From positions 226,282-290,281 of the forward strand of contig CAZRCW010000002.1 of assembly GCA_964598725.1 (NCBI GenBank): a stretch of 64,000 nucleotides of DNA. The letters are read 5' to 3'. Both the position numbers and the translations under genes were made by a program. Numbering within the stretch: the stretch's first letter is position 1; every line of letters starts with the position of its first letter. Origin of the DNA: an uncultured Gammaproteobacteria bacterium (lineage in GTDB: Bacteria > Patescibacteriota > Patescibacteriia > 2-12-FULL-60-25). Below the pieces are notes generated by a model. That model did not search any database. It was not told the DNA's origin and saw nothing but the letters and a program-made list of their open reading frames with translations. This document shows positions 1 to 64,000 of this stretch, piece after piece.

Positions 1-191
1 TTGAACGAGGACTTCTCTTCAGCGGCAGCGGCACCACCAGCGGCGGCAGCGGCGACTGGAGCAGCAGCGGACACACCCCACTTGGCTTCGAGCAATTTGA
101 CGAGCTCAGCGACTTCGATGACCGAAAGCTTTTCGATCGACGAGACGATGCCCTGGTACTTCTCAGGGACTTCAACGATCTGGTTTTCCAT
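1..191 (-). CDS. rplL: 50S ribosomal protein L7/L12, N-terminal part (C-terminus runs off the window)
   Basis: Hand translation of the minus strand from the ATG at 191..189 gives [47 protein letters not shown]..., the L7/L12 dimerisation domain plus Ala-rich hinge. It lies immediately downstream of rplJ. Confidence 0.85.
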
Positions 192-231
192 AGAATAGAT
201 CTAATGAGAGATGAAAATGAGAGAAAAACGA

Positions 232-858
232 TTAGCTTGCGGCTTCGGCAGGCGCGGCCTCAGGGGCGGCGGCGACTTCAGCGGCTGGAGCTTCGGCAGC
301 AGGCGCAGCTTCCGGTGCAGCTGGGGCTGCTTCTTCGGCAGGCACTTCGGCTTTGACTTCGGCGACCGGCGCACCGCCCATCTGTTCGCTCTTCGCGTTG
401 ATGACGCGGACGAAGGCAGAGGCAGGAGCGTTGAAGACGCTGAGCAATTGGCCCAAGAGTTGCAACTTGGTTGGCAACTTGGACAAGGAGATCGCGTAGG
501 CGCCATCGACGACTTTGCCGTCGAAGATGCCACCAACCAATTTGATTGGTGCGTCTTTGCCGGCGTCTCCGATGAGCTTGGCGGCAGCCATCTCATCTTC
601 CTGGGTGAAGGCAGCGCCCAACATACCAGGCAGGTTTGTGCCCATGATGTCGAACCCGGCCTCTTTCGCAGCGAGACGAAGCAATGTCTTTTTCGCGACA
701 ATGTACTTCACCCCCTGTGCGTCCATTTTCTTGCGGAGCTCAGTCACTTTGGAGACCGTCATGCCCTGGTAGTCGGCGAACATCACCGATTTTCCGGACT
801 GGAAGGCCTCTTTGAGTGCCGTGAGCGCGTCTGTCTTTTGCTGACGAGACTTTGGCAT
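232..858 (-). CDS. rplJ: 50S ribosomal protein L10
   Basis: ORF 232..894. The likely start is MPKSRQQKTDALTALKEAF at 858. The L10-like core is VMFADYQGMTVSKVTELRKKM...KYIVAKKTL, followed by an Ala/Pro/Glu-rich C-terminal tail. It sits upstream of rplL. Confidence 0.9.
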   Translation of the reverse strand: MPKSRQQKTDALTALKEAFQSGKSVMFADYQGMTVSKVTELRKKMDAQGVKYIVAKKTLLRLAAKEAGFDIMGTNLPGMLGAAFTQEDEMAAAKLIGDAGKDAPIKLVGGIFDGKVVDGAYAISLSKLPTKLQLLGQLLSVFNAPASAFVRVINAKSEQMGGAPVAEVKAEVPAEEAAPAAPEAAPAAEAPAAEVAAAPEAAPAEAAS

Positions 859-1059
859 GGTAGGAGAGGAGTTATGAATGAAACAAACAACCACAGGCTC
901 TTGCCCGTGGTCGTTATGCGAGAAAAGCGCTTATTTTAGCGGTTTTTCTGACGTACGTCCTCGGCAAGGAAGATTTAACCCCGAGGAATCGAGGCCTTGC
1001 TGTCTTTGGAGTCTCTGGTTGTTCGAAGGAAGACTACCTAAAAGCCGAAAAACCGTCAA
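859..1059 (-). promoter_or_regulatory. Putative rplJL promoter (TTGACG-17-TAGTCT, 1059..1031) and about 170-nt structured leader (candidate L10 leader)
   Basis: The minus strand reads GTTGACGgtttttcggcttttaggTAGTCT, then a long untranslated leader with hairpins (ccttgccgagg/cctcggggttaaatcttccttgccgagg) before the rplJ ATG. L10 autoregulatory leaders are known at this position in many bacteria. Confidence 0.35.
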
Positions 1060-1410
1060 CTAAGCGGCGGATTGCTCACGGACCAGGGCGTTGGAGGCCC
1101 AGGAAATCACCCAGAAGACGATCGCCCCGATAAGCGCTGCACCAAACCCAGCGACCTGGAAACCTGGAACCAAGGCGGAAGCGAGCCAGAACATCAGGGC
1201 GTTGATAACCAGCGTAAACAATCCAAGCGTTAGAATATTGATCGGCAACGACAAGACCAGAAGCACCGGACGGATCACAGCGTTGATCAACCCCATCACA
1301 AACGCGGTGACAAGCGCAGTGAAGAATCCATCGACATGCACACCTGGCACGATATACGACACCAAGATCACGGCGAGCGCGTTCAACAGCAAACGAAGGA
1401 GAAGTGACAT
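1060..1410 (-). CDS. Small 4-TM membrane protein, phage-holin-4_2/DUF360-like (YvlD family)
   Basis: 116 aa and almost entirely hydrophobic. LLLNALAVILVSYIVPGVHVDGFFTALVTAFVMGLINAVIRPVL is the characteristic DUF360 pattern. Confidence 0.7.
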   Translation of the reverse strand: MSLLLRLLLNALAVILVSYIVPGVHVDGFFTALVTAFVMGLINAVIRPVLLVLSLPINILTLGLFTLVINALMFWLASALVPGFQVAGFGAALIGAIVFWVISWASNALVREQSAA

Positions 1411-1428
1411 AGAGAGAAAAGGGGCGAA

Positions 1429-1653
1429 TTATTCTTCCGACTCAACCCCCATACTATAGCGCACTTTGATCTCTTTGATCGTGTTTTCGGCTTCTTGAAG
1501 GCGTTCGCGAAGAGCGGCGGACAATTCCATCGCACGTTCGAAACGTTTCAAACCCTCATCCAAATCCGGTTCGGCCTGTTCGAACCAACTCGAGATTTCT
1601 TCGAGTTCCTTAAATGAGTGAGCGACATCGACGTCTGATTTGCGTTTTGCCAT
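1429..1653 (-). CDS. xseB: Exodeoxyribonuclease VII small subunit
   Basis: 74 aa. FKELEEISSWFEQAEPDLDEGLKRFERAMELSAALRERL is the XseB helical hairpin pattern. It lies directly downstream of xseA. Confidence 0.85.
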   Translation of the reverse strand: MAKRKSDVDVAHSFKELEEISSWFEQAEPDLDEGLKRFERAMELSAALRERLQEAENTIKEIKVRYSMGVESEE

Positions 1654-1658
1654 AAAGA

Positions 1659-2837
1659 TTAGCGTTTAGGAGAAACGATTGAGTGAACTGTACCATCTTT
1701 CACTTGAATCGACAGTGTGTCGCCTGCTTGGAGACCTTGAATCGATGATTGAACGGTTCCCGTCGCGTTTCGGACAATTGCGTAGCCTTTTCGAAGAATT
1801 GCTTCCGGTTGATGAGCCTTGATTAAGCGATCGATTACTTCTAGACGATCACGCGCACTCACCATCGTTCGTTCCAAACCGGTTTGAATCATCCGTTCGA
1901 GATGCGTGAAGCGCCAGGTGCACTGCTTGAGCCAGGCGTCGGTCCGCACCATGACACGCTCGATCCGATCACGCGCCTCTTCGATCCACGCATCAAGCGC
2001 TGAACTAACCGATGACTGCAATGTCGCCAACTCATACAGCACATCCATCCGATCTAAGACCAAGCGGCGAGCGCAGTCGGTCGGCGTCGAACCGCGGACA
2101 TCAGCAACTTCTTCGGCAAAAGTCAGATCACGTTCGTGACCAATTCCGACGAGGGTTGGAATGCGGCAAGAGAATAAGGCCCGGACTACCTGTTCATTGT
2201 TAAACGCCATAAGTTCTTCCAGCGATCCTCCACCGCGCGTCAGAACAAGCGCATCATAATTTCGCTCCGCCTGCAGCGATTGTGCTGTTTGAATCGCGGC
2301 CACGATCTGCGTCGGTGCTTGTTCACCCTGCACCATTACGTGGTAAAGGTCGATTTCGAGTCCGCCCCAACGTTCGGATAAGATGCGAACAAAGTCTCCG
2401 TAGGCAGCACTCTCGCGAGATGCGACAAGCGCGATCCGCTTCGGAAAGCGAGTCAGACTCCGTTTACGCGAAGCATCGAATAAGCCTTCTTTTTCAAGTT
2501 TTACGCGCAACATCTGGAGCGCTTTCTGCAGAGCACCCTCACCGATCAGTTCAACGCGATCGGCTGAGAACGAAAACTTTCCATACTTAGGATAAATGCG
2601 TGGCCAGCCATACAAGCGCACACGCATGCCATCTTGAATCGGCACATTCAACTTGGCCGCCGGCATAAAAATACTCACGAGCCCACCTTCGTCTTTGAGA
2701 TCGAAGTTCACCCACTGGCCCTGTGACAAACGATAGGACGTCACCTCGCCTTCAAGCGCCACCTGCTGACTATCCCAAATCGCCTTGAACGTATCGTTCA
2801 AGTACGCGATGAAGGCGGAGACAGTCATGATATGCAT
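1659..2837 (-). CDS. xseA: Exodeoxyribonuclease VII large subunit
   Basis: 392 aa. It has an N-terminal OB fold (VALEGEVTSYRLSQGQWVNFDLKD) and a catalytic core (IALVASRESAAYGDFV, VLTRGGGSLEELMAFNNE). The start may be M4 at 2828. Confidence 0.9.
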   Translation of the reverse strand: MHIMTVSAFIAYLNDTFKAIWDSQQVALEGEVTSYRLSQGQWVNFDLKDEGGLVSIFMPAAKLNVPIQDGMRVRLYGWPRIYPKYGKFSFSADRVELIGEGALQKALQMLRVKLEKEGLFDASRKRSLTRFPKRIALVASRESAAYGDFVRILSERWGGLEIDLYHVMVQGEQAPTQIVAAIQTAQSLQAERNYDALVLTRGGGSLEELMAFNNEQVVRALFSCRIPTLVGIGHERDLTFAEEVADVRGSTPTDCARRLVLDRMDVLYELATLQSSVSSALDAWIEEARDRIERVMVRTDAWLKQCTWRFTHLERMIQTGLERTMVSARDRLEVIDRLIKAHQPEAILRKGYAIVRNATGTVQSSIQGLQAGDTLSIQVKDGTVHSIVSPKR

Positions 2838-2839
2838 AC

Positions 2840-3361
2840 TCAGAGCATGGGGGTTGGGAGGAGCGGACGATAGGCTTCAATATCTACTCCCAACGTATGC
2901 GGTCCGACCGCACGTGGCAAGAGCTCACGAATGGTACCGACCACAATCTTGGTTTTATCTGTGTTACTACAGATCAAAATCGTGTCGCGACTGGCGACAT
3001 CGGCTAATTCGTAGATGTACTGGCGACAGATCCCGCAAGGTGTCAGCGGCTCAACGACACTCGACCCATGATGATGAGCAATTAATGCTAACGCCTCGAG
3101 CGCACGATCCCCCGCTGTATTCGCGGCAGCCAAGGCGGCCTGTTCGGCACAGATCGTTCCCGTTTCGGTTGCTTGCTCAATATTCGCACCGATGTACATT
3201 CGTTTATTGACCGAGCGTACGGCACACCCGACGTGACGGGTTGAATAAGGAGCATAGGCATTCGTCATCGCCCGTACCGCCTCATCGAGGAGAAACTGAT
3301 CTTCGAGGGTGAGATCTTGAAAGCGCATCGGCTGCATAGGAAGGGTTTTAGGGTAGCACAT
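2840..3361 (-). CDS. cdd: Cytidine deaminase
   Basis: The zinc motifs CAEQAA and PCGICRQ are present, together with the APYS..HVGCAV N-terminal motif. The start is uncertain (3361, 3337 or 3328). Confidence 0.8.
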   Translation of the reverse strand: MCYPKTLPMQPMRFQDLTLEDQFLLDEAVRAMTNAYAPYSTRHVGCAVRSVNKRMYIGANIEQATETGTICAEQAALAAANTAGDRALEALALIAHHHGSSVVEPLTPCGICRQYIYELADVASRDTILICSNTDKTKIVVGTIRELLPRAVGPHTLGVDIEAYRPLLPTPML

Positions 3362-3938
3362 GAGAAATGCGTTTGCCTGTCCACTGGTGATCCATTGCCG
3401 TCTTTAGGAAAACTTGATAGAACGTTGAGGCTACGAGAGTTGGCACACCTCTCAAGCGGACTACCAACGTCAACCCAGTGTGTCTCAGATCGGAGCCTTC
3501 TCGATGAAGCTTCAGTCGATTCGGCAGCAGCGCGCCCGCAAGGCCCAGCGTCCCGAGCGTTCGCTCATGTGGGGCGACCCGCGCCGGAAGTCTCGCTACA
3601 GCCCGCCGCGGCAGCCCGCCCGCGAGCAGCACAGGCGCCACCAGCAGAACGGCCGCGCCAAGGCCCAGGTCGCCCGCCACGTCCGCGGCGGCCGCAAGTT
3701 CGACCAGGGCGCCTCCCGCCGCCACTGATCCCCTCCGGTCGCCGGCATCCGCCGCGACCAAAATCCCCTCTCCAGCCCCGCCCCTCCGGTCCTCCCCGGT
3801 GGGGCGGACTGCTATATAAAGCATTATTTGACAGAAAAAGGCTCTGGGGAGTACAACTTGTCCCGCACGGCCCGTGCACACAGGCTGAAGCCGGCGAACT
3901 TCCTCTCCGGATAAGCACAGGGCGAACGAGGTAGCGCG

Positions 3939-4259
3939 ATGTCAGACAATGCGGGCGATACGCCCACCAACGAAGAAGGCACCGAAGGCTCCCCCAGCAA
4001 CCCGCCGACCGACGGCAGCGCCGCGACCGGCAACGAGGGCACCCCCTCGAACCCGCCGCGCGCGAGCAACCCGCCCGACGACGCCGACGAGAAGCCGGCC
4101 CGCGCGAGCAACCCGCCCGACGAGAAGCCCGCCGAGGACGAGCCCGCCCGCGCGAGCAACCCGCCCGCCGAGCCCGCGGCCGAGCCCGACGCCGCGGCCA
4201 CCCCCGAGGGCGGCACGCCCGTCGACGACGGCCAGGGCGACGCCCCGGTCAACCCGTAG
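3939..4259 (+). CDS. GC-rich orphan ORF encoding an acidic Pro-rich repeat protein with an (A)SNPP motif repeated five times
   Basis: The ATG is preceded by GAGGT 9 nt upstream. Third codon positions are almost all G/C in this frame. The protein reads MSDNAGDTPTNEEG...PSNPPTDG...PSNPPRASNPPDD...ARASNPPDE...ARASNPPAE. A strong terminator follows. Confidence 0.65.
   Translation: MSDNAGDTPTNEEGTEGSPSNPPTDGSAATGNEGTPSNPPRASNPPDDADEKPARASNPPDEKPAEDEPARASNPPAEPAAEPDAAATPEGGTPVDDGQGDAPVNP
4059..4166 (+). repeat. Three perfect copies of the 18-mer CGCGCGAGCAACCCGCCC (at 4059, 4101, 4149) inside the SNPP-repeat ORF
   Basis: Located by direct reading. The spacings are 42 and 48 nt, so the copies are in frame and encode RASNPP. 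Confidence 0.9.
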
Positions 4260-4348
4260 AGGGCTGAACCAGCCGCAAGAACAACACCCAGCGCGGAGGT
4301 AGACGCTGGAAGACCCTCAAACCTGTCCGCGTAACTCGCGGACACAGA

Positions 4349-4393
4349 AAACCACAGCGCTCACGGACTACCCCGGAGCGCTGGTTTCTTTTT
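4349..4393. terminator. Bidirectional rho-independent terminator shared by 3939..4259 (+) and capA (-)
   Basis: The sequence is aaaccacagcgctc-acggactacccc-ggagcgctggtttcttttt, with A-run and T-run flanks. A second hairpin, gtccgcgtaactcgcggac, lies at 4325..4343. Confidence 0.75.
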
Positions 4394-4407
4394 AAGAGGT
4401 TATTGGA

Positions 4408-5568
4408 TTATTTTATTCGTTGGAACACTAACACCTTTCCTTGTTCGATAGCTCCTTGGAGTGGTTCATCCGAAATCGATGCCAGCTTTTGTAGACGAGT
4501 GACCAACGTAGCGCCCGTCTCTAGCTTTGGCTGGCTCGCAATAATACTAAGCGGAACCGGTGCGATCTCGATTGTTTGAGGAGTGATATTCACTTTCAAT
4601 GCTAATCCTTGCTGTGTTTCTTTGGACCAATCTTGGTCGAAGATGAAATTGCCAAGCGACCACATGATCGGCTTGCCTTTGTATTCTGAAATGCCTTGGA
4701 CCCAGTGCGGATGGCCGCCGATCACGATATCGACACCTTGGTCGATCATCCAGTGTGCAAACTCAACGTTCCCTGCATCTGGATGGTCACGGTATTCCGT
4801 ACCCCAATGTAAGACACTGATCACCAGGGTTGCTTGCTCCTTTGCGAGCTTGATCGCTTTTGCTGCTTCCACGCGATCGATCGGATTATCCGTACTGTTC
4901 CAACCGAGGAACGCGATCGTCTCACCTTTGACCGTCGTCGTTGCCAGGGCAATGAGTCCATCATCCACTTGATGACCAAAGACCACGAAGCCAGCTTCAC
5001 GCAGACGCGAAACTGAGTTAGCATATCCCGCCGAGCCCTGATCTAGTGCATGATTGTTTGCCTGAGAGAATACGTCCCACCCCAGACCTTTCAGCAGCTT
5101 TGCCCAAGCCGGATCGAACTGAAAGTCGATCGACTTTACCGGTGGACGACGTACATCCGTCAACGAACCTTCAAGATTCGCGATCGCGAGATCCGGTTCA
5201 GAGATCCAGTTCTCCGGCAGCTGGCGAAAGGGATACAGCGAATCACCAGACTTCTTCGTCCGATCGGCGACGTTGCGATCGAGCATAATATCACCGACCA
5301 CTAACAGTGAGATATCAGAACTTGCCGCTGACGTTTCGGGCCTAGATGAAGGCGCAACGATCACCGGCGGGACAGACTCGGTAGATGTCGCTATCGAGTC
5401 AGAAGAGATGACATCGATCGAAGACGTTGGAGCAACCGAAACAGCCGGAAGAATCCTCGTCGGAGATACTGGGCTCTGCCATGAGAAATTCCAAGCGAGA
5501 TACAACGCGATACACAGCACAATCACTAACCCTCCGACCCACCACCAGATCTGGCTTTTTTGGTTCAT
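4408..5568 (-). CDS. CapA family protein (PGA_cap metallophosphatase-like), N-terminal membrane anchor
   Basis: Motifs present are LLVVGDIMLDRNV, NLEGSLTD, ANNHALDQG, HWGTEY and GGHPHWVQG. Confidence 0.8.
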   Translation of the reverse strand: MNQKSQIWWWVGGLVIVLCIALYLAWNFSWQSPVSPTRILPAVSVAPTSSIDVISSDSIATSTESVPPVIVAPSSRPETSAASSDISLLVVGDIMLDRNVADRTKKSGDSLYPFRQLPENWISEPDLAIANLEGSLTDVRRPPVKSIDFQFDPAWAKLLKGLGWDVFSQANNHALDQGSAGYANSVSRLREAGFVVFGHQVDDGLIALATTTVKGETIAFLGWNSTDNPIDRVEAAKAIKLAKEQATLVISVLHWGTEYRDHPDAGNVEFAHWMIDQGVDIVIGGHPHWVQGISEYKGKPIMWSLGNFIFDQDWSKETQQGLALKVNITPQTIEIAPVPLSIIASQPKLETGATLVTRLQKLASISDEPLQGAIEQGKVLVFQRIK

Positions 5569-5571
5569 AGG

Positions 5572-6414
5572 CTACTGCTTTGGCATCAGCACAAGAACAA
5601 CTTTGTCACCGTTCGGCACGTCTCCGCCATTCCAATCGTGGACCGCGTTAAATAATATATTCTCAGTATAGATGTATTCTTTTCCTTTGCGCGTCCCTGG
5701 ATCATTCGTCAAAAACGTTCCATCTTTTAAATATCCACGAACAACGAACATATGGTACGGCGGTCCTCCATTGCGGAAGTTCGGATTATTCAATTCTTTT
5801 CCCGAAGCCGGCAAAATCACCGGATACCCATTCGCAACCGCGTTACGCACCTGGTCCATCGAGGTCAGCGCCTGAATGACCGGCTTAAAGCCGTAACGCT
5901 CATTCGCGATCTGGCCGATACGCGCCAAGGTCACATCCGGTTGATCGCCCTGTGATTCTTCGTACGCCACAAGATCAAGAATCAACCGATCGGACTCATC
6001 CGCCGTGGGGTCACTCGTCCGGCCACTCAAGAACTGTTGAACCATTAAGAGCGACGTCTCTTCACAGGCTTCTTGGTACGGCATATCCCAGTTCTGTTTT
6101 GGTGCTTGCAACATGAAGGGCACGGCCAGATTCATCTCGGCTGGTCGTGTTCCTGCAAACGTAAATGGATTCGCTTCCGTTTTTATAGGCTCTGGCTCAG
6201 GGGTAGCTACCAGTTCTGAAGAGGTTGCTATTGGGAGCGCTGGCGTACTCGATGTCGGTCGAGTTGAAGACACCGGCTGATACGGTGTCGCAACCGGAAT
6301 ACTTGGTCGTCCCAGTTCTTCTACCATTGGCCGCCAGACGCCACGAGCGGCATAGGCGCCACCTGCGATCGCGAGTACCACAACAATAGCTGCTAGCTTT
6401 TTGAGTGAAGACAT
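5572..6414 (-). CDS. C39-like cysteine peptidase domain protein (Peptidase_C39_2), membrane anchored
   Basis: It has an N-terminal TM segment, a Pro/Thr/Ser linker, then VPFMLQAPKQNWDMPYQEACEETSLLMV and HMFVVRGY. Confidence 0.65.
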   Translation of the reverse strand: MSSLKKLAAIVVVLAIAGGAYAARGVWRPMVEELGRPSIPVATPYQPVSSTRPTSSTPALPIATSSELVATPEPEPIKTEANPFTFAGTRPAEMNLAVPFMLQAPKQNWDMPYQEACEETSLLMVQQFLSGRTSDPTADESDRLILDLVAYEESQGDQPDVTLARIGQIANERYGFKPVIQALTSMDQVRNAVANGYPVILPASGKELNNPNFRNGGPPYHMFVVRGYLKDGTFLTNDPGTRKGKEYIYTENILFNAVHDWNGGDVPNGDKVVLVLMPKQ

Positions 6415-6470
6415 ATCATTCCCAGGATACGAGGGATCAGCCGATTTGGCCAGCGAACGGCCGCTCCGCT

Positions 6471-7016
6471 CTACAGGAGCTTCTTTTGATAGACCCAGAT
6501 CCCCTCTTCTCGCTGGATCGGCTCCCAGCCAGGAAGTTCAAAGGTATTTGAAATAATTCTAGCACCAGCTGGCAGCTCGTCCGTGAATTTTTTCGCCAAA
6601 CGAATCATCGCCCGCGGCAGTTGATAGACAAAAACAACATCAGCCTCTGCAAAAGACACATCCCAAAATGATTGCCGAACAAATCGCGCGTTCGGTAATC
6701 GGAACAGCTTAGCAAACAAACGCGAGCGCCAAACCAAAAGCGGATGGATCTCATATCCAACCGCTTGCTTCACCCCAGCTCGTGCGGCACCGAATACGAG
6801 TCGCCCGTCCCCCGAGCCAAGATCGATCACGTGATCTTGATTCGTGAGCTTCGCGAGCTCGAGCATCCGCGCGAGTTTTTTACGTTGTGTTCCAACGAGT
6901 GGCGCATCCCCCCAGATCATCGGCACGAGCGTGTAGCTCACGTAAGCAACAATCACCGTGCAGGCACCCAGCGTGATCAAACCGAGCACGCCCAACAAGA
7001 GGAGATAGCCAATCAT
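6471..7016 (-). CDS. Class I SAM-dependent methyltransferase with N-terminal TM segment
   Basis: SAM motif I, VIDLGSGDGRLVFGAA, is present. 181 aa. Confidence 0.7.
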   Translation of the reverse strand: MIGYLLLLGVLGLITLGACTVIVAYVSYTLVPMIWGDAPLVGTQRKKLARMLELAKLTNQDHVIDLGSGDGRLVFGAARAGVKQAVGYEIHPLLVWRSRLFAKLFRLPNARFVRQSFWDVSFAEADVVFVYQLPRAMIRLAKKFTDELPAGARIISNTFELPGWEPIQREEGIWVYQKKLL

Positions 7017-7019
7017 CTT

Positions 7020-7724
7020 TTATTCTTGAACCGTCACCGACAACATCTTCACCTCTGTGCTTGGACGATCCTGACCGTTGCGTGGCAAGTTCGCGATTTT
7101 CTTCACAACATCCAAGCCTTCAACCACGCGACCAAAGATCGAGTAGTCCGGAGGAAGTGGGTAATCGTCGACCATCACGAAGAACTGTGAACCGTTCGTA
7201 TCGCGACCCGCATTCGCCATGGCGAGCGTCCCATCTGCGTAGTAAGGCGCATTGAACTGCTGGCCCTGCATGTTGAACTGCTTCTCTGGAAGACCGCTCA
7301 CCGCATCGTTTTCAAATTCATACCCTGGACCACCCATGCCGGTGCCGGTTGGATCGCCACCCTGGACCATGAAGCCTGGGATGACGCGGTGGAAAATCGT
7401 GCCATTGTAAAAGCCTGCCTTGACCAACGACAAGAAGTTCGACGCGGCGCGAGGACCTTTTGTGTGATCAAGTTCAATCAAGAAGTCGCCTTGATTCGTC
7501 TGGACACAGACACGCTTTTTATCGACCTGATCAGCGGGCAAGATGCCTGGGAATGTAAGTTTGGTGGAGGAAGACATAGAAGATTGAGGAGTTGTAGGAC
7601 CACAGGTGAACTGTTTCGGGGCACTCACCGTCGTTGGACTATTCGTCGCACAGCCAGCACCGAGCAAGGTCAGCGCTAGAAAGGAAGCAAAAATACGGTT
7701 TTTCATAAGTAGCCTTGGTAGCAT
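7020..7724 (-). CDS. Cyclophilin-type peptidyl-prolyl cis-trans isomerase, lipoprotein
   Basis: Lipobox LLGAGC, followed by FHRVIPGFMVQGGDP, TLAMANAGRDTNGSQFF and IFGRVVEGLDVV. The start is 7724 or 7706. Confidence 0.9.
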   Translation of the reverse strand: MLPRLLMKNRIFASFLALTLLGAGCATNSPTTVSAPKQFTCGPTTPQSSMSSSTKLTFPGILPADQVDKKRVCVQTNQGDFLIELDHTKGPRAASNFLSLVKAGFYNGTIFHRVIPGFMVQGGDPTGTGMGGPGYEFENDAVSGLPEKQFNMQGQQFNAPYYADGTLAMANAGRDTNGSQFFVMVDDYPLPPDYSIFGRVVEGLDVVKKIANLPRNGQDRPSTEVKMLSVTVQE

Positions 7725-7745
7725 GCCATAGTCTTTTCGGATTGA

Positions 7746-8747
7746 CTATCTCTCCCAAGGCAAGACGACGGATGGGTCCGTAGAGACTTTCACGAGCGCG
7801 CTCGCCATCTCCGGCGCCAGCCAATCTGGAGGCAAGTGATCTAGATCGAGATCGTCATCCGTCAATTGGTCAGACAGATCTTCTCCTCGCTCGTTCCAAA
7901 CACGCGCGAAGGCTGCCCGTGTTTCGAGTGGCAGCCAACTGGCACGAACAGCGATCGCTGAACCCTTGCCTGCTCGCACCAATCGACGCGCGATCGCGCG
8001 ACAAGCGATCGCTCCCGCCACACGTGGATGACGCAGTTGTAACCCCACTCCCGATGCCGACAACGGCACGTGCGTGACCGTATCAAAGAGATTTCTTCCT
8101 GATGAGCCGATACGCGTTGCGAGACCCGCCTGCGTCTCTTCACCGGCGGGATTAATGCGCAGATCCATTCCCGGAATGACCAACTCGCATGTTCGCTGTA
8201 CGAGCTCACGAACTCGCTCCAGAGCCTGGGTGTCCAAGTGCTCAACGCGAATCAAAACGAGCGGCTTGTCGGCAGTCGTTAGAAAAACGTTAATCTCATA
8301 ATCCGCTCCTAACCAATACCAATCCTGATCGGTCGTGCGGCGCATCTCAAGCAAGCGAGCCAGCTGGCGTGCGATCACGACGGATTTCGGTAGAAATTCC
8401 GGCGTCTCACTTGTCGCAAACCCTTGAACCGTGACCGATTCGCGACTCCCGATCGCTTTTGCCCAGGCGGCAGACATCGGCTCGAAGGCGATGAATGGCT
8501 CGATCGTTCCCAATACCCCGCAAGTCGCAAGCGTCTGTTTAATGGTCGCTGAGACATCGAAATCCGCTGACGAGGCGATCTCACCCGCCAAAAATAAGAC
8601 TCCTTTTCCTCCACAGGCACGGATGTTTAGACGCGATTCCGGATCACGGCGCAGATACTCTTCCACAACCGAAGCAACCACGAGATCGCAGGCCTGATCG
8701 GGATGTCCCGGACCGAGTACGGTGGCCGCTGACATAAGAGGCGACAA
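7746..8747 (-). CDS. Divergent S-adenosylmethionine-synthetase-fold protein with degenerate catalytic motifs
   Basis: By eye it is collinear with MetK. GPGHPDQACDLVVASVVEEYLRRDPESRLNIR aligns with GHPDKIADQISDAVLD..DP.ARVACE. GVLFLAGEIASSADFD aligns with G.V.VGGEITT. VQGFATSET aligns with LMFGYATNET. INPAGE aligns with INPTGRF. The GAGDQG and GGGAFSGKD motifs are not conserved. 333 aa. Confidence 0.6.
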   Translation of the reverse strand: MSPLMSAATVLGPGHPDQACDLVVASVVEEYLRRDPESRLNIRACGGKGVLFLAGEIASSADFDVSATIKQTLATCGVLGTIEPFIAFEPMSAAWAKAIGSRESVTVQGFATSETPEFLPKSVVIARQLARLLEMRRTTDQDWYWLGADYEINVFLTTADKPLVLIRVEHLDTQALERVRELVQRTCELVIPGMDLRINPAGEETQAGLATRIGSSGRNLFDTVTHVPLSASGVGLQLRHPRVAGAIACRAIARRLVRAGKGSAIAVRASWLPLETRAAFARVWNERGEDLSDQLTDDDLDLDHLPPDWLAPEMASALVKVSTDPSVVLPWER

Positions 8748-8792
8748 CCTTAGCGAGACCGCAGGCGCAGAACAAGCCGTAACTAAATCCTT

Positions 8793-11003
8793 TTAAAACG
8801 GGTCCGGAATATACATTGGCTCGTCGCTGTTAGTCGGTGGTTTCTTTTTAAACACTGTCGACGGTTTCTGCTTCCAAACTGACTTCGTTCCCAAACGTGG
8901 AGCGTAGTTCGGACGAATTGGCGTTTTCTGTTGGAAGACGGGCTGATCATCCCACGAAGCCTGCACCCCATTGTCCTCATTCCATTCCCAGGGTCGTTGC
9001 GGTCGATGCGCAAAACTTGGTCGACTCACCGTATCAATAATTTCCACCCGGTCAAACAAGCGTGGCGCGACTTCGTCGATGAATGTACTCACCTGGTTAA
9101 AGGCCAGCGCTTCGTAGCCCATTGTCATCGGATAACTCAGGACGAGATGACGACGCGCACGGGTAACCGCTACGTAAAACAAGCGACGCTCTTCTTCCAT
9201 TCCCCCTTCCTCCGTCATGGCGCGGCGATTCGGAAAGGCCGTATCCGCCAGATGAATGATAAACACCGAATCCCACTCAAGCCCCTTTGCTTGGTGAATG
9301 GTTGAAAGAATGACCCGTTCTTGATTCAAATCCACCGTCTCGCCTTTTCGTCCGCCCATGACTTCATCGTAGAGGGCGATGTCAGCCAGGAACTTGGAAA
9401 CCTCTTCGTAATTCTCTGCGAAGCGTGCGAGCTGTTCCAAATCTTCCAAGCGCTCCTTCCAGTTCGGGTACTCGCGTTCGAGCAAGGTACGATACGAAGA
9501 GTCGAGAACAGCGCGGATCATCCCCGAAGGAAGCGGGCTCCGAAGCACGATCGCTTCTCCGACCTCCATAAACTCCTGCCAGCCAACCCGACCACGACTC
9601 GCGAGCGCAGCCATCTCAGGCGCCTGAATCACTTCCGCTAGAGAACCAATGCGAACGGCACGTTTAGTGAGGTTCCCCGCCGTGGTTGCCCCAATACCCG
9701 TCTGCAAACCTAACACGCGAAACCAAGCGATCTCATCGACCGGATTGGCTGCCACACGTAGAAAAGCGATGACATCCTTTATATGGGCGCGCTCGAAGAA
9801 CTTCTGGCCACCTCGGTATTCATAGGGAATATCACGCTTCATCAACTCAAATTCCAACGCTTGAGAATGGGCACTCGAACGGAACAAAACCGCCATATTC
9901 TCAAGCGCCGTCCCGTCTGAGCGGAACTGAAGGATCTGTTCAGCGACGTAACGCGCCTCTTGAGCCGCAGAGGCGCACGGAACCAACTTCGGTTTTGGCC
10001 CTGGGTCACGCATCGCCACCAACTCTTTTTCAAACTGCTCAGTATTGTGGCTTAGCGATTCGTTCGCCAACTCTAAAATTTCCGGCACCGAACGATAGTT
10101 CGTGAGTAACTTAAAAATCCTTGCTTCAGGCCACTGTTTTGGGAACGATAATATATTCTTCACATCCGCTCCACGAAACGCATAAATCGACTGGGCGTCA
10201 TCCCCTACAACCAAGACATTTTGGTGCACAGCCGAAAAGCCCTTCACGATGCGCGCCTGGATGGTGTTCGTATCTTGATATTCATCTACCAAAACGTATT
10301 TGAACATCTGACTCAACCCTCGGCCAAGGGATGGATCCTCAAGAACCATCGCCATCAATGACAGGAGGTCATCGAAATCAAAGGCGTTCGAAGCCTTCTT
10401 ACGATCTTGATAGTTGATCGCGATCGTCGCGATATCTCCCGCGAACTGAATAAAGTGTGGATGCTTCGCTTTCAAAACATCCTCGATCGAGCGCTGCGTA
10501 TTCCGGGCATACGAAATAATGTTTTGGACAACCGATGGCGATGGAAAGCGCCGTGCCTTTGGATCGATCGACAGATCTTTCATGACCGCTTTCACCAAAT
10601 CATCGGCGTCATCTGCATCCAGGATCGTGAAGTTATTGGTATAACCAAGTGACTCTGCATAGGGGCGAAGTAAACGGCTCGCCACCGAGTGGAAGGTCCC
10701 GCCCCAGATCCGCGCCGCCTGCGGACCGACCAAGCCTCCCACGCGTTGTAACATCTCTTTGGCTGCCTTATTCGTGAAGGTCAGCAAGAGAATCGAGGAA
10801 GGATCGATGCCCTGCTCCAAAAGATAAGCCACTCGATACGTAATCGTGCGCGTCTTACCGGACCCGGCTCCAGCCAAAACCAAACAGGCGCCGTCACCAT
10901 GCAGAACAACGTCCAATTGCTCTTGGTTGAGCTCGCGTTGGTAGTCGATGCGGCCACTTGGAATCGCTCCTGCCGGGGTGGTTGAGAGAACAAAGGTAGA
11001 CAT
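8793..11003 (-). CDS. pcrA: ATP-dependent DNA helicase, UvrD/PcrA family
   Basis: Motifs present are LNQEQLDVV, Walker A AGAGSGKTRTITYR, VDEYQDTN, VGDDAQSIYAFRGA, TIHQAKGLEW and VAVTRAR. Confidence 0.9.
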   Translation of the reverse strand: MSTFVLSTTPAGAIPSGRIDYQRELNQEQLDVVLHGDGACLVLAGAGSGKTRTITYRVAYLLEQGIDPSSILLLTFTNKAAKEMLQRVGGLVGPQAARIWGGTFHSVASRLLRPYAESLGYTNNFTILDADDADDLVKAVMKDLSIDPKARRFPSPSVVQNIISYARNTQRSIEDVLKAKHPHFIQFAGDIATIAINYQDRKKASNAFDFDDLLSLMAMVLEDPSLGRGLSQMFKYVLVDEYQDTNTIQARIVKGFSAVHQNVLVVGDDAQSIYAFRGADVKNILSFPKQWPEARIFKLLTNYRSVPEILELANESLSHNTEQFEKELVAMRDPGPKPKLVPCASAAQEARYVAEQILQFRSDGTALENMAVLFRSSAHSQALEFELMKRDIPYEYRGGQKFFERAHIKDVIAFLRVAANPVDEIAWFRVLGLQTGIGATTAGNLTKRAVRIGSLAEVIQAPEMAALASRGRVGWQEFMEVGEAIVLRSPLPSGMIRAVLDSSYRTLLEREYPNWKERLEDLEQLARFAENYEEVSKFLADIALYDEVMGGRKGETVDLNQERVILSTIHQAKGLEWDSVFIIHLADTAFPNRRAMTEEGGMEEERRLFYVAVTRARRHLVLSYPMTMGYEALAFNQVSTFIDEVAPRLFDRVEIIDTVSRPSFAHRPQRPWEWNEDNGVQASWDDQPVFQQKTPIRPNYAPRLGTKSVWKQKPSTVFKKKPPTNSDEPMYIPDPF

Positions 11004-11116
11004 TGTCAGCAGAGTAGCGTTTTTGCATCCTGGACGAAAGAAGCTCGATTGTAAGGCTTGTAAATCTTCGCCTTTACAGAAAAAGTGCTTATTTTAAGCA
11101 AAATATGTTCCATTTC

Positions 11117-11145
11117 TTGACAGTTTTATTAAATTATGCCATACT
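11117..11145 (+). promoter_or_regulatory. Sigma70-like promoter TTGACA-17-CATACT with TGc extended -10
   Basis: It reads tcTTGACAgttttattaaattaTGcCATACTagg in an AT-rich stretch about 270 nt upstream of the lipoprotein ATG. Confidence 0.45.
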
Positions 11146-11416
11146 AGGGCGTTCTGAAAGTCGTAAACGAGCACTTCTGCCCGTCTGATTTTCTGGGAAC
11201 CAGAGCCGCGAAGCAATTCTTCAAGGCTTGAGAGTGAGGTCGCTCTTTCCCAACTCGACCTACCACACAACGTTTAATCACCTCGACGTCGCAACATACG
11301 TCCCGGTGTCAATGGATTTCGAGGCCGTCAGTCAAGGACGGTCTGCCTTCATCTCGTTCGGCCACGGTGGCCAGCGAGCGTCTTCTCCACGCCTTGAGTT
11401 CACGGAGAGTCATCCC

Positions 11417-12814
11417 ATGAAGCGTTTCGCCCTCAAGTCCCTCGTTCTCATTCTCTCGATCGTCGCTGGCAGCACCCTCACGGGCTGCAGCCAGCAGTCC
11501 GAGCGCTCCGCCGCCTTCGACCGCCGCATCGGCGCCCTCGAGGACGCGGGCCCCCGCGTCATCGCGGCGCCCACGCCGGCCCCCGCGCCCACGCCGGCCC
11601 CCGCGCCGGCCCCCGGCGCGGCGCTCACAGACGAGCAGTCGCGCAACTTGGCGACCCTGGCGTACTGCACGCCCGGGCTGCCCAACTACTGCACGGCCGA
11701 CTGCGACGGCGACGACATCGCCAACTGCGTCGACGCCTGCCCCGCGCAGAGCGAGGGCACGGAGGCGCTGATGAAGGACGCGCGCTACGCCCGGCGCGGC
11801 TGCCTCGACACCGACGGCGACCACGACGGCGTGGGTGACACCCAGGACATCTGCCCCACCATCAAGCGGGGAGACCACGAGGACCTGGCGCGGCGCGGCT
11901 GCCCGAGCCCCGACAGCGACAACGACGGCGTGTTCGACAACAACGACGAGTGCCGGCTCATCCCGGTCCACTCGCCCGCCACGCCGACCGCCCCCGCGGC
12001 CGACGCCCAGCACGCCGGGTGCCCCGTCGACGCGGTCCGCGACCCGGACAGCGACGGCGACGGCGTCCGCGACGAGCGCGACGAGTGCCCGCACGAGGTC
12101 GCCGGCGACGATCCCCACCCCGCGCGGCTCGGCTGCCCCGACGTCGACACCGACCACGACGGCCGGCCCGACCGCTGGGACGGCTGCCCGCGCATCCCGG
12201 TCTGGTCGAACCTCACGCAGGGCGCGCCCGACGCGGGCGACTACCCCGGGTGCCCCGAGGGCATGACCCCGACCAACGACGCGCCGCCCGCCATCGCGGA
12301 TGCCGGCACGCCGACCCCCACCCCGACGACGGCCGACGCCGGCAACGCGCCCAACGCGCAGCCCGCCAGCGTCGCGGTGGTCCCGACCCCCGTCGCACCG
12401 CCCGCCCCGGCACCCGCGCCCACGACGACCACCCGGTCGATCGACGGCGCGGACCTGGTGACCGAGCTCACCCGGCTCATGCGCCTCAACGGCGGCGGTG
12501 ACGTCGCTGCGCAGGCCTTCTGCGAGGAGGCGATCGCCAGCGACATCGCGGCGCACAACCCCAACGACGAGTGCCCGGCGGGCGCCCTCTACTGCTTCCG
12601 ACCGGTGACGGCGGGGCGGCAGGTGGCGAACTGCACCGGCACGAGCGTGGACCTCGCGGGCTGCACCCTCGAGGGCAACGGCCACGTCCGCAACGTCTGC
12701 GTCCCCAACACGGGCGTCCAGATCCGCTGCGGCGCGTCGATCCTGACGTGCGACGTGCCGACGCTCGCCGGCGCCATCGCGGCCCGGCCGCGCTCGCGCC
12801 GCCACCACCGCTGA
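11417..12814 (+). CDS. GC-rich lipoprotein with thrombospondin type-3-like calcium-binding repeats and a Cys-rich C-terminal domain
   Basis: GGAGAG lies 8 nt before the ATG at 11417. The signal peptide plus lipobox is MKRFALKSLVLILSIVAGSTLTGC, followed by a PAPAPT linker. The repeats are DTDGDHDGVGDTQDICP, DSDNDGVFDNNDECR, DPDSDGDGVRDERDECP and DVDTDHDGRPDRWDGCP. GC3 is close to saturation. Confidence 0.8.
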   Translation: MKRFALKSLVLILSIVAGSTLTGCSQQSERSAAFDRRIGALEDAGPRVIAAPTPAPAPTPAPAPAPGAALTDEQSRNLATLAYCTPGLPNYCTADCDGDDIANCVDACPAQSEGTEALMKDARYARRGCLDTDGDHDGVGDTQDICPTIKRGDHEDLARRGCPSPDSDNDGVFDNNDECRLIPVHSPATPTAPAADAQHAGCPVDAVRDPDSDGDGVRDERDECPHEVAGDDPHPARLGCPDVDTDHDGRPDRWDGCPRIPVWSNLTQGAPDAGDYPGCPEGMTPTNDAPPAIADAGTPTPTPTTADAGNAPNAQPASVAVVPTPVAPPAPAPAPTTTTRSIDGADLVTELTRLMRLNGGGDVAAQAFCEEAIASDIAAHNPNDECPAGALYCFRPVTAGRQVANCTGTSVDLAGCTLEGNGHVRNVCVPNTGVQIRCGASILTCDVPTLAGAIAARPRSRRHHR

Positions 12815-12877
12815 CGAAGCGGCGGTTCTCCCCCAAAGCGTTTGGGAGCGACGTCTGACGGCTCCCCCTCTCACACT

Positions 12878-12928
12878 TCACAAGTGATCGATGGGGGATG
12901 CCAGTCAACTCCCCCATCTCTTGTGTGA
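12878..12928 (+). terminator. GC-rich hairpin after the TSP3 lipoprotein gene (no clear U tract)
   Basis: The sequence is tcacaagtgatcGATGGGGGAtgccagtcaacTCCCCCATCtcttgtgtga. Confidence 0.45.
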
Positions 12929-12962
12929 TAGGTCACCTTCCCCGAAGTATCACTTCGGCCTA

Positions 12963-13017
12963 CGCCCGACGGTTCCCCGCTTAATAGCGGACTTGAACCT
13001 CGGGCGTTTGTCGTTTT
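12963..13017 (+). terminator. Second hairpin, with U-rich tail
   Basis: CGCCCGA...(inner ccgcttaatagcgg)...TCGGGCG is followed by tttgtcgtttta. Confidence 0.5.
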
Positions 13018-13054
13018 ATACGCAGAACAAGATGAGCAATTTTCTTTTAAAACA

Positions 13055-13082
13055 TTGACTTTTTGCTAATTATCCGTAGAAT
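13055..13082 (+). promoter_or_regulatory. Sigma70-like promoter TTGACT-16-TAGAAT
   Basis: It reads aacaTTGACTttttgctaattatccgTAGAATaat in a short AT-rich gap between two GC-rich ORFs. AGAAGAGG is the SD before the ATG at 13177. Confidence 0.55.
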
Positions 13083-13176
13083 AATAAAAGGCTCGTGATG
13101 CGTTCTGATGTAAAAGATCAGACGTGAACACAGCTAGAGTTCTACAACCCGAGCAAGAGAAAGAAGAGGTGCGTCC

Positions 13177-14553
13177 ATGACGGATGCGACTGAGAAACCT
13201 GCAGGACAAACCCCCGATCCCGACAGTGACGAAGCGTGGGGCTTCGACAACACCCCGCCACCGGACGTGGCGGCGGCACACCCGCCGCTCGGATCAGCGC
13301 CGCTGAACACAACTGGTCTACGACCGATATCGGCCGGGATCGCCGCCGCTCTCGAGCAGTGTGGTCCGCCGGTAGCAGTAGTACCCGCCACCCTCCCCCC
13401 GAGGGAATCGCAGCTGCTCATGAACGAAGAGCCGCTTCGTCGTCAGACGATAGAGGGTCTCGGCATGGAGCAGCCTGGAGCACCTGAGCGCCTCGATACG
13501 GTCCCCGCAGGGGGAACGGTATCGATCAACGGCGAACCAGGGAATGCGCTCCTGACGATTCGACCTACGGAGTTGGTGCCCGGCACTCAGCTGGGCTACC
13601 AAGAGTTCGCAGCAGCAGCCTCCCAACCTACTGCTGAAGGTAATCAGGAAGTAGACCTGACAGCCGTAACCCTGCCCCTGTCTCCCCGGGTACCGAGCCT
13701 CGACCACCGGACGGCCTACCGGCCGCCTCCGATGCCACGGGCTCTTGCGGGAGATGACACAGATCATGAAGTGGACCTGAGCCGACTGGTCGCGATGGTT
13801 CCCAGAGGCGTCATCCGCGATCACACGGCTCAGGAGCCACCGAGGGTCGCCGATACTCCTTCGCCCGAGCTCACACCGCCGCCCTCGGTCGAGCTCTTCC
13901 CAGAGCTCGCTGCCGCAAGCGGCGACATGTTCGACATCCCTGGAGCGAGCGCGACCAATGATCGATCATCGGCGACACCCGTAGACGCCGCCGCAGGCAA
14001 CTTCTTCCTGGATGATCTGGATCGAGGCCAGGCGGACCTACCTGAACAAGGCTTCCATGAGAGCGGATCATCACCCATCAATCCCGATGGATCGAAGCCG
14101 CCTACTGGCGACGACGAGCTTCTAGCAGAAGTGGGCGACCTCGCCTTCGCTCTCGCCTACCTCACCCTCTCCTCTCGGCTACCGACGGCTGGCCCACCCC
14201 CAGCTGCCACCGATGACGGACCGAGTCGAGCTCCGACACCTGCACCGCCCGTCGAGGAGCCGCTTCCATCGGTACTACCCCCTGAGCCGCCCACGTACGC
14301 AACTCAGGTGAGCGTTCCACCGCTCGCAAACTTCGTGGTCGATCCACCGACCAATGAGGAGACCGTCACCGCGCAGCGCGACGTTCCCACCCTCATCCTG
14401 CCCAGCCCGCCTCACCCCTGGTGGCGCTTCCGCTGGACTCATCGAGGCTGGTGGACCATCCGCAAGATGATGGTCGCCGTGATGATCACGGGCTTCATCA
14501 GCCTGGCGGTCGTCCTGATCCAGCGCTACCTCGAGTGGTACTACGGGGTCTAG
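13177..14553 (+). CDS. Pro-rich, largely low-complexity protein with a single C-terminal transmembrane anchor (tail-anchored topology)
   Basis: 458 aa with a good SD. The body has no recognisable domain and is rich in P/A/E/D. The C-terminus is PHPWWRFRWTHRGWWTIRKMMVAVMITGFISLAVVLIQRYLEWYYGV. Confidence 0.65.
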   Translation: MTDATEKPAGQTPDPDSDEAWGFDNTPPPDVAAAHPPLGSAPLNTTGLRPISAGIAAALEQCGPPVAVVPATLPPRESQLLMNEEPLRRQTIEGLGMEQPGAPERLDTVPAGGTVSINGEPGNALLTIRPTELVPGTQLGYQEFAAAASQPTAEGNQEVDLTAVTLPLSPRVPSLDHRTAYRPPPMPRALAGDDTDHEVDLSRLVAMVPRGVIRDHTAQEPPRVADTPSPELTPPPSVELFPELAAASGDMFDIPGASATNDRSSATPVDAAAGNFFLDDLDRGQADLPEQGFHESGSSPINPDGSKPPTGDDELLAEVGDLAFALAYLTLSSRLPTAGPPPAATDDGPSRAPTPAPPVEEPLPSVLPPEPPTYATQVSVPPLANFVVDPPTNEETVTAQRDVPTLILPSPPHPWWRFRWTHRGWWTIRKMMVAVMITGFISLAVVLIQRYLEWYYGV

Positions 14554-14614
14554 CCAACCCCATCCCTCCCCGTTCCCCGCTCCACGGAAGAGCGTCGAAC
14601 GTCTCCCTCCCCCA

Positions 14615-14663
14615 TCTCTCCCCAGCTTCCGTCCAAACCGGCTGGGGAGAGATTCTGATTTTA
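14615..14663 (+). terminator. Rho-independent terminator
   Basis: The sequence is TCTCTCCCCAGC-ttccgtccaaacc-GCTGGGGAGAGA-ttctgatttta. Confidence 0.75.
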
Positions 14664-14667
14664 TGGC

Positions 14668-14696
14668 TTGCTGAATGACTCCGAAGTTGGTAGATT
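14668..14696 (+). promoter_or_regulatory. Candidate tRNA-Pro promoter TTGCTG-17-TAGATT
   Basis: The spacing was counted by hand. It lies about 60 nt upstream of the tRNA 5' end and has the same TTGCTG -35 as the tRNA-Ala candidate promoter. Confidence 0.35.
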
Positions 14697-14758
14697 TTTG
14701 ACGGTTTATCAATAGATTGAGTTGTGCCTCGAGGTACCGAAGCAATGAACTATCGCGT

Positions 14759-14831
<73 letters not shown>

Positions 14832-14876
14832 CATGGTAGTTCATCGTAGATAATCGCACATTTTTCTTTACATCCT

Positions 14877-15803
14877 ATGCGCTCACGTGAAGCCGTTCCT
14901 TCTCTCGCCAGCAAAACGCCGGATCGACGTTTATTAAGCGCCGCCTCGTTCGCCTTCTTATTCGCTCCGAGTATTACCGGCTGCGAAGCGGTGCATCACG
15001 CCATGCCGGGCTCACCAGAACGTCCACGGTCCGAAATCACACGCATCCAGCAAGAGGGTATGCCCCGAACGATGGAACGGGTTTTGGCGTTGGCCGTTCC
15101 AACTCCGGCCGAGCAAACGAGACATCCCGCGTTTGAATTCTCAACGCTGCGTATCAATGGCGACTGGGAAAATATCAGCAGTCCCGCCCATAGCATGATG
15201 CAGGCATTCGAAGGCACCTATCCGGTCGTCGCAATGAACAAAAAGCCACTGCAGACCGATCACATCGTGACCCGTGGAAACCAAGAAACGAATGATCAGC
15301 TCGTCCTCCATACGGTTGAACTAAGCTATCGAGCCACACGCACCGTGGTACGGAACGTGCACGAACCACGAGGCACCTCCGCCGCACGAACTCAAGCGGT
15401 TGGGCAACAAGTGTTAGCTCGACCGGTGGGCGAGCGACTTCCGGGTCGAGGCCCTGGGCCGGAACTGCAAGAACGACACTGGACAGCCGTTACCTATGGC
15501 GCCGCGCTTGGTGAAATCTTGTATCAAATGGGACACCCAACCGATACCGGCGCCGTCGATGCGCACATGCATGCCGATCAGGCACGAAGCATTCGGAACC
15601 ATCAACGCTTTCAAGGAGAGATTTGTGGACCCGTGACCGGTATCGATAACACGATTTACTGCACTCGAGTCGTGAACCAGCCAACGGTACGCGTGGTGAT
15701 CGATGATATTCGACAGGAGATAGACCCAAGCGGCTTAGTCCGCGTCAGTGTGCTCTATCATGGCCTCACCCAGGTTAGCGAGCCTCCCAAACCTGATAGG
15801 TAG
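14877..15803 (+). CDS. Hypothetical lipoprotein
   Basis: 308 aa. Signal plus lipobox is LLSAASFAFLFAPSITGC. I recognise no domain. The 3' end overlaps the convergent methyltransferase gene by 29 nt. Confidence 0.55.
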   Translation: MRSREAVPSLASKTPDRRLLSAASFAFLFAPSITGCEAVHHAMPGSPERPRSEITRIQQEGMPRTMERVLALAVPTPAEQTRHPAFEFSTLRINGDWENISSPAHSMMQAFEGTYPVVAMNKKPLQTDHIVTRGNQETNDQLVLHTVELSYRATRTVVRNVHEPRGTSAARTQAVGQQVLARPVGERLPGRGPGPELQERHWTAVTYGAALGEILYQMGHPTDTGAVDAHMHADQARSIRNHQRFQGEICGPVTGIDNTIYCTRVVNQPTVRVVIDDIRQEIDPSGLVRVSVLYHGLTQVSEPPKPDR

Positions 15804-16767
15804 TATCTTCCGCGATTAAAGAGGATCGCAAGCCTGCACGATCAAAATACTTCTTGACCGGAATCGTGCCCTGAACCACAAGTGTCACCAAACCACTTAC
15901 TGCCAAGTGGGTTTTGGCTTTTGAAATGAAGTATTCCAACGTCTGCGTCGTCAGGATCGCCCCTTGATGCACCGGTGGATTGCTGATGATCAGATCGTAT
16001 TTCGCGTCGGCTGGAAGCGCGTTCCAACTATCACCCCAAAGCGCGTTTATCCCCGGGACGTTGCGCTTAGTTGATTCGACGGAAAAGGCGTTCACATCAA
16101 CCGCGTCGATCGAAACAGTTGCAGTTTTTTGCTGAACAGCCAATGCCAGAATCCCTGTTCCCGAGCCCATATCAAGCACCTTGGCGTTCGCTTGAACTTC
16201 TGGAAGATGATTCAAAAGTAAGCGTGTTCCTTCATCCAACTGACCGTGGGCGAACATCCCAGGATAAGAAACGAGGCTGCGCTCTTTCCCCGCCCAATTC
16301 GCGGTAAACGTCTTTTCCCAAGCGTTGAGCGTTGGACGAATCCCTTGTCGTTCTTCGGTACGTACGGCTTTGATAACACGCTCTCGATGTTTGTAGATCA
16401 CCACCTCTGCGTCTTCAAACCAAGGAGCAAAATGATCTTGAATCGATTTGATCCCTTGATGATTCGCTCCGTACACCAAAATGCGTCCGTTCGGCGCTAA
16501 GCGATCAGCAGCGACTTCGACGCTCAGCGTAGTGAGATCGCGGCTCACGGGAAGGTGTAGAATCACCGCATCGAATGAGCCTATCGGCGGCCAGGTAACC
16601 ACTTCACGCCCGGACCAAATCCAGCTCCACTCGATCACTTCACAGCCGCGCGTACGTAACGTCTCCCCAACCAGAGCGGATACGGGGTCGATCAACAGAA
16701 CTCGGCCCGTGACGGGCTCAAGCTCGAGTCCTAACAGTAAGATGTCCCCCGGGTCGGTGAATTCCAT
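15775..16767 (-). CDS. RsmC/RlmG-like rRNA (guanine-N2) methyltransferase (MTS domain)
   Basis: VLDMGSGTGILALAV is SAM motif I, and DLIISNPPVHQG is the N-methyltransferase NPPxH motif. 330 aa with a two-domain layout. Confidence 0.75.
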   Translation of the reverse strand: MEFTDPGDILLLGLELEPVTGRVLLIDPVSALVGETLRTRGCEVIEWSWIWSGREVVTWPPIGSFDAVILHLPVSRDLTTLSVEVAADRLAPNGRILVYGANHQGIKSIQDHFAPWFEDAEVVIYKHRERVIKAVRTEERQGIRPTLNAWEKTFTANWAGKERSLVSYPGMFAHGQLDEGTRLLLNHLPEVQANAKVLDMGSGTGILALAVQQKTATVSIDAVDVNAFSVESTKRNVPGINALWGDSWNALPADAKYDLIISNPPVHQGAILTTQTLEYFISKAKTHLAVSGLVTLVVQGTIPVKKYFDRAGLRSSLIAEDTTYQVWEAR

Positions 16768-16770
16768 AGA

Positions 16771-18030
16771 TTAGTGGGTATGGGTATGACCATGTCCGCC
16801 ATGACTGCCGCCGCTTGTAACCTGCAGCACCTCTTCTTGGGTCATATTCCGTTTCTGGAAGACCCAGGCGGTCAACAAGGCGGTGATTGGAACGGTGAAG
16901 ACCAGACCAATCGTACCGGACAAAGAACGAATGACCTCATCAACCACACTGTCAAAGTTCACGAATTTCAACCAGGAGCCACCGAACTGGGTGTACAACA
17001 ACAACGTTGAAAGCGAGCCCCCGACGTAGGCATAAACGAGGGTGTTCGCGAGCGCACTCATATGATCGTTCCCGATCGTCATGCCCGCCTTGAAGAGCTG
17101 TCGGAATCCCAAGCGTGGATTCGCGCGTTTTACTTCGGCGATGCCAGAGGCGATCGAAACGGCGACGTCCTCGACCACACCGGCTGAAGCGATAATGATT
17201 CCAGCAAACAACAAACCCCGTGGATTTAAATTCGGATTCTTATCGAAAAACAACCGATCCTCTTCCGTCGACAACCCGTTCAAGTGCGCCCAATCAGCGA
17301 AAATCCACGAGATAAGATAGGCCATGAGCGCTCCACCCATCGTGCCGATCGCTGTCACGTAGGTCTTGCGATTCCAACCGATACTTAAACCGCCTGATAC
17401 CAACGTGAAGATTCCACTCAAAATGATCGCCACCGGAATCGGATTCACTCCACGCAAGAAGGCCGGGATGAGCACATATCCGATCAAAGCGATCGATACC
17501 AAAATCGAAACAGCGACCTTCAAACCCTGCCAACCCGCCAAGAGCACGAGCGCTGCCACAAACAGGATAACCAACCAAATGATCGCCGAGCGACGATCAT
17601 AGCCCTCGATGTAAAAACTCTGCCCAGCATCCGCTGATGATTGAATGAACACGACCACCTTATCGCCCAAACGAGGCTGGACACCGTAGGGGTTCGAGCC
17701 GACACTATTCACAATGTCGCGGGTCTGCCCATCAAGTGGTCCTGACAAGAACCGAACGGTATAGGCTTCGACCTGCTGTCCACCATTCGCGGTCTGCTCT
17801 TCTTTACGTTTTACTTGCTCGATGATGGCACGTTCGTACGAACCGTCGCTGCCGCCCTCCCCCGTCTCAACGGTGGCGGGCGTGTTGGTGGTGGCCACAA
17901 TCGTCGGCGTACTCGTTGTGGCAACGATATCAGGCACCGTTCCAGTCGTGGACTGCGCCTGAACCAATCCAGCGCTCATTAAGAGAACGCCGGCCATCGC
18001 TCCAAACAACGATAAGAGAAAACGCTTCAT
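16771..18030 (-). CDS. YibE/F family membrane protein with signal peptide and His-rich C-terminal tail
   Basis: The start is MKRFLLSLFGAMAGVLLMSAGLVQA at 18030. There is a soluble N-domain, then multiple TM helices typical of YibE/F. It ends in GGSHGGHGHTHTH. Confidence 0.7.
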   Translation of the reverse strand: MKRFLLSLFGAMAGVLLMSAGLVQAQSTTGTVPDIVATTSTPTIVATTNTPATVETGEGGSDGSYERAIIEQVKRKEEQTANGGQQVEAYTVRFLSGPLDGQTRDIVNSVGSNPYGVQPRLGDKVVVFIQSSADAGQSFYIEGYDRRSAIIWLVILFVAALVLLAGWQGLKVAVSILVSIALIGYVLIPAFLRGVNPIPVAIILSGIFTLVSGGLSIGWNRKTYVTAIGTMGGALMAYLISWIFADWAHLNGLSTEEDRLFFDKNPNLNPRGLLFAGIIIASAGVVEDVAVSIASGIAEVKRANPRLGFRQLFKAGMTIGNDHMSALANTLVYAYVGGSLSTLLLYTQFGGSWLKFVNFDSVVDEVIRSLSGTIGLVFTVPITALLTAWVFQKRNMTQEEVLQVTSGGSHGGHGHTHTH

Positions 18031-18044
18031 AGGTACGATCAAGC

Positions 18045-19517
18045 TTAGCCGATTTTCGCTTCCCACGGAAACGGACGTGAATAAACTGCCTCTTGCTTGG
18101 CATAGGTCGTGAGCCAATCCACAGCCTTCGCTGTCGCCTGTACGTCCTCTTCGTTGTAGGCGATAAGCGCTTTCAAATCAGCCGGATCCTTGGCATCAAG
18201 CCAACGTTCATATACACCAACCGAATCCGCGCCGTGCGAAACCGCCCCCTCCCAACTTGCCCCGAGCAATTTTCCGATGTTTTTCAGGCTATAGATATAC
18301 AATGGGAAAACCGCATGGTCCTTTATGACCTCGTTTAGATCCACCATCGCCCCGAGAAAGCGCTTCAGCCCCGTATGCTCGCCCGTCTGATAACGCAACG
18401 CTAAGACACCCAGTCGTTCGTACTCGTACATCGAGTAATGATAGACAATGTACTTTTCTGGCAACGTCTCAGTCCAAGCCAGGAACTTTTCCCAGAGTTT
18501 TTTCTCGCTGCTTAAGCGCTTTGCCACGAACGAAACATACTTATCTTTCTTTCGACCGCTATTCCGTACCAGGCAGCCAAACAGATAATCCGTATCCGTC
18601 GGTGGATGGCTTTCGATATCAAAATGAATCTCACAGGCAACATCCGATGGCGTAAACGGGGCACGCACAATCACTACATCCTCCTTCAAACTGCGTGCTT
18701 GGCGCTGGATTGATTGAAGACTCTTCAATGTTAAGCGTGGATCGAGACCCGATAGCTGACTCGGGTCCATTTCAACCGCTTGATCGACCGTCAGAATCCC
18801 AATCTGGCGCAACGCTTCACGCTGACGACGGTTCACTTGAAACAATAAGGCGATATCCTGTGTGCGCTCTGCGAGCTCAAGACAGCACGCACCCCACGGC
18901 GATACATCAAGACAGGCTTTCCGAAGCGTTGGCTCAGGACATTCCCCTGCCTGGATCCGCTCTAATTCGCCCACAACATCTTGAACCTCAAGCTCAGCGT
19001 CCCGAGGATCGCTTAGCAATAACTCTTGATCGGGACCAAGTACATACGCCTCCGTTGGCAGTACACCTTGGATCTTGGCGAGCAAGCGTCCGTGCCAACC
19101 GAGCTGGAGATGATCTTCTTTTCGCAAAACATGTTTTCGCTTCACAACCACCGGAATATACGACCACGCACCAAAATCGCTCGGCTGTTCTTTCCGGATC
19201 AAGAGCGTCGGGTGACCACTCACTTGTTCAGATTGGAGGCAGCCTTGATAAATCGCTGACACGCCTCGTTTCATCAAACTGAGCGTCTTCTTGGCACGCT
19301 CTTCAGGTGTCGCACCTTTGACCGAAGACAGCTTCCCGTAGACCGCTTGAGCGAGCTTTTTCTCTTTCAAAAGTGTCCCTTGCATAAGCACTTCCCGCGA
19401 CTCCATCCCCTGCTTCTTGAGCTCGGGCCGTCCATACATCTCCCAGTAAATCCAATGGGGACATTGGAGATACCGGAGTAAATCGCGGTCAGACAACGTG
19501 ACTGGAGGGACGGACAT
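18045..19517 (-). CDS. RecB-family nuclease, TM0106-like (PD-(D/E)xK N-domain plus RNase-H-like C-domain)
   Basis: 490 aa. Motifs are LRYLQCPHWIYW, the PD-(D/E)xK-type run GHPTLLIRKE...YIPVVVKRKH, and in the C-terminal part HFDIESHP...YLFG...AYNEEDV. Confidence 0.6.
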   Translation of the reverse strand: MSVPPVTLSDRDLLRYLQCPHWIYWEMYGRPELKKQGMESREVLMQGTLLKEKKLAQAVYGKLSSVKGATPEERAKKTLSLMKRGVSAIYQGCLQSEQVSGHPTLLIRKEQPSDFGAWSYIPVVVKRKHVLRKEDHLQLGWHGRLLAKIQGVLPTEAYVLGPDQELLLSDPRDAELEVQDVVGELERIQAGECPEPTLRKACLDVSPWGACCLELAERTQDIALLFQVNRRQREALRQIGILTVDQAVEMDPSQLSGLDPRLTLKSLQSIQRQARSLKEDVVIVRAPFTPSDVACEIHFDIESHPPTDTDYLFGCLVRNSGRKKDKYVSFVAKRLSSEKKLWEKFLAWTETLPEKYIVYHYSMYEYERLGVLALRYQTGEHTGLKRFLGAMVDLNEVIKDHAVFPLYIYSLKNIGKLLGASWEGAVSHGADSVGVYERWLDAKDPADLKALIAYNEEDVQATAKAVDWLTTYAKQEAVYSRPFPWEAKIG

Positions 19518-19520
19518 AGA

Positions 19521-20453
19521 TTAGGCACGAACCGCCTTCACAAAGAACTCATATGTCTCCAGGAGACCATCTTCAAAGGTCGTTGCCGGAGACCACCCCA
19601 ACTCGTTACGTAACCGTGAGGCATCCAAAGAGCTCGTGCGTTGCTCGCCGAGCTTCGCTGGAGCATGCTGTTCAACGAAACGTCCGCCGAACAAGGCGTT
19701 CAATCCCTGAAATACCTGGTTAACCGTAATCTCTCGTCCCAAGCCGATGTTGTAAGTCCCGTTTGCCTGAGTCTGCTCCAACGCCAAAATATTTGCTACA
19801 GCAACATCTTTCACAAAGACAAAATCGCGTGTCTGCAGACCATCCCCATTGATCACCGGCGGAACTCCGGCCAGCATCTTATCCAAGAAAATTGCGATCA
19901 CCCCTGCCTCACCTTTCGCATTCTGTCGTGGACCGTAAACATTCCCGTAACGTAACGAGACCGTGCGCATACCGTAAGTTAGTCGATAGAAATCGAGATA
20001 TCGATCGATCGCGAGCTTCGCGATACCATACGGAGATTGAGGACGCTCCGACTGCTGCTCAGTCGTTGGACGCTGATCCGTATCTCCATAGATCGCTCCA
20101 CCGCTCGAAGAAAAAATGAAGTGCCTCACCCCCACTTTTCGTGCCGCTTCAAGCAGATTGAGTGAACCAAGAATATTCTGGCGCGCGTCTTCCGTCGGAT
20201 CTTCCACCGACTTACGCACGTCGATCTGAGCCGCTAGATGAAAAATCGCTTCGGGTCGAATTTCTTCTAAAACGCGTGTAACACCTTCCGCATCATCTAG
20301 ACTCAGCTCATACAGAGTAGCTTCCGCGGCTACGTTACTCTTTTTTCCGGTCGATAAATTATCGATCACGTAGACCCGATGTCCGCGCTCTACAAGACCC
20401 TCGCAGATATGGGAACCGATAAAACCTGCACCACCGGTAACGAGTACGTTCAT
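19521..20453 (-). CDS. galE: NAD-dependent epimerase/dehydratase (UDP-glucose 4-epimerase-like)
   Basis: The Rossmann motif is MNVLVTGGAGFIGSH and the catalytic YxxxK is SPYGIAKLA. 310 aa. Confidence 0.8.
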   Translation of the reverse strand: MNVLVTGGAGFIGSHICEGLVERGHRVYVIDNLSTGKKSNVAAEATLYELSLDDAEGVTRVLEEIRPEAIFHLAAQIDVRKSVEDPTEDARQNILGSLNLLEAARKVGVRHFIFSSSGGAIYGDTDQRPTTEQQSERPQSPYGIAKLAIDRYLDFYRLTYGMRTVSLRYGNVYGPRQNAKGEAGVIAIFLDKMLAGVPPVINGDGLQTRDFVFVKDVAVANILALEQTQANGTYNIGLGREITVNQVFQGLNALFGGRFVEQHAPAKLGEQRTSSLDASRLRNELGWSPATTFEDGLLETYEFFVKAVRA

Positions 20454-20521
20454 AAATATTTGGAGCTGTTGATTCAGTGTATACCGTCATCCTACCTTTC
20501 GGAACCCTAATTTTGGAGACC

Positions 20522-20544
20522 AAAAAAGGGCCGAAGCCCTTTTT
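20522..20544. terminator. Bidirectional terminator after rpmG
   Basis: The sequence is aaaaaaGGGCcgaaGCCCttttt. Confidence 0.8.
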
Positions 20545-20559
20545 CAACCAGAACCAAAT

Positions 20560-20715
20560 TTATTTGGTTTCTTTGTGTGCGTTGTGCGCTTTGCAGTGGG
20601 CGCAGAACTTATTCAACTCAAGACGAGCTTTGATCGTCTTCTTGTTCTTCGTGGATTGGTAGTTGACCTTCTGGCACGTGGTGCAGGCCAACTTGATCAA
20701 GTAGTCTTGGGACAT
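20560..20715 (-). CDS. rpmG: 50S ribosomal protein L33 (below the 60-aa cutoff of the ORF track)
   Basis: Hand translation of the minus strand gives MSQDYLIKLACTTCQKVNYQSTKNKKTIKARLELNKFCAHCKAHNAHKETK. It has the two CxxC pairs and the length typical of L33. Confidence 0.9.
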   Translation of the reverse strand: MSQDYLIKLACTTCQKVNYQSTKNKKTIKARLELNKFCAHCKAHNAHKETK

Positions 20716-20772
20716 ACGTTTAGGATGGGGGGAGAATACGCGTAAAACCTGCTTTTGGCAAGTTTCTCACGA

Positions 20773-20848
20773 TGGAGCCGAAGACCGGGTTTGAACCGGT
20801 GACCTACGGTTTACAAAACCGTTGCTCTACCAGCTGAGCTACTTCGGC
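20773..20848 (-). tRNA. tRNA-Thr (anticodon UGU), CCA encoded
   Basis: The reverse complement is GCCGAAGTAGCTCAGCTGGTAGAGCAACGGTTTTGTAAACCGTAGGTCACCGGTTCAAACCCGGTCTTCGGCTCCA. The cloverleaf was folded by hand. Confidence 0.9.
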
Positions 20849-20872
20849 AAGAATAAAACCTAAAGCAGGGCT

Positions 20873-20901
20873 AGAATACGGGGTTTTATTGAGGAAGTCA
20901 A
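20873..20901 (-). promoter_or_regulatory. Candidate promoter for tRNA-Thr/rpmG: TTGACT-17-TATTCT
   Basis: The minus strand reads ccgTTGACTtcctcaataaaaccccgTATTCTagc, about 25 nt upstream of the tRNA 5' end. Confidence 0.5.
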
Positions 20902-20925
20902 CGGAGCGACCGAAGCTCCGTTTTA

Positions 20926-20954
20926 TTGACTTTTTGGCTAATTTATGCTAAACT
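20926..20954 (+). promoter_or_regulatory. Sigma70-like promoter TTGACT-17-TAAACT with TGc extended -10
   Basis: It reads ttaTTGACTttttggctaatttaTGcTAAACTccc. By hand alignment, 21 of 29 positions are identical to the promoter at 11117. Confidence 0.5.
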
Positions 20955-21466
20955 CCCCTGTTCTGGACGCCTGCCTGTGGCTAAATCTTGGCCATACACA
21001 GGCGACCGGAACCGCTCTTTTACCCCACCCTCCGGACGCACGGAATCCCGTGAACGAGATTATCGACGGCCTAGTCCAGCGTTTTGCGCCTTTCATCGAG
21101 GCGCTTATCCAGCGCATTCTGCGCTTCTACAACGAGAAGCTCGTCGAGCTCACCCAGCTCTACGAAGCGCAGATCTCAAGAATCCGCCAAGAGACCGAGC
21201 ATGCCGGCGAACGGCTCGTCATGAGCGGGATCAACGCCATCGGGCACGGCTTCTGGCAGCTCGTGCTCGCCAACCTCGTGATCTCGATCATCCTCGGCAT
21301 CCTCCTCGTTGTCGCGCTCTTCTTCTACGTACGCTACAAGTGGCGGCGCTGGCGCTGGGAGCCGCGGATGCTCCAGGCAACGCTCGATCAGAACGAGCTT
21401 ATCCGAGAGAGCAACCGGCTGGCGGCAGAAGCGCTCAAGCAGCGCTCAAAGCAGCCCGAACCGTAA
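20945..21466 (+). CDS. Moderately GC-rich orphan ORF: coiled-coil protein with one TM helix (start uncertain)
   Basis: This is the maximal ORF. The ATG at 20945 lies inside the predicted promoter spacer, so the real start may be the in-frame GTG at 21050 (VNEIIDGLVQRF...). The TM helix is FWQLVLANLVISIILGILLVVALFFYV, followed by RYKWRRWRW. Confidence 0.5.
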   Translation: MLNSPVLDACLWLNLGHTQATGTALLPHPPDARNPVNEIIDGLVQRFAPFIEALIQRILRFYNEKLVELTQLYEAQISRIRQETEHAGERLVMSGINAIGHGFWQLVLANLVISIILGILLVVALFFYVRYKWRRWRWEPRMLQATLDQNELIRESNRLAAEALKQRSKQPEP

Positions 21467-21579
21467 CTCCGAACCTTCACCTCCTCGATACGCGCGGCAC
21501 TCCTCGTGCGCGTCCAGGAACCAGATCACCGATTCCCATAATCGACGATGCGGTTCCTGAAAACCAAAACTTAAAGACT

Positions 21580-22998
21580 CTATTTCAACGTTTGTAGCTT
21601 TTTCACCTCCGCCTTGAACTGATCACCTCGGACTTTATAGTTTGGGAATAATCCAAAACTTGCACAGGCTGGTGAGAGTAAAACAACATCTCCTGACTGA
21701 GCAGCCCCTTTCGCCACCTTCACGATCGATGGCATGTCTTTCAATCCCTCAATCACCGGGATGTGTTTTGCGTTTGGAAAATTCGCAAGCGCTTCCTTGA
21801 TACGCGACCACTCATCACCGATCCCAATAATGCAGCGGATATTTTTTGCGTCCTCAATCGTGTGCGCTAATTCGGTGAAATCGCTCGCTTTATGCGAACC
21901 TCCTAAAATCAACACTTTGGGAGCAGTAAAAGCTTGAATCGCAGCGACTGCCGTTTCTGGTGTAGTTGAAAATGAGTCATCGTAATATTTTACCCCGTTC
22001 ACTTCGCCAGCGAGCTCCAAGCGATGCTCAAGTCCTTGGAAGGTTGAGAGTGTCTCACGAATCACGTCGGTTGAAACGCCTGACAGAGATGCGGCTAATG
22101 AAGCAGCGCAGATATTCTCAAGATTATGCTTCCCCGGCAAAAGAACCTTATTCGTATCGATAATCTTCTCCTCTCTCCCTTTCAAGCGCAGCCAAATAGC
22201 CCTCTCTCTCACGAAACAACCATCACTTTGCTCGATGGTATTCTGGCTCACGAAATATACCCGACCCTGAGTAAATGCTTGCGAATCTGCCGTCGCCGAA
22301 TAATCACGATTAAGAATCGTGATGTCTTGCTCCGTTTGGAATCTCACAATATTTCGCTTCGCAGAAATGTAGTCTTCTAAAGAATCATGATAATTCCCCG
22401 CTCCGTTCGTGCTCGTCCCTAAATGCTCGGACGTCACCATTAGCATCACGGCGATGTGTGGACTCTTGGTAAGATCTTCAAGTTGAAAGCTGGAGAGCTC
22501 GAGGACTACTTTGGAGTCTGGCGAGAGCTGATCTAGAAACGTGAAGGGTGGTTTCCCAATGTTCCCGCCGAGATACGTGTCCTGACCGGCCGCTTTCAGC
22601 ATCCTATAAATCAATGTCGACGTCGTTCCCTTGCCTTTTGTGCCCGTAACTCCAATGATCTTCGCTACGCAGAAGTCGAAAAATAGCTGTGTTTGCGAAG
22701 TGATCACGACACCCGCTTTTTCTGCTGCCAGAATTTCAGGCAGCGAACGCCGAATGCCCGGAGTACGGATGATCACGTCCATTCCCTGCCAATGTGAAAA
22801 CGCGTCTGGTCCAAATATAAATGCAGCACCTGCCTGCTTTAGTTCTTGAATCAACTGCTGATCGATGTCTTGCGCTATTTTTTGATCAAACACGGTCACA
22901 ACAGCTCCGTACTTCAGCAAAAACCGAGCACTTGCCTCGCCCTCTACGGCCAAGCCAAACACAGCGATCTTTTTTCCTTTCAGTTGGTCTTTAGTCAT
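21580..22998 (-). CDS. murD: UDP-N-acetylmuramoylalanine--D-glutamate ligase
   Basis: KIAVFGLAVEGEASARFL is the N-terminal Rossmann-like domain and GVTGTKGKGTTSTLIYRML is the Mur ligase P-loop. The start overlaps the murI stop (ATGA). Confidence 0.9.
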   Translation of the reverse strand: MTKDQLKGKKIAVFGLAVEGEASARFLLKYGAVVTVFDQKIAQDIDQQLIQELKQAGAAFIFGPDAFSHWQGMDVIIRTPGIRRSLPEILAAEKAGVVITSQTQLFFDFCVAKIIGVTGTKGKGTTSTLIYRMLKAAGQDTYLGGNIGKPPFTFLDQLSPDSKVVLELSSFQLEDLTKSPHIAVMLMVTSEHLGTSTNGAGNYHDSLEDYISAKRNIVRFQTEQDITILNRDYSATADSQAFTQGRVYFVSQNTIEQSDGCFVRERAIWLRLKGREEKIIDTNKVLLPGKHNLENICAASLAASLSGVSTDVIRETLSTFQGLEHRLELAGEVNGVKYYDDSFSTTPETAVAAIQAFTAPKVLILGGSHKASDFTELAHTIEDAKNIRCIIGIGDEWSRIKEALANFPNAKHIPVIEGLKDMPSIVKVAKGAAQSGDVVLLSPACASFGLFPNYKVRGDQFKAEVKKLQTLK

Positions 22999-23774
22999 AA
23001 CGATTGGATATCTTGGATGGTAACAGAGTCGTCCAATGTCTGCAGCAAACGGTGCATTTGCTCACGCTCGCCACTCGTGAAAAATCGATGTTTTCCAGAT
23101 AGATCTGTAGGGATCTGCTTTTCTTCAAGCACTCGTTTCACTTGGCGTGCGATCGCTTGACCCGAATCCAAGATCCGCACCTCGGAGCCCAATAAACTTT
23201 GCATTGGTTCTTTTAAGAAAGGGAAATGCGTACAACCCAAGACCAATGTATCAACCTCTTTTTCAATAAATGGTTGTACTACTTCCTTGAGGACCTGTGT
23301 CGCCCGATCTCCTACCAGCTCTCCCTGCTCAACAAGCGGCACGAGACGATCTGTTCCCAGATTCAGTACTTCACAATCTATCGCGAACTGCTTGATCAAC
23401 GCTTGTTGATAGGCACTCTCCGCTGTCCGTGGCGTCGATAAGATCCCAATCCGCCGCTTCTTCGATTCAGCGACCGCCAGCTTGATGGCGGGAACAGTTC
23501 CAATAAATAGCATGTCGGGATATGTGACTCGTAACCGCTCAAGCGTGATAACACTGATCGTATTACAAGCGATAACGATCAATGACACGTTCTGCGTCAG
23601 TAGGAACTGAACGAGTTTTTGAGTCAGCTTCCAAATCTCCTCTTCCGTTTTCGTTCCATAGGGGCAGTTCTTGGAATCGCCGACATAGATCGTTGAGACC
23701 GTCGGTAACAACGTCACCATTTCTCCCCAAACAGTTAAGCCGCCGACGCCAGAATCAAGAATACCGATCGACAT
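22995..23774 (-). CDS. murI: Glutamate racemase
   Basis: Motifs are IGILDSGVGGLTV, IACNT and LGCTHFP. The start MSIGILDSG at 23774 is preferred over the extended ORF. Confidence 0.9.
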   Translation of the reverse strand: MSIGILDSGVGGLTVWGEMVTLLPTVSTIYVGDSKNCPYGTKTEEEIWKLTQKLVQFLLTQNVSLIVIACNTISVITLERLRVTYPDMLFIGTVPAIKLAVAESKKRRIGILSTPRTAESAYQQALIKQFAIDCEVLNLGTDRLVPLVEQGELVGDRATQVLKEVVQPFIEKEVDTLVLGCTHFPFLKEPMQSLLGSEVRILDSGQAIARQVKRVLEEKQIPTDLSGKHRFFTSGEREQMHRLLQTLDDSVTIQDIQSL

Positions 23775-23820
23775 AAGGGTTTTGTTCAGAATAATACGCC
23801 AACCAGCCCCCGACAAACGA

Positions 23821-25134
23821 TCAAACCTGTTCTACAACATCGACACCAACCGTTTTCCGGAACCCGATTCGATCCGGGGCCTCATCTCCAAGATTGAGCA
23901 TAGAAGCGAATTGAATCGATTCATCGCCGTAGCGATTCCGGATATTATCCATGGCATGCGAGACCCGTTTCCAAGGCGCGCCTGTATCGATTGAAGTTAA
24001 GAGCGATGAACCATCAAAACGCAATTGGTCACCCGGCGTGACAAGCCCCCAAAAGGTAACGGCTAGAAATGAGACCTCCTCACTCAACGACCAAATACGA
24101 TGCAGAAGCTCAGCGCCATCATGAATGAGGGTAAACGAATCATCGGACGGCTCATGGAAAACGTGATTCAGCGACTTCGTAAAACGATAAGGAAAGCCCC
24201 AGCCATGAATCTCGTCCCCATCGTCTTGCTTGCGAAGACCGACGGTGACGCTCATGCCTGAAGCGCTCTTCCCGAGCGAACGCATGCGACGAGCAGCTCT
24301 CTCCAGCAATCTCAAGAACACCGGAAAGACCAAACCCCGTTCATTCACATGCCGTGGCACGCAATACGAATGACCAACTGATTTCGCATCCGCATGTCCA
24401 TCCGTGAAATTCGCATCAACGTCCAAGCCTGAAAGAGCGGCCCACAAAAAGAACCCCGCTTTCCCGAACAAGCGTAATAGCTCAAGTGGAGGCGAACGAC
24501 GAACGTCTAAAAGTGTATACATCGCCGCCTTATTGAGACGTCGACGAAGACGAGGTCCAATACCACACAAGGCATCGACTCGGAGTCGTCCCAACGTTTC
24601 GTCTAACGTTGCTGGATCAAAGATCGTCAGTCCATTCGGCTTTTTCAGATCCGACGCCAGCTTTGCCAATCGTCGATTCGGTGCAATTCCAACCGAACAT
24701 TTTAACCACTCTCCTACTTCTTGTTGAATGCGCCATTGAACCTTCGACAATAACCAAGCCGCTTCGGCTGTATCTCGACAAAAACCCGTCAGATCCACGA
24801 ACGCTTCATCAATCGAATAGTATTCTACTTGGTCCGAAATCTGACGCAGGATCGCAAATACCCGTGAAATCACGCTGCGATATTTTGCTGGTTCATTTTG
24901 GATAAAAACGGCGTCCGGAACTTTTTCGCGCGCGTCCTCCACCCGCATCCCAACCTTCATCCCGCGCTGCTTTGCTTCAACCGAGGCCGCGATAATACAA
25001 CCTCGTTCGTGCAAGTAGGCACAGACACCCAACGGTCGGCCGCGCAGCCGCGGGTTCGCTTGCTGCTCAACGGTCGCAAAGAACGAGTTCATGTCGATGT
25101 GCGCGATGATGCGCGTGGAAGGTTTGAGATTCAT
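23821..25134 (-). CDS. dinB: DNA polymerase IV (Y-family)
   Basis: The ATG at 25134 has an AGGAGG-complement SD. Motifs are IIAHIDMNSFFATVEQ, GCIIAASVEAKQRGMKVGM and YSIDEAFVDLTG. Confidence 0.9.
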   Translation of the reverse strand: MNLKPSTRIIAHIDMNSFFATVEQQANPRLRGRPLGVCAYLHERGCIIAASVEAKQRGMKVGMRVEDAREKVPDAVFIQNEPAKYRSVISRVFAILRQISDQVEYYSIDEAFVDLTGFCRDTAEAAWLLSKVQWRIQQEVGEWLKCSVGIAPNRRLAKLASDLKKPNGLTIFDPATLDETLGRLRVDALCGIGPRLRRRLNKAAMYTLLDVRRSPPLELLRLFGKAGFFLWAALSGLDVDANFTDGHADAKSVGHSYCVPRHVNERGLVFPVFLRLLERAARRMRSLGKSASGMSVTVGLRKQDDGDEIHGWGFPYRFTKSLNHVFHEPSDDSFTLIHDGAELLHRIWSLSEEVSFLAVTFWGLVTPGDQLRFDGSSLLTSIDTGAPWKRVSHAMDNIRNRYGDESIQFASMLNLGDEAPDRIGFRKTVGVDVVEQV

Positions 25135-25225
25135 AGGAGGGACGTTCTTCAAACCCGTGGGAATCCCCGCCCGACATACCCAGGAGCTAGTCGGCGGGAT
25201 ACCCACGGCTGCAAACAACCAACCC

Positions 25226-25480
25226 TTACAACATCGGAACCTGCTCAATAAACCACGTGCCTTGAAGCGGGAAGAACACCAAACGGAAGGGGTTCCCGGA
25301 CACATCCGTCACCGAGAAAAATCGTACCTGCTCACGCCCTTCGCGACGTTCATGCCCGAGATGCACCGCCTTCACCGCATATGACCGTGTCTTCCAACGA
25401 AAACGAAGTGGCCTAATGGTTCCGCGGACGAAGACCACGATCACATCAATCGCCTCTCGTTCTTGCGTTCGCGTCTCCAT
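25226..25480 (-). CDS. Small hypothetical protein immediately upstream of dinB
   Basis: 84 aa, METRTQEREAIDVIVVFVRGTIRPLRFRWKTRSYAV...FRLVFFPLQGTWFIEQV. It is on the same strand as dinB and ends 92 nt before it. I recognise no motif. Confidence 0.45.
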   Translation of the reverse strand: METRTQEREAIDVIVVFVRGTIRPLRFRWKTRSYAVKAVHLGHERREGREQVRFFSVTDVSGNPFRLVFFPLQGTWFIEQVPML

Positions 25481-25618
25481 ATAGAACAAAAATAGAACAG
25501 ACGGAATTCTCTGTCAAGAACCGTCGATTTATTTACAAATTATGGGAAATCTGCTACTCTCCTCGGTCCCACAACAATTGGGAACACACGCTTACTATTC
25601 GCCGGCAGAAGGAGGACG

Positions 25619-25918
25619 GTGCTACAGGTAAATGAGAAGGTACTCGACGAGGTACTGAAGATCTACAAAGCTCGCCAGGGAGAAGAACATTCTCTCCCCT
25701 GGGACATGATCGTCGCCCGGGCACGCGCCGAAATCGCGTGTCTGGTCGAGGACGACGTGGAACGCATCTTGAGCCAGGAAGAGCTCCCGGAACTTCGGGC
25801 CGCTTGGCGCAAACGCGACGAACATATCGCCGCGCAGCCTCATCTGTCGCTCATTCAGCGGTTCGTCCGCAAGTACTGCCAGATTCGGCAGGACCGGATC
25901 CGCGACAGCAGAATCTGA
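25619..25918 (+). CDS. GC-rich orphan ORF, 99 aa, helical and charged
   Basis: GTG start just after GAAGGAGGA. The protein reads VLDEVLKIYKARQGEEHSLPWDMIVARARAEIACLVEDD... It is followed 7 nt later by the repeated hairpin module. Confidence 0.55.
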   Translation: MLQVNEKVLDEVLKIYKARQGEEHSLPWDMIVARARAEIACLVEDDVERILSQEELPELRAAWRKRDEHIAAQPHLSLIQRFVRKYCQIRQDRIRDSRI

Positions 25919-25924
25919 CTTACT

Positions 25925-26003
25925 TCTTCGACGCCGCCCATGGCTCCCCGGGCGGCGTCGAATTCGTTCACCACTTTCAGCTTGCATCTTATCCCTAAGC
26001 GAG
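25925..26003 (+). repeat. Hairpin module copy A (44 nt matches copy B at 43/44, plus a downstream CCTAAGCGAG box)
   Basis: TCTTCGACGCCGCCCatggctccccGGGCGGCGTCGAAtTCGTT has a 13-bp stem. ATCCCTAAGCGAG follows at 25991..26003. Confidence 0.85.
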
Positions 26004-26060
26004 TATCGTACCTGTGGGCGTTTCTTGATAAAAAATTGATCCATTCGCTGGAGAACTCCC

Positions 26061-26480
26061 ATGGGGCACAACGCGACGCCTCCTTCCATTCGGCGCTTCG
26101 TCACCTACCACCACCCTCTTCAGTGTGGCATCGATCCAACCGCATTTGACGAGGCTCTTCACTGGATCGAACACCTCGAGATGCTCGACGTGAGCAGCAA
26201 GGAGGCCTGGGAGAGGAACTACGGAACGTGGACCAATGCGGTGAGGCGAGCGATCGCTGCGATCAACGAGCACATCCGACAGCAGCTCGATCCTGAGCTG
26301 ATCCTGCAGGCGATGACGTCTCCCGCCGCAACTGCTGCGCTTAGAGTGGTTGTAGAGATGTCAGACAGCTACGCCAGTGAGGACCTGGTCATGGCCATGA
26401 TCGTACGTGCCTATTACCTCATCCTGCTGAAGAAGGCACCGGACTATCCGCCCACGAGGCGGATCTCTCGCAATCCCTGA
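26061..26480 (+). CDS. GC-rich orphan ORF, 139 aa
   Basis: The ATG is preceded by GGAGA. The protein reads MGHNATPPSIRRFVTYHHPLQCGIDPTAFDEALHWIEHLEMLD... It is followed 12 nt later by hairpin module copy B. Confidence 0.55.
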   Translation: MGHNATPPSIRRFVTYHHPLQCGIDPTAFDEALHWIEHLEMLDVSSKEAWERNYGTWTNAVRRAIAAINEHIRQQLDPELILQAMTSPAATAALRVVVEMSDSYASEDLVMAMIVRAYYLILLKKAPDYPPTRRISRNP

Positions 26481-26491
26481 TCGCACACATC

Positions 26492-26574
26492 TCTTCGACG
26501 CCGCCCATGGCTCCCCGGGCGGCGTCGAACTCGTTTTCTTGACCCGAGCGTCGTTCTCCGTCATCCTAAGCGAG
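26492..26574 (+). repeat. Hairpin module copy B
   Basis: TCTTCGACGCCGCCCatggctccccGGGCGGCGTCGAAcTCGTT, then TCATCCTAAGCGAG at 26561..26574. It ends 15 nt before tRNA-Leu. Confidence 0.85.
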
Positions 26575-26588
26575 CAAAACAATTCCTT

Positions 26589-26675
<87 letters not shown>

Positions 26676-26677
26676 AT

Positions 26678-26712
26678 AAAATAACCACCGAATTGGTGGT
26701 TATTTTGTTTTA
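26678..26712. terminator. Bidirectional terminator (tRNA-Leu and the nitroreductase gene)
   Basis: The sequence is aaATAACCACCgaatTGGTGGTTATtttgtttta. Confidence 0.8.
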
Positions 26713-26729
26713 TCTCTTTTTTTAGTTCG

Positions 26730-27335
26730 TTATGTTCGATACTCAACAATCGTCTCGATCGGCAGACGAATCTTCTTGAACCCTGGCTCGGCTGCATACC
26801 CGATAGGTAAGAGCGCCGTCGGTAGCTTATCGGTGAATCCAAGAATCTCCGCATACTTTGCCGGATCGAAGCCGCCCATTGGACAACTATCGATTCCACG
26901 ATCAGCCGCCGCTAAGATCATCGCCTGAAGCGCAAGATACGTCTGACCCTGCAACCAGTACAAACGCTCGTCCTCTGACTTCGAGAGTAGTGTGCCCATC
27001 GCCATCTTGTTGTAACTCTCTGCAGAAGCAGCACCCGCCGCCTGCTCGATAAGAGTCGTTGTGGTCTTAATGCCCGGAACAGCATCCTTTACGCAAGACA
27101 ACACGAGCAGATGACTCGCATCCGTCACCTGAGGTTGGCCATAGCTCACCTCTCGCAGCTTGCTGCGCAGTTCTGGATTGGTGATAACGGTAATATGCCA
27201 AGGCTGAACGTTAGAGCTAGAGCAAGACAAGCGAGCCGCCTCCAAAATATAGGTAAGGTCCGCGTCAGATACTTTCTTCGTAGGGTCGAATTTCTTGGTC
27301 GCGAAGCGTTTCAGAAGGAGTTCGTGGATCGTCAT
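26730..27335 (-). CDS. Nitroreductase family protein (NfsB-like)
   Basis: MTIHELLLKRFATKKFDP...LEAARLSCSSSNVQPW, plus a C-terminal GFD...LPIGY pattern. Confidence 0.8.
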   Translation of the reverse strand: MTIHELLLKRFATKKFDPTKKVSDADLTYILEAARLSCSSSNVQPWHITVITNPELRSKLREVSYGQPQVTDASHLLVLSCVKDAVPGIKTTTTLIEQAAGAASAESYNKMAMGTLLSKSEDERLYWLQGQTYLALQAMILAAADRGIDSCPMGGFDPAKYAEILGFTDKLPTALLPIGYAAEPGFKKIRLPIETIVEYRT

Positions 27336-27427
27336 AGACGGTGAGCATAGCATGAATAAATAACCTTGCCAACTACTAGGAAATAGTTTATAAATGGCTT
27401 ATTACAGCTAAATTTAGTAAAAACTCG

Positions 27428-27456
27428 CTTGACGTGTTGATAGAAGACTGCTATGG
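27428..27456 (+). promoter_or_regulatory. Candidate rnj promoter TTGACG-17-TATGGT, implying a leader of about 180 nt
   Basis: It reads ctcgcTTGACGtgttgatagaagactgcTATGGTctt. Confidence 0.4.
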
Positions 27457-27639
27457 TCTTCCCATCCTTCGACGCCTCTCAGTGTGGTCTTGGTGACAGG
27501 AATTCACTGAAAGTCGTCGCAACAACTAGCCGCGTAGGCAACGTTCAACCGCCGATCTGGAACAGCTTTTGACACGGCCGCTCCGACCTCGCTGTTTTTG
27601 TCTTTGATTTCTGACATTTTGAATCTCCTTAAAAATTCT

Positions 27640-29796
27640 ATGAATCCTCCCATTCCTCCAAGCGTTCCACCTTCAGGCTCCGGTTCCGGGCTTTCCCCGT
27701 TCCGACCAGGAGTGAATCGCCCAGGACCAGGCTCAGGACGCCCAATGCGTTCTCGCTTCCCAAAACCAGCGCCTTTCTTGCGCTCAAATACGCCCCCACA
27801 ATTTCCAACGCCACCACCGCTCCCTCCGACGAACAATTCCCCACGAATCGTTCCGGCTAGCACCCCCGCCTCTACCGGCGCTTCTTTTAGCGCGCCCGGC
27901 GCCCCTCGCCCACTCGTTCCAGGTCATGGTGGTCCTCGCCCTCAACAGCCAGGTTCCCGACCTCAGGGTCACGGCGGCCCACGTCCAGGCGGACGCGGCG
28001 GCAAACCAGGTCGTGGCGGCAAGCGTGGCGGTCCCCCAGGTGGCGACCTCCCGAACGTCCGCATGACGACCTTCAAGAACAAGCCAACCCACAAGACTGG
28101 GAGTGATGAGGATACCCTCAGCACGACCGGTGAACAGCGCCTCAAGGTTGTGGTGGTTGGTGGGAACGAAGAAGTCGGTCGCAACATGTCGATGCTTGAG
28201 TATGGCAACGACATCATCATTATCGACATGGGTCTTCAATTCCCAGATGAAGACATGCCGGGTGTTGATTACATCATTCCAAACGTTAGCTACTTAAAGG
28301 GCAAAGAGAAGAACATCCGTGGTGTCATCATCACGCACGCCCACATGGACCACATCGGTGGCATCCCTCATATCATGCCGCAGATCGGCAACCCACCGCT
28401 CTTCAGCTCTGATTTGACCTGCGCGATTATCAAAAAGCGTCAGGAAGATTTCCGTCAGTGTCCCCCGCTCAATTTGCATGCCGTCAAATACGATGACGTG
28501 ATTCAACTTGGCTCGTTCAAGGTGGAATTCTTCGGTGTAGCGCACTCCGTGCCAACCTCGATGGGTATCATTATCACGACCCCTTGTGGCATCGTCGTTC
28601 ATACCGGTGACTTCAAACTCGAATCGGGTGAAAAAGCCGGATCCGTCCAGGAAACTGAGAAGTTAAAGGCGCTTGGCGACAAGAACGTTCTCGCGCTCAT
28701 GATCGACTCAACGAACGCGACTCAAACAGGTCGTCAATTGACCGAAGTCGACATTCAGCACAATCTCGACGAGATCATTCAGAACTCGAAAGGCAAGGTC
28801 ATTATCAGCACCTTCGCTTCCATGTTGTCGCGTATCCAGCAGATCATTTTTGCTTGTGAACGCATGGGTCGCAAAGTTGCCATTCTCGGCTTCTCGATGA
28901 GCTCGAACGTTGCCATCGCGCAACAACTTGGCTACATCAAGATGCAGAAAGGCACGCAGATCGAAGCTCGTGATATCCATAAGTATCCAAAGGAGAAAGT
29001 GGCGATCATCTGTACCGGTGCCCAAGCTCAGGAAGGGTCGGCGCTTATTCGCATCGCGAACCATGAGCACCCGATTGTGACGTTGGAGCCAGGCGATAGC
29101 ATCGTCTTCTCGTCTTCGGTTATTCCAGGCAACGAACGTACCGTTCAGCGCTTGAAAGATACCTTGTACCGTGAAGGTGCGAACGTCGTGCACTACCAGA
29201 TGATGGACGTTCACGCCGGTGGTCACGCGCGTCAGGAAGACTTGATCGAAACCCACCAGATGATCAAGCCAAAGTACCTGATTCCAATCGAAGGCAACTA
29301 CTCGTTCTTGTGTGAACACGCCAACGCCGCCGTCCGCGGAGGCTTCAAGCGTGAAAACATCATCATTGCTGACAACGGCCAGATCGCCGAGTTCGACAAA
29401 GAAGGTAACGGCATGTTGACCAACAAGAAGATCACGACCGACTACGTGTTCGTCGATGGTCTCGGCGTTGGAAACACCAACGAGATCGTGCTCCGCGACC
29501 GCCAGCAATTGGCGCAAGACGGCGTCGTCCTCGTGGTAGCCGTCATCGATTCACACACGGGTGCTCCACAGGCCTTACCGGATATCATTTCACGTGGCTT
29601 CGTCTACATGAAAGAACACCAAGAACTGATCACCCACGCCCGCAACAAGGTTGCTTCGATCTTGCGTGACATGGATCCACGTTCGCGTGCCCAAACCAAC
29701 TACTTGAAAGACAAATTACGTGATGAACTCGGCCAATTCCTCTTCGTCAAAACCGAACAGCGTCCGATGATCATTCCCGTGATTATTGAAGTGTAG
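27640..29796 (+). CDS. rnj: Ribonuclease J with an N-terminal Pro/Gly/Arg-rich extension of about 170 aa
   Basis: The beta-lactamase/beta-CASP core has LKVVVVGGNEEVGRNMSMLEYGNDIIIIDMG, GVIITHAHMDHIGG, VHTGDFK and HAGGHARQEDL. The start is ATG 27640 or TTG 27598 (uncertain). Confidence 0.85.
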   Translation: MNPPIPPSVPPSGSGSGLSPFRPGVNRPGPGSGRPMRSRFPKPAPFLRSNTPPQFPTPPPLPPTNNSPRIVPASTPASTGASFSAPGAPRPLVPGHGGPRPQQPGSRPQGHGGPRPGGRGGKPGRGGKRGGPPGGDLPNVRMTTFKNKPTHKTGSDEDTLSTTGEQRLKVVVVGGNEEVGRNMSMLEYGNDIIIIDMGLQFPDEDMPGVDYIIPNVSYLKGKEKNIRGVIITHAHMDHIGGIPHIMPQIGNPPLFSSDLTCAIIKKRQEDFRQCPPLNLHAVKYDDVIQLGSFKVEFFGVAHSVPTSMGIIITTPCGIVVHTGDFKLESGEKAGSVQETEKLKALGDKNVLALMIDSTNATQTGRQLTEVDIQHNLDEIIQNSKGKVIISTFASMLSRIQQIIFACERMGRKVAILGFSMSSNVAIAQQLGYIKMQKGTQIEARDIHKYPKEKVAIICTGAQAQEGSALIRIANHEHPIVTLEPGDSIVFSSSVIPGNERTVQRLKDTLYREGANVVHYQMMDVHAGGHARQEDLIETHQMIKPKYLIPIEGNYSFLCEHANAAVRGGFKRENIIIADNGQIAEFDKEGNGMLTNKKITTDYVFVDGLGVGNTNEIVLRDRQQLAQDGVVLVVAVIDSHTGAPQALPDIISRGFVYMKEHQELITHARNKVASILRDMDPRSRAQTNYLKDKLRDELGQFLFVKTEQRPMIIPVIIEV

Positions 29797-29818
29797 AGAG
29801 GAGAAAGAACAATGGAGC

Positions 29819-29935
29819 TTTTTCAGAAGACGTACTCCTCTTCAGGGTACGCCTCCGCTTTTGCTAAAGCTCCGGCTCTTGCATCTACGCCGTCGCTTCG
29901 ATGAGCCCCTTACGAGGAGTACGTCTTCTGAAAAA
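29819..29935. repeat. Perfect 22-bp inverted repeat (29819..29840 and 29914..29935) with a 73-nt loop
   Basis: The left arm TTTTTCAGAAGACGTACTCCTC and the right arm GAGGAGTACGTCTTCTGAAAAA were verified base by base as exact reverse complements. Confidence 0.9.
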
Positions 29936-30014
29936 TCCTTGTTCTTAAAGGAGCAAGGGGAAGAGTAGGGCTCAAAAAAAATAAGGAAATACCTCTTAAT
30001 TAGTCTAATTGTAT

Positions 30015-31820
30015 ATGTCTTCAGATTCTGGCTTAGCGCAAGCTAAGGTTAAAGTTACCTCGAAACATGTGTTCGCCGTGTACTGGCAGCACATCAAACG
30101 TCATCCCCTTCCCTGGGCTATTCTTGTCGGTTTTCTGGGGTTAGCGGAAGTTGGTCGGATCCTCATTCCGATCATCGATAAACGACTTATCGACGCAGCC
30201 GCCACCAGCTTTGTCCTGGAAGGTCGGCCGCTTGGACCTCTCTGGCAGGCACTTATCCTGATTATCGGGATTCGCGTCATCGCTTGGACCTTTGAACGTA
30301 TCTACGGATTCACCGCCGTTCAGATCATCAGTAAGACAACGATGGAACTCCTCATGACCGGCTTCGAAGGGGTCATGAAACACTCCTATGAATTCTTTGC
30401 GAGCAACTTCGCTGGAGCTCTGATCCGTAAAGCGCAGCGACTGGAACTCAGTTTCCGCTCGCTGACCGAAACGATCCTCTGGCGCTTGTTTCCAACCGCG
30501 ATCCTCTTGATCGGTATTTTCTTCGTGCTTGTCAGCTACTATCCGATCTTCGGTCTTTTCATGGGACTTTGGTCCGTACTTGTCATCGGTGAGAGTTTCG
30601 TCTTCCTTCGTTGGAAGCTCCCAATGGACCAACACCGTGCCGAACAGGATTCGCTCCAAACCGCGACTGTTTCGGACACGATCACAAACGCCCTCAACGT
30701 TCTTCAATTCAACGGACACCTCCAAGAGAAATCACTCTACAAAACTGTTCTCAACGGAAACCTTCGTGCTTGGATTCGTTCCTGGCGTGCCAGTGAAATC
30801 AATGGCAGCGTCCAAGGGATTGCGAACATCGTTCTTGAAGCTGGTCTGATCGCCCTCGCCATTTGGCAGTGGCGCCTTGGCAGCCTCACAATCGGTGACT
30901 TCGCCCTTCTTCAAGGCTACGCCTACACGCTCACAAACCAGCTCCACGACACCGGGCGCACACTCCGCACCCTGTTTGAATCGCTCGCCGACGCCAAAGA
31001 AATGGTTGAAATCCTTCACGAACCAGTCGAAATCAAAGATGCCGCACAGGCAACGACACTGGTCATCAAACAAGGACAGATCAATTTCACTGACGTGGGC
31101 TTCCAGTATCAAACACAAGCAGCGGGTGTAAAAAATCTGAGCTTCCAGATCAACGGTGGCGAAAAGGTCGCGCTTGTCGGACCTTCCGGCGCCGGAAAAT
31201 CGACTCTCACCAAACTCCTCTTCCGCTTTTACGACCTCACACACGGCTCAATCAGTATTGATAGCCAAGATATTCGTGACGTAACGCAAGGGAGTCTCCG
31301 TGAGAGCATTTCGCTGGTCCCACAGGAGCCGGTCCTCTTCCACCGAACCATCCTGGAAAACATCCGCTACGGACGTCCCGACGCCAGCGATGACGAGGTT
31401 GTTGCCGCCGCTAAACAAGCGCGCTGCCACGACTTTATCTCCCGCCTCGCCGAAGGCTACAACACGTATGTGGGTGAACGTGGAATCAAACTCTCGGGCG
31501 GCGAACGCCAACGCGTCGCCATCGCCCGCGCGATCCTCAAAAATGCCCCAATCCTTGTTCTCGATGAAGCCACATCCAGCCTCGATTCCGAGTCTGAAGC
31601 TCTCATTCAAGAAGCGCTCACGGAACTGATGAAAGGGAAAACAACCATTGTCATCGCCCACCGCTTGTCTACGGTGATGCAGATGGATCGCATTCTGGTG
31701 TTAGAAAAAGGTCACGTTATCGACGAGGGAACCCATGCGGACCTCATCGAACGCGACGGACTCTACCAATCGCTCTGGAACATCCAGGCGGGTGGATTCA
31801 CCCAAACATCCTCGGCTTAA
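30015..31820 (+). CDS. ABC transporter, fused permease/ATP-binding protein (type I exporter, MsbA-like)
   Basis: It has a six-TM N-domain, Walker A GPSGAGKST, signature LSGGERQRVAIARA, Walker B ILVLDEATS and an H-loop IAHRLS. Confidence 0.9.
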   Translation: MSSDSGLAQAKVKVTSKHVFAVYWQHIKRHPLPWAILVGFLGLAEVGRILIPIIDKRLIDAAATSFVLEGRPLGPLWQALILIIGIRVIAWTFERIYGFTAVQIISKTTMELLMTGFEGVMKHSYEFFASNFAGALIRKAQRLELSFRSLTETILWRLFPTAILLIGIFFVLVSYYPIFGLFMGLWSVLVIGESFVFLRWKLPMDQHRAEQDSLQTATVSDTITNALNVLQFNGHLQEKSLYKTVLNGNLRAWIRSWRASEINGSVQGIANIVLEAGLIALAIWQWRLGSLTIGDFALLQGYAYTLTNQLHDTGRTLRTLFESLADAKEMVEILHEPVEIKDAAQATTLVIKQGQINFTDVGFQYQTQAAGVKNLSFQINGGEKVALVGPSGAGKSTLTKLLFRFYDLTHGSISIDSQDIRDVTQGSLRESISLVPQEPVLFHRTILENIRYGRPDASDDEVVAAAKQARCHDFISRLAEGYNTYVGERGIKLSGGERQRVAIARAILKNAPILVLDEATSSLDSESEALIQEALTELMKGKTTIVIAHRLSTVMQMDRILVLEKGHVIDEGTHADLIERDGLYQSLWNIQAGGFTQTSSA

Positions 31821-31862
31821 TCGCCGGGGGTGTTTTGTGTTAGACTGAGTCCATTCCTCTCT

Positions 31863-32015
31863 ATGCCTATGCCCCTTCCCACCCCTCTTAAGGAGCTCAA
31901 ACTTGCCGTGAAAGAACTTGAATCAAGCCTGGCTGCACTTAAACGCGCGGTCGCCAAAGAAGAAGACAGCCGTGAACACAAGAAGATTCAGTTGAAATTA
32001 AAGAAATCAAACTAA
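31863..32015 (+). CDS. Small coiled-coil hypothetical protein (50 aa)
   Basis: MPMPLPTPLKELKLAVKELESSLAALKRAVAKEEDSREHKKIQLKLKKSN. It is tightly packed between the ABC gene and the next ORF. Confidence 0.35.
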   Translation: MPMPLPTPLKELKLAVKELESSLAALKRAVAKEEDSREHKKIQLKLKKSN

Positions 32016-32019
32016 TTAT

Positions 32020-33279
32020 ATGGCCTCACGCACAGAACGCGCATCAAGCGGCGGTGAAGAAAAGAAAAAGACTCCTACGGTTAAGAAAGCTAAACCGACC
32101 ACTCCTGCAAAAGCCGCATCTGAGAGTCGCCGAAAACCGAACGACGCGGAAGTCACCGAACCATTACAGAGCCTGCAAGAGCACGCGCCGGTTGTTGTGG
32201 TTGAGAAACAGGGCATGTCGCCTGCTGAAATGAAGAAGGTTTTTAAAGAAGGATTACGCGAATTCATGGAAGAGGCACGTGGGCCCATTAAAGAGAGTGG
32301 CGTCGTTGTCGAAAAAGCACTTGCTTTAAACGAACAGCAGCCTGCACCGGAACTCGCTATCGCAGCAGAACGCGTTCGTGAAGCAAAAACGAGCTTATTC
32401 GATCGCTATCATAAAGCGCTCGGTTTCATGACCGCTTTAAGCATTGGTGCGCTAAGCGGTACCGGGATTACGAGCGATCGGCACGAACAGCCTGCGATCG
32501 TCCATGAGCAGGGCGCGCAAGAACGCGTTACACGTGCCGCACTTAAAGAAATAATGACTGACTTACATAGCGCTGTCCCGAGCAGTCAAACGGGATTCGA
32601 GGCACTCCTCGAGCGAAAACTGGGCGCAGCCCTCAATAAGGCTGATGTTCATCCGGATCAATCAGGCATGCATTTGTACATGGCCATTTTGCAGAACTAT
32701 GTCGCAGACGAGCTCCGTTTAGCTGCAGAGGATCATGACTTTGAGTTCGCGAGCCGCGTCAATAGAGTCTTGAGTCATAACGCCGCCATCCCTCAGATGG
32801 AACTTTGCGCCTTAGCCGGACGAGCAGATATCGCTGTCGCCACTCTTACCGAATTATCCCGCTCAAGTAACAATCCAATCGAACGCCATAATAGCATCGC
32901 TTATGCGTTAGACGATCTATCTGAAACGACGACTTCGGATGGACGCAGTCCTTATCTCGGTTTTACCCGTCAGATCGTTCATCGGATGCAACAGATGGAA
33001 GGGGCCTCAGCCGGCGGACAACGTGCCATGCACACTCTCGGTGCTGAACTTGAGGCGGGAATGCATACGCAAGAACGGATGGCGCTGAACTGGCAGAGAC
33101 ACGAGGAAGAAAATCCAATCAGCCATCTCGAGTCAGTTCGTCACGAACTAGAACGCATTCATCAGGCAGAACGTATTTTAGGGACAAACCCAGTTGTCCC
33201 CCTTTCAACCATCGACGAGCAAATTCGACGAGCAGAGCAAACAGAAGATCGTGAGAGTAATTCCAACGATCACATATAA
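32020..33279 (+). CDS. Hypothetical protein with Lys-rich N-terminus
   Basis: 419-aa ORF with backbone-like composition. I recognise no motif. Confidence 0.55.
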   Translation: MASRTERASSGGEEKKKTPTVKKAKPTTPAKAASESRRKPNDAEVTEPLQSLQEHAPVVVVEKQGMSPAEMKKVFKEGLREFMEEARGPIKESGVVVEKALALNEQQPAPELAIAAERVREAKTSLFDRYHKALGFMTALSIGALSGTGITSDRHEQPAIVHEQGAQERVTRAALKEIMTDLHSAVPSSQTGFEALLERKLGAALNKADVHPDQSGMHLYMAILQNYVADELRLAAEDHDFEFASRVNRVLSHNAAIPQMELCALAGRADIAVATLTELSRSSNNPIERHNSIAYALDDLSETTTSDGRSPYLGFTRQIVHRMQQMEGASAGGQRAMHTLGAELEAGMHTQERMALNWQRHEEENPISHLESVRHELERIHQAERILGTNPVVPLSTIDEQIRRAEQTEDRESNSNDHI

Positions 33280-33345
33280 CCAAATCACCAGGCCACCCGC
33301 CTGGTGATTGTCTATTTCAGCCCCCTTCGCTACCCTACTTCCATT

Positions 33346-34335
33346 ATGCAAGACCTCCTCGTTTCAGGCGTCCAGCCGACCAACAATCTCCACATCGGAA
33401 ACTACATTGGCGCCCTGAAGCAGTGGCTCACATTGCAACATCAGCATCGCTGTTTGTTCATGGTAGTCGACTTGCATGCGATTACGGTTCCTCAAGATCC
33501 AAAGAAGCTCCGCTCAAACATCCTCGATATCGTTGCGACCTACCTCGCCCTCGGCCTTGATCCAAAACGGTGTACATTGTTCATCCAAAGCGAAGTTCCG
33601 GAACACACGGAGCTCGGTTGGTTGCTGATGACGATCGCGAAAATGGGTGAGCTCGAACGCATGACCCAGTACAAAGACAAGTCGGCTAAGCAGGGCGAAT
33701 CGACGAGTCTTGGCCTCTTTGGCTACCCGGTGCTCATGGCGGCTGACATCTTGCTCTACAACGCGAGCGCCGTTCCCGTTGGCGAAGATCAGGTCCAACA
33801 CCTAGAACTTACACGCGATCTCGCTCAACGCTTCAACAGCACGTTTGGTGAGACGTTCCGTATCCCTCAACCACTCATTCAAGCTCAGGGCGCGCGCATC
33901 ATGTCGCTCGACGAACCAACCAAGAAAATGAGTAAGAGCGCCGACTCAATGTACAACTACATTGCGCTTTCGGATGAAGTAGATGTGATTCGGAAGAAAA
34001 TTATGAAAGCCGTGACGGATACGGAGGGAGTAGTGAGATACGACGTCGCAAACAAACCAGCGATCTCAAACTTGTTGACCATTTTCCATCACATGACGGG
34101 TGAAGCGATTCCGACGATTGAGGCGCGTTATGCAGGGCAAGGCTATGGTGCATTCAAGAAAGACCTAGCCGAAGCAACCGTCGCTCACCTCCTCCCTGTT
34201 CAGGAACGCTTGAAGACCTTCCAGCAGGATCCAGCGGAACTTATGAAGATCTTAGATGAAGCACGGGATACGGCGCGAGGGATTGCGAGTGAGACGATGA
34301 AAATGGTGCGGGATCGGATGGGATTGGGACGATAA
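33346..34335 (+). CDS. trpS: Tryptophan--tRNA ligase
   Basis: HIGH motif LHIGNYIGA, KMSKS motif KKMSKS, and GEDQVQHLELTRD. Confidence 0.92.
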   Translation: MQDLLVSGVQPTNNLHIGNYIGALKQWLTLQHQHRCLFMVVDLHAITVPQDPKKLRSNILDIVATYLALGLDPKRCTLFIQSEVPEHTELGWLLMTIAKMGELERMTQYKDKSAKQGESTSLGLFGYPVLMAADILLYNASAVPVGEDQVQHLELTRDLAQRFNSTFGETFRIPQPLIQAQGARIMSLDEPTKKMSKSADSMYNYIALSDEVDVIRKKIMKAVTDTEGVVRYDVANKPAISNLLTIFHHMTGEAIPTIEARYAGQGYGAFKKDLAEATVAHLLPVQERLKTFQQDPAELMKILDEARDTARGIASETMKMVRDRMGLGR

Positions 34336-34358
34336 CTATCGCTTTCCTTTCCTTCCAT

Positions 34359-35297
34359 ATGTTAGGTCGGTCTGAAATTTCTTCCCACACGCATAGAGAA
34401 TCTACAGCCGACTCCATCGTTCATCTGCAAACAGGTTCTGTTCAAATTTCAAAGAAGCAAAGTCTTGTTGAGCAACGTGGGGAATCGTTTGAAGAAATAA
34501 CCGCCATCCAGATAAAAGGCGAGAAAGGAACAGCGGACATCCTTGATCTTATCGAGAAGTCCAAGATACGCGTTTTACTGAGAAGAATTCGAAAACCGGA
34601 TTGTGCGACCGATAAAAAAAGCTATATCCGAGCTAATTGGGTTGAAACAGAACTAGATATCGTCGCGATTCTTCATGAGATTGGACATATAAAACAAACA
34701 TCCGACCCTAAGACAAAAGAAGTGTTTGAACTTGAAGAAAAGACAAAGCGCATTAGCGCAGTTGAGCCATGGCAACGCATTGAGCCGTACATACACAAAA
34801 TCCTTGCACTATTCCCAGAGAAGGCTGATCTTCTTGGACTCGATCCTCAAATCCAGACGTTGCTTGTAGAACTCAAACAACACGAATGGTCTCGCTTCAG
34901 GCAGGATGAAATATTATCTCTCCTGAACATTACCAAAAACGAGCAGGAGGCTACACATCTAACAGAAGAATATGAGCGTCTCTTAGAAGTTCCGCTTAAT
35001 CAGAATCGAATGATCGAGCTTCGCTTAGAGCTCGCCCCCTTCTTTCAACGAGTACAAAGCGTATTACATATTCCAGAAAACGAGATGGAAAAAGATGCGA
35101 CTCGACGAGCATTTCGTTGGATGCGTGAAATCAAAGAACGGACCGGGGTCGATTTATTTGCCGTTCTGAAGATTAAGAACTATCAACGTATTGCTCCGAA
35201 AAAAGGGGTGGATCTTGATGAAGAACAGGCCATATCTGCAATTCAAGATTTAGCAGATGCTTTGTGTACCTACTCAGACCGTAGTAAAGCGAATTGA
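34359..35297 (+). CDS. Low-GC hypothetical protein containing an HEIGH (HExxH) motif
   Basis: 312 aa. ILHEIGHIKQ is the only recognisable motif. The composition is visibly more AT-rich than the neighbours. Confidence 0.55.
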   Translation: MLGRSEISSHTHRESTADSIVHLQTGSVQISKKQSLVEQRGESFEEITAIQIKGEKGTADILDLIEKSKIRVLLRRIRKPDCATDKKSYIRANWVETELDIVAILHEIGHIKQTSDPKTKEVFELEEKTKRISAVEPWQRIEPYIHKILALFPEKADLLGLDPQIQTLLVELKQHEWSRFRQDEILSLLNITKNEQEATHLTEEYERLLEVPLNQNRMIELRLELAPFFQRVQSVLHIPENEMEKDATRRAFRWMREIKERTGVDLFAVLKIKNYQRIAPKKGVDLDEEQAISAIQDLADALCTYSDRSKAN

Positions 35298-35371
35298 GTT
35301 TATAGAGAAAAACTTGCAACTCTCTTCAAGATAAAGTCGACAACTCAACAGAAGAATGCTATCCTCCGCCC

Positions 35372-35780
35372 GGCGAAACAGATGACCGCGCTGGTCGCAA
35401 GACTGGTGAGGAAAGTCCGAGCACCGAACCCGTCGTAAGGCGGGCTGACAGCGAGAGCAGCTAACGACTGCCAGGATATACCTTTGAGTCGCAAGATTCA
35501 GAAGAAACCTAGGGAAAGTGCCACAGAGACAATACTAGCCAGGCGTAAGTCTGGTGAAAGGTGAAAAGTGAGTGGAGGTGTCGCGTCGCAAGATGCGGTG
35601 CTACCTCTCTCGCTGCGTGGTAACACGCAGTGTGGTAAACCCTCTCCGGTGCAAGAGCAAATCCTCGCAAGAGGAATGGTCGCTCGCTCGAGGTGACTGG
35701 CGACAGTCATCCCAGAGAGATGGTCATCGCTTGCTGTCGCAAGACCGCAAGTACAGAACTCGGCTTATCGTTTCGCCACC
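35372..35780 (+). ncRNA. rnpB: RNase P RNA, bacterial type A
   Basis: P4 halves GAGGAAAGTCCGAGC and ACAGAACTCGGCTTA are present. P1 pairs GGCGAAAC with GTTTCGCC. Conserved blocks AGTGCCACAGAGACAA, GGTGAAAGGTGAAAAGTG and GGTAAACCCTCTCCGGTGCAAGAGCAAATCC are also present. Confidence 0.92.
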
Positions 35781-35894
35781 AAAACCGCTCCGAACTATGG
35801 GGCGTTTTTGTATCCAAAAAACCTAATCGATTTGGGGAGCGATTCCTTAAAGTGCTATACTTTTAGCGTTATCTATTCATTTGATCTTTTCCCT

Positions 35895-36485
35895 ATGAAA
35901 GAATCCCCTCTTCTTTTACCTGGCGTTATCCTCTTAACCGGGGTCATGGTCAGCGCCGCGCTCGTATTTCATGGTCGTCCGATTCAGATCATGCAGCCCG
36001 CGTACCAGTCAGCAACCGCACCCCAACAGATGATGCCATCACAACCGATGGACGGACGCATGATGGGAACAGAAATGACTTCGCCTACTTCTTCAGCCGG
36101 GAGCATGAAGCCTGCCACTTCCCCAGCAGCAACCACGACTCGAACGGCATCGACCGCCGCCCAACAGACCTTGTGCGTTGAATCAGGCGGAACCTACACG
36201 AATACACGCTGTAATTGCCCGACGGGTTACACTTTCTCCGGCGGAGAATGCTTTGACTCGTTCGGCCTTCAGGGAGGACGTACCGGAGCGAAGGTGAAGG
36301 CTCGTCAAGAACTCCTCATTCAAAAGGACACATGTGAGTATTCTGGCGGTGTGATGCGCGGATCAAGCTGCAGCTGTCCAACCGATTACACACTCAGCTC
36401 AGAAGGCGTCTGTACCGATGCGTTCGGACTTCCAGGTGGTCAGAATGGAAAGGATATCCAAGCCTCCTACCCAACAAATAACTAA
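35895..36485 (+). CDS. Membrane-anchored secreted protein with two copies of a Cys-rich module
   Basis: The start is MKESPLLLPGVILLTGVMVSAALVF at 35895. The modules are CVESGGTYTNTRCNCPTGYTFSGGECFDSFGLQGGRTG and CEYSGGVMRGSSCSCPTDYTLSSEGVCTDAFGLPGGQNG. Confidence 0.65.
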   Translation: MKESPLLLPGVILLTGVMVSAALVFHGRPIQIMQPAYQSATAPQQMMPSQPMDGRMMGTEMTSPTSSAGSMKPATSPAATTTRTASTAAQQTLCVESGGTYTNTRCNCPTGYTFSGGECFDSFGLQGGRTGAKVKARQELLIQKDTCEYSGGVMRGSSCSCPTDYTLSSEGVCTDAFGLPGGQNGKDIQASYPTNN

Positions 36486-36554
36486 GACAAGTTATCGTAA
36501 ACAAACGAGCTCCTATATGTGGAGCTCGTTTGTTCTTTATACGAATCGATAAGA

Positions 36555-38234
36555 TTACCAGCTTCCTCCCCCACCGCCACCGAAGCCGCCCCCGGAAGAA
36601 CCACCCGAGAAACCGGAGCCACCGCTTCCGCCACGTGTCTGATGGGTCATACCGGTCGAAACTGAATGGGAGACATGTGTCACAGCATGGATATACGCCA
36701 TACTCGTCCAGTTGACCCCAGCCCCCTGGATATAGGATGGCGGCGGAACAAAGATCCCTTCAAATTGCTTTGCCCACTCCTTCTCAACCCCAAGAGCGAC
36801 GGCGGCTGGCAAGAATTCAGCGAATTGCTCCGGCCGTTTCGCAGGCGCATCCGAAAAGGCTAATCGGTCTTTTTCGGTCACCATCAAGAACCGCTTGAAC
36901 CCGATTACCCGCTCATGCATCTCCGCGCCTGCCTGTGTCACCTTCGGCATCTGCCAACCAAAGAGACCAACAACAATGCCGAGCAGTACATATAACGGTG
37001 ATCCAACAAAGAACGAGAAGGCGACGATTCCAAAAGCTAAGCCCAACCAACCCCCACGCACCGTTGCGGGATTCTTGAGGAACCAGCCACGTGTAACCAT
37101 ATCGTCGGTCACAAGCTTCACCACTTTTTGATAGGCCATCCACTGAGAATTAGATGAACGAGCCGTCAGATCGGCTTGGGTTTGGCCACTGAAAACAGCA
37201 TTCAAACTCTCTTCTTCGTATGGCTGTAACGCACCTGCTGCTGGCAGTGTGAGGCGCGTATACAAAATCTGATCTGGATCTTCTGGGTTCTCTCCTTTCA
37301 GCTCAACCTTCGCGTACCCGCGCTTCGCTAGATCTAGCAACGTCGAGGTCATCGCTCGAGTTGACACCTCTTCATCAACCAAGCTTGCCATTAGCCCTGG
37401 TGTGAGACCATCAGGTGGTTCGTACTGCGGGATGATCACTCCACGACCGCGTGGATCACGTCCCCAGACGTACCAAATACCAACCATGACGAAACACAGT
37501 AGAATCGGTAATACGTCGAACAGATTATCCTGTAAGAGATACCCCAGCTTCGTCAGCAATGACTCTTGATGAATGGCTCCTTTTGGAAATTCTAAAACCA
37601 CCGTGAAGCCCTCGAGTGGACTCAAGCGGGCGGGCGATTCAGCGATCAAGGCACCACCTGTGGTATCGTTGCGAAAAGAACAGGCCGTTTCCTCTGAGCC
37701 TACAGAGCCGGTAAAGCACTTCTGACGGATAGTAGCCGGGCCAAAAAAGGTGAAACTCGCCTTTTGAATAGCGACCGGCCATTCATTACCCGTCACATTC
37801 CAGTACAACTCACTCGTATCCGAAAAGAAGTTGATCGCTCGATCGGTTCGGTAGCGGATGACGTACCGATGCGTGCCCGTAATCGTCGTGTTCGCATCGC
37901 CAATCTTTAAACCGACATCCGGCCCTCGATCTGCCGCCTCCCAAGGGACTGTTTGACCATCCATCGTCACCGACTCGATCGTGTAATCAAGATCATATTT
38001 GAGCAATGAACGGGAGTAGCGCTCCGGAATGTTCCGCAAAATACCATGACGCTCTGTCGCACCAAAATCATAATCGATCGTTTCTTGAAGCGTCAGTCGT
38101 CGCTCAGGTGTGAGCGTGGCTTGAACGTCAAAGCGCTTGATCACTTCGGCGGCTAACGCACCTCGTCCCAGTCCGAAGACAACAGCAGACAGGAAGAGCG
38201 CTACGCCGATTTTTTGGAACCACGAAAGAGTCAT
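36555..38234 (-). CDS. DUF2207 domain membrane protein with Gly-rich C-terminal tail
   Basis: Signal/TM at the N-terminus, a large extracytoplasmic domain, TM helices, and the tail GGSGGSGFSGGSSGGGFGGGGGGSW typical of DUF2207 proteins. The start is 38234 (MTLSWFQKIG) or 38258. Confidence 0.75.
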   Translation of the reverse strand: MTLSWFQKIGVALFLSAVVFGLGRGALAAEVIKRFDVQATLTPERRLTLQETIDYDFGATERHGILRNIPERYSRSLLKYDLDYTIESVTMDGQTVPWEAADRGPDVGLKIGDANTTITGTHRYVIRYRTDRAINFFSDTSELYWNVTGNEWPVAIQKASFTFFGPATIRQKCFTGSVGSEETACSFRNDTTGGALIAESPARLSPLEGFTVVLEFPKGAIHQESLLTKLGYLLQDNLFDVLPILLCFVMVGIWYVWGRDPRGRGVIIPQYEPPDGLTPGLMASLVDEEVSTRAMTSTLLDLAKRGYAKVELKGENPEDPDQILYTRLTLPAAGALQPYEEESLNAVFSGQTQADLTARSSNSQWMAYQKVVKLVTDDMVTRGWFLKNPATVRGGWLGLAFGIVAFSFFVGSPLYVLLGIVVGLFGWQMPKVTQAGAEMHERVIGFKRFLMVTEKDRLAFSDAPAKRPEQFAEFLPAAVALGVEKEWAKQFEGIFVPPPSYIQGAGVNWTSMAYIHAVTHVSHSVSTGMTHQTRGGSGGSGFSGGSSGGGFGGGGGGSW

Positions 38235-38256
38235 ACGAGTAGTGTACAATATCTGC

Positions 38257-39216
38257 ATGACCTTGGGGTTGTTTCGTACGCACCTTCAACATTGGATCGC
38301 CGAGAATCAGATCGTTGCCGTTCTGATTGGCTTAGTATTCGGCCTCGTCTGGCCAGGGGCATTCGCTTGGATCAACAAGTTCTCGACCCCACTCCTCATG
38401 GCCGTGTTCTTCACGTCCAGTTTACGTTTATCCGTCCCCGATCTGCTCAAATACGCTAAGGATTGGCGGATGCTGACCATCGCGAACGTCTTCATGCTGG
38501 TTGTGATCCCGCTCGCCTTGTTCGTTCCTCTCCACTTCTTATCGCATGATTGGGCCCTCGCCTTCTTGATTGCGGGCGCCATGCCGACCGGCATGACGAT
38601 CGCGCTGGTTGCAGAATTCTTCGGTGGCACACCTCCGCTTGCGCTCCTGATCACAGTTACTACCTCGCTCCTCGCACCGCTCGTCATTCCTCTCATCTTT
38701 CAAACCGCCATCGGTCAATCCATCCCGATCCCGGTTGGCTCGATGATGTGGTCCTTGTTCATCAGCATCGTCGTCCCCTTTCTCATCGCTGTGATCGTTC
38801 AGCGCCAGGTACCAAAGCTCATTCAACGCAACGACAGCCGATTACGCGTCCTGTCGGTTATCCTTTTCGGCCTACTTGTGACCGGGATCACTGCCGATAC
38901 AACCGGATCATCTCTTCCCGCCTTCCATCTCCAAGACATTCTTCTCGTTCTCGCTGGAACCGTTTGGATGGGGCTCCTCACCTGGGCCGCCTACCACCTC
39001 ATCTCGTGGCGGACGAAAGGTGAACGCCTGACGGTTGCGCTCTGTATGGTGTATATTAACAACACTCTCGCTTTGTTCATTGCCAATCGCTATTTCAAAG
39101 ACCATGGCGCCGTAGCGCGTGTCGTTATCATCTTGCTCGTCCTAAACCTGCTCCTTCTTCCGATCAAAGCAGCCGCACATTCGTTCCTTAAACCGTCCCG
39201 TCACGCCCTTTCTTGA
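38257..39216 (+). CDS. Bile acid:sodium symporter (BASS/SBF) family transporter
   Basis: About 320 aa and polytopic. TACAAT ends 6 nt before the ATG at 38257, which suggests a leaderless or near-leaderless mRNA. Confidence 0.65.
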   Translation: MTLGLFRTHLQHWIAENQIVAVLIGLVFGLVWPGAFAWINKFSTPLLMAVFFTSSLRLSVPDLLKYAKDWRMLTIANVFMLVVIPLALFVPLHFLSHDWALAFLIAGAMPTGMTIALVAEFFGGTPPLALLITVTTSLLAPLVIPLIFQTAIGQSIPIPVGSMMWSLFISIVVPFLIAVIVQRQVPKLIQRNDSRLRVLSVILFGLLVTGITADTTGSSLPAFHLQDILLVLAGTVWMGLLTWAAYHLISWRTKGERLTVALCMVYINNTLALFIANRYFKDHGAVARVVIILLVLNLLLLPIKAAAHSFLKPSRHALS

Positions 39217-39217
39217 T

Positions 39218-40222
39218 ATGCCCCGCACCACTTCCAAAGCTCCTATCGTGTTTGTCACACGCCGTATTCCGGATGAAGGGTTGAATCTCCTCAAGGAACA
39301 AGGTTACACCGTAAAAGTCTATGGCAAGAATCAAGCGATCACGCGTAGCGAGCTCCTGACTCAAGTAAAGGGTGTTGATGCACTACTCCCCCTGTTAACC
39401 GATAAGATCGATGCAGCTGTCCTGAAGGCAGCCGGACCATCGCTCAAGATCATTGCAAATTACGCGGTTGGGTTCGATAACATCGATCTCGCTGCCGCTA
39501 AACAAGCGAATATTCCGGTTACGAACGCTCCAGCGCCAGAAGTGAGTGAAAGTGTAGCTGAACACACCATCGCGCTTATGCTCGCCCTCGCGCATCGTGT
39601 AGTTGAGTCGGATGTGTTTGCGCGCTCCGGGAAGTACAAGGGTTGGTCGCCTGATCTTTACGTTGGAACGGATCTTCGCAACAAAACGCTCGGTATCATT
39701 GGCTTAGGCCGCATTGGGTATGCCGTCGGACGTCGAGCGGTACTGGGTCTTGGCATGAAATGTGTCTACAACACGCCTCGTCGTGATTCCGGCTTTGAAC
39801 AAGAAGTTGGCGGAAAGCTCGTACCCCTCGATCGCTTACTCGAAGAGGCGGACGTCATCAGCGTTCACGTTCCCCTCCTCCCCTCTACCCGACACCTGCT
39901 TTCGACCGACGCCTTTAGCTTGATGAAAAAGACGGCGTTCGTCGTGAACACCGCCCGCGGGCCAATCATTGATGAAAAAGCCTTGCTCCGTGCGTTAAAA
40001 ACCCAGCGGATCGCCGGGGCCGCCCTGGACGTCTTTGAATGCGAGCCAGCGATCGACTGTGACCTGACGGACAAGCTCTCGCTCGCCAAGTTCCCGAACG
40101 TGATCATGACCCCGCATACCGCCTCGGGCACGATTGAAGCCCGCCAAGCCATGGGACGCTTAGCAGCTCAGAATATCATCGCTGTTTTGTCAGGCAGAGC
40201 TCCATTGACCCCCGCAGCCTAA
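39218..40222 (+). CDS. D-isomer-specific 2-hydroxyacid dehydrogenase (glyoxylate/hydroxypyruvate reductase-like)
   Basis: The NAD-binding motif is LGIIGLGRIGYAVGRRA. ARGPIID, DVFE.EP and the catalytic MTPHTAS region are also present. Confidence 0.85.
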   Translation: MPRTTSKAPIVFVTRRIPDEGLNLLKEQGYTVKVYGKNQAITRSELLTQVKGVDALLPLLTDKIDAAVLKAAGPSLKIIANYAVGFDNIDLAAAKQANIPVTNAPAPEVSESVAEHTIALMLALAHRVVESDVFARSGKYKGWSPDLYVGTDLRNKTLGIIGLGRIGYAVGRRAVLGLGMKCVYNTPRRDSGFEQEVGGKLVPLDRLLEEADVISVHVPLLPSTRHLLSTDAFSLMKKTAFVVNTARGPIIDEKALLRALKTQRIAGAALDVFECEPAIDCDLTDKLSLAKFPNVIMTPHTASGTIEARQAMGRLAAQNIIAVLSGRAPLTPAA

Positions 40223-40236
40223 GAAGGAATGGAGGA

Positions 40237-41265
40237 TTACGCGGCCTCGTTCGCCGATGGAGCCGATGGCCACTGAGTACGACGAACTGCCTGTAAGGCT
40301 CGCTGTGCAGCTTCAATTTGCGCACGTTTATCTGGTGTTATTAAACGTTCACGAGCACCCTGCGCGATCAAATGACCAAGTTCCTCCTCTTGTCGATCCT
40401 GGATCTCACGGTGCTTAGCCTGATCCATTGTCATGGTATTTCTTGCGATTGTTGTTACTTGAGGCGGTCGACTGATTGTCTGAGCTGGAATTTCCTCAAT
40501 ATCCCCATCGTCTAAATCAAGGTACGGGATATCTTCCTCGCTCACGTCCGCTGGTCGCTGTGCCGCTTCCATGAGTTGGGCTAATGGAATCGGCCGAGGC
40601 GCTTCACCGGTTACGACTACACGCGGACGATTGGTCGTTTTTGCTTGAGCTTCTTGCGCTTCACGCTCCTCGCGAGCCCGAATCTGTTGTTCGAGCGGAT
40701 GACGGAGCGCTGGATTTGCCTTGAGACGCGCTTCTTGTTCTGCGCGACGAACGTCATCCGCTCTCTTCTGCTGAAGTCTGTAGGTATTGATGACACTCGC
40801 TTCCGTCTGCATCCGTTCACGTTCCGCCTGTTGTGCCATCGTTAACCGCGGAGGCAAGGGACTTAAAGAACGAGGCACCTCTCTTGGAGCAACTTCTCTT
40901 GAGGGCGATTCCCAAGCTGGAGTCGACGTCTGTGACTGAACGGACACCGATACCGTTGGATCATTCTCTAGCCCTCGTCGGTAGGCTTGATTCACTTCTT
41001 CAACATCGTGTTTCATGTGCTCACCCGGACGCGCCGCTGCTTTCGCACGTAATGCGCTCTCTGAAAAAACAACTGTTTTGTCATTTGAATGTGACCTTCC
41101 TTCCGCAAGTGACTCCCTCTCTCTCGGTTCCGCTTGAAGAAAATCCGAATCAAATGGCACTTCTGGCGGTCGATCATTCGCCGGCCTAGAGCGCACAGCT
41201 GACTCATCAGGCGACGGCATGGAAGGAACGATCCTAGGCTGTGTCGCCTCAAACATGTTTCTCAT
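40237..41265 (-). CDS. Hypothetical charged, low-complexity protein (Arg/Glu/Gln/Pro-rich)
   Basis: 342-aa ORF with backbone composition. I recognise no domain. Confidence 0.5.
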   Translation of the reverse strand: MRNMFEATQPRIVPSMPSPDESAVRSRPANDRPPEVPFDSDFLQAEPRERESLAEGRSHSNDKTVVFSESALRAKAAARPGEHMKHDVEEVNQAYRRGLENDPTVSVSVQSQTSTPAWESPSREVAPREVPRSLSPLPPRLTMAQQAERERMQTEASVINTYRLQQKRADDVRRAEQEARLKANPALRHPLEQQIRAREEREAQEAQAKTTNRPRVVVTGEAPRPIPLAQLMEAAQRPADVSEEDIPYLDLDDGDIEEIPAQTISRPPQVTTIARNTMTMDQAKHREIQDRQEEELGHLIAQGARERLITPDKRAQIEAAQRALQAVRRTQWPSAPSANEAA

Positions 41266-41361
41266 AACTGGTTATAGAATAGCATTTTCCGGCTGATCCG
41301 CGGGCGGCTATTTATCCCCATCTCGATAAACATCATCTTCATTGAGGTTACCACAGAAGAG

Positions 41362-41390
41362 TTGCTGTTTTCTCGTCTATTTGTTACGCT
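41362..41390 (+). promoter_or_regulatory. Candidate tRNA-Ala promoter TTGCTG-17-TACGCT
   Basis: Counted by hand. It lies about 30 nt upstream of the tRNA. Confidence 0.35.
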
Positions 41391-41418
41391 TCGGCGCGTT
41401 AGTGATTCCACTTCAAGA

Positions 41419-41494
41419 GGGCCCTTAGCTCATTTGGTAGAGCACCTGCTTTGCAAGCAGGGGGTGGCCGGTTCGAGCCCGGCAGGGTCCACCA
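41419..41494 (+). tRNA. tRNA-Ala (anticodon UGC), G3:U70 present, CCA encoded
   Basis: GGGCCCTTAGCTCATTTGGTAGAGCACCTGCTTTGCAAGCAGGGGGTGGCCGGTTCGAGCCCGGCAGGGTCCACCA. Confidence 0.92.
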
Positions 41495-41496
41495 TT

Positions 41497-41525
41497 AAAA
41501 GACACTCCTCAGCGGAGTGTCTTTT
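41497..41525 (+). terminator. Terminator after tRNA-Ala
   Basis: The sequence is aaaaGACACTCCtcagcGGAGTGTCtttta. Confidence 0.8.
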
Positions 41526-41543
41526 ATATATACTAAGAACACT

Positions 41544-41882
41544 ATGCCAAAAGAACGTTTTGATGCTGCAAGTATCACGACTACACATTTTACTGAGCCC
41601 GGAGTCATCCTGGCCACTGAAGCTGAACGGGACTTTTCTGAAAAAGTCTCTGATTGTCAGAGCTTCGAAGCTTTATTTGCCCTTCTCCGAACAAAAGCAG
41701 ATGGCATTCAAGGGACTAGTCGGATATACCCACCGGAGGAAGTTATTACACGGATTGAGAGAGTCAGAAATGGGCACGATGTACTTCAACGTGTAACTCG
41801 TACTTTTGGCATTAACAGCAAGGTCGAAGAACTGCTACAGACAGATAAGACGTTTGCAAAGCGCGTCCTAAATCGGAAATAG
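41544..41882 (+). CDS. Small hypothetical protein (112 aa)
   Basis: MPKERFDAASITTTHFTEPGVILATEAERDF... The longer ORF start at 41517 falls inside the terminator hairpin, so 41544 is preferred. Confidence 0.5.
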   Translation: MPKERFDAASITTTHFTEPGVILATEAERDFSEKVSDCQSFEALFALLRTKADGIQGTSRIYPPEEVITRIERVRNGHDVLQRVTRTFGINSKVEELLQTDKTFAKRVLNRK

Positions 41883-41968
41883 AGCACTACAGCTATACGA
41901 CCATCGCTAGCTGCCTCGGCTCTAAAACAATCCGGTTCCAAAATTGGTCGGTGTGGTCCACCAGCATC

Positions 41969-41994
41969 AGACACTTCGATAAGAAGTGTCTTTT
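41969..41994 (+). terminator. Terminator related in sequence to the tRNA-Ala terminator
   Basis: The sequence is caGACACTTCgataaGAAGTGTCtttta. It is the same stem as 41497..41525, with a compensatory C-G to T-A change. Confidence 0.75.
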
Positions 41995-42082
41995 ATTATT
42001 TTCAATTCGTTACTAAAAGCAAAGCGCGCACCCGTGGGCGGCTGAACGAGTGCGTTCTTTGCCGTCCCGCGGATGCGCGAGA

Positions 42083-42406
42083 TCACCTCCTCTTTCTCGG
42101 CTCCCTGAGAACCGCGTCATGAGCGACGAGCTGCCCAGTCTGCAGACGCATGATGGCGATATCTGCCTGGAAGGCGTAGTACTCGCAACAGACGCGCCCG
42201 AGACCGTCGTAACCGGCGCTGGGCGTGATGCCGATACGCATGTCTCCGACCTGCACCGGCGTAGACTCGTCGCCAACGACCAGCGGCAGGCCCAGACGAG
42301 CCGTCTCCGCTCGAATCAGCTCCTCCTCCGGAAGGCTAGCCTTGATGACGACGCGTTGTACGATCGTCTTCCTATACCCAATCTCGATCCGTACTCTTAC
42401 ACTCAC
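42083..42406 (-). CDS. GC-rich orphan ORF, 107 aa
   Basis: GGAGGG lies 5 nt before the GTG at 42406. The protein reads SVRVRIEIGYRKTIVQRVVIKASLPEEELIRAETARLGLPLVVGDESTPVQVGDMRIGITPSAGYDGLGRVCCEYYAFQ... I recognise no family. Confidence 0.55.
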   Translation of the reverse strand: MSVRVRIEIGYRKTIVQRVVIKASLPEEELIRAETARLGLPLVVGDESTPVQVGDMRIGITPSAGYDGLGRVCCEYYAFQADIAIMRLQTGQLVAHDAVLREPRKRR

Positions 42407-42466
42407 ACGTTTACCCTCCAATCAGAGAAGTGGCATTCTGCCACAGAACGTCGTTTCCGACATAAT

Positions 42467-42494
42467 ATGATACTAAAAACCCTCTGGTAGTCAA
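42467..42494 (-). promoter_or_regulatory. Candidate promoter TTGACT-16-TATCAT for the 107-aa ORF
   Basis: The minus strand reads gcTTGACTaccagagggtttttagTATCATatt. Confidence 0.4.
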
Positions 42495-42525
42495 GCAATG
42501 TAGCGCGGATGCGTGCCCAGAAAAG

Positions 42526-42557
42526 AAAAGAAGCTTACGCTTTTGTAAGCTTCTTTT
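42526..42557. terminator. Bidirectional terminator after the Ig-repeat surface protein gene
   Basis: The sequence is aaaagAAGCTTACgcttttGTAAGCTTcttttc. Confidence 0.8.
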
Positions 42558-42582
42558 CCACACACCGTTTGTTTCTTTATAA

Positions 42583-44241
42583 CTAGCGTGGCAACACATC
42601 GCTTGGGAACACTGCTGTACTCTGCGCTCCATTCACACTGTAATCCCCTGACCGATCGACATCCGCTCCAAAGCGATAATCCATGTAGAAGGCATCGGAA
42701 ACATCATCCGTCTGGCGGGCCCAGAATGGTCCGTAGAGCGCTTGGGCCACCGCTTCGGTCTTCACCCAACGTAGACGACGATCCGAATCAACAGCGTAGA
42801 CACGAGGGTCGGTCGCGAACTTCACCAATCGTGAGCCTGGGCGGTAGGTCAGGTTCGCACCGAGCGGAATATCGGCCAATTCACGTGGAGCAACGATGCG
42901 GACGCGCGAGAAGTCAGGGAACCAAGTGAAGTAAACCTTTGGATTCGGAAAAGAATGACGACGACCATCAGCACCGACGTAATACACTGTGGTGTCGAAC
43001 TGCGTATCTGGGTTCCCATCATCCTGCAATTTGATCAGATCGTGTACTTGCACGCCAATCAAGTCGATGCGGCGCAGACGATTCGAGAGATCTGGATCAA
43101 TCGAGGCCGAGACAACTGGCTGAGCTGGACGAATGTTGATGGTACGTTCCGCGCGAACCAAGCGATTGGATTGATCACGCACTTGAACGGTGAACGTGAA
43201 GATTCCGTATTGATTAGCGTAACCGGACAATTGACCGCTTGAAGAGAAGCTCAACCCTGTAGGGATATTTCCCGAGGCGATACTCCATTCAAATGGCGAT
43301 TGACCACCGGACAAACTCAGCGGGCCGGCTGAGTAGTAACTCCCGATCGTTCCATCTGGGAAACCGCTCGTAATCGCAAACGGCGTCGTAGCCGGCGGTG
43401 CAATGACCTCGTCCTTTGGAAGAATCTGTAGTTTGAACAAGTTTGTGTACTGAAGCCCAGCGACATCACGGACACGGACCGTAGCTTGCACTAAATAGAC
43501 TCCGGCCGCTGTCGGCGTTCCCCGAACCGCTCCATTCTCATTTGCTGTTAGTCCGTTCGGGAGCTGAGAGATTTCCCACACATAGCGCGCTCCCGCTGGC
43601 CCGCCAATTGCGCCAAAATCTTGTTGGTAACTCGTCCCAACACGACCCGATGGCAGGTCTTGGGCGGTTGTAATTCCAAGCGTCATCGCCGTAGTCGTTG
43701 CCGGCTGTTCGGGTGGCTTCACACCATCCCCAACAATATTCAACGTAAACTGACTGACTCCGTTTAGACCATCTTTGCCAAAGTTCAAACGGAAAAGCGA
43801 AGAACCAATCGCCGTCGGGACACCTCGAATAATGCCTTGTGCTTCATCCAGCGTTAAGCCGGGAGGTAACGTTCCCTGCTCCAACACCCAACGCGTTCCC
43901 GCACCGGTACTGGCGTACAGCATCGTTTTATATTCTCGTCCAACGTAACCATCAGGCAGACGTGGATCCATCGTCAGAGTTGCCGCTGGAGCCTGAACGA
44001 TTACTGGCGTTTCTGGTTGAGTAGGAACAACTTGCTGCTGAACCTGTTCTGGCGGCAGATTCCAAACACGCCAATCGTAGTCGTAATAACCGAGCGCATA
44101 AGCGGCGAGGCCGGTTGCAAGCGCGGCGGATGACACGAGGAAGACTTTCGTCTGGGTGGAGATGGAAGTTTGGACCATAGAGAATCCAGAAAGGACCAAG
44201 AGGGAATGAGGTTGCAGGAAGTATACCAAAGAACGTACCAT
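42583..44241 (-). CDS. Membrane-anchored surface protein with putative Ig-like (He_PIG-type) repeats and a conserved C-terminal domain
   Basis: The N-terminal anchor is VFLVSSAALATGLAAYALGYY. Repeats of the form LP.G..G..Y...L.A.GG...W....G.LP.GL.L...G.I.G.PT follow. The C-terminal roughly 110 aa are shared with ORF 49781..51460. Confidence 0.7.
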   Translation of the reverse strand: MVRSLVYFLQPHSLLVLSGFSMVQTSISTQTKVFLVSSAALATGLAAYALGYYDYDWRVWNLPPEQVQQQVVPTQPETPVIVQAPAATLTMDPRLPDGYVGREYKTMLYASTGAGTRWVLEQGTLPPGLTLDEAQGIIRGVPTAIGSSLFRLNFGKDGLNGVSQFTLNIVGDGVKPPEQPATTTAMTLGITTAQDLPSGRVGTSYQQDFGAIGGPAGARYVWEISQLPNGLTANENGAVRGTPTAAGVYLVQATVRVRDVAGLQYTNLFKLQILPKDEVIAPPATTPFAITSGFPDGTIGSYYSAGPLSLSGGQSPFEWSIASGNIPTGLSFSSSGQLSGYANQYGIFTFTVQVRDQSNRLVRAERTINIRPAQPVVSASIDPDLSNRLRRIDLIGVQVHDLIKLQDDGNPDTQFDTTVYYVGADGRRHSFPNPKVYFTWFPDFSRVRIVAPRELADIPLGANLTYRPGSRLVKFATDPRVYAVDSDRRLRWVKTEAVAQALYGPFWARQTDDVSDAFYMDYRFGADVDRSGDYSVNGAQSTAVFPSDVLPR

Positions 44242-44249
44242 ATGGGCAT

Positions 44250-44750
44250 ATGAATACCTCCTTCAAGTGTTGTGGTTCAGCCCGCGATATCGGTTTACTT
44301 GCCCTTCGCGTTGGCGTCGGTGCAATTCTTATCATGCACGGGTACGGTAAATTGTTTGGGGGCGCGCCTGGCATGGACATGTTCACCGGCATGGTGACCG
44401 GTCTCGGCTTCCCAGCTCCAGCCCTCTTCGCCTACGCCGCTGCATTAACGGAGTTTGTTGGTGGCATCGCGATCTTGCTCGGTCTTTTCACCAGCGTCGC
44501 TTCCGTCTTGGCAGCGATCGTCATGTTGGTCGCCTTGTTCATGGTCAAGAAGTTCAGCTTCCCAGCTGCGGATATTGACCTCTCGCTCCTCCTCTCACTC
44601 GTCGCCATCTTCTGCTTGGGCGCCGGCCGCTACAGCCTCGCCGCTGCATTCAAAATGAATGACGGTGGCTGCTGCGGGAACGGAACCTGCTGCGGTTCGG
44701 ATAAAGACGACGCGCTCGTTGAGGAAAAGCTGCACAACCACAAGAAATAA
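44250..44750 (+). CDS. DoxX family membrane protein with Cys-rich C-terminal tail
   Basis: DIGLLALRVGVGAILIMHGYGKLFGG is the DoxX signature. The tail is NDGGCCGNGTCCGSDKDD. Confidence 0.8.
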   Translation: MNTSFKCCGSARDIGLLALRVGVGAILIMHGYGKLFGGAPGMDMFTGMVTGLGFPAPALFAYAAALTEFVGGIAILLGLFTSVASVLAAIVMLVALFMVKKFSFPAADIDLSLLLSLVAIFCLGAGRYSLAAAFKMNDGGCCGNGTCCGSDKDDALVEEKLHNHKK

Positions 44751-44764
44751 GATCCTTTACGGAT

Positions 44765-44797
44765 AGAAAAACAGCGAGCTTGGCTCGCTGTTTTTCT
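44765..44797. terminator. Bidirectional terminator (DoxX and FemAB genes)
   Basis: The sequence is agaaaaACAGCGAGCttggCTCGCTGTttttct. Confidence 0.85.
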
Positions 44798-44817
44798 ATT
44801 TCCCTTGAAGGATGATT

Positions 44818-45840
44818 TTACGCTCGCCACAATAATTTCGGGAACGCCATGTAATACAACAGCTTATTGGTTGGCAAATCCCACGTTCCGATCATATCGA
44901 TATCCTTTCCACCCCAGCCGCGCTTAAAGCGTGTAATCCCTTCCCAAGAAGGTTTATAGTATACGTTTGATTTCAATACTGGGTTCGTTCCATACAGATC
45001 GTAATACTTTGCTCCTTCGGCTTTCGCTGTCTTCATCGCCTCCCAATGGAGTAAGTACGGCGCCATCACCTGACGTTCTTTCGACGATGAAGAGCCGTGA
45101 AGATAGGTCACTGTTTCGCCGTAGGCCATTTCCATGTTGGCCGCGAGCGTGTTTCCCTGCCATTCTGCGAACCGTAAACGAGCAAAACCAGACGGAAGAA
45201 GAGCCTCACAGGTCGCGCGCAGGTAGGCATCATCATGTGATGAAAAGCCATCCCGCTCTGCCGTTTCTTTTGTCAGATCGAGGAAAAGCTGAATGTCTTT
45301 GTCAGACGAACCACGACGGATCGTCACGCCATGTCGTTCAGCGACGCGAATGTTGTAGCGCGTCTTCGGATGCATGGCAGCGAGCAGCTCGGCTTCGGAT
45401 TGCTCCAAGTCAACTAAAATCGTTGCCGCCGGTTCAAGCGCATGGGTACGCTGCATCCGCAGCGGCATCATTCCACGACCTTCCTGGAGCGTCAGTGGCG
45501 GTTCAACTCGGAAAAAGAGGGGTTTGTGTGGAAATTTGAACTTCAGTACTTCTTCTAAAAACGTACAAAAAACTTCACGCGGCTCCGTCACGTGCTGCGC
45601 AAAGACCGGACCGCGTGGAAAGAGCCAATACCCCGTCCCATAGCGTTTCGGATACCAAATACACTGCCCGGCAACCAACCAATGGCCACGTTCGTCGACC
45701 AAGGCTAAACGCAAGACCGTTCGTCCACGTGATTGTTGAAATTCTCCCCAAGCCCAGGCCTGTAAAAAGGCATTCCAAGGATCCGCCTGGATAAAATGAT
45801 CCCAGACCTTCGCGTCGCTTACCTGAATCAACTGAGGCAT
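44818..45840 (-). CDS. FemAB-family peptidoglycan interpeptide-bridge aminoacyltransferase
   Basis: 340 aa with a double GNAT-like layout. FLQAWAWGEFQ, YLHGSSS and APYLLHWEAM resemble FemX/lipid II:glycine glycyltransferases. Confidence 0.75.
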   Translation of the reverse strand: MPQLIQVSDAKVWDHFIQADPWNAFLQAWAWGEFQQSRGRTVLRLALVDERGHWLVAGQCIWYPKRYGTGYWLFPRGPVFAQHVTEPREVFCTFLEEVLKFKFPHKPLFFRVEPPLTLQEGRGMMPLRMQRTHALEPAATILVDLEQSEAELLAAMHPKTRYNIRVAERHGVTIRRGSSDKDIQLFLDLTKETAERDGFSSHDDAYLRATCEALLPSGFARLRFAEWQGNTLAANMEMAYGETVTYLHGSSSSKERQVMAPYLLHWEAMKTAKAEGAKYYDLYGTNPVLKSNVYYKPSWEGITRFKRGWGGKDIDMIGTWDLPTNKLLYYMAFPKLLWRA

Positions 45841-45843
45841 AAG

Positions 45844-46398
45844 CTAGGACAAAGCTCGGAGCGCTGCTCGGATTCGTTCTGAAGGATCGGTGATATCGGT
45901 CGAAATCTGTTTTAACGCATCGCGAACTTGAACGGAGGTATAACCCATCCCCTGTAAGGCATCTGCCACATCTCGGTCGACTGATGGAATCTGTTCCGCT
46001 TCAACCAACTGCCCCTTCAATTCCAAGATAATTTTCTGAGCTGTTTTCTTCCCGACACCCGGCAACGAGGTGAGCGATTCGAGATCCCCCGACATGACCG
46101 CACGCTGGACGGTCTCCGCCGAACCCATCGAAAGCAGCGTCATCGCCACCTTTGGACCGACACCGGACACACTGAGCAATTTCGTGAACAAGCCCAGATC
46201 TTGAGACGACAAAAAGCCGTACAGCTCATGCGTATCTTCCCGTAGTTGTTCATGAATATACACGAACTGCTCTTGCCCTTGTTTGATCAGAGTTAAGAGT
46301 GATGTTGGTAACTGCACCCGATAGCCAACACCTGCCACCTCTAACAGGATGCCCGTCGGGAGCATCTCGATCACTTCCCCGCGCAAAGAGCCGATCAT
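45844..46398 (-). CDS. ruvA: Holliday junction DNA helicase subunit RuvA
   Basis: MIGSLRGEVIE....GILLEVAGVGYRVQLP is the OB domain, and LLSVSGVGPKVAMTLL / LPGVGKKTAQKIILELK are the tandem HhH motifs. Confidence 0.92.
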   Translation of the reverse strand: MIGSLRGEVIEMLPTGILLEVAGVGYRVQLPTSLLTLIKQGQEQFVYIHEQLREDTHELYGFLSSQDLGLFTKLLSVSGVGPKVAMTLLSMGSAETVQRAVMSGDLESLTSLPGVGKKTAQKIILELKGQLVEAEQIPSVDRDVADALQGMGYTSVQVRDALKQISTDITDPSERIRAALRALS

Positions 46399-46406
46399 AG
46401 ATAGCC

Positions 46407-46820
46407 TCAGGATAACACATTCGCCTGCTTCAACAGGTCAACCAAACGAGTGAAGTCCCCTTTCATTGCTTGGATATCCTCAGCACCGGCTAGGATCGTG
46501 AAGTTTTTTCCTTGGCGCTTCAAGATAATTGGTAATTCAGGGTCGTAGGACAACAAAAAGGAACGAACCTGGTCCGGGATCTCGTCCTGATGGTAACTCT
46601 GGATCGGTACGAGCGCGGTTTTGCGTAACGCCTTCCAGGCGGCGCGCTCACCTAAACGGCTGTAGAGCAAGGCATGCAGTTCACAGGCTTCCGTTGCCGG
46701 AAATAAGGTCTTTACACGTTCGACTGGCGATAGATGCTTGGGACTATTCGACCGAAAAATCAAGAGAAGTTCATCCATAGGCACCGATGGTAGCACATCG
46801 GATGTGATATGGTAGACCAT
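46407..46820 (-). CDS. Hypothetical protein (start 46820 or 46778)
   Basis: 137-aa ORF directly upstream of ruvA on the same strand. I recognise no motif. Confidence 0.5.
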   Translation of the reverse strand: MVYHITSDVLPSVPMDELLLIFRSNSPKHLSPVERVKTLFPATEACELHALLYSRLGERAAWKALRKTALVPIQSYHQDEIPDQVRSFLLSYDPELPIILKRQGKNFTILAGAEDIQAMKGDFTRLVDLLKQANVLS

Positions 46821-47552
46821 ATGAAACCGGCTATTCCAACCCTTAAACAGCTTCGTCTCGAGTTAAAAAAACTAGCCACACCCACCAAAGCCAAGAACTC
46901 GGCTGGGTTCTTCAAAACCGGCCCAGGTGAATACGCAGAAGGCGACCAGTTCCTGGGAATTACCGTACCCGAACTACGCACCATCGCCCGATATTACAAA
47001 TTGATCCCAAAAGACGAAATCCTCCTCCTGCTACGCTCGCCCTTGCATGAAGAGCGACTCTTAGCCCTGTTTCTCCTCATCCAACGCTTCGAACACGCCG
47101 CCAGCCATGAACAAGATGAGATTTATAAGGACTATCTTCGCCATACTACTCACATCAACAACTGGGATTTAGTCGATGCGAGCGCCGCCCAGATCTTAGG
47201 CGCCTATCTTGCAACACAATCACCAGCCATCATCCGAAAAACACTGACAACACTGGCAGCCTCAGAACTACTTTGGGAACGGCGGATCGCGATAGTCTCC
47301 ACGTTTCATTGGATTAAAGAAGGTGATGCTACGTATGCACTCCTTATAGCCAAGAAGTTGCTTTCAGATAAACAGGATCTCATCCAAAAAGCGGTTGGCT
47401 GGATGTTACGCGAAGTTGGAAAACGCTGTTCGGAAGGCACCCTGCGCACTTTTCTAGATGAACATCTCAAGACCATGGGACGAACAACGCTGCGCTACGC
47501 CATCGAGCGGTTCCCAGAAGAGATGCGACGGGACTACCTGCGAAAAACCTAA
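46809..47552 (+). CDS. DNA alkylation repair protein (AlkD-like HEAT-repeat glycosylase family)
   Basis: KNSAGFFKTGPGEYAEGDQFLGITVPELR, NNWDLVD, WERRIAIVSTF and KAVGWMLREVGKR match the DNA_alkylation family pattern. The start is 46809 or 46821. Confidence 0.75.
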   Translation: MVDHMKPAIPTLKQLRLELKKLATPTKAKNSAGFFKTGPGEYAEGDQFLGITVPELRTIARYYKLIPKDEILLLLRSPLHEERLLALFLLIQRFEHAASHEQDEIYKDYLRHTTHINNWDLVDASAAQILGAYLATQSPAIIRKTLTTLAASELLWERRIAIVSTFHWIKEGDATYALLIAKKLLSDKQDLIQKAVGWMLREVGKRCSEGTLRTFLDEHLKTMGRTTLRYAIERFPEEMRRDYLRKT

Positions 47553-47594
47553 ACCTAGCTGAGACATTCTTGGACCTAACAATCGCTTGTTATT

Positions 47595-47626
47595 TATTCG
47601 CATTTAGACTAACGTACTTGCGAATA
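47595..47626. promoter_or_regulatory. 8-bp inverted repeat TATTCGCA-N16-TGCGAATA abutting the fur-family start codon (candidate auto-operator)
   Basis: The arms at 47595..47602 and 47619..47626 were verified as exact reverse complements. The ATG is at 47628. Confidence 0.35.
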
Positions 47627-47627
47627 T

Positions 47628-48065
47628 ATGGTCTCCCCTGTTCTCAAAGAACGTATCCGTGTCGCTGGCTTTCGGGCAACACCGAGCCGGTTAGCGGTAG
47701 CTGAATTGCTTGAAAAAGCCCACCAGCCGATCGGCACACCGACCCTGGCCGAAGCGCTCGTCCCAAATCAGCTCGACCTCGCGACCCTCTACCGTACCCT
47801 CAACTCGTTCGAGGAGAAGGGTTTAGTGCGCCATGTCGCCATCGATCAACGCTTTGCCTCCTATGAATGGATCGAGGATGAAGGACATCATCACCATCAC
47901 TTGGTGTGTAAAACCTGCGGTTTGATTGAAGAAATTTCGGATTGTGAACTGGAAACATTAGAGAAATCTGTCCTGAATGACGCCAAACAGTTCTTTGAGA
48001 TCAGCTCACATTCGTTGGAGTTCTTTGGGGTCTGTAAAACGTGTTCAAAGAAAAAGACGAAATAA
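47628..48065 (+). CDS. Fur family transcriptional regulator (Fur/Zur/PerR)
   Basis: A winged helix (RATPSRLAVAELL...TLYRTLNSFEEKGLV), a His cluster HHHHL, and CKTCG...CKTC zinc motifs are present. Confidence 0.85.
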   Translation: MVSPVLKERIRVAGFRATPSRLAVAELLEKAHQPIGTPTLAEALVPNQLDLATLYRTLNSFEEKGLVRHVAIDQRFASYEWIEDEGHHHHHLVCKTCGLIEEISDCELETLEKSVLNDAKQFFEISSHSLEFFGVCKTCSKKKTK

Positions 48066-48083
48066 CAAACTCGATCTGGATCA

Positions 48084-48116
48084 GCAAAACCCTCACTTCT
48101 TGAGGGTTTTGCTTTT
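48084..48116 (+). terminator. Rho-independent terminator after the fur-family gene
   Basis: The sequence is GCAAAACCCTCActtcTTGAGGGTTTTGCtttt. Confidence 0.85.
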
Positions 48117-48197
48117 CCTGGAACCTTTTATTACACTCGCCCACGATCGTAGCTGGGATGGATCCCAGGCTCGTTCCGCCCAGGAGGGGCGCATATC

Positions 48198-48887
48198 ATG
48201 GAACGTCCTTTTGAAATGCCGATAACGGTGCCTCCGCCTCGTGAGGCCATCCTCGCGCTCCTGGACGATCTCCGGGTCCTACGTGAGAACGGCCACTTCG
48301 TGTACGTGTCGGGGGTCCACGCCGACAACTACTTCCAGAAGAACCTGGCTCTCGCGAACGCGTTCGCGGCCGCTGGGATCGCGTTCCACATCGCCCGGAG
48401 CATCGTGGACCAGTTCCCCGGAGCAGTTCTGCTCGCGCCTGCCTCCGGCGGGATCGGCCTCGTCCAGCTCGTGGCCGACGCGGCTACGCGCATGTGGCCT
48501 GACGGACGGTACGTCGCGCTCTACGCCGAGAAGGTGACAGATGGCGGGTTCGAGATGAAGCGGAACGCGGATTTGCTCGACCTCAACCTGCCGCTCATCG
48601 GCATCGAGGACGTTGTCACGACGGGCAAGTCCATCCGCGATGTCGAGACGGCCGCGACGCGACACAACGGTCGACGCTTCGATGCCGTCCGCTGCATCTG
48701 CGATCGGGGCGTGGACGTCACCACGTTTACCACATCGAACTTCTGGGCCTTCCTGGAGCTCCTCCGCCCGGTCTACCAGCCGGACACCTGTCCGATGTGC
48801 GCGGAGGGGAAACGGATCGACACGGACCTCGGTCACGGCAAGGACTACGTGGCCAAGCACGGCCAGCCGCAACGCACGACCGCCTGA
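48198..48887 (+). CDS. GC-rich type I phosphoribosyltransferase-domain protein (OPRT-like) with C-terminal CxxC
   Basis: SD AGGAGGGG. The PRPP-binding loop is PLIGIEDVVTTGKSI. The N-terminal hood region is GHFVYVSGVHADNYF. The C-terminus has DTCPMCAEG. Confidence 0.75.
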   Translation: MERPFEMPITVPPPREAILALLDDLRVLRENGHFVYVSGVHADNYFQKNLALANAFAAAGIAFHIARSIVDQFPGAVLLAPASGGIGLVQLVADAATRMWPDGRYVALYAEKVTDGGFEMKRNADLLDLNLPLIGIEDVVTTGKSIRDVETAATRHNGRRFDAVRCICDRGVDVTTFTTSNFWAFLELLRPVYQPDTCPMCAEGKRIDTDLGHGKDYVAKHGQPQRTTA

Positions 48888-48955
48888 CGACGAAGATCAT
48901 CTGCACCGGAACTTGGTCCGATGAACACGCGGCGCTGCCAAGTATCAGCCCGCCC

Positions 48956-49010
48956 TCACACCCCTATCGAGCGCATCTCTCAAGCTCGGTCGGGGTGCGT
49001 TTCGTTTTTA
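48956..49010 (+). terminator. Imperfect hairpin plus T tract after the PRTase gene
   Basis: The sequence is CACACCCCtatCGAGC-gcatctctcaa-GCTCGgtcGGGGTGcg-tttcgttttta. Confidence 0.5.
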
Positions 49011-49739
49011 GGCGACTTCTGGACTATTCAAAATCACGGTTTCACCAGCGCGTGTCGCTGGATCGAAGACAATTCCCATCACACTCAAACGTAGATCCTC
49101 TTTTCCCTCTTTTGGCGCGAGCGCGTCGTAGACCGATTGAACGAATGCAGCAAGATTGGTTTCTGTAAATTCCACTTCAACCGGTGAGCCTTGGAACGAG
49201 GGCGTAGGTCGCACGTTTTCTCCACGATAGGTGGTGATCAACGAACCTTGGCCAGATGCTAAAGGGCAAGTGAAAACAGCACGTCCGGCCGTTCCAATCT
49301 CATTGGAACGAATGATATGCAAGGCAGCCGATGGCGTGCCGTTATTCAAGGTAAACAACCCCGTAATCCGTGGCGTACGATAGGCATCATCTTCATAGGA
49401 CCAGCCACCCAAATCAAGCGTCAGACGATCCTGCGCCGCGCCTTCCGAAACGAGATCAACCGCGTCTACCTGGCGTCCGTTCCCGATCACAAACCCCTGC
49501 TGACCAATGCGAAGCGAAGTGTACTGTAATAAATCCAACTTACCGCGAGCCATCACCTTGAGATTCGTCGTCTGCACGCTGATTGCGGTTCTGTCGGCAT
49601 TTAAGACGTATTTCTTTGCCTTACTTGAAGCGCTGCGTACCGTGACAAAATAGACACCAACGATCTGTTCCCCCATTTTTCCCAGCACAATGCCACGTCC
49701 TGGATAATCGAGGCTGGAAAGATGATCTGTGAGTTGCAT
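49008..49739 (-). CDS. IMP cyclohydrolase-like protein (PurO family)
   Basis: YPGRGIVLGKMGEQIVGVYFVTVRSASSKAKKY resembles the N-terminal PurO/IMP_cyclohyd pattern. 243 aa. The call rests on recollection of the family only. Confidence 0.55.
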   Translation of the reverse strand: MQLTDHLSSLDYPGRGIVLGKMGEQIVGVYFVTVRSASSKAKKYVLNADRTAISVQTTNLKVMARGKLDLLQYTSLRIGQQGFVIGNGRQVDAVDLVSEGAAQDRLTLDLGGWSYEDDAYRTPRITGLFTLNNGTPSAALHIIRSNEIGTAGRAVFTCPLASGQGSLITTYRGENVRPTPSFQGSPVEVEFTETNLAAFVQSVYDALAPKEGKEDLRLSVMGIVFDPATRAGETVILNSPEVA

Positions 49740-49780
49740 ACACCTAAGAATGCCTTGCCCGCAGGCTTTTGCCTATATTC

Positions 49781-51460
49781 TTAGAAGTTCAACAAGCTCA
49801 TCGCTTGATCGTAGGTCGTGGGGCGGGTGTCCACGATGCCAGGATTGCGTATGATTGCACCGGATTCCGTGCCAGCGGTAAAGCCGCAACTCGTCGTGGA
49901 TGGAATTGCTGAAGCCCCGTTCCAATAGATCGTTCCGCTCGCTGTCACACCGGTCAGGCCATGATTCAACCGTTCGCAAACGATTGGCATCCGGCCGTTC
50001 GTATCAACGATCGTATTATTCCGAAGCGTTACTCCATCGGTCGAAGCGCGCGGCCCGTTTCCGGCTCGGGACTGCACGACCACCTGCGCATTATTCAAGA
50101 ACAGGTTTCGTTCAACTAAGGTGTTCTTTGCATCGAAGAGAGCGAGTCCGCCATACGCTCCATGCGCAATCACATTGTGACGGAAGATGGTATCGATTGC
50201 TTCATATTGTTCACCGCCCAGCAATTCGACATCCGTTGACCCACCGATCCCCCAGATCGGGTTTCCATCAATCCCCCCACGTTGGTTATCGATCACGTTA
50301 TCCTCAATTAAGGCGCGTTTTGAGCCACCTTTCACGTAACCCGCCATATTTCCTACATCGTGGATGAAGTTGCGACGGATAATCGCGTCATCAACATCGA
50401 CCAAGTCGAGCGCTTCCTGCCAGACCGATTCGTCGCCGTTCGTTCGACGACCGGGACGCGCCAATTCACAACCCTCGATCGTGATGTGATGAGCCTGGTT
50501 TACTTTGAGTACATCTCCATCATCCCCTGCGTCGTGCAAATAGAGGTTGCGTAACGTAATGTGGTGCGCTCCATCTTGCACGTGAAAAACATCGTTGCTC
50601 GTATGATGAACTTCCAAGCCTTCGAAAACGATGTACGCGGCACCGTCGCCAACATTGAACGACTCGTCGCCGGTAGAGGTGAACTTCGCAGAGCTGCGTA
50701 CTCCGTCCGCGATGATGTAGATCGGATTCGTCGCCGTCCCCTGTTTATCGATCCAGAGCTGCTGAGTGAGGGCGTACGAACCTGGCGCGATACGAATCAG
50801 ATCACCCGGACGAGCATCTCCAATAGCCGCACGTAAGGCGCTCACGCTGCTCACCCGAACCGTTCGGAGAACGCCTGGGTACGTAACCGGAGTCGAAGTC
50901 GGTGGAGCTGGCAGATCACGATCCGCTTCGATACTGCTCGCCTGAGCACGTTCAGCCGCTGGATTATAGTCGCTCACCTGCGAGATCGGCTGACCAACCG
51001 TGTAGTTTGTAAAGAATGCGTCTGGAAGATCCTCGACCTGACGAGCCCAGCTCGCTCCATAGAGCGCCCGTGCAATCTCTTCCGTTTGAACCCAACGTAA
51101 GACCGCTCCATGGCTGACCGCGTAGACTTTTGGATCGGTCGTGACTTTGACGAGCTTCACACCCGGTCGATACGTCACGTTCGCTCGAAGACGGAGCGCG
51201 GCGAGCGCCTGATCGGAGATCGACTGCACTCCGGCGAAATCGCTAAACCAAGTGAAATAGGTCTTCTCATTCGGAAACGCGTAACGATCACCATCAGCTG
51301 TGGCGTAATAGACAGCCGGCGTCGAAGCCTTGACCAAGCCTGGTACAGCCGCGTGGCTCGCAAGTGGCAGACCGAGTGCGATCGTTACAGCAGAGAGACC
51401 AAGAATGCGTAAAAAGAGGTATTTCATAGAAGCTGTCTTCAGCATAGACCGATTCGGCAT
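49781..51460 (-). CDS. Secreted right-handed parallel beta-helix repeat protein (pectate-lyase fold) with a conserved N-terminal domain
   Basis: The signal peptide is MKYLFLRILGLSAVTIALGLPLASHA (start 51427 or 51460). There are repeated hydrophobic-x-N/D turns (ITLRNLYLHD, ITIEGCEL, IIRRNFIHD, LIEDNVIDN, IFRHNVIAH, LVERNLFLNN, TLRNNTIVD). Confidence 0.75.
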   Translation of the reverse strand: MPNRSMLKTASMKYLFLRILGLSAVTIALGLPLASHAAVPGLVKASTPAVYYATADGDRYAFPNEKTYFTWFSDFAGVQSISDQALAALRLRANVTYRPGVKLVKVTTDPKVYAVSHGAVLRWVQTEEIARALYGASWARQVEDLPDAFFTNYTVGQPISQVSDYNPAAERAQASSIEADRDLPAPPTSTPVTYPGVLRTVRVSSVSALRAAIGDARPGDLIRIAPGSYALTQQLWIDKQGTATNPIYIIADGVRSSAKFTSTGDESFNVGDGAAYIVFEGLEVHHTSNDVFHVQDGAHHITLRNLYLHDAGDDGDVLKVNQAHHITIEGCELARPGRRTNGDESVWQEALDLVDVDDAIIRRNFIHDVGNMAGYVKGGSKRALIEDNVIDNQRGGIDGNPIWGIGGSTDVELLGGEQYEAIDTIFRHNVIAHGAYGGLALFDAKNTLVERNLFLNNAQVVVQSRAGNGPRASTDGVTLRNNTIVDTNGRMPIVCERLNHGLTGVTASGTIYWNGASAIPSTTSCGFTAGTESGAIIRNPGIVDTRPTTYDQAMSLLNF

Positions 51461-51496
51461 CGGTTGCTACCCTCGAACAAACCTCTTTTCTTTCGT

Positions 51497-51946
51497 ATGC
51501 AAGAACCCATCAACTTCATCGAGACACGTTTTCACTATCTCTCGCCCTTTTCTGCTCATCGCATCGAGATCTGGGGCGAAGTCTTTCCTACGGCTGAACA
51601 CGCCTACCAAGCCTCACGCATCATTCCTGGGCCAGAACGAGAGCTCATAAAATCTGCAGCGAGTCCGAAGGACGCTTGGCGCGAAGGGCAGAAATACTAC
51701 AAAGATCTGCCTGGATATGCCGTTCCGAATTTTGATAAAGCGGCTGTCATGGAGGAGATTTTTCGCGCCAAGCTCGCTCAACACCCTGAGATCGCTGAAA
51801 TCTTAAAAGAATCCGGCGAACGTGAATTACTCAAAGTTTGGCCAACCGATTTCTATTGGGGTACCGGCCACGATAATTCCGGACAGAATGTCATGGGCAA
51901 ACTCTGGATGAAACTCCGAGCCGAATTGAATCAAACAACAAACTAG
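51497..51946 (+). CDS. NADAR (YbiA/DUF1768) family protein
   Basis: FLSPFSAHRIEIWGEVFPTAEHAYQASR and WGTGHDNSGQNVMGKLWMKLR are present. Confidence 0.75.
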   Translation: MQEPINFIETRFHYLSPFSAHRIEIWGEVFPTAEHAYQASRIIPGPERELIKSAASPKDAWREGQKYYKDLPGYAVPNFDKAAVMEEIFRAKLAQHPEIAEILKESGERELLKVWPTDFYWGTGHDNSGQNVMGKLWMKLRAELNQTTN

Positions 51947-52554
51947 TTTTTCTGTTTTGCAAGGTAGCGATCGTACATCTTTCCAAAGAAAATACAGGCG
52001 ATCAACCCACCGATCAGCGCAAACAACATGTCGGTTTGGGTATCCCAGATATAGCCCTGCGTTCCCAAGAAAGCGTCTGCTGAACCACCGAGCAGTTCTG
52101 AAGCACTCCACTCAATCAATTCGTAGGTAACGGTCACAAGTGCAACTACCCCCATCACGTACGAGCTGATCCAGCCTTTCTTAGCAAACACGTTTTTCCG
52201 AATTACGAGCTCACGCACCAAGAACGCCGGGAAAAAGCCCTGAATAAAATGGCCCAGCTTATCGTAGTTATTTCGTTCCCAATGGAAGATCTCGCCTAGC
52301 CAAGCGAAGAGCGGATTTTCTGCGTAGGTGTATTTCCCGCCGTAAAACAGAATCAGACTGTGGATCAGAATCAAGACGTAGGCGGCTCGCGAGAACTTGA
52401 ACCAACGATACGAAATAATCAGCGCTGCCACTCCGATCAAGCTTGGTGCTACCTCCATCCACCAGGTCGCATAATCATGCGGCGAGATCGCCGACCAGCC
52501 GAGTCCAACAAGGTAGATCGCTCCGACGATGAGAAAGAAGGTTCTTTGTGACAT
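51943..52554 (-). CDS. DUF2238 (YjdF-like) inner membrane protein
   Basis: 203 aa and polytopic. The NYDKLGHFIQGFFPAFLVRE motif is characteristic of YjdF-like proteins. Confidence 0.6.
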   Translation of the reverse strand: MSQRTFFLIVGAIYLVGLGWSAISPHDYATWWMEVAPSLIGVAALIISYRWFKFSRAAYVLILIHSLILFYGGKYTYAENPLFAWLGEIFHWERNNYDKLGHFIQGFFPAFLVRELVIRKNVFAKKGWISSYVMGVVALVTVTYELIEWSASELLGGSADAFLGTQGYIWDTQTDMLFALIGGLIACIFFGKMYDRYLAKQKN

Positions 52555-52588
52555 AAAGACATCATACCAAAGACGTCTCGTTTTCGCT

Positions 52589-55060
52589 CTAGGCTCGGAT
52601 CTTCACCCAATGAAGATAAATTTTCTTCGCGAGATCGGTCAGTAAGAAATACAGAATCACGAGACCAGCCGTGATCAGCAGGAGCGGCATGGTTGGCCTT
52701 GGAAACGAGAACCACCTTGTAAACGGTGAAACGTAGGTAAAGATAAACGCACAAACGGCTGCACCAAGCGTCGCAAACCATAACGCCCGTGGTGGTTTAG
52801 ATGCCTGGAAAAACCAGCCTGACGAGCGGATCGAGAAGATCAACACGAGCTCGGTTAGTACCGAGGCGAGGAACCACATCACCTGTAAATGCGAGGGCGT
52901 GACAGTTTGATAGATACGGAAGAACAAAAAGTCGAAGATCGTACTCACCCCGCCGAGCGCGAGACAAAAGAATAGAAGTGGCTTGATCGAGAAACGCACA
53001 GGGACCTTTGTGTCATTCGACTGAATTGTGTCCAAGCAGATGGCTGTCATTGGAAAGTCTGAAAGCAGATTCAAAAGCAAAATCTGAATCGGTAGCATCG
53101 GCAAAGTCGGAATAAAGAACAGTGATACTACGACCGCAAAGAAGTTCCCGAAGTTGGAAATTAGCGTGGCCCGAATGTATTTGCTGATGTTCACAAAAAC
53201 AGTTCTTCCTGTGACCATTCCCTGTGCAATTACATCCAAGCCCTTGTCCAACAGGATGATGTCCGCCGCTTCGCGCGCAATATCCGATGCCTCCTTCACC
53301 GCGATTCCCACATTCGCAAGCTTTAAAGCGGGCGCATCGTTGATCCCCTCCCCCATAAAGCCAACGCTGCCATGACGCTGTAATTCTTGAATAATGATGT
53401 ACTTCTGTTTTGGATCAACGCGTGCAAAGACGGCGCAGGTTTTCGCTTGTTTTCGCCGTTCAGCCGGAGTCAGCTGAAGAAAAGCCTCGCCTGTCAGAAC
53501 TTCGCTCGCGTCTCTGATCAATCCGACTCGCTTTGCAATCGCGGTCGCAACCTCAGGACTATCCCCGGTCAGCATTTTCACTTTTACCCCTAAATCTCGG
53601 ATCTGCTGCAGTGCCGAAGCGGCTGAAGCTTTGAGCGGATCTTCAAACGACACACCGCCCGCTAGCGTCAGTCCGATCTCCTCCGTCTCTACATCAGCCC
53701 GCACAGAATGCGAGATCTCTTTCTTTGCGACAGCCAAAACCCGACGGCCAAGGAGCCCTTGTACCTTCATCCAAGCTTTGAAGCTTACTGGGACGTTTTT
53801 ACAGAGCTTCAATATTTCTTCAGGCGCCCCACAGGAAACGATCATCCCACCTGCCTTGTCTACAACATACGCCGTGACCCGCTTGCGGCGTGGATCGAAT
53901 GGAAGATGAGCTTTCAGCGAGAATCCGTTCAACGTACGGAGATCCACCTTGTCCAAACCCTGCAGCAACGCTTGATTGAATGGATCGAGGTCTTCCGGCG
54001 TCTTCAAGCGGTGGGTCTCGACACAGTGAAGCGCCAGAAGCCGCGCATTTCCGACATATTCACGCACCTCGGCGACTCGCAAACGATTCTCGGTCAGCGT
54101 GCCAGTCTTATCGGTACAGAGGATCTCGATTGAGCCAAGGTCCTCAATCGAACTCAGACGCTTCACAACAACCTGACGACGCGCCATAAGCAACGCGCCA
54201 CGCGATAAACAGATCGTGACAACCAATGGCAACGTCTCAGGAACGACACTCACCGCCAAAGCGACGGAAAAAATGGCGAACTGGACCCAGGTCAGCGTCG
54301 AATCTCCTTGAAAGACCAAGCGAAGAACAAACGTCACCGCGACCGCGATCACCACAAACCACAAAATCGCTGTACTCAGGTGACGGATCGAGCGCTGATA
54401 GGAGCCTTCAGCTGTTGTTTCAGAAGTGAGCTTCGCGATCGTGCCTAACGCTGTCGCCCTGCCGGTATGAACGATGCATATCTTCGCCCAACCCTGTGTC
54501 ACTTTCGTTCCAGCACGTAACGGCTCTGTCATTTCTTTCGTTGCGGGGAAGCTCTCACCCGTCAGGACCGACTCGTCGCATAGACACGCTTCGGCTTCGA
54601 TCGCGATCCCATCCGCCGGCACGATATCCCCGACTTCAACCAAACATACATCACCAGGAACAATCTCATTACACGCCACCCGTTCTTGCTTGCCATTGCG
54701 AATCACTTTGCACGACGGACGCAGAATCGCCTGCAACATCGCAACCGCTTTTTCGGCATGGAATTCTTGAAAGAAGCCTAAACCCGCATTCACGATAATA
54801 AACGCAACAATCATCAAACCACCGATCAGATCCTGAAACACGAATGACAGAATAGCCGAGGCAAACAACAAATAGACGAAGGGCGATTTGAACTGATTCA
54901 ACAACAAGCGCCACCACGTGACCTCTGCTCGTTCGATCTGATTTGGTCCGTACTCTTTGAGACGCGAACTCGCCTCGCGTGAGGTGAGACCTTTGACACT
55001 ACTTTTCAAGGTTGAAAAGACTTCTTTCGGCGTGTGAACGCCAAGCGTTGGAAGGTCCAT
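52589..55060 (-). CDS. Cation-translocating P-type ATPase (P2/P3-like, Mg2+/Ca2+/H+ type)
   Basis: TGES actuator motif (LTGESFP), phosphorylation site CTDKTGTLTEN, MLTGDSP, and GEGINDAPALKLANVGIAV. Confidence 0.9.
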   Translation of the reverse strand: MDLPTLGVHTPKEVFSTLKSSVKGLTSREASSRLKEYGPNQIERAEVTWWRLLLNQFKSPFVYLLFASAILSFVFQDLIGGLMIVAFIIVNAGLGFFQEFHAEKAVAMLQAILRPSCKVIRNGKQERVACNEIVPGDVCLVEVGDIVPADGIAIEAEACLCDESVLTGESFPATKEMTEPLRAGTKVTQGWAKICIVHTGRATALGTIAKLTSETTAEGSYQRSIRHLSTAILWFVVIAVAVTFVLRLVFQGDSTLTWVQFAIFSVALAVSVVPETLPLVVTICLSRGALLMARRQVVVKRLSSIEDLGSIEILCTDKTGTLTENRLRVAEVREYVGNARLLALHCVETHRLKTPEDLDPFNQALLQGLDKVDLRTLNGFSLKAHLPFDPRRKRVTAYVVDKAGGMIVSCGAPEEILKLCKNVPVSFKAWMKVQGLLGRRVLAVAKKEISHSVRADVETEEIGLTLAGGVSFEDPLKASAASALQQIRDLGVKVKMLTGDSPEVATAIAKRVGLIRDASEVLTGEAFLQLTPAERRKQAKTCAVFARVDPKQKYIIIQELQRHGSVGFMGEGINDAPALKLANVGIAVKEASDIAREAADIILLDKGLDVIAQGMVTGRTVFVNISKYIRATLISNFGNFFAVVVSLFFIPTLPMLPIQILLLNLLSDFPMTAICLDTIQSNDTKVPVRFSIKPLLFFCLALGGVSTIFDFLFFRIYQTVTPSHLQVMWFLASVLTELVLIFSIRSSGWFFQASKPPRALWFATLGAAVCAFIFTYVSPFTRWFSFPRPTMPLLLITAGLVILYFLLTDLAKKIYLHWVKIRA

Positions 55061-55108
55061 ACAAAGAACAAGCTAGGCCTAGTCTAGCACATCCGACCCA
55101 AGAAAAGA

Positions 55109-55597
55109 CTACCGATTTAGCACCAAGAAACCTGCATTCAAATAGGTGGCGAATGTCACCCAGAGCAAATAAGGAATGAGGAGAAGTGCCGCGAGCTGCG
55201 AAACACGATAAAAGACTCGGATCGTAACCACAATCGCAATCCAAAGGGCAACGATGCCGATCAAAGCCAGTGTGAGATTTTGCAAGCCAAAGAAGAGTGG
55301 GGTCCAGATCGCATTCAAGACGAGTTGGATCGCAAAGCAGATGAGAGCTGGCTTCACCGTTTCACGTCGTTGACCACTCCCCTTCTTCCAGACAAGAAAG
55401 GCAGCGATTCCCATTAAGGCATACAACACCGTCCAGACAGGACCAAAGATCCAAGACGGGGGTGTTAACGGTGGTCGCTGCAACACGGCGTACCAGGTTG
55501 GGATTGCTTTGATCGTGAACAGCGTACCGATTGCACCCGCTAGCTCACAGACAACAATCGCCAACACAACACCGATAATTGTTTGTTTTTTGCTCAT
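55109..55597 (-). CDS. tspO: TspO/MBR family tryptophan-rich sensory protein
   Basis: 162 aa with five TM helices. WYAVLQRPPLTPPSWIFGPVWTVLYALMGIA and LNAIWTPLFFG are present. Confidence 0.85.
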   Translation of the reverse strand: MSKKQTIIGVVLAIVVCELAGAIGTLFTIKAIPTWYAVLQRPPLTPPSWIFGPVWTVLYALMGIAAFLVWKKGSGQRRETVKPALICFAIQLVLNAIWTPLFFGLQNLTLALIGIVALWIAIVVTIRVFYRVSQLAALLLIPYLLWVTFATYLNAGFLVLNR

Positions 55598-55677
55598 AGA
55601 GACAGTATACAGTGGTTTTCACTTTCTGTTCAGATAAAGCTGCTTGACCCATTTTCTAAGGGGGACTACGGTAAAGG

Positions 55678-55920
55678 ATGAGGATCACTCCTCATTCCAT
55701 TTACTCCTTAAACCATCTTCGAGAGATGAAGCAACCACTGACACTGAGTGATGCATCGCAAGAAGACCTGGATAAAGAAGCTCACGCCAAAAAAGAGTTG
55801 AGCATGGAAGAGAGTCGAACTATCCGGGAACGGAAGGCGATGAAAGCCGAAGACGCCGCAGAAAAGGCGGCAGGCCAAACGTTCGCACAACCCGAGTCCC
55901 TTTATAAAAACGCCTTGTAA
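55678..55920 (+). CDS. Small hydrophilic hypothetical protein
   Basis: 80-aa ORF, Lys/Glu-rich. An alternative start is at 55726. Confidence 0.4.
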   Translation: MRITPHSIYSLNHLREMKQPLTLSDASQEDLDKEAHAKKELSMEESRTIRERKAMKAEDAAEKAAGQTFAQPESLYKNAL

Positions 55921-55931
55921 CCAACATCCAT

Positions 55932-56111
55932 ATGACAAACAACTCCAACGACAAAAAGACGACCTCGAATAGCGGCATTCAAAATACAACCGATCAGCAC
56001 ACACAGCCTACAGGTCAAGGAAACGGTGTTCTCGGCGCACGTGAAGGGAAAGAAGGAAATCGTGCCCAACAGAACCCAGACAAAGGACACGATCAGCAGC
56101 GTTCTTCGTAG
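55932..56111 (+). CDS. Small hydrophilic protein, 59 aa (below the ORF-track cutoff)
   Basis: Hand translation gives MTNNSNDKKTTSNSGIQNTTDQHTQPTGQGNGVLGAREGKEGNRAQQNPDKGHDQQRSS. It sits 11 nt after the previous stop, and a strong terminator follows 13 nt after its own stop. Confidence 0.4.
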   Translation: MTNNSNDKKTTSNSGIQNTTDQHTQPTGQGNGVLGAREGKEGNRAQQNPDKGHDQQRSS

Positions 56112-56124
56112 AATTGATGGATAC

Positions 56125-56152
56125 AGAAAAACGGCCCTCGGGCCGTTTTTCT
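56125..56152. terminator. Bidirectional terminator
   Basis: The sequence is agaaaaACGGCCCtcGGGCCGTttttct. Confidence 0.85.
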
Positions 56153-56163
56153 TATTGGCTCAA

Positions 56164-56679
56164 CTACGGCTGGAAGAGATCTTCAGGCAAAATAAGAACG
56201 TCATTCACCTCTGGAAACTGATAAGCCGTAGACCGTATCTGTTGACGTAAAATCGTTGTCCGACAGGAACCACCACTGGTGGCATGCTCAGGATCACGGA
56301 AGGTGAGCGTCAACTTCCCTGTCTCAAGCAACGTCGATTCAAGTGTCAGACCCGATAACGGGAAACCCGTCGAAAGACCCGCCAGCCGCTCCTGCTCTGT
56401 CAGCTCACCCTTCATAAGCTCCGTAAGCGCATCCCGAATCGGAGTCGATGTGTGAGGAATCGTTCGATTGATCTTCGCCAGACCAACATCGGAATCCGAA
56501 CAGAGAACGTTTCCTCGCTCATCCGTATCTTGTTTTGCATCGTAGAGATACAGGACAATGGAACGAGGCTCAGGTGAAGGTGCACTTACTGGTTTTTTAG
56601 CCGGCATCAACAAAAAGCCAATTCCGATCACAAGCGCAATCAGGACAACGAACAACACCGGTTTATTGTAAGGCGCCAT
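56164..56679 (-). CDS. GerMN domain protein, membrane anchored
   Basis: The N-terminal TM segment is followed by PIRDALTELMKGELTEQERLAGLSTGFP...LTLESTLLETGKLTLTF, typical of GerMN domains. Confidence 0.6.
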   Translation of the reverse strand: MAPYNKPVLFVVLIALVIGIGFLLMPAKKPVSAPSPEPRSIVLYLYDAKQDTDERGNVLCSDSDVGLAKINRTIPHTSTPIRDALTELMKGELTEQERLAGLSTGFPLSGLTLESTLLETGKLTLTFRDPEHATSGGSCRTTILRQQIRSTAYQFPEVNDVLILPEDLFQP

Positions 56680-56700
56680 AGAATTGCCGAATAAACCGCC

Positions 56701-57135
56701 CTACTCAACCGCTACTTTTGAATGATCGGCTGGATCATAATACACCGTGACCGTGGTACCAGGCTGCACCTGTGGCAAATAGACCTGATTGATCACCATT
56801 TTCGTTTCCGCCGTGAAGTCATCCCCTTCTTTCGCATCGACGAGTAAGGTCAATTTCACTTGCGGTTGGCTATTGTAGAGATTGCCGGTTGGTTCGATGG
56901 CGGTGATCTTTGCCGTTGTTTTTGTACCGGTATTGCGAATCTTGCTCTGCTGATAGCTAGGCCACCAGAATTGGCCCAAACCGATGCCAACGATCACGAA
57001 CGGCAAAAGGATCATAAGCAACAGCGGAATCCAGCGAACTCTCACCTTTTTTGGTGGTTGGTTCGGATCTTGAGGTGGAACTTGGGGCGGATTTTGTGGA
57101 GATGGGTTCATACCGAAAAAGTATATACCCTTCAC
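56701..57135 (-). CDS. Hypothetical membrane protein with Pro/Gln-rich N-terminus and DUF3592-like beta domain
   Basis: One TM helix (WIPLLLMILLPFVIVGIGLG), then TAKITAIEPTG...VKLTLLV...TVTVYYDPADHSKV. Confidence 0.5.
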   Translation of the reverse strand: MKGIYFFGMNPSPQNPPQVPPQDPNQPPKKVRVRWIPLLLMILLPFVIVGIGLGQFWWPSYQQSKIRNTGTKTTAKITAIEPTGNLYNSQPQVKLTLLVDAKEGDDFTAETKMVINQVYLPQVQPGTTVTVYYDPADHSKVAVE

Positions 57136-57155
57136 CCAGACCTTCCTATTCGTGT

Positions 57156-57524
57156 CTAGTTCTCCAAGATTTTGCGTTCGGTTGCCACATCACGATTCTT
57201 ACACTGCTCATCCGTGTATTTCTCTGGATAGCGCTGACGGAGCTTGTTAATATTCTTCTCCCAGATATCTTCAAATGATACTCCCAGTTCATCGGCTAGG
57301 ATCGCCAAGTACCACATCGTATCCCCGATCTCTTCGATCAAGTTTACTCGATCGAGGACGCGACCATAGATCTTGGCTTTTTTAACGGCATCCATCAACT
57401 CACCCACTTCGGTGACCGCGCCCATCACCCCGTGCTCGATGCGCGGCGTAACGTCGCCGGTTGCCTGGAAACGGTAGGTTCCTTCAGTACGTAAGGCTTT
57501 TTGGATGTATTCAGCGGGGGTCAT
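57156..57524 (-). CDS. MazG-like nucleoside triphosphate pyrophosphohydrolase
   Basis: The all-alpha NTP-PPase EExxE/D motif region GAVTEVGELMDAVKK...EEIGDTMWYL is present. 122 aa. Confidence 0.75.
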   Translation of the reverse strand: MTPAEYIQKALRTEGTYRFQATGDVTPRIEHGVMGAVTEVGELMDAVKKAKIYGRVLDRVNLIEEIGDTMWYLAILADELGVSFEDIWEKNINKLRQRYPEKYTDEQCKNRDVATERKILEN

Positions 57525-57569
57525 AGGACAAGCAGAGGAATAGATACGAACAACGATAAACGAGGAACC

Positions 57570-58625
57570 TTAGTCGAGCAATCCGTGCCAAACTTTGTCC
57601 GCGATTGCCTTCCAATTGTAGGTCTGGAGACGGGCCCGTCCGGCGGTTATCAGCTGCGCTCTGAGCGCTTCATCCCCTACTAACCTCGATACACCGGCAG
57701 CGATCGAACTCGCCTCATGCGGTGAGACAGCCACACAAGCGCCTTGAGCGATCTCAAGTAACGGGGGGATGTCCGAAGCAACGACCGGCACCCCTGCGTA
57801 AAACGCTTCGAGCATCGGAAACGAGAAGCCCTCTTCTTTCGACGGAATTGTCATGATCGACGCGCCGCGCAACAAGCGCCACTTCTCTTCATTCGTAATA
57901 TAGCCGAGATGGGTCACGCCTGGCTCTTTCAGGTGTGGTTCAATCTCTTCAAAGCCATGACCAGACTTTCCCGCCAACACCAAACGCCACTCCGGATGAG
58001 TCCCTCGAAACAGCTGAAAAGCTTCCAATAAACGACGAACGTTCTTTTTTTCTTCAATGCGACCAATGAACAAGATGTAAGGGGAGGTTGTATCACGGAT
58101 TGAAAGATCGTCCGCTGGAATCGTCGATTCATCTAACGCCCAACCGGTGGCTACGATCTTGTCAGAAGAAAAATCGGCTAATTCAATGAGATCACGTTTC
58201 ACCGCTTCGCTCGGAACAATAACCATTCTGCAGGCTGTACGAGCACGCCGCGTGTCACGTGCAATGAGCCAACGCTCTTTCGGTGCGTAGGCCTCTGGTG
58301 TGCGGAACGACGAAATGTCGTGGATGATTCGCACGACACGCTTCGGTAACCACGTTGGAAGATTGTGTACCGGCACAAACAACGCATCCGGCTTATCTCT
58401 CCAAAGCGCCCAAGAAAGATGAATCACTGTCCAAAAACGACCGTATGGGAGAATGCGCTGCTTCTCACGCGGCAGCCAAGAAATCAGCTCAGGCGTGTAA
58501 TACGTAAGTTCAACGCCTTTTGGACAGGTTGCTTCAAGCGTCTTCAAGAGCGCATCGCTCACGACTTCAACACCGGTCTTTTGGACGCGGTCGATGCTGC
58601 GTGAGGCATCAATCGCGATTTTCAT
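57570..58625 (-). CDS. Glycosyltransferase family 4 (GT-B, Glycos_transf_1)
   Basis: ILFIGRIEEKKN, PSKEEGFSFPMLEAFYAGVPVV (the E-x7-E region). Confidence 0.8.
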   Translation of the reverse strand: MKIAIDASRSIDRVQKTGVEVVSDALLKTLEATCPKGVELTYYTPELISWLPREKQRILPYGRFWTVIHLSWALWRDKPDALFVPVHNLPTWLPKRVVRIIHDISSFRTPEAYAPKERWLIARDTRRARTACRMVIVPSEAVKRDLIELADFSSDKIVATGWALDESTIPADDLSIRDTTSPYILFIGRIEEKKNVRRLLEAFQLFRGTHPEWRLVLAGKSGHGFEEIEPHLKEPGVTHLGYITNEEKWRLLRGASIMTIPSKEEGFSFPMLEAFYAGVPVVASDIPPLLEIAQGACVAVSPHEASSIAAGVSRLVGDEALRAQLITAGRARLQTYNWKAIADKVWHGLLD

Positions 58626-59712
58626 AGACCAAGGCTCGCATTTTTTCTGCGAACAAGCTCACATCAAACCGCTTGGCCTGCGCTTCGCATTGCGCGCGCA
58701 TCGCCAACGCTTTTTCGGGTGTCAGTTCATTAATGGCAGCCACCAGACTCGTTACCTCGCACGCCACAGGAATGAGTACGCCGGTCTTTCCGGGAATAAT
58801 CGTCTCGCGCAATCCCCCTTCGTCCACGCCAATACAGGGTTTCCCGGCGGACATTCCCTCAAGCGGCGACATCCCGAAGTCTTCGTTGATCGGGATGTAG
58901 AGAGTAGCGATACAAGATCCAACCAACTCTTTGAGCTTCGCATCTTCGACACGCCCAAGAATCGTAATATTTGGATAGCCTTTCGCAAGTTCGCGTAATT
59001 CTTGCTCCGCTGGACCACTTGAAGCAATTACCACTTGTTTGTCAGGGAGCTGCTGAAAGGCGCGTACGATGCGGTCGATACGCTTCAATGGATCAAGACG
59101 CGCGAATGACAGATAGTATAGTTCTTGTGTTTGCCAGGTAAAAACATCCGTACGAATCGGTGGGTAAATGATGTCAGACTCACGATTACAAAATGTCTTC
59201 AAGCGATCATGCACCGCCTGCGAGTTGGTGACGACCGTTGGCATCCGTGATAAACCTAGATTGTAGATCGTTCGAATCAGCCATTTCCCAACATCATAAT
59301 AAAAGAACTGCTTAAGACGCGATCGCTCTTCGCCTCGACGATGCGCTAACAGGTCGTAGACGTAGCGGACCGGTGTGTGGCAATAATAAATCCGCTTCTG
59401 TTTTTTCGGCAGCGGACGCAAGGCGGCTGAAAGACAATTATTTCCGGAGAAAATCACCACATCATACTCACGAATGATCTTGCGTGCTTTCCACCAGAAG
59501 TTCCATTGAGCACGGAAATAACGCCAAACGATCATCGGGGCCTCGCCCTCATCCAAGACAAAGACTTTGCCCGGTGCCTCTGAACGATCGAAGGTCGCCG
59601 CGGTCCAATATTCGGTCAAAATGTCCGCCTTGAGGGCATTCGCCAAATCTAAGACCAGGCGTTCACCGCCACCCCGAAACTGGAACCGATCTTGAATCAC
59701 CAATATCTTCAT
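58609..59712 (-). CDS. Glycosyltransferase family 4
   Basis: YIPINEDFGMSPLEGMSAGKPCIG and GKTGVL are present. It overlaps the downstream GT gene by 17 nt. Confidence 0.8.
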   Translation of the reverse strand: MKILVIQDRFQFRGGGERLVLDLANALKADILTEYWTAATFDRSEAPGKVFVLDEGEAPMIVWRYFRAQWNFWWKARKIIREYDVVIFSGNNCLSAALRPLPKKQKRIYYCHTPVRYVYDLLAHRRGEERSRLKQFFYYDVGKWLIRTIYNLGLSRMPTVVTNSQAVHDRLKTFCNRESDIIYPPIRTDVFTWQTQELYYLSFARLDPLKRIDRIVRAFQQLPDKQVVIASSGPAEQELRELAKGYPNITILGRVEDAKLKELVGSCIATLYIPINEDFGMSPLEGMSAGKPCIGVDEGGLRETIIPGKTGVLIPVACEVTSLVAAINELTPEKALAMRAQCEAQAKRFDVSLFAEKMRALVYENRD

Positions 59713-59827
59713 AGGTCAGGCATAGCCTAGCAATCCTGGAGGGAAAAAGCATCCTTCAATTGCAGGAGAGTAATCTCCTAGGTAAGATCAAAGACCAAGA
59801 TCCGACCACTCTTCTTTTCCTCAAAAT

Positions 59828-61642
59828 ATGAAAAAAATTATCCTTTTTCTTCTCATACTCAGTCTGCTTGTCATCGGTGGCTGGGTTTTTGCTGTTTCCA
59901 CTAAAGGCACGACCAACCCAACACCCGGCGAAGAACGTTGCCATCCGCGAAACGCTCCATTCCAAGATGCCACTTTGCCGATCGAAGCGCGTATAGACGA
60001 TCTCCTGGGACGTATGACGCTCGAAGAGAAGATCGGCCAACTGGCGCTGGTTGAGAAGAATGGCTTGCAGAAGACCGAAGACATCAGTACCTATCACTTG
60101 GGGGCGCTACTCAGCGGATCCGGTTCTCGCCCTGCAACCAACACCCCGCTCGCCTGGCTCGAAATGGTTCAGGACTTCCAAAACCAAGCGAAGGAGACCT
60201 GTTTGGGTATTCCTGTTCTCTACGGCATCGATGCCGTTCACGGAAATGCGGGTGTGTATGGTGCTACTGTCTTTCCGCACGCAATTGGTTTAGCCGCGAG
60301 TCATGACGCGAACCTTGTAGGACGTGTCGCGCATGCAACAGCAGAAGAGATGGCTGCGACCGGAATCTATTGGAATTTCTCACCCTCGCTCGATGTCACA
60401 ACCGATCAACGCTGGGGACGGGTGTATGAAACATTTGGATCGAATACGACCACAATTTCTGATTTAGGCGCCGCTGCCATTGAAGGCCTTCAAACATCGA
60501 CTGAACCGTATCTCAACGCGTTAGCGACTCCAAAACATTTTGTCGGTAACGGCGCGACGACTTGGAGAAGTTCGGTTAATGCAGACTACTCACTGGATCA
60601 AGGGAATACGGAACTCCCAGAAGCGGCACTCCGACGTGACCACATTGAGGCCTTCAAGCACGCGATCGATGTCGGAGCATTATCAATTATGGCTGGCTTG
60701 AATAGCTGGCAAGGCACACCGATCGCCGCTCAACGCCATTTGCTGACGGACGTACTAAAACACGATCTCGGATTTCAGGGCTTCGTCGTCTCCGATTGGT
60801 ATGGCGTTTACGCCATCTCCAAGGATCGTTACACCGCGACCGTCACCGGCATCAATGCCGGGATCGATATGGTCATGCTTCCATTCGATTATCAATTGTT
60901 CGCAACCGACATGCAGCAAGCGATCGCAGCGGGCGATATTTCTCAGGACCGTTTGAACGATGCAGTGCGACGCATTCTCCGTGCCAAGTTTCGTGTTGGA
61001 TTATTCGATCGACCCGCGGCAAGCGAAAATGGTCTTGCAACGATTGGCAGCACGGAACATCGAGCTTTGGCACGAGAAGCGGTTCAGAAATCCCTAACAG
61101 TTCTCAAAACCAAACCGGGCGTTCTTCCCCTCTCAAAGAATGGCCAACGTATTCTTGTAGCAGGCTCTGGAGCCGATAACTTAGGAATCCAAGCCGGTGG
61201 CTGGACGCTCGAATGGCAAGGAGTAGACGGAAATCTCTTTCCTGGAACAACTATCTTGAATGGAATTCAAAACACAGTCGGGCCAAATACAGCCATTGAA
61301 TACGCCATCGATGGCGGCCTCCCCTCCCAAGTTGATAAAGCGGATGTAGGCATCGTCGTCGTTGGAGAACGACCGTACGCAGAAGGTGTGGGTGACCGTG
61401 CGAATCCAGAGTTTTCGAAAGAAGATCTGAAAGCGATTGCGAATGTACGAGCGAGATCAAAAAAGCTGATCGTCATCGTCCTCTCTGGTCGTGCGCTTGA
61501 GTTTCCCGAAGAAGCGAAGGGCTGGGATACGATCATCGCCGCTTGGCTGCCGGGAAGTGAAGGGCGGGGTGTTGCGGATGGATTATTCGGTGTTTCCCCT
61601 CTTGTAGCTACAACGCCCGTTTCTTGGAAGATTCCTGATTAA
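59828..61642 (+). CDS. Glycoside hydrolase family 3 (beta-glucosidase/BglX-like), secreted
   Basis: Signal/TM at the N-terminus. MTLEEKIGQL, GIDAVHG, and the nucleophile region GFVVSDW are present, plus a C-terminal alpha/beta sandwich domain. Confidence 0.85.
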   Translation: MKKIILFLLILSLLVIGGWVFAVSTKGTTNPTPGEERCHPRNAPFQDATLPIEARIDDLLGRMTLEEKIGQLALVEKNGLQKTEDISTYHLGALLSGSGSRPATNTPLAWLEMVQDFQNQAKETCLGIPVLYGIDAVHGNAGVYGATVFPHAIGLAASHDANLVGRVAHATAEEMAATGIYWNFSPSLDVTTDQRWGRVYETFGSNTTTISDLGAAAIEGLQTSTEPYLNALATPKHFVGNGATTWRSSVNADYSLDQGNTELPEAALRRDHIEAFKHAIDVGALSIMAGLNSWQGTPIAAQRHLLTDVLKHDLGFQGFVVSDWYGVYAISKDRYTATVTGINAGIDMVMLPFDYQLFATDMQQAIAAGDISQDRLNDAVRRILRAKFRVGLFDRPAASENGLATIGSTEHRALAREAVQKSLTVLKTKPGVLPLSKNGQRILVAGSGADNLGIQAGGWTLEWQGVDGNLFPGTTILNGIQNTVGPNTAIEYAIDGGLPSQVDKADVGIVVVGERPYAEGVGDRANPEFSKEDLKAIANVRARSKKLIVIVLSGRALEFPEEAKGWDTIIAAWLPGSEGRGVADGLFGVSPLVATTPVSWKIPD

Positions 61643-61833
61643 CCTAAAATATACTGTACCCGCCCCACCTCCCCCGTATCCAAGCGGACCTTGATTCCGC
61701 GTGGGTGAACCGGTGCGCTCGTTAAAATATCCTGAACAAACCCCTGGGTCAGTTTCCCCGTTGGTTGATCGTGTTTTTGGACAATCGCCACCATTAAACC
61801 TGGCTGAATGTCTTTTCGCAGGGTACCGTCCAT
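61639..61833 (-). CDS. ywbE: YwbE family protein
   Basis: MDGTLRKDIQPGLMVAIVQKHDQPTGKLTQGFVQDILTSAPVHPRGIKVRLDTGEVGRVQYILG closely parallels B. subtilis YwbE as I recall it. The longer ORF to 62073 is rejected. Confidence 0.8.
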   Translation of the reverse strand: MDGTLRKDIQPGLMVAIVQKHDQPTGKLTQGFVQDILTSAPVHPRGIKVRLDTGEVGRVQYILG

Positions 61834-61837
61834 ACGT

Positions 61838-62287
61838 ATGAAACGGTACACGTTAGGCTTCATTTTTGCCAAAGACCTGAGGAAGGTCTTGCTCATGCGA
61901 AAAACCAAACCCGCTTGGCAAGCCGGGAGATTGAACGGCGTCGGTGGAAAGATCGAGCCCGGAGAAGATGCAGTAACTTGCATCGCTCGAGAGGTCGAAG
62001 AAGAAACAAGCCTCCAAATCGCGAAAGACGCGTTTCGGCTTGTCGGGCGTTTCCATGGGCAAGAGTGGACCATGGATGTGTTCTCCCATGCGTATCAGGG
62101 AAATGAGCAGGATGCGGCTAGTCGAGAAGCTGAACCGGTCGATTGGTTCAGCGCCGAAACTCTCCCAGCTACCGTTATCCCAAACTTGCACTGGATGATT
62201 CCGTTCGCTTTGGAGCAACTGAGCTCTGACCAAGGCCAGATACTCGAAAGTGGCCAGCTTGGTTCTTTTGAGATAGAAATCCTCTAA
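61838..62287 (+). CDS. NUDIX hydrolase
   Basis: The Nudix box is GVGGKIEPGEDAVTCIAREVEEETSL. The ATG lies 4 nt from the divergent ywbE start. Confidence 0.8.
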   Translation: MKRYTLGFIFAKDLRKVLLMRKTKPAWQAGRLNGVGGKIEPGEDAVTCIAREVEEETSLQIAKDAFRLVGRFHGQEWTMDVFSHAYQGNEQDAASREAEPVDWFSAETLPATVIPNLHWMIPFALEQLSSDQGQILESGQLGSFEIEIL

Positions 62288-62292
62288 AACCC

Positions 62293-62814
62293 ATGTCTGT
62301 ACTGATTATTGGAAATTTCGACGGCGTTCACCGCGGCCACCAGGCATTGATTAAGCGAGCGGTTGAAATTGCTGATACGCACAACGGGCAAACAATCGCC
62401 CTAACCTTTGACCCACATCCGGTGCAACTCCTCAGACCCGAATCAGCCCCGACGCTCCTCACCTCACTCGAAGAAAAAAGCCATCTATTGCAGGTGGCGG
62501 GCGTGGATCGAGTGATTGTTGAGACTTTCAACCGCGATTTCTCTGAACTCAGCCCAAGAGCATTTGTAGAACGCATCATCGCGCCATTGAATGTCCGCGT
62601 CATCTTAATTGGTCAGGACTTTCGCTTCGGCAAACAACGGGGAGGAACCATCGAAACGCTGAGCGAACTAGGTCAGGCATTCGGATATACGGTTGAGGTC
62701 GTGCAACCGGTACGCGAAGATGGATCGATCATCTCTTCGAGTCGGATTCGACAAGCGCTCGCCGATGGAGATACGGCGACGGCTGGGATGCTCCTTGGAC
62801 GCGAAATCTTGTAG
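62293..62814 (+). CDS. FMN adenylyltransferase (FAD synthetase domain only, no riboflavin kinase domain)
   Basis: IGNFDGVHRGHQALI is the nucleotidyltransferase motif. At 173 aa the protein ends where bifunctional RibF would continue into its kinase domain. Confidence 0.75.
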   Translation: MSVLIIGNFDGVHRGHQALIKRAVEIADTHNGQTIALTFDPHPVQLLRPESAPTLLTSLEEKSHLLQVAGVDRVIVETFNRDFSELSPRAFVERIIAPLNVRVILIGQDFRFGKQRGGTIETLSELGQAFGYTVEVVQPVREDGSIISSSRIRQALADGDTATAGMLLGREIL

Positions 62815-62819
62815 ACGCC

Positions 62820-63398
62820 TTATCTCTTCACCCGTTCAAGCCAGTCCGGTACTGGCCCAAACGCAATCGACGGACATGCATCGAACTCTTCTTCCGTAAT
62901 CGCGTAATGCCGTTGATAGACGTTTTCGACGCTTCCGAAGAGAGCGTCGTTCCAATCAAAGCCAAGCGCAGCGGCCACTTCACGCACCACTTCTTCGGTT
63001 GGTCCTTCGATTTCCATAAACGATGGGATCCAAGGCCAGGTATCAATCGTGAGGGAACAGTCTTTCCACTCCCAAGTTTCACGCTTCGTTTCTTGCAGGG
63101 CTTTGCCGCTTAGTCCCATCGCCTCCAGTAACTCTACCGCACGCGCAAAGTCATCAACGATCACTTCGATCTCTTTTGTTCCGTGAAGCGTCCGTTCGAA
63201 TGTGCGCTTGTACGTCATGGTGACGCGGTCACCTTCATCTCGGACGCGTAACCATGCGTTATCACCTGTCGGGCCGTTGAAATTAATACGTTTCATGAGA
63301 CGCTCAGGCTGAACACACATCGCGCCCACCTCTCGCAAAAGCTTACGTAGCTGCTCCGTATCGATATCAGGAAACTTCGCTTCAATTTCGGTTTGCAT
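62820..63398 (-). CDS. CYTH domain protein (class IV adenylate cyclase / triphosphatase fold)
   Basis: The N-terminal EIEAKF motif (MQTEIEAKFPDID) is present. 192 aa. Confidence 0.7.
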   Translation of the reverse strand: MQTEIEAKFPDIDTEQLRKLLREVGAMCVQPERLMKRINFNGPTGDNAWLRVRDEGDRVTMTYKRTFERTLHGTKEIEVIVDDFARAVELLEAMGLSGKALQETKRETWEWKDCSLTIDTWPWIPSFMEIEGPTEEVVREVAAALGFDWNDALFGSVENVYQRHYAITEEEFDACPSIAFGPVPDWLERVKR

Positions 63399-63403
63399 AG
63401 AAG

Positions 63404-63916
63404 TTATTTATTTTGAGCCAAATACACTTCAAGAAATGCGAGGGTTGTCTGTGTATTGAAGAGGGCGGACTGATAGGCATCAGTTTCTGGATGCTGGTTC
63501 CCCGTTTGCTCGATCTGCCGAATCTCCGCCTGCAATAACTGGATCGCTTCTGAAATCGGCGTCCAGGCTTTTGTTCTTTGGCGTTCACTCGCACTTTTTG
63601 TGATCGGATCACTCACTTGCTCAACGAAATTGGCAAAAAATCCATGGATTTCATAGCGTTTTTTGTAGACATCGCGAAACTGAACAACCTGACCCAAAGG
63701 ATGTAGCTCGCCGATCGTTACCCCAGCCTCTTCTAGACATTCACGACGAACTCCCTCCTCGATGGATTCGTGTTCTTCGATTCCTCCACCAAGCAATAGC
63801 CCTCCAAATAATAGAACCTCGCCTGCTTCATTCAACACAATCACTTTACCGGTGAGTCGTGTCGCATAATCTGTCGGTTCTTCTTCTTGTGATTTCAGAA
63901 TGCGTAGTGGATGCAT
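63404..63916 (-). CDS. NUDIX hydrolase
   Basis: The Nudix box is GGGIEEHESIEEGVRRECLEEAG. Confidence 0.8.
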   Translation of the reverse strand: MHPLRILKSQEEEPTDYATRLTGKVIVLNEAGEVLLFGGLLLGGGIEEHESIEEGVRRECLEEAGVTIGELHPLGQVVQFRDVYKKRYEIHGFFANFVEQVSDPITKSASERQRTKAWTPISEAIQLLQAEIRQIEQTGNQHPETDAYQSALFNTQTTLAFLEVYLAQNK

Positions 63917-64000
63917 AACGCGCTTTACTATACTCTGCGAGCTCTCAGAATCCCAACCAGGACAAGGGATAAGCGAAGAGCAGCGTGATCAAACTTCCCA

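Follow-up and report, generated by a model that had tools for sequence, protein, structure and literature searches.

GC-rich single-gene islands of an Uhrbacteria-like CPR bacterium are probably resident transcription units under a gene-specific G/C-favouring force

The analysed stretch of DNA (64,000 nucleotides, here called the window) raises the question why a few short transcription units of this small-genome bacterium are so much richer in G+C than the genes beside them. The sequence-only reading had offered three answers, namely that the islands came recently from a high-GC donor, that they form a lineage-specific class of promoter-ORF-terminator cassettes, or that assembly or binning had produced a chimera. 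Its GC steps in single-gene islands are real, all eight hand counts of 60-nt samples were exactly reproduced, and a sliding GC analysis with a window mean of 0.532 gave the following peaks:

3401-4400, GC 0.68-0.73
11401-12800, GC 0.74-0.79
13201-14600, GC 0.62-0.66
21001-21400, GC 0.61
25601-26600, GC 0.57-0.60
42001-42400, GC 0.61
48201-49000, GC 0.65

The backbone has a GC3 of 0.551 (sd 0.055, range 0.38-0.69, n=47 genes), whereas values of 0.83-0.97 were found for five ORFs designated A, B, T, D and P. Compared with the backbone, the GC3 of T (0.97), B (0.95), P (0.83) and C (0.67) corresponds to z values of 7.5, 7.1, 5.1 and 2.1, respectively; the remaining island ORFs are A (0.92), D (0.83 with its corrected start), F (0.73), E (0.71) and G (about 0.71). 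The third codon position is the most deviant one in A, B, T, D and P, and the island coding sequences clearly stay far above the rest of the genome in G+C, chiefly at third positions. All G/C-ending codons are raised in the islands and GC1 is higher as well, which resembles a general GC pressure more than tRNA-matched codon optimisation. In four-fold families, C- and G-ending codons are about equally frequent (GCC 0.50/GCG 0.46, ACC 0.53/ACG 0.44), and the leaders and 3' UTRs of the islands are moderately GC-raised (0.55-0.66). A control scan covered 120 other loci (2.2 Mb) and took as outliers those ORFs whose GC3 exceeded the locus median by 0.22 or more. Such ORFs were rare, and the genuine ones include cases from the two closest relatives of this organism: among the fetched contigs, these two carry outlying small ORFs in L081 (0.81 vs 0.47) and L001 (0.71 vs 0.43).

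The GC excess could be a mere by-product of low-complexity proteins rich in Pro, Ala, Gly and Arg. This is the case for ORF C, in which high GC is found mainly at codon positions 1 and 2 (GC1/GC2/GC3 0.72/0.54/0.67) and is hence caused by amino acids, not codon choice. Like the GC of the Pro/Gly-rich N-terminal extension of RNase J (GC 0.61, GC3 0.51), that of C comes mainly from the amino-acid composition (Pro/Ala/Gly). T, A and B are likewise rich in Pro/Ala/Gly/Arg, but in these ORFs, as in D and P, it is GC3 that deviates most, and GC2 is ordinary in D and P (0.34-0.44). A by-product of protein composition is very improbable for the islands at large; as a general explanation it was refuted, its validity being limited to C and the extension of RNase J.

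The locus next to tRNA-Pro contains the most extreme unit, T, together with C:

11117..11145, plus strand, promoter of T, TTGACA-N17-(TGc)CATACT, 10/12 match
11417..12814, plus strand, ORF T, 465-aa lipoprotein with lipobox signal, GC 0.76
12884..13020, plus strand, terminator region of T with two hairpins, conserved in the related contig L172
13017..14650, plus strand, unit C (promoter-ORF-terminator), GC 0.64
13055-13082, plus strand, promoter of C, TTGACT-N16-TAGAAT, 10/12 match
13177-14553, plus strand, ORF C, 458 aa, Pro-rich with C-terminal membrane anchor
about 14612-14665, plus strand, hairpin terminator of C
14759..14832, plus strand, tRNA-Pro(CGG), directly downstream of T/C and, in L172, directly after the T orthologue

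The promoter of T is followed by a leader of about 270 nt with backbone-like GC. The protein combines Pro/Ala linkers, 4-5 thrombospondin type-3 Ca-binding repeats (Pfam TSP_3, E=1.6e-12) and a Cys-rich C-terminal domain; it had been regarded as an orphan, but two full-length homologues with 41-45% identity exist. In L172 the orthologue occupies the same locus with a GC3 of 0.90 between flanks of GC 0.49-0.54 (0.49 upstream), promoter and leader are 68% identical to their counterparts, and terminator and tRNA-Pro are also common to both. Four-fold sites of T are saturated (identity 0.43-0.47 vs 0.41-0.45 expected at saturation), and C<->G exchanges make up 26-41 of 49-60 four-fold differences. 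L172 lacks unit C, since its T terminator leads directly into the tRNA-Pro promoter; C is thus a promoter-ORF-terminator unit that has really been gained or lost beside tRNA-Pro.

A similar picture was obtained for P, which lies between the genes for Fur and IMP cyclohydrolase:

48124..48197, plus strand, conserved 5' leader of P with two hairpins; the Shine-Dalgarno sequence is overlapped by the second
48198..48887, plus strand, ORF P, 229-aa orotate-PRTase-family enzyme with C-terminal CPxC motif, GC 0.65
about 48950-49007, plus strand, conserved terminator after P

The PRTase, too, had been listed with the orphans; its match to PDB 4paw (E=1.7e-48) places it in the orotate PRTase family. 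Orthologues with 56-62% identity were found at the same locus in L162 and L163, and GC3 amounts to 0.83/0.83/0.85 (here, L162 and L163) vs 0.45-0.58 in the flanking genes. Four-fold identity is 0.43-0.51 vs 0.34-0.39 expected, about half of the four-fold differences are C<->G as compared with 15-20% in flanking genes, and dS is 0.8-1.0 vs 1.5 to more than 3 in the neighbours. The leader shows compensatory changes in 6 of 15 pairs across three lineages and had no match in Rfam.

The third unit, D, is part of a conserved block:

20600..21579, block of tRNA-Thr, divergent promoters, D and its 3' UTR
20773-20848, minus strand, tRNA-Thr(UGU)
20901-20873, minus strand, and 20926-20954, plus strand, divergent promoters
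21050..21466, plus strand, ORF D, coiled-coil protein of 138 aa with a single membrane helix, GC3 0.86 in relatives

Translation of D most likely starts at GTG 21050 (138 aa) rather than at ATG 20945, because the latter overlaps its own -10 box and the relatives are called at 138 aa. The order tRNA-Thr, D, MurD is kept in seven contigs from two further lineages. In D, 14 S->W substitutions fell on 100 S sites and 10 W->S substitutions on 16 W sites; per site, the fixation of changes from A/T to G/C was thus about four times as frequent as that of changes in the opposite direction. The implied equilibrium GC3 is 0.82, and a backbone-like 0.55 was rejected (p=0.003).

The same-locus comparison covered these three islands, T, D and P, with relatives represented by short contigs of 1-2.8 kb. 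All three have orthologues at the same loci with a GC3 of 0.83-0.90 in flanks of roughly 0.45-0.55, and same-locus homologues of the same composition within the lineage were what the sequence-only reading had named in advance as refuting an acquisition. Since these orthologues have equal GC3 and their synonymous sites are saturated or nearly so, a recent acquisition fails, and the high-GC state of T, D and P is shown to be old and stationary. Their synonymous changes are mainly C<->G (half to two-thirds of four-fold differences), which, together with the G/C-biased fixation, indicates a force that is still acting rather than residual donor composition.

The composition steps could also be produced by high-GC fragments of another organism spliced into the contig, and a Logan contig of the same run indeed breaks at tRNA-Pro and tRNA-Thr, presumably because k-mers of these tRNAs are shared across the metagenome. 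However, a second assembly of the run (a 46-kb Logan contig) reproduces the P island with its two junctions without any difference, and GC-rich orthologues in low-GC flanks occur in L162 (NCBI), L163/L165/L166/L172 (Logan) and L167-L171 (ENA MEGAHIT contigs). Chimerism is excluded by the recurrence of the junctions in that second assembly and in at least 7 independent samples/assemblers, and its remaining probability is negligible.

Insertion of the units beside tRNA genes by recent horizontal transfer from high-GC donors, possibly the host, had more in its favour. The steps are large, the codons of A, B and T are used much as in a genome with about 70% GC, and the dinucleotide signature of T and C departs from the backbone (z about 6-7). 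All four tRNAs are near an island as claimed (each 80-590 nt away, thus within 600 nt), unit C is present here and missing in L172, the TSP3 repeats of T find their best match in OmpA-family proteins of Polyangia/Myxococcota, and A and B have no known relatives. A duplication of the tRNA-Ala 3' end nearby is the mark of an old integration site. Against this stand, beside the orthologues of equal GC3 and the compositional equilibrium of D, promoters and leaders that are backbone-like and conserved along with the gene. Moreover, CTC exceeds CTG about 3:1 in the islands, in agreement with the C-over-G preference of resident same-strand genes (184:69), while high-GC bacteria usually prefer CTG. 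As stated before, integrases and transposases are lacking (none in Pfam/NCBIfam scans of about 55 ORFs); att repeats flanking the GC-rich ORFs and phage relatives of island units were looked for and not found. Searches for a close homologue in a high-GC organism were negative for T (word-index and exhaustive) and P (word-index). Finally, insertion can be demonstrated for two units, C and ORF 41526-41882, and neither has an extreme GC3. Recent acquisition is hence improbable, although the genes may be of foreign origin in a distant ancestor. The islands resemble tRNA-associated, integrase-mediated islands in the sharp GC step, tRNA adjacency, mostly lineage-restricted products, the variable presence of C and the tRNA-Ala duplication, but differ from them in consisting of single ORFs of 0.2-1.4 kb, in lacking an integrase and att sites next to the GC-rich ORFs, in having conserved promoters and leaders of native type, and in orthologues that keep the same composition across saturated divergence, i.e. 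no amelioration.

Recombination hot spots with GC-biased gene conversion are another possible cause. In this case the units would often be exchanged between related lineages by natural transformation, with conserved sequences of tRNAs, promoters and terminators serving as anchors and biased heteroduplex repair raising GC. The tRNA-Thr-D block fits this assumption: it is 0.90-0.95 identical among three lineages vs 0.77-0.81 for the adjoining MurD, its identity falls exactly at the MurD stop codon (21580), non-coding parts are also unusually similar, and gene flow could explain the similarity as well as constraint. The dS of D is 0.12-0.40 vs 1.2-1.6 for MurD. The excess of W->S changes in D and the rise of all G/C-ending codons and GC1 would also be expected from a composition-blind bias. 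Higher GC3 of recombining genes has been found in many bacteria (Lassalle et al. 2015, PMC4450053), and the islands share with that case a G/C fixation bias independent of codon optimality and strongest at third positions, D alone being unusually little diverged between lineages. However, promoter portions of the conserved tract of D are not GC-enriched (0.39-0.52), the excess is greatest at third codon positions of ORFs, and T and P are without sign of recent exchange, their proteins being 41-62% identical and more diverged than the neighbours. For the breakpoints to coincide in three lineages that are about equally distant from each other, transfers with the same ends would have to have occurred repeatedly. 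The GC3 shift of +0.3 to +0.4, restricted to single transcription units, is also much larger; the effects known for GC-biased gene conversion in bacteria are far smaller than that. Taken together, biased conversion appears unlikely.

For the other islands the organisation of the transcription units was analysed within the window. A and B lie in the gap between the genes for dCMP deaminase and a CapA-like protein:

3504..3728, plus strand, ORF A, 74 aa, Arg-rich and basic, GC 0.74
about 3778-3808, plus strand, GC hairpin after A
3828..3857, plus strand, promoter-like site of B, TTGACA-N18-TACAAC, an AT-rich patch inside the island recognised by inspection
3939..4259, plus strand, ORF B, 106 aa, acidic with SNPP-type repeats, GC 0.77, T3 0.02
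4352..4394, plus strand, terminator of B, hairpin and T-run recognised by inspection, CCACAGCGCTC...GAGCGCTGG TTTCTTTTT
25619..25918, plus strand, ORF E, 99 aa
25927-25962, plus strand, hairpin after E
26061..26480, plus strand, ORF F, 139 aa
26494-26529, plus strand, same hairpin after F (44-nt repeat, 98% identical)
26589-26675, plus strand, tRNA-Leu(CAG) after the F hairpin
42083..42490, island G, strand ambiguous, GC about 0.60
42083-42406/42421, minus strand, first option for the G ORF, 107-112 aa, GC3 0.71
42119-42490, plus strand, second option, 123 aa, the public gene call

ORF A had no match in Pfam, PHROG or PADLOC and is absent from the gene calls of the public collection, in which ORF B, with its imperfect repeats of 42-51 nt, forms a singleton cluster. 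The promoter-like site of B fails the scanner rule, which demands a T as the sixth base of the -10 box. No homology was detectable between E and F. For G, the minus strand is favoured by a 10/12 promoter (42494-42467) and a GGAGGG Shine-Dalgarno sequence. Promoter-like sites were confirmed before T, C, D and G. In 60 kb there are five 10/12 -35/-10 matches, three of which precede T, C and G, and the promoters at 11117 and 20926 do have 21/29 positions in common. The GC3-rich ORFs are all monocistronic and encoded on the lagging strand, head-on to replication. As single-ORF units with a 3' hairpin element, of one type in E and F, they are similar to integron cassettes, but they have their own promoters, are dispersed rather than arrayed, lack an integron integrase, and their hairpins are perfect 13-bp terminator-like stems instead of attC-like imperfect sites. 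Among the three original readings, lineage-specific promoter-ORF-terminator units come closest to the data; the units are conserved in the lineage, with similar ORFs in L081/L001, while the mobility implied by a cassette left no sign.

Collectively, we regard the islands, with a probability of about 60%, as resident, lineage-conserved transcription units of an Uhrbacteria-like CPR bacterium under a gene-specific G/C-favouring force; for A and B this explanation is extended by analogy only. In each unit, a single ORF with its leader would be transcribed from a dedicated sigma-70-type promoter up to a hairpin terminator. The units lie on the lagging strand in the intervals between operons of the leading strand, and many of them have a tRNA gene as neighbour. 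Selection for higher G+C has reportedly been described as a genome-wide tendency by Hildebrand in 2010 and by Raghavan, Kelkar and Ochman in 2012; in the islands, too, G/C is favoured at synonymous positions in the face of mutation that is AT-biased or neutral, but here about one gene in ten is subject to the force and the genes directly beside it are not. The codon bias of highly expressed genes is matched by the third-position-centred excess, a dS 2-10 times lower than in neighbours, near-consensus promoters, dedicated terminators and NNC over NNU. It is not matched by the size of the shift, the rise of all G/C-ending codons and GC1, or the head-on orientation, as highly expressed genes are usually co-oriented with replication. 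Furthermore, none of the products belongs to the translation machinery, as they are a PRTase and proteins that are small or located at the surface, and translational selection is expected to be weak in CPR bacteria such as this one. The G/C-favouring force most likely originates from selection on the transcripts themselves, which would favour G/C-ending, U-poor codons and thereby benefit translation or mRNA stability in these strongly promoted genes.

The sliding GC content of the window, which is 53.2% overall, peaks at 3401-4400 (0.68-0.73), 11401-12800 (0.74-0.79), 13201-14600 (0.62-0.66), 21001-21400 (~0.61), 25601-26600 (0.57-0.60), 42001-42400 (0.61) and 48201-49000 (0.65). [quoted passage not shown] The backbone genes have a GC3 of 0.551 ± 0.055 (range 0.38-0.69, n=47), and the GC3 z-scores of the islands amount to 3-7.5, hence their composition and codon usage are atypical for the genome. 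At the codon level, five ORFs are extreme and three moderate, and a deviant dinucleotide signature was found in T, C and D.

GC-rich ORFs of the window and their GC3
A: 3504-3728, + strand, GC3 0.92
B: 3939-4259, + strand, GC3 0.95
T: 11417-12814, + strand, lipoprotein with thrombospondin type-3 repeats, GC3 0.97
C: 13177-14553, + strand, Pro/Ala/Gly-rich protein, GC3 0.67
D: 21050-21466, + strand, coiled-coil protein, GC3 0.83
E: 25619-25918, + strand, GC3 0.71
F: 26061-26480, + strand, GC3 0.73
G: ~42083-42490, GC3 ~0.71
P: 48198-48887, + strand, orotate PRTase family (PDB 4paw, E=1.7e-48), GC3 0.83

In the islands GC3 exceeds GC1 and GC2, i.e., the bias is centred on the synonymous positions of the ORFs, and within the units the GC content falls from the ORFs (0.60-0.77) over the UTRs (0.55-0.66) to the promoters (0.39-0.52). 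Unit C, with GC1/2/3 of 0.72/0.54/0.67, is GC-rich mainly because of its Pro/Ala/Gly-rich protein. Amino-acid composition and not codon choice (GC3 0.51) also explains a GC peak of 0.64 in the RNase J gene, where a Pro/Gly/Arg-rich N-terminal extension of ~180 aa (27598-28140) precedes the conserved beta-CASP body. The opposite outlier is a 312-aa ORF at 34359-35297 (GC 0.43) with the lowest GC3 of the window, 0.38, which has no Pfam match and is situated a short distance upstream of the gene for RNase P RNA (35370-35783). Among 120 control loci (2.2 Mb) GC3 outliers are rare. Both of the nearest relatives fetched carry small GC3-rich ORFs: on L081 they are found at 9094-9818 (GC3 0.81 and 0.69, locus median 0.47), divergent from pcrA as is T in the window, and on L001 from 11610 onwards (0.71 versus 0.43).

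All units are monocistronic, and each has its own sigma-70-like promoter and hairpin terminator. Five promoter matches at 10 of 12 positions occur in 60 kb, and three of them lie ahead of T, C and G; the D promoter matches at 9 of 12 positions and has an extended -10. The earlier observation that two island promoters agree at 21 of 29 positions was confirmed, as were the four tRNAs, whose distances to an island are 80-590 nt. The + strand, the lagging (C>G) one in the window (GC skew -0.078), carries A, B, T, C, D, E, F and P, whereas the leading (-) strand carries 34 of 48 backbone genes, or 71% (Fisher p=0.0013); the island of L081 is likewise on the lagging strand. This orientation bias may partly reflect ascertainment, because only opposite-strand genes form isolated units between leading-strand operons. 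The CTC:CTG ratio of ~3:1 in the islands equals that of the backbone genes on the same strand (184:69) and reflects local replication skew; the excess of CTC over CTG was therefore not taken as a lineage-specific preference, since at least part of it is the C>G skew of the lagging strand, also seen in plus-strand backbone genes.

Some terminators are shared. E and F are each followed by the same 44-nt element (25925-25968 and 26492-26535, 98% identical) including a perfect 13-bp GC hairpin, of which no further copy was found in the window or in 173 fetched loci; the two proteins are unrelated in sequence, so homology of E and F was rejected in spite of the shared terminator. The 13-nt CTCCCCCATCTCT is found at 12906-12918, within T's terminator region, and at 14607-14619, within the 3' region of C. 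It is also kept in the T terminator of L172, a contig of a relative, and neighbouring units apparently reuse terminator modules. Of the island proteins, B-F are present in the public collection. No frame of T is present in a collection of 15 billion proteins, and no identical entry was found for A, for several frames of island 1, or for T when tried with five alternative starts and as the antisense ORF. For G the public collection holds an ORF on the + strand, whereas promoter and Shine-Dalgarno sequence favour the - strand; G may thus have been called on the wrong strand.

The window originates from a poorly sampled CPR lineage, since its PcrA helicase is only 66% identical to the best match, from a Candidatus Uhrbacteria MAG, and at most 51% to the next best among GTDB genomes and JGI metagenomes. 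In pcrA-anchored scans of these collections no close sibling was found; the synteny with L001 is partial, and the island-1 region is absent there. Chimerism of the assembly, one of the explanations offered by the sequence-only reading, is contradicted by other assemblies. Public versions of the source genome are an NCBI contig of 399,919 bp and Logan contigs assembled from run SRR12404947, and the P island with both its junctions is identical in a Logan contig of 46 kb. Moreover, GC-rich orthologues in flanks of ~50% GC were found across samples and assemblers (L162 from NCBI; L163, L165, L166 and L172 from Logan; L167-L171 from ENA). Another Logan contig of the same run (SRR12404947_675617, ~14780-20820 of the window) is broken precisely within the two tRNAs that abut islands, tRNA-Pro and tRNA-Thr. 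These breaks are likely due to tRNA k-mers that are common across the metagenome, while strain variation at the two junctions may be another reason.

Recent acquisition, also proposed from the sequence alone, is refuted for T, D and P, because their orthologues, found on short contigs of relatives, keep the same loci and the same composition, which is the very observation that the sequence-only reading had named as speaking for an ancient native feature. For T, an exhaustive HMMER search returned two full-length homologues with 41-45% identity, all other matches covering repeats only. One of them, on L172, has a promoter and leader 68% identical to those of the window and the same terminator, followed by the same tRNA-Pro (31/31 nt); its GC is 0.72 and its GC3 0.90, compared with a GC of 0.49 in the upstream flank. 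In two other genomes the P gene has orthologues of 56-62% identity, each located between the Fur and IMP cyclohydrolase genes, with GC3 of 0.83 and 0.85 versus 0.45-0.58 in the neighbouring genes, and its leader and terminator region are conserved together with it. The order tRNA-Thr/D/MurD is found on seven contigs from two further lineages. GTG at 21050 (138 aa), the start also called in relatives, is the likely start of D, because the -10 box of its own promoter and the ATG at 20945 overlap.

The P leader (48124-48197 in the window, 1-73 in L162, 1026-1101 in L163) has a TTATTACACTC box and folds into two hairpins, of which the second overlaps the Shine-Dalgarno sequence, and it shows compensatory changes in 6 of 15 pairs across three lineages. 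It may be a regulatory leader of a nucleotide-metabolism gene; the leaders of P and T have no family match in Rfam.

Signs of mobile elements at the islands were likewise not found. Pfam and NCBIfam scans of ~55 ORFs revealed ordinary housekeeping genes and, as already noticed from the sequence, no integrase or transposase. No significant PHROG or PADLOC matches were obtained, IMG/VR contains no relatives of T or D, no flanking direct repeats (att) were found around A/B, T, D, E/F or P, and for T and P no close homologue was detected in a plausible high-GC donor. Hence, the islands resemble tRNA genomic islands in their atypical composition but differ from them in lacking a mobility gene, att repeats and, in T, D and P, amelioration. 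From integron cassettes they differ by their own promoters and perfect terminator-type 3' stems, and no integrase was found in the Pfam scans.

The only duplication of a tRNA 3' end in the window flanks an ORF of ordinary GC. The end of tRNA-Ala (CCGGTTC...GGTCCACCA) with its terminator hairpin at 41486-41527 recurs ~470 nt downstream at 41955-41996 (42 nt, 74% identical), and the copies bracket ORF 41526-41882 (118 aa, GC 0.47, no family match). This arrangement looks like the att-site relic of a tRNA-integrated element whose integrase is gone. Among T, C, D and P, patchy presence in relatives was found only for C, which is absent from L172: there the T terminator joins the tRNA-Pro promoter, so that unit C (~13017-14650) was either inserted here or deleted there, i.e., gained or lost beside tRNA-Pro. 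The demonstrable insertions, C and ORF 41526-41882, are not the units with extreme GC3. tRNA-Pro itself is flanked by a 21-nt inverted repeat (14745-14765 and 14824-14844, 86% complementary), which would lengthen the acceptor stem in the precursor.

The synonymous sites indicate how long the G/C bias has lasted. In the three T genes the four-fold sites are fully saturated (0.43-0.47 identical, 0.41-0.45 expected), and C<->G exchanges make up 26-41 of the 49-60 differences, i.e., half to two-thirds. In P, 0.43-0.51 of these sites are identical versus 0.34-0.39 expected at saturation, compared with 0.30-0.45 versus ~0.25 in its neighbours, and about half of the differences are C<->G versus 15-20% in the neighbours. 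Consequently, P retained its G/C in three lineages although its synonymous sites were largely replaced. The dS of P is 0.8-1.0 versus 1.5 to >3 in neighbouring genes; the divergence of both T and P exceeds that of their flanks. A three-taxon parsimony of P (S->W 19, W->S 3, with S for G/C and W for A/T) does not discriminate, because this ratio is expected at stationarity under saturation (~5:1), and it was not used as evidence for decay. Parsimony is workable for D, where divergence is low. In MurD the three lineages are about equidistant (nucleotide identity 0.77-0.81, dS 1.2-1.6), whereas the block from ~20600 to 21579 is 0.90-0.95 identical among them, with a dS of 0.12-0.40 for D, and the identity falls exactly at the MurD stop codon; this excess fits gene flow or constraint alike. 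For D, 14 S->W changes on 100 S sites and 10 W->S changes on 16 W sites imply an equilibrium GC3 of 0.82, close to the current 0.86, and a backbone-like equilibrium of 0.55 is rejected (p=0.003). Amelioration is therefore not seen, and passive retention of a donor composition cannot explain T and P, since their GC3 is still 0.83-0.97 after four-fold saturation. Long residence is further supported by backbone-type promoters that are conserved with the genes and by a backbone-like balance of C- and G-ending codons. A foreign origin in the ancient past followed by maintenance is possible and would leave the conclusion unchanged.

Saturation with kept GC3, together with D being at equilibrium, points to a gene-specific bias favouring G/C that acts now. 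We therefore regard the islands as native genes with actively maintained high GC3, a reading to which we assign a probability of about 0.6. The cause is clearly less certain. The best fit to the third-position bias centred on the ORFs, to the low dS and to the strong promoters is selection on the transcripts, under which codons poor in U and ending in G or C would be favoured because they aid translation or stabilise the mRNA; the promoter matches at 10 of 12 positions ahead of islands are indirect evidence of high expression. However, C- and G-ending codons are nearly equally used within families, which argues against a simple match to tRNAs, GC1 is raised too, the island genes are head-on to replication, and codon selection is expected to be weak in CPR bacteria. 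A search of the literature for codon usage in Patescibacteria retrieved nothing relevant. GC-biased gene conversion acting on units prone to recombination would account for part of the pattern, namely a composition-blind bias and the low divergence of the D block (PMC4450053), but the deep divergence of T and P is left unexplained, as is the AT-rich promoter DNA inside the same conserved D tract, where promoter segments have a GC of 0.39-0.52 and the UTRs are only moderately raised. It is improbable, though conceivable, that a targeted process, distinct from ordinary expression-linked selection, maintains the codon composition of a high-GC organism in a CPR-clade class of head-on monocistronic genes comprising surface, membrane and small proteins and a PRTase. 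Such a process might be codon usage matched to a high-GC host that interacts with or exchanges these genes or transcripts, or GC-biased repair or conversion coupled to transcription-replication conflict and confined to lagging-strand units.

It is routine to interpret compositional islands as horizontal transfer, or as host gene capture if the bacterium is an episymbiotic member of the CPR. Here, the strongest-looking "foreign" genes are old residents whose GC-richness is kept up gene by gene. If this is true genome-wide, GC- or codon-based detection of horizontal gene transfer would give false positives in this lineage, and adjacent genes with the force on or off would offer a natural contrast for studying what favours G/C. 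Public gene callers already mishandle the island genes, T being uncalled and G possibly assigned to the wrong strand. The calcium-binding lipoprotein and the small membrane and repeat proteins may plausibly act at the cell surface or in contact with a host, in an organism without cultured relatives.

Follow-up and report, generated by a model that had tools for sequence, protein, structure and literature searches.

A putative pseudoenzyme derived from methionine adenosyltransferase in the metK slot of a family of Uhrbacteria

We describe here a gene from a window of 64,000 nucleotides (the whole stretch of DNA that was analysed) that occupies the genomic position of metK and encodes a homologue of methionine adenosyltransferase (MAT, MetK) in which 18 of the 22 positions for catalysis or ligand binding have been replaced; its relatives do not conserve these positions, and the gene is under strong purifying selection. 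Its product thus combines homology to an active enzyme family, from which essential catalytic residues have been lost, with purifying selection across species, which is what is expected of a pseudoenzyme. The reading that we prefer, and to which we assign a probability of roughly 0.7, is that of a MAT-derived pseudoenzyme, descended in place from metK, with a putative non-catalytic role. We refer to the gene and its product as MAT-like, and to the homologues from the same Uhrbacteria family as the variant.

The gene, its neighbours and the fold of its product

The reading frame at 7746–8747 on the minus strand is open throughout, and its translation counts 333 codons from a TTG. The copy of the protein in the database has 329 residues and starts at ATG 8735, four codons inside the TTG; the family consensus start, 'M..A.VRGPGHPD', falls on the same ATG. 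Since both the database entry and the consensus begin there, ATG 8735 is probably the true start. The gene and its neighbours are as follows.

1659..2837, minus strand: exonuclease VII large subunit (XseA), Pfam Exonuc_VII_L; closes the conserved gene order
4408..5568, minus strand: CapA/PGA_cap family protein, Pfam PGA_cap 6.1e-56; conserved member of the slot
5572..6414, minus strand: Peptidase_C39_2-like protein, by Pfam match; conserved member of the slot
6471..7016, minus strand: small class-I methyltransferase-like gene, weak Pfam matches to PrmA, DOT1 and Methyltransf
7020..7724, minus strand: cyclophilin-type PPIase with an N-terminal extension of ~70 aa, Pfam Pro_isomerase 2.5e-41; downstream neighbour, 21-nt gap
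7746..8747, minus strand: putative MAT/MetK-fold pseudoenzyme gene (MAT-like), 333 aa from TTG 8747, or 329 aa from the probable start ATG 8735
8793..11003, minus strand: UvrD/PcrA-type helicase, Pfam UvrD-helicase and UvrD_C; upstream neighbour, 45-nt gap to the MAT-like TTG

The initial annotation of this DNA had placed the gene in a minus-strand run with a PPIase, a methyltransferase, a C39-like peptidase and CapA. Pfam bears this out and adds UvrD upstream and XseA further downstream. The presence of the small methyltransferase gene in the slot is not constant: it is found at this place in some genomes only (loci L031 and L023). A scan for promoters and terminators between UvrD and CapA gave nothing better than shuffled sequence. 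The source genome comprises 1.49 Mb in 19 contigs and is 95.5% complete; judging by the source names of relatives, the organism belongs to Candidatus Uhrbacteria (Patescibacteria/CPR).

The same annotation had recognised a MetK fold running through all three domains, and both profile searches and structure prediction lead to the same conclusion. In the Pfam search, S-AdoMet_synt_N matched the MAT-like protein with 46 bits (gathering score 33.1) and S-AdoMet_synt_M with 31.7 bits (gathering score 29), and no match to S-AdoMet_synt_C was detected. The metK equivalog model TIGR01034 scored 63.7 bits, below its cut-off of 309.4; this was the sole NCBIfam model returned, and no curated family for the variant was found there. 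The nearest sequence matches in the PDB were human MAT2A and MAT1A, with E-values of ~1e-15. An AF2 model built with a 104-sequence alignment of the family reached a pLDDT of 94.4 and a pTM of 0.92, its sole weak stretch being residues ~221–230, just ahead of the former P-loop. When this model was compared with the PDB by Foldseek, the top 50 matches were all MATs, with TM scores of 0.75–0.87 at 19–23% identity; no solved structure of such a variant turned up in either the PDB sequence search or the Foldseek search.

Overall, the MAT-like protein is predicted to have the three-domain MAT fold (three βαββαβ repeats), the same as in E. coli MetK (1fug), human MAT2A and the Ureaplasma MAT (6rjs), with which it is collinear over the full length at TM scores of up to 0.87. 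Fold motifs held in common include G.PD, a CDQ-like motif, GGE, GYAT.ET..LP, W-L..D, NP.G, G..GR, AR..A and a C-terminal LPWE. The initial claim of a length deficit of about 50 aa relative to canonical MetK needs to be qualified: it is correct with respect to E. coli MetK, but canonical MetKs from the same class as the MAT-like protein have 345–352 aa, and the difference from these amounts to only ~15–25 aa.

The former active site

Signature residues were compared in a MAFFT alignment of E. coli MetK, canonical MetKs of the same class and relatives of the MAT-like protein, in which 22 signature positions were scored; the E. coli reference was taken from NC_000913, and the numbering used in the literature was confirmed against its sequence. 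The MAT-like protein keeps 4 of the 22 positions, namely H14, D16, E55 and R244. Across 26 representative clusters of the Uhrbacteria variant family, 1–5 positions are kept; canonical MATs from all domains of life, taken from a library of 1.84 billion proteins, keep 19–22 in the same alignment. The signature elements of the MAT-like protein have changed as follows.

GHPDK motif: K17Q, reads GHPDQ; H and D kept
K+ ligand: E42R
Methionine ligand: Q98M
GAGDQG loop (D118): reads GSRESV
Triphosphate ligand: K165E
Adenine stacking: F230E
Methionine/ribose ligand: D238R
Triphosphate ligand: K245N
HGGGAFSGKD loop: reads SASGVGLQ
HGGGAFSGKD..K.D segment: reads SASGVGLQLRHPR
Triphosphate ligands: K265L, K269H
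Mg2+ ligand: D271R

The by-eye alignment behind the initial annotation, according to which the Lys of GHPDK had become Gln, the GAGDQG and GGGAFSGKD loops had been replaced and the catalytic residues were hence lost, proved right in each of these respects, and the losses at positions 42, 98, 165, 230, 238 and 245 are to be added to it. Of the methionine ligands E55, Q98 and D238, E55 alone is kept; at the triphosphate/Mg2+ site the sole residue kept is R244, which itself is found in ~27–58% of the family. As compared with MetK, moreover, the gating loop that follows Q98 is shortened, and the P-loop and the C-terminal 'TAAYGHFGR' motif are lost. Judged by these residues, the protein has probably lost the capacity to synthesise S-adenosylmethionine (SAM).

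The former catalytic columns vary among members of the variant family. Position 165, for example, is occupied by E, D, S, A, Y, W, N or R, and nearly any residue is found at positions 230, 244, 245, 265 and 271. For the 21 ex-catalytic positions that could be aligned, column entropy averages 2.50 bits, vs 2.07 bits over all columns (Mann-Whitney, one-sided p = 0.034); in canonical MATs it is near zero at the same positions. Within GHPDK, the family has H in ~62%, D in 73–91% and K in ~10% of its members; D16, together with an acidic residue at position 55, is mostly retained. The residues that the variant family does conserve (10 invariant and 41 nearly invariant columns) are chiefly Gly, Pro and hydrophobic ones, with a few polar residues in addition, and most are common to canonical MATs of the same class.

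The initial annotation had proposed either a non-catalytic MAT-fold protein or a different substrate chemistry. The small number of signature positions kept, the predicted intact fold and the purifying selection support this pair of options, and between the two we favour the non-catalytic one, since the replaced positions are as variable as the average column or more so and no new conserved constellation has appeared. The former active site is thus best read, from the pattern of residues, as having decayed rather than having been re-tooled.

The alternative that fares best, though we consider it unlikely, is that the MAT fold has been re-tooled and that the protein binds or transforms another small molecule, whether in a remodelled cleft between the subunits or at a new site, for which the acidic patch S59/D62/D64/E89, appearing along with the loss of GAGDQG, is a candidate. 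Strong purifying selection is in keeping with such a function, as is D16, which is kept in ~90% of the closer family members. The charge swaps also deserve attention: R42, E165, E230, R238 and H269 each recur in 60–75% of the 104 sequences of the closer half of the family. These residues, which in the numbering of the MAT-like protein itself are R43, E151, E204, R212 and H240, might possibly form salt bridges that fill the cleft, and their recurrence keeps the re-tooled site alive as a rival. Furthermore, 'S.ADFDV' and 'EPF' are invariant or nearly invariant derived motifs, which are first found in the partly decayed copies of other families (see below) and persist in the variant. The derived residues that are conserved comprise S59, D62, D64, E83, F85, E89, R137 and E286 of the MAT-like protein. 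However, the former site is no better conserved family-wide than the average column, no conserved polar set of catalytic type has taken its place, and the equivalent of the P-loop is of low confidence or disordered in the AF2 model. In its most far-reaching form, this alternative would have the MAT fold of the CPR give rise to a selected non-MAT lineage with a new ligand or catalytic site, e.g. the S.ADFDV / EPF..EP patch or the charge-swapped cleft. We regard this form as no more probable than the general one; if true, the MetK fold, long regarded as single-function, would for the first time be seen to serve an alternative biochemical function.

Positional orthology, the decay series and selection

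In all 15 loci of the family, as far as the contigs reach, the gene order is UvrD – MAT-like – PPIase – C39_2 peptidase – CapA – XseA, with occasional insertions and with CapA missing from locus L024. UvrD lies upstream of the MAT-like gene and PPIase downstream of it in 15/15 loci; the C39_2 peptidase is found in 14/15, the exception (L019) ending ~700 bases past PPIase. An 892-aa frame in locus L039, taken at one point for a gene fusion, was rejected as an artefactual upstream extension of the open frame through low-complexity sequence, the real start being MLKVVEAPLAGHPDK. In sister families, UvrD is upstream of canonical MetK too, and C39_2 and XseA are also present in the loci; in other families, PPIase adjoins partly decayed copies and some canonical ones. 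The variant therefore occupies the same genomic slot as canonical metK does in the sister families, and the MAT-like gene is the positional ortholog of metK.

In addition, 20 loci from elsewhere in the class, outside the family, were mapped for neighbours and scored at the 22 positions. Together with the family itself, three states can be distinguished.

Canonical MetK, single copy: 21–22/22; same slot, beside UvrD and/or PPIase/C39; genomes G082, G138, G088, G281, G291, G041, G120
Partly decayed copy: 7–14/22; same slot; genomes G053, G043, G268, G296, G166, G236, G117
Uhrbacteria family variant: 1–5/22; same slot; 32 family genomes, of which only G021, G023 and G206 have a canonical copy elsewhere

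A MAT-like copy and a canonical MetK-type copy thus coexist both in those three variant genomes and in G043, G296 and G236, which hold a canonical MetK elsewhere in addition to the partly decayed copy. A graded decay series leads from canonical MetK to the Uhrbacteria variant. The short canonical MetKs of the same class (345–352 aa; for example the copies in G021, G036 and G088) are immediate ancestors or paralogs of the variant, with which they have in common the compact length, the DEYLRRDP motif, the FGG.G hairpin and the PPIase/C39/UvrD neighbourhood. In contrast to the variant, with its 4/22 in the MAT-like protein, they keep 21–22/22 positions and pass TIGR01034 at ~410–420 bits.

The topology of the tree (IQ-TREE, LG+G4+F, 1000 UFBoot) agrees with such a series. 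Non-syntenic canonical MetK copies formed a clade of their own (UFBoot 93). The syntenic canonical copies formed a grade from which one degenerate clade (UFBoot 100) emerged, and the clade of the Uhrbacteria variant (UFBoot 100) was nested in the latter. In an earlier FastTree of 130 representatives, other long-branch degenerate MAT-like sequences grouped nearby; we treated this as possible long-branch attraction and made no use of it. The simplest history starts from two MetK lineages in the class: in genomes that had both, catalysis was lost from the syntenic lineage, and most of the family later lost the canonical one.

Following this history, we would picture the events as follows. A housekeeping metK held the UvrD…PPIase/C39…XseA slot in what would be the ancestor of the Patescibacteria class. 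In the Uhrbacteria family, the syntenic copy would then have been stripped of its binding residues for methionine, for the triphosphate and adenine ring of ATP, and for K+ and the two Mg2+; its gating loop would also have become shorter and its P-loop disordered. A second canonical MetK encoded elsewhere, of the kind that coexists in related lineages, probably made the decaying copy dispensable as an enzyme, and this second copy would later have disappeared from most genomes of the family. Seen in this way, the locus may be read as a stepwise record of how a housekeeping enzyme turns into a pseudoenzyme: first canonical, then partly decayed with a back-up elsewhere, and finally fully decayed with the back-up lost. 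It should be noted that the conserved neighbourhood is older than the decay, and so is not in itself evidence of a functional link between the MAT-like protein and its neighbours; the conserved gene order may be mere inherited synteny.

The MAT-like gene was present in all 32 genomes searched of one Uhrbacteria GTDB family, without internal stops, at 34–72% identity. In unsaturated ortholog pairs, dN/dS was 0.06 at a dS of 0.08 and 0.10 at a dS of 0.36. The gene is therefore not a pseudogene, and purifying selection on it is strong.

These data bear directly on the idea that the gene is a functionless relic, which is slowly decaying and will be lost in time. Several observations could be taken to suggest it: the catalytic residues were lost progressively along the series, the variant evolves much faster than MetK and also faster than its neighbours (family-wide identity of 33–50% vs 52–67% for UvrD), and one genus has a C-terminally truncated protein of ~300 aa. 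A relic, however, would hardly be expected to give such low dN/dS values, to keep an intact frame in 32/32 genomes whose copies have diverged this far, to retain the invariant and nearly invariant columns listed above, or to yield a fold predicted at high confidence, all the more so in strongly streamlined genomes of ~1 Mb. We therefore consider a relic very improbable. Returning to the pseudoenzyme reading, the MAT-like protein is most likely a folded, non-catalytic binding or scaffold protein, which we infer to be a dimer as well.

SAM supply and comparison with known systems

No canonical MetK was found elsewhere in the source genome (95.5% complete), where the initial annotation had suggested looking for one, nor in any of 10 genomes of the genus. 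The source genome gave no match to the archaeal-type MAT (PF01941, AdoMet_Synthase profile), for which controls matched in 4 archaea, and DUF62/SAM hydroxide adenosyltransferase (PF01887) was not found in it either. At the same time, it encodes TrmD, five radical-SAM proteins and one PNP/MTAN-family protein. Such a need for SAM, with no other recognisable synthetase at hand, would be compatible with a MAT that is highly aberrant and yet works, and it counts against the pseudoenzyme reading.

That the MAT-like protein is still the methionine adenosyltransferase of the cell, with a non-canonical set of residues, is nevertheless the least probable of the readings considered. Besides the need for SAM (TrmD, radical-SAM enzymes) and the lack of a second MAT of either type in the genome, it can draw on the four remaining signature residues, H14, D16, E55 and R244, and on existing labels: JGI calls several members of the family, and NCBI one, 'S-adenosylmethionine synthetase' or 'methionine adenosyltransferase'. 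Against this, the triphosphate-binding lysines K165, K245, K265 and K269 are all gone, and so are the Mg2+ ligand D271, D238, F230, the K+ ligand E42 and both glycine loops. In the same alignment, the lost positions do not vary from bacteria to humans, yet the family has not conserved them. Canonical MetK, furthermore, coexists with the variant in three family genomes. Finally, 12 genomes of sister families, one from each, are devoid of any MetK homologue and have likewise retained the SAM-dependent TrmD, so that SAM uptake would be available in the class.

Because TrmD is kept without a MetK homologue in the sister families, we infer that SAM uptake is the rule in the class. Under the pseudoenzyme reading, the MAT-like protein would no longer make SAM, and the cells would probably import it from outside. 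The source genome has one EamA/DMT transporter, at G000:C1:791679–792428, and EamA/DMT is the family of the known SAM carriers of Rickettsia and Chlamydia; by analogy with these, the protein is a candidate SAM importer. Import of SAM in cells that have no MAT would add to the dependence of the CPR on hosts or the surrounding community.

Since the MAT-like protein lacks the defining catalytic features and falls below the curated cut-off, we advise against annotating it as a methionine adenosyltransferase. The database labels mentioned above would wrongly credit Uhrbacteria with SAM synthesis in metabolic reconstructions.

MetK is among the most conserved enzymes in biology, and a MetK family that is catalytically stripped and yet under selection is unexpected, given the 19–22 of 22 positions kept in canonical members. 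To our knowledge, no family-wide, selected, catalytically stripped MetK has been described, and a full-text search of the literature for degenerate MetK/MAT in bacteria or CPR found none.

A parallel comes from trypanosomatids, where the 'prozyme' of AdoMetDC is, as the variant is proposed to be, a catalytically dead homologue of a core enzyme that has been retained by selection (PMC6221367). The prozyme acts by heterodimerising with its active paralog (PMC6221367). This mechanism is not general here, as most variant genomes have no active MAT that could be regulated; a prozyme-like regulator of active MetK was rejected as a general mechanism on the count of 29 family genomes out of 32 without canonical MetK. 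The UvrD neighbour also gave rise to the idea of nucleic-acid binding, which was discarded in view of the pI of the family: at 5.0–6.3, these proteins are as acidic as canonical MATs.

Degenerate MetK homologues and a candidate SAM transporter

In a library of 1.84 billion proteins, further MAT-like proteins were found that keep 6-14 of the 22 MetK signature positions, all of them outside the Uhrbacteria clade (P0183, P0197, P0204, P0209, P0211, P0237, P0248, P0250, P0254, P0260, P0261 and P0263). Such sequences may point to several separate origins of degenerate MetK homologues. Their grouping in the FastTree phylogeny may be due to long-branch attraction.

In one genus of the family (genomes G206, G239 and G322), a C-terminal truncation leaves the variant with a length of about 300 aa. 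It is found at the following position in G206, where a canonical MetK is retained elsewhere in the genome (locus L054):

L055:6008-6895, truncated variant

Known bacterial SAM importers are members of the EamA/DMT family. Thus, the EamA/DMT-family transporter at G000:C1:791679-792428, outside the window and the sole such locus in the genome, is a candidate SAM carrier for a cell that lacks MAT.

Genes of variable placement

Two genes of the window have a variable relation to the gene order shared around the MAT-like gene:

6471-7016 (-), small methyltransferase-like gene with weak PrmA/DOT1/Methyltransf matches
18045-19517, ORF of 490 aa

The methyltransferase-like gene is flanked by the PPIase and C39 peptidase genes, a placement found in only some genomes (G006). 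It is absent from this position in G004, and in G020 a weak match to it (25% identity) is located between UvrD and the MAT-like gene. Given such patchy placement, we conclude that this gene is a mobile or facultative insert within the conserved slot.

In sister families (loci L037, L039, L042, L044 and L047), homologues of the 490-aa ORF lie between PPIase and the C39 peptidase, adjoining the partly decayed MetK copies. In the window's own genome, this ORF is located about 10 kb from that position.

Other genes near the MAT-like gene

Three further genes were noted nearby:

3348-3881 (-), ORF of about 175 aa, between cytidine deaminase and CapA
3824-4345 (-), ORF of about 175 aa, between cytidine deaminase and CapA
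11228-12814 (+), GC-rich (62%) gene for a protein with thrombospondin type-3 repeats

The first two partially overlap each other, and neither has a Pfam match. A GC-rich SNPP-repeat region had been seen here on first reading of the sequence alone. The thrombospondin-repeat gene is divergent from UvrD, with weak homologues of its product encoded at the equivalent position in G004 and G006.

Follow-up and report, generated by a model that had tools for sequence, protein, structure and literature searches.

The open reading frame at 11417-12814 and the long leader that precedes it are probably a native, old expression unit of one genus of Uhrbacteria-like Patescibacteria, and not a recently imported island. 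The frame is predicted to encode a lipid-anchored surface protein, and the first 167 nt of the leader appear, from comparison within the genus, to be a conserved RNA of several stems. This RNA matches no known family and would represent a new structured motif with good comparative support; to our knowledge, very few regulatory RNAs are known from Patescibacteria. The host group comprises uncultured, ultra-small bacteria without an outer membrane that are thought to be attached to other cells. The features of the locus are listed in Table 1 in the coordinates of the window, by which we mean the whole 64,000-nt stretch of DNA analyzed.

Table 1. Features of the lipoprotein locus and its leader, with positions in the window.
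Feature	Position	Strand	Basis or detail
Conserved A/T-rich block upstream of the -35 element; candidate UP element or operator	11066..11116	+	Aligns across six genomes compared
Predicted sigma-70-type promoter, TTGACA-17-CATACT, with TG extended -10	11117..11145	+	Consensus scan, 10/12 matches
Conserved structured leader core, 167 nt	11146..11312	+	Models R1 and R2; covariation
Variable 3' half of leader with G+C-rich hairpins	11313..11403	+	For example GGCCGTC...GACGGTC and GGCCAC...GTGGCC
Shine-Dalgarno sequence GGAGAG	11404..11409	+	7 nt before ATG; read off the sequence
Lipoprotein coding sequence	11417..12814	+	465 aa; GC 0.757; GC3 0.968
Signal peptide and lipobox LTGC (Cys24)	11417..11488	+	Read off the sequence
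Exact 18-nt tandem repeat GCGCCCACGCCGGCCCCC, 2.3 copies	11567..11607	+	Tandem Repeats Finder, 100% matches; codes for PAPAPT linker
Five TSP3-type Asp-rich repeats, putative calcium binders	11699..12187	+	Pfam TSP_3 and motif positions
Second low-complexity linker, Pro/Thr/Ala/Asp-rich	12254..12433	+	From the translation
C-terminal domain with 8 invariant Cys (DNA 12521-12751), then basic tail	12434..12811	+	Orthologue alignment
Terminator-like G+C-rich hairpin without U-tract, CACAAG-GATGGGGGA-loop-TCCCCCATC-CTTGTG	12879..12925	+	Sequence and predicted fold

Architecture of the lipoprotein

The encoded protein begins with MKRFALKSLVLILSIVAGSTLTG, directly followed by the lipobox cysteine, and its N-terminus agrees with the lipobox pattern [LVI][ASTVI][GAS]C. 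A lipobox is present in every full-length orthologue, and its Gly-Cys pair is invariant in 6 orthologues. GGAG or GAGG is found at a similar spacing from the start in most orthologues. Extended versions of the frame, with initiation at TTG 11228 or at one of the upstream ATGs in the same frame, were rejected: these alternative starts lack both a Shine-Dalgarno sequence and conservation, and using them would leave the signal peptide buried.

Lipid modification is predicted from the lipobox and from the presence in the genome of Lgt (PF01790, 145.1 bits) and LspA (PF01252, 75.7 bits). Since both enzymes are encoded, while Omp85, LpxC, and OmpA domains (PF00691) were searched for and not found in this 95.5%-complete genome, the lipoprotein would sit on the surface of the cytoplasmic membrane. 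The absence of outer-membrane genes, together with the relatives of UvrD, whose named representatives are Candidatus Uhrbacteria or Patescibacteria, also ruled out that the organism is a gammaproteobacterium.

TSP_3 (PF02412) was the sole Pfam domain detected in the lipoprotein, which does not contain the OmpA domain PF00691. The model matched in five stretches with 47.3 bits (E 1.6e-12), well over its gathering cut-off of 25 bits. A preliminary description of the window, made from the letters alone, had proposed 'four or five' TSP3 repeats; the domain call holds, and because five DxDxDGxxDxxDxC-type motifs could be located (residues 95-108, 133-146, 166-179, 211-224, and 244-257), the count is exactly five. 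Each repeat is followed by a ...GCP segment, and 14 Cys lie at residues 84-279 around the repeat stretch. The TSP_3 model is matched by five of six orthologues, and the number of repeats differs across species from one to five. The same description had also recognized the lipobox LTGC, the (PAPAPT)n linker encoded by a tandem 18-mer, and a Cys-rich C-terminal domain, all of which we recovered.

The second linker aligns poorly and varies in length among orthologues. The C-terminal domain has eight Cys at residues 369-445, all of them invariant in seven orthologues, and has only nine relatives among 1.84 billion representative proteins. A profile of this domain had no match among PDB sequences; the only PDB sequence match of the lipoprotein, 5wtl ('OmpA family protein', E 9.9e-7), covers residues 210-260. 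AlphaFold models of the domain were weak (pLDDT 78 for one of the five, 46-51 for the remainder), and a Foldseek search of the PDB with such a model returned no fold match (best E 0.42, TM about 0.2). A variant with a transmembrane anchor, P0030, was not found among the genome contigs searched.

Composition and origin of the gene

At 76% GC, the gene stands well above its genome (52% GC); only 14 of its 465 codons end in A or T, and its GC3 of 0.97 compares with about 0.57 for the genome (0.55-0.62 in backbone genes). GC1 (0.71) and GC2 (0.59) are raised along with GC3. Across both large contigs of the genome, no 500-nt intervals are richer in GC than those of this gene (peak 0.788), in agreement with the preliminary description of the gene as very GC-rich. 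Extreme GC3 is found in about 60 of roughly 1226 ORFs in the genome, many of them lipoproteins.

Silent sites were used to ask how this composition has behaved over time. At identical residues, the four-fold sites of uvrD agree between species in only 35-50% of cases, corresponding to a silent divergence of about 0.8-1.5 substitutions per site (Jukes-Cantor estimate). The four-fold sites of the lipoprotein gene are nonetheless 81-100% G/C in each species (89-100% in pairs with this genome), and their identity, about 43-63% with the closest pair left out, is what is expected if G or C is drawn at random. As GC3 is high in all orthologues (0.90-0.97) despite heavy silent divergence, the bias is maintained and not fading, and extreme GC3 is a lasting trait of this gene in each of the species. 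The G/C-ending codons do not look like the translationally preferred set, since highly expressed housekeeping genes have a GC3 of only 0.55-0.69 (GroEL 0.62, DnaK 0.61, RpoB 0.63, L2 0.56, S12 0.55); we therefore rejected the explanation that they are high-expression codons. The silent-site comparison thus converts an impression that the gene looks foreign into a measurable evolutionary force.

Orthologues share 36-46% amino acid identity with the lipoprotein, and the gene or its leader is present in nine of the ten genomes of the genus; in the other nine genomes, protein matches were found in five and leader matches in eight. The gene adjoins uvrD in four genomes (G003, G004, G006, and G009) and in two metagenome contigs (L032 and L035), and lies beside uvrD wherever the contig extends that far. 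Because the assemblies are independent and come from different samples, an assembly chimera is excluded. Taken across the genus, these comparisons point to a lipoprotein gene that is fast-evolving and old.

A recent transfer of this single gene from a high-GC Gram-negative donor, such as a member of the Myxococcota, is extremely improbable and has largely been refuted already. The GC contrast between gene and genome would fit such an event, as would the tRNA-Pro gene 1.9 kb downstream (no integrase-like ORF was seen within 9000-15500) and the identity of the top outside matches, which are TSP3-OmpA proteins of Polyangia/Myxococcales, with Myxococcus MtsC (NF047638) and TraB (NF033763) as the best NCBIfam matches. 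The outside matches, however, span the repeats only, at 34-50% identity (20-57% of the query for the Myxococcota OmpA-family proteins), and all carry OmpA or beta-barrel domains. With cut-offs of 350 bits for MtsC and 700 bits for TraB, the scores obtained are 44 and 41.6 bits, and the lipoprotein belongs to neither family. In a search with a full-length alignment, TSP3-OmpA proteins crowded the results and no members of the family were among them. A recent island should be missing at the same site in close relatives and should show atypical composition in decay, whereas here the genus orthologues share the promoter and leader, the C-terminal domain is confined to a small family, and the composition, though atypical, is undecayed at silent sites that have diverged heavily. 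The step in composition falls exactly at the start codon, after a leader that is native and conserved. The preliminary description had regarded TSP3 repeats as unexpected in a minimal-genome organism, and had named best hits and codon usage resembling those of relatives of the backbone organism as evidence against acquisition. The best full-length relatives do lie in kin of that organism and have the same GC3, which disfavors acquisition. TSP_3 repeats were also detected in 46 out of 301 genomes sampled across the phylum (above the cut-off in 32).

An ancient transfer, in which the ancestor of the genus received the TSP3 module or the complete gene, which was then joined to a native promoter and leader and kept GC-rich, is also unlikely. 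It would account for the closest repeat sequences being in high-GC diderms and for the raised GC1 and GC2, which resemble those of proteins from high-GC organisms. It is also favored by the L034 locus, where, at 70% UvrD identity, the same position is occupied by another Cys-rich lipoprotein, one that lacks TSP3 repeats, so that the coding part of the slot has been exchanged at least once. Yet an ancient transfer explains little because a force maintaining GC3 is still required; TSP3 repeats are common in the phylum, so a donor from within it is equally possible, and short Asp-rich repeats carry little phylogenetic signal. If the gene is native and old, as we consider probable, composition is an unreliable sign of transfer here, since a gene with a GC3 of 0.97 would be long established in a genome whose GC3 is so much lower.

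The predicted leader RNA

Upstream of the lipoprotein gene, the promoter in Table 1 is the only sigma-70-like match (the region yielded two such matches, where shuffles predict 0.1), and eight genomes of the genus carry it in nearly identical form. The single good promoter and the long leader of about 270 nt suggested by the preliminary description are supported. The A/T-rich block before it contains the palindrome GCTTATTTTAAGC (11087-11099) and can be aligned in six genomes despite differing genes farther upstream; it may act as an UP element or operator.

The leader (52% GC) had been described as backbone-like and without recognizable function, a view that does not hold for its 5' 167 nt, where covariation supports a conserved RNA. 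This core consists of a long hairpin A, a three-way junction (TGGGAA...TTCCCA) that holds a variable hairpin B1 and a hairpin GAGAGY...GCTCT, a single-stranded motif CACACGAG (in this genome CACACAAC), and a hairpin C. It scores 145.9 bits with model R1 and 126.9 bits with model R2, and the same architecture was obtained in each of seven sequences when these were folded independently. Of the 43 base pairs, 23 change on both sides, and 86.8% of alignment cells are paired, compared with about 43% (40-53%) in controls with slid partners, counts that lean toward the structure because the alignment was fitted to a structure derived from the same sequences, which are kin. None of 500 shuffles reached the observed covariation score. 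The outermost helix, P0, would lie partly upstream of the predicted start and shows no change on both sides. Mean column identity in the leader is 70%, against 35-50% at neutral sites; GTTCTGAAG, TGGGAAC, and the single-stranded motif are invariant or nearly so, while the stems covary.

One copy of the leader is found per genome in nine of the ten genomes of the genus, always 5' of the lipoprotein gene. No copy was detected by the leader models across 117 genomes from 32 other genera, and the sole extra R2 match (in G047) is spurious and inside a coding region; we therefore rejected an extension of the leader family past the genus. The diverged leaders in L032 and L034 are recognizable by eye and have no significant model score. 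A scan of Rfam 15 (4227 families) with permissive E-value filters gave no match to the leader, only two chance-level hits (E 4.5 and 6.7), both on the complementary strand. We also considered GTTCTGA, at the 5' end of the leader, as a genome-wide leader or regulon motif and rejected it (173 occurrences against 162 expected, only three of them behind promoter-like sites).

Total leader length is kept at 251-287 nt, and the sequence of the 3' half varies among genomes. The probability that the Shine-Dalgarno sequence is paired ranges from 0.11 to 0.88 across species; this inconsistency speaks against its sequestration by the leader, and no switching mechanism or alternative pairing is visible. 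With a covariation-backed structure that lies upstream of the gene and is co-oriented with it, the element shows the conserved structure and placement expected of a riboswitch or other cis-regulatory leader.

Other readings of the conserved element are less persuasive. It is quite improbable that these 165 nt are a small RNA gene in their own right, followed by a lipoprotein gene with its own unrecognized promoter: the conserved part does stop about 100 nt short of the start codon, G+C-rich hairpins come next, and the terminators of this genome appear to be free of U-tracts, but no second promoter-like site and no U-tract terminator were found in a scan from the core to the gene, the leader length is conserved, and the element occurs only before the lipoprotein gene, traveling with it despite different upstream neighbors (G001, G005, and G008). 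It is doubtful that the leader is merely a 5' stabilizer and that selection for very high expression accounts for the G/C-ending codons. The precedents are E. coli ompA and Lactobacillus slpA, the latter encoding an S-layer protein, in which structured 5' UTRs control or stabilize the mRNAs of envelope proteins. The strong extended -10 promoter would suit this role, as would a hairpin within a few nt of the predicted 5' end, an expected block to 5'-end-dependent decay by RNase J; 27598-29796, annotated as rnj in the preliminary description, is presumably the corresponding gene. Against it stand the low GC3 of housekeeping genes and the conservation pattern itself, because a plain stabilizer requires structure and not sequence, and this element combines covarying stems with junction and loop sequences that are fully or almost fully invariant. 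Rather unlikely as well is a reading in which the leader core would be a new class of sensing riboregulator that switches on a calcium-binding adhesin, perhaps when it senses a divalent cation or a signal from the envelope or from host contact, and in which, separately, GC3 of about 97% would be held by a gene-targeted process acting on surface-protein genes across Patescibacteria, for example recombination-linked GC-biased repair at fast-evolving loci, and by neither ancestry nor translational selection.

Proposed function and comparison with known systems

For the native expression unit that we favor, we propose that the conserved sigma-70 promoter transcribes the leader ahead of the lipoprotein message and that the leader RNA would act in cis on mRNA stability or expression, most likely as the recognition target of a protein, ligand, or RNase. 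The lipoprotein would be exported and lipid-anchored by Lgt and LspA on the outer face of the cytoplasmic membrane, a placement chosen because the searches for outer-membrane genes were negative. Outward from this anchor it would consist of a flexible Pro/Ala stalk, one to five TSP3 repeats, the second linker, also flexible, and a disulfide-rich end domain with the eight Cys. By analogy with the TSP3 repeats of other proteins, it may bind calcium and mediate adhesion, in which case a calcium-stiffened surface stalk would present a binding domain, and the lipoprotein would serve an episymbiotic cell as an adhesin or surface-contact protein. Its combination of lipid anchor, calcium-repeat stalk, and private 8-Cys domain makes it a concrete candidate for such a surface-contact protein.

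The lipoprotein shares Asp-rich DxDxDGxxDxxDxC repeats and paired Cys with bacterial OmpA-family TSP3 proteins (PF02412 with PF00691). Unlike them, it has neither the OmpA peptidoglycan-binding domain nor a beta-barrel, is attached through an N-terminal lipid, and carries an unrelated 8-Cys domain at its other end; its genome has no detected OmpA domain, Omp85, or LpxC. MtsC and TraB likewise contain TSP3 repeats, and their role in cell-cell contact is of the kind proposed here; the match is restricted to the repeats, however, and the lipoprotein lacks the MYXO-CTERM tag and the OmpA domain.

The leader resembles the ompA and slpA 5' UTRs in its length, its strong promoter, and a hairpin near the 5' end. 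It also resembles riboswitch aptamers, for which covarying stems, conserved junctions, and a variable 3' platform are the typical conservation pattern: its stems covary, its junction nucleotides are conserved, and its 3' 'platform' is variable. It differs from known structured leaders in its lack of an Rfam match and in its restriction to one genus and one gene.

At the other end of the unit, the G+C-rich hairpin at 12879-12925 may function as a terminator, and the next promoter past the lipoprotein gene is at 13055-13082. On the upstream side, we considered whether the leader is a remnant of a 131-171-aa coiled-coil ORF and rejected this, as tblastn found no trace of the ORF in the intergenic region. 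That ORF sits between uvrD and the leader in three genomes (G004, G006, and G008), and its homologue in this genome is located elsewhere (C1:224774-225031).

The lipoprotein gene and its host

The open reading frame previously described as a lipobox lipoprotein is present as read, with a classical signal peptide and an exact 18-nt tandem repeat encoding the (PAPAPT)n linker (see table). The count of 'four or five' TSP3 repeats can be set at five DxDxDGxxDxxDxC-type motifs, within residues 95-257, and the match to the Pfam TSP_3 model, at 47.3 bits, clears the cut-off of 25. Eight cysteines within the final 126 residues make up the Cys-rich C-terminal end that had been noted. The extreme GC content was also confirmed: 500-nt windows along the genome's two large contigs reach their highest GC inside this gene, which has 75.7% GC and a GC3 of 0.968, with just 14 of 465 codons ending in A or T (four of them within the signal peptide). 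The other codon positions are raised as well, with GC1 at 0.71 (vs about 0.59) and GC2 at 0.59 (vs about 0.41), and the protein abounds in Ala, Pro, Asp and Gly. The distant promoter, as the preliminary description held, is the only promoter-like match upstream.

Coordinates of features in the window, or in the contig or locus named (C1 and C2, large contigs of this genome; L002-L035, contig loci of relatives)
Feature	Location	Strand	Remarks
Promoter-like TTGACA-17-CATACT	11117-11145	+	
Leader	11146-11416		
Shine-Dalgarno GGAGAG	7 nt ahead of the lipoprotein ATG		
Lipoprotein ORF	11417-12814	+	465 aa
Signal peptide and lipobox	N-terminus		MKRFALKSLVLILSIVAGSTLTG|C
18-nt tandem	11567-11607		2.3 copies
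Two G+C-rich hairpins	12879-12958		3' of the lipoprotein stop codon, no U-tract; GATGGGGGA...TCCCCCATC and CCGAAG...CTTCGG
Promoter/leader region of Pro-rich gene	13055-13176		
Neighbouring Pro-rich gene	13177-14553		own promoter
tRNA-Pro(CGG)	14759-14832		reads CCG
Two adjacent lipoprotein genes	C1:221787-224488		GC3 0.96
Homologue of coiled-coil ORF	C1:224774-225031		directly 3' of another lipoprotein gene pair, GC3 0.96
Four tandem 200-aa paralogues	C1:558331-561594		GC3 0.87-0.96
Promoter, then CGTTCTGA	C2:395825		
117-aa ORF	C2:395863		GC3 0.91
Coiled-coil ORF in relatives	L002 522-917; L005 2317-2727; L026 906-1397; L035 2725-3240		
Lipoprotein of a different type	L034 1851-3389		353 aa, GC3 0.98

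The window belongs to contig C2 of a 1.49 Mb assembly, in which the two large contigs sum to 1.33 Mb at 52% GC. GC varies between 39% and 69% among the 17 small contigs (C3-C19), which are 2.6-37 kb long; some of these may be bin contamination or mobile elements. ENA titles for MAGs of the genus (L029-L031) read 'uncultured Gammaproteobacteria bacterium', which we regard as a mislabel of Patescibacteria (Uhrbacteria): the named relatives of the UvrD in the window, at 60-66% identity, fall in Candidatus Uhrbacteria or Patescibacteria, and no Omp85/BamA, LpxC or OmpA domains were found in this 95.5% complete genome. Since Lgt and LspA are encoded and these outer membrane markers were not found, the predicted site of the lipoprotein is the external face of the cytoplasmic membrane rather than an outer membrane.

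Searching 1.84 billion representative proteins with a profile of the C-terminal eight-cysteine (8-Cys) domain returned nine proteins and, on this evidence, the domain is private to the lineage of this genome. Eight are full-length and share a layout of lipobox or N-terminal transmembrane helix, TSP3 repeats (missing from one of the eight), Asp/Ala/Gly-rich linker and 8-Cys domain; the remaining protein, a fragment of 166 aa, has the 8-Cys domain alone. The PDB holds no sequence relatives of the domain, and an AlphaFold model of only moderate confidence (pLDDT 78 for the best of five) had no fold match. Species differ in their number of TSP3 repeats (one to five), and the linkers are hypervariable, consistent with a spacer or stalk. 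In other proteins TSP3 repeats are linked to calcium, and from this family knowledge we suggest that a calcium-stiffened TSP3 stalk would present a disulfide-rich 8-Cys binding domain at the cell surface.

Native gene or recent import

The preliminary description proposed an acquired island and considered a TSP3 lipoprotein unexpected in a minimal genome. Of 301 genomes sampled across the phylum, 46 have TSP_3 repeats (32 of these above the cut-off), so such repeats are no anomaly in genomes this small. Matches outside the genus, to OmpA-family proteins of Polyangia/Myxococcales, span the repeats only, and NCBIfam MtsC and TraB matches fall well under their cut-offs. When 40 relatives were searched in six frames, the lipoprotein turned up in five of the nine others within the genus and in none of the 31 from other genera. 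At these orthologous loci the gene and uvrD are divergently oriented, some loci having a small coiled-coil ORF between the two, and the lipobox, TSP3 repeats and 8-Cys domain are constant. The RNA model of the leader located two further diverged loci (in genomes G008 and G009) missed by the protein search, whose lipoproteins have one recognisable TSP3-type motif each. Among loci reached through UvrD homologues, L035/L036 (UvrD 80% identity) carry an orthologue of 311 aa (GC3 0.97), and L032 (76%) a TSP3 lipoprotein with GC3 0.90. L034 (70%) carries a different lipoprotein, with three CxxxxxxCCxxxxC-type Cys-rich repeats and no TSP3 repeats, behind the same promoter and 5' CGTTCTGAAG hairpin as in the lipoprotein leader; the coding part of the slot has therefore been exchanged and the control region retained.

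Composition can be weighed against silent-site divergence. When species of the genus are compared at residues that uvrD has kept identical, its four-fold degenerate sites agree in 35-50% of cases, a Jukes-Cantor estimate of roughly 0.8-1.5 substitutions per site. By the amelioration argument attributed to Lawrence and Ochman, a foreign composition signal reportedly decays with time, so a foreign GC3 signal should have substantially decayed over this distance. In the lipoprotein gene, four-fold sites, again at identical residues, are G or C in 81-100% across species (89-100% in pairs including this genome), and their identity is about 43-63% between all species pairs but the closest. These silent sites have turned over, yet between G and C only, and the GC3 bias is maintained. 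With same-genus orthologues, a shared locus beside uvrD and a GC3 that is kept, a recent import is not supported.

The composition step falls at the start codon, behind the conserved 52% GC leader. Highly expressed housekeeping genes have a GC3 of just 0.55-0.69, so ordinary translational selection does not account for the bias; our leading guess is that recombination-linked GC-biased repair acts at fast-evolving surface genes.

On C1 and C2, out of roughly 1226 long ORFs, about 60 have a GC3 of at least 0.80, many with lipobox signal peptides; among the 60 are the adjacent lipoprotein genes and the four tandem paralogues listed for C1. The coiled-coil ORF (131-171 aa) that separates uvrD from the leader in several relatives has a GC3 of 0.37.

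A conserved leader RNA

The leader, in which the preliminary description recognised no function, is a conserved RNA element supported by covariation; an Rfam search matched it to no known family. Across six aligned upstream regions, conservation covers the promoter, the A/T-rich block preceding it and a core of about 165 nt after it, and it persists where the upstream neighbour genes differ. Mean column identity in the core is 70%, well over neutral sites, and the intergenic region of this genome has no remnant of the coiled-coil ORF. Folded separately, each of seven leader sequences gave the same architecture: a long hairpin A, itself containing an inner hairpin; a three-way junction with TGGGAA/TTCCCA as its closing helix (TGGGG/CCCCA in G004, G005 and G009) and enclosing a variable hairpin B1 and a hairpin GAGAGC/GCTCT; single-stranded CACACGAG; and hairpin C. 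With nine sequences aligned by fitting to the model, 86.8% of cells pair, vs 40-53% with slid partners. Both sides have changed in 23 of 43 pairs and none of 500 shuffles reached the observed covariation score, figures to be read knowing that the structure was derived from the same sequences, the alignment fitted to the structure, and the sequences are kin. Within the genus the covariance model found exactly one copy in each of nine of the ten genomes; 117 genomes from 32 other genera gave no match. A second, broader model added a single match, within a coding region, which we rejected as spurious.

Sequence is variable in the 3' half of the leader, which retains G+C-rich hairpins, total leader length staying at 251-287 nt; this half contains no promoter-like sites or U-tract terminators, and Shine-Dalgarno pairing in the folds is inconsistent between species. 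The combination of covarying stems with invariant junction nucleotides and a variable 3' part is typical of an aptamer or protein-binding leader, and the hairpin near the predicted 5' end also fits a stabiliser against 5'-end-dependent decay. A U-tract may be unnecessary for terminators in this genome.

Similar elements occur elsewhere: within the Pro-rich gene leader lie GCGTTCTGATG and then a hairpin, resembling the GCGTTCTGAAAG and hairpin that open the lipoprotein leader, and a third case precedes the 117-aa ORF on C2. The 5' motif is not enriched genome-wide, with only these three cases behind promoters. The tRNA-Pro gene lies just 3' of two Pro-rich genes heavy in CCG and CCC.
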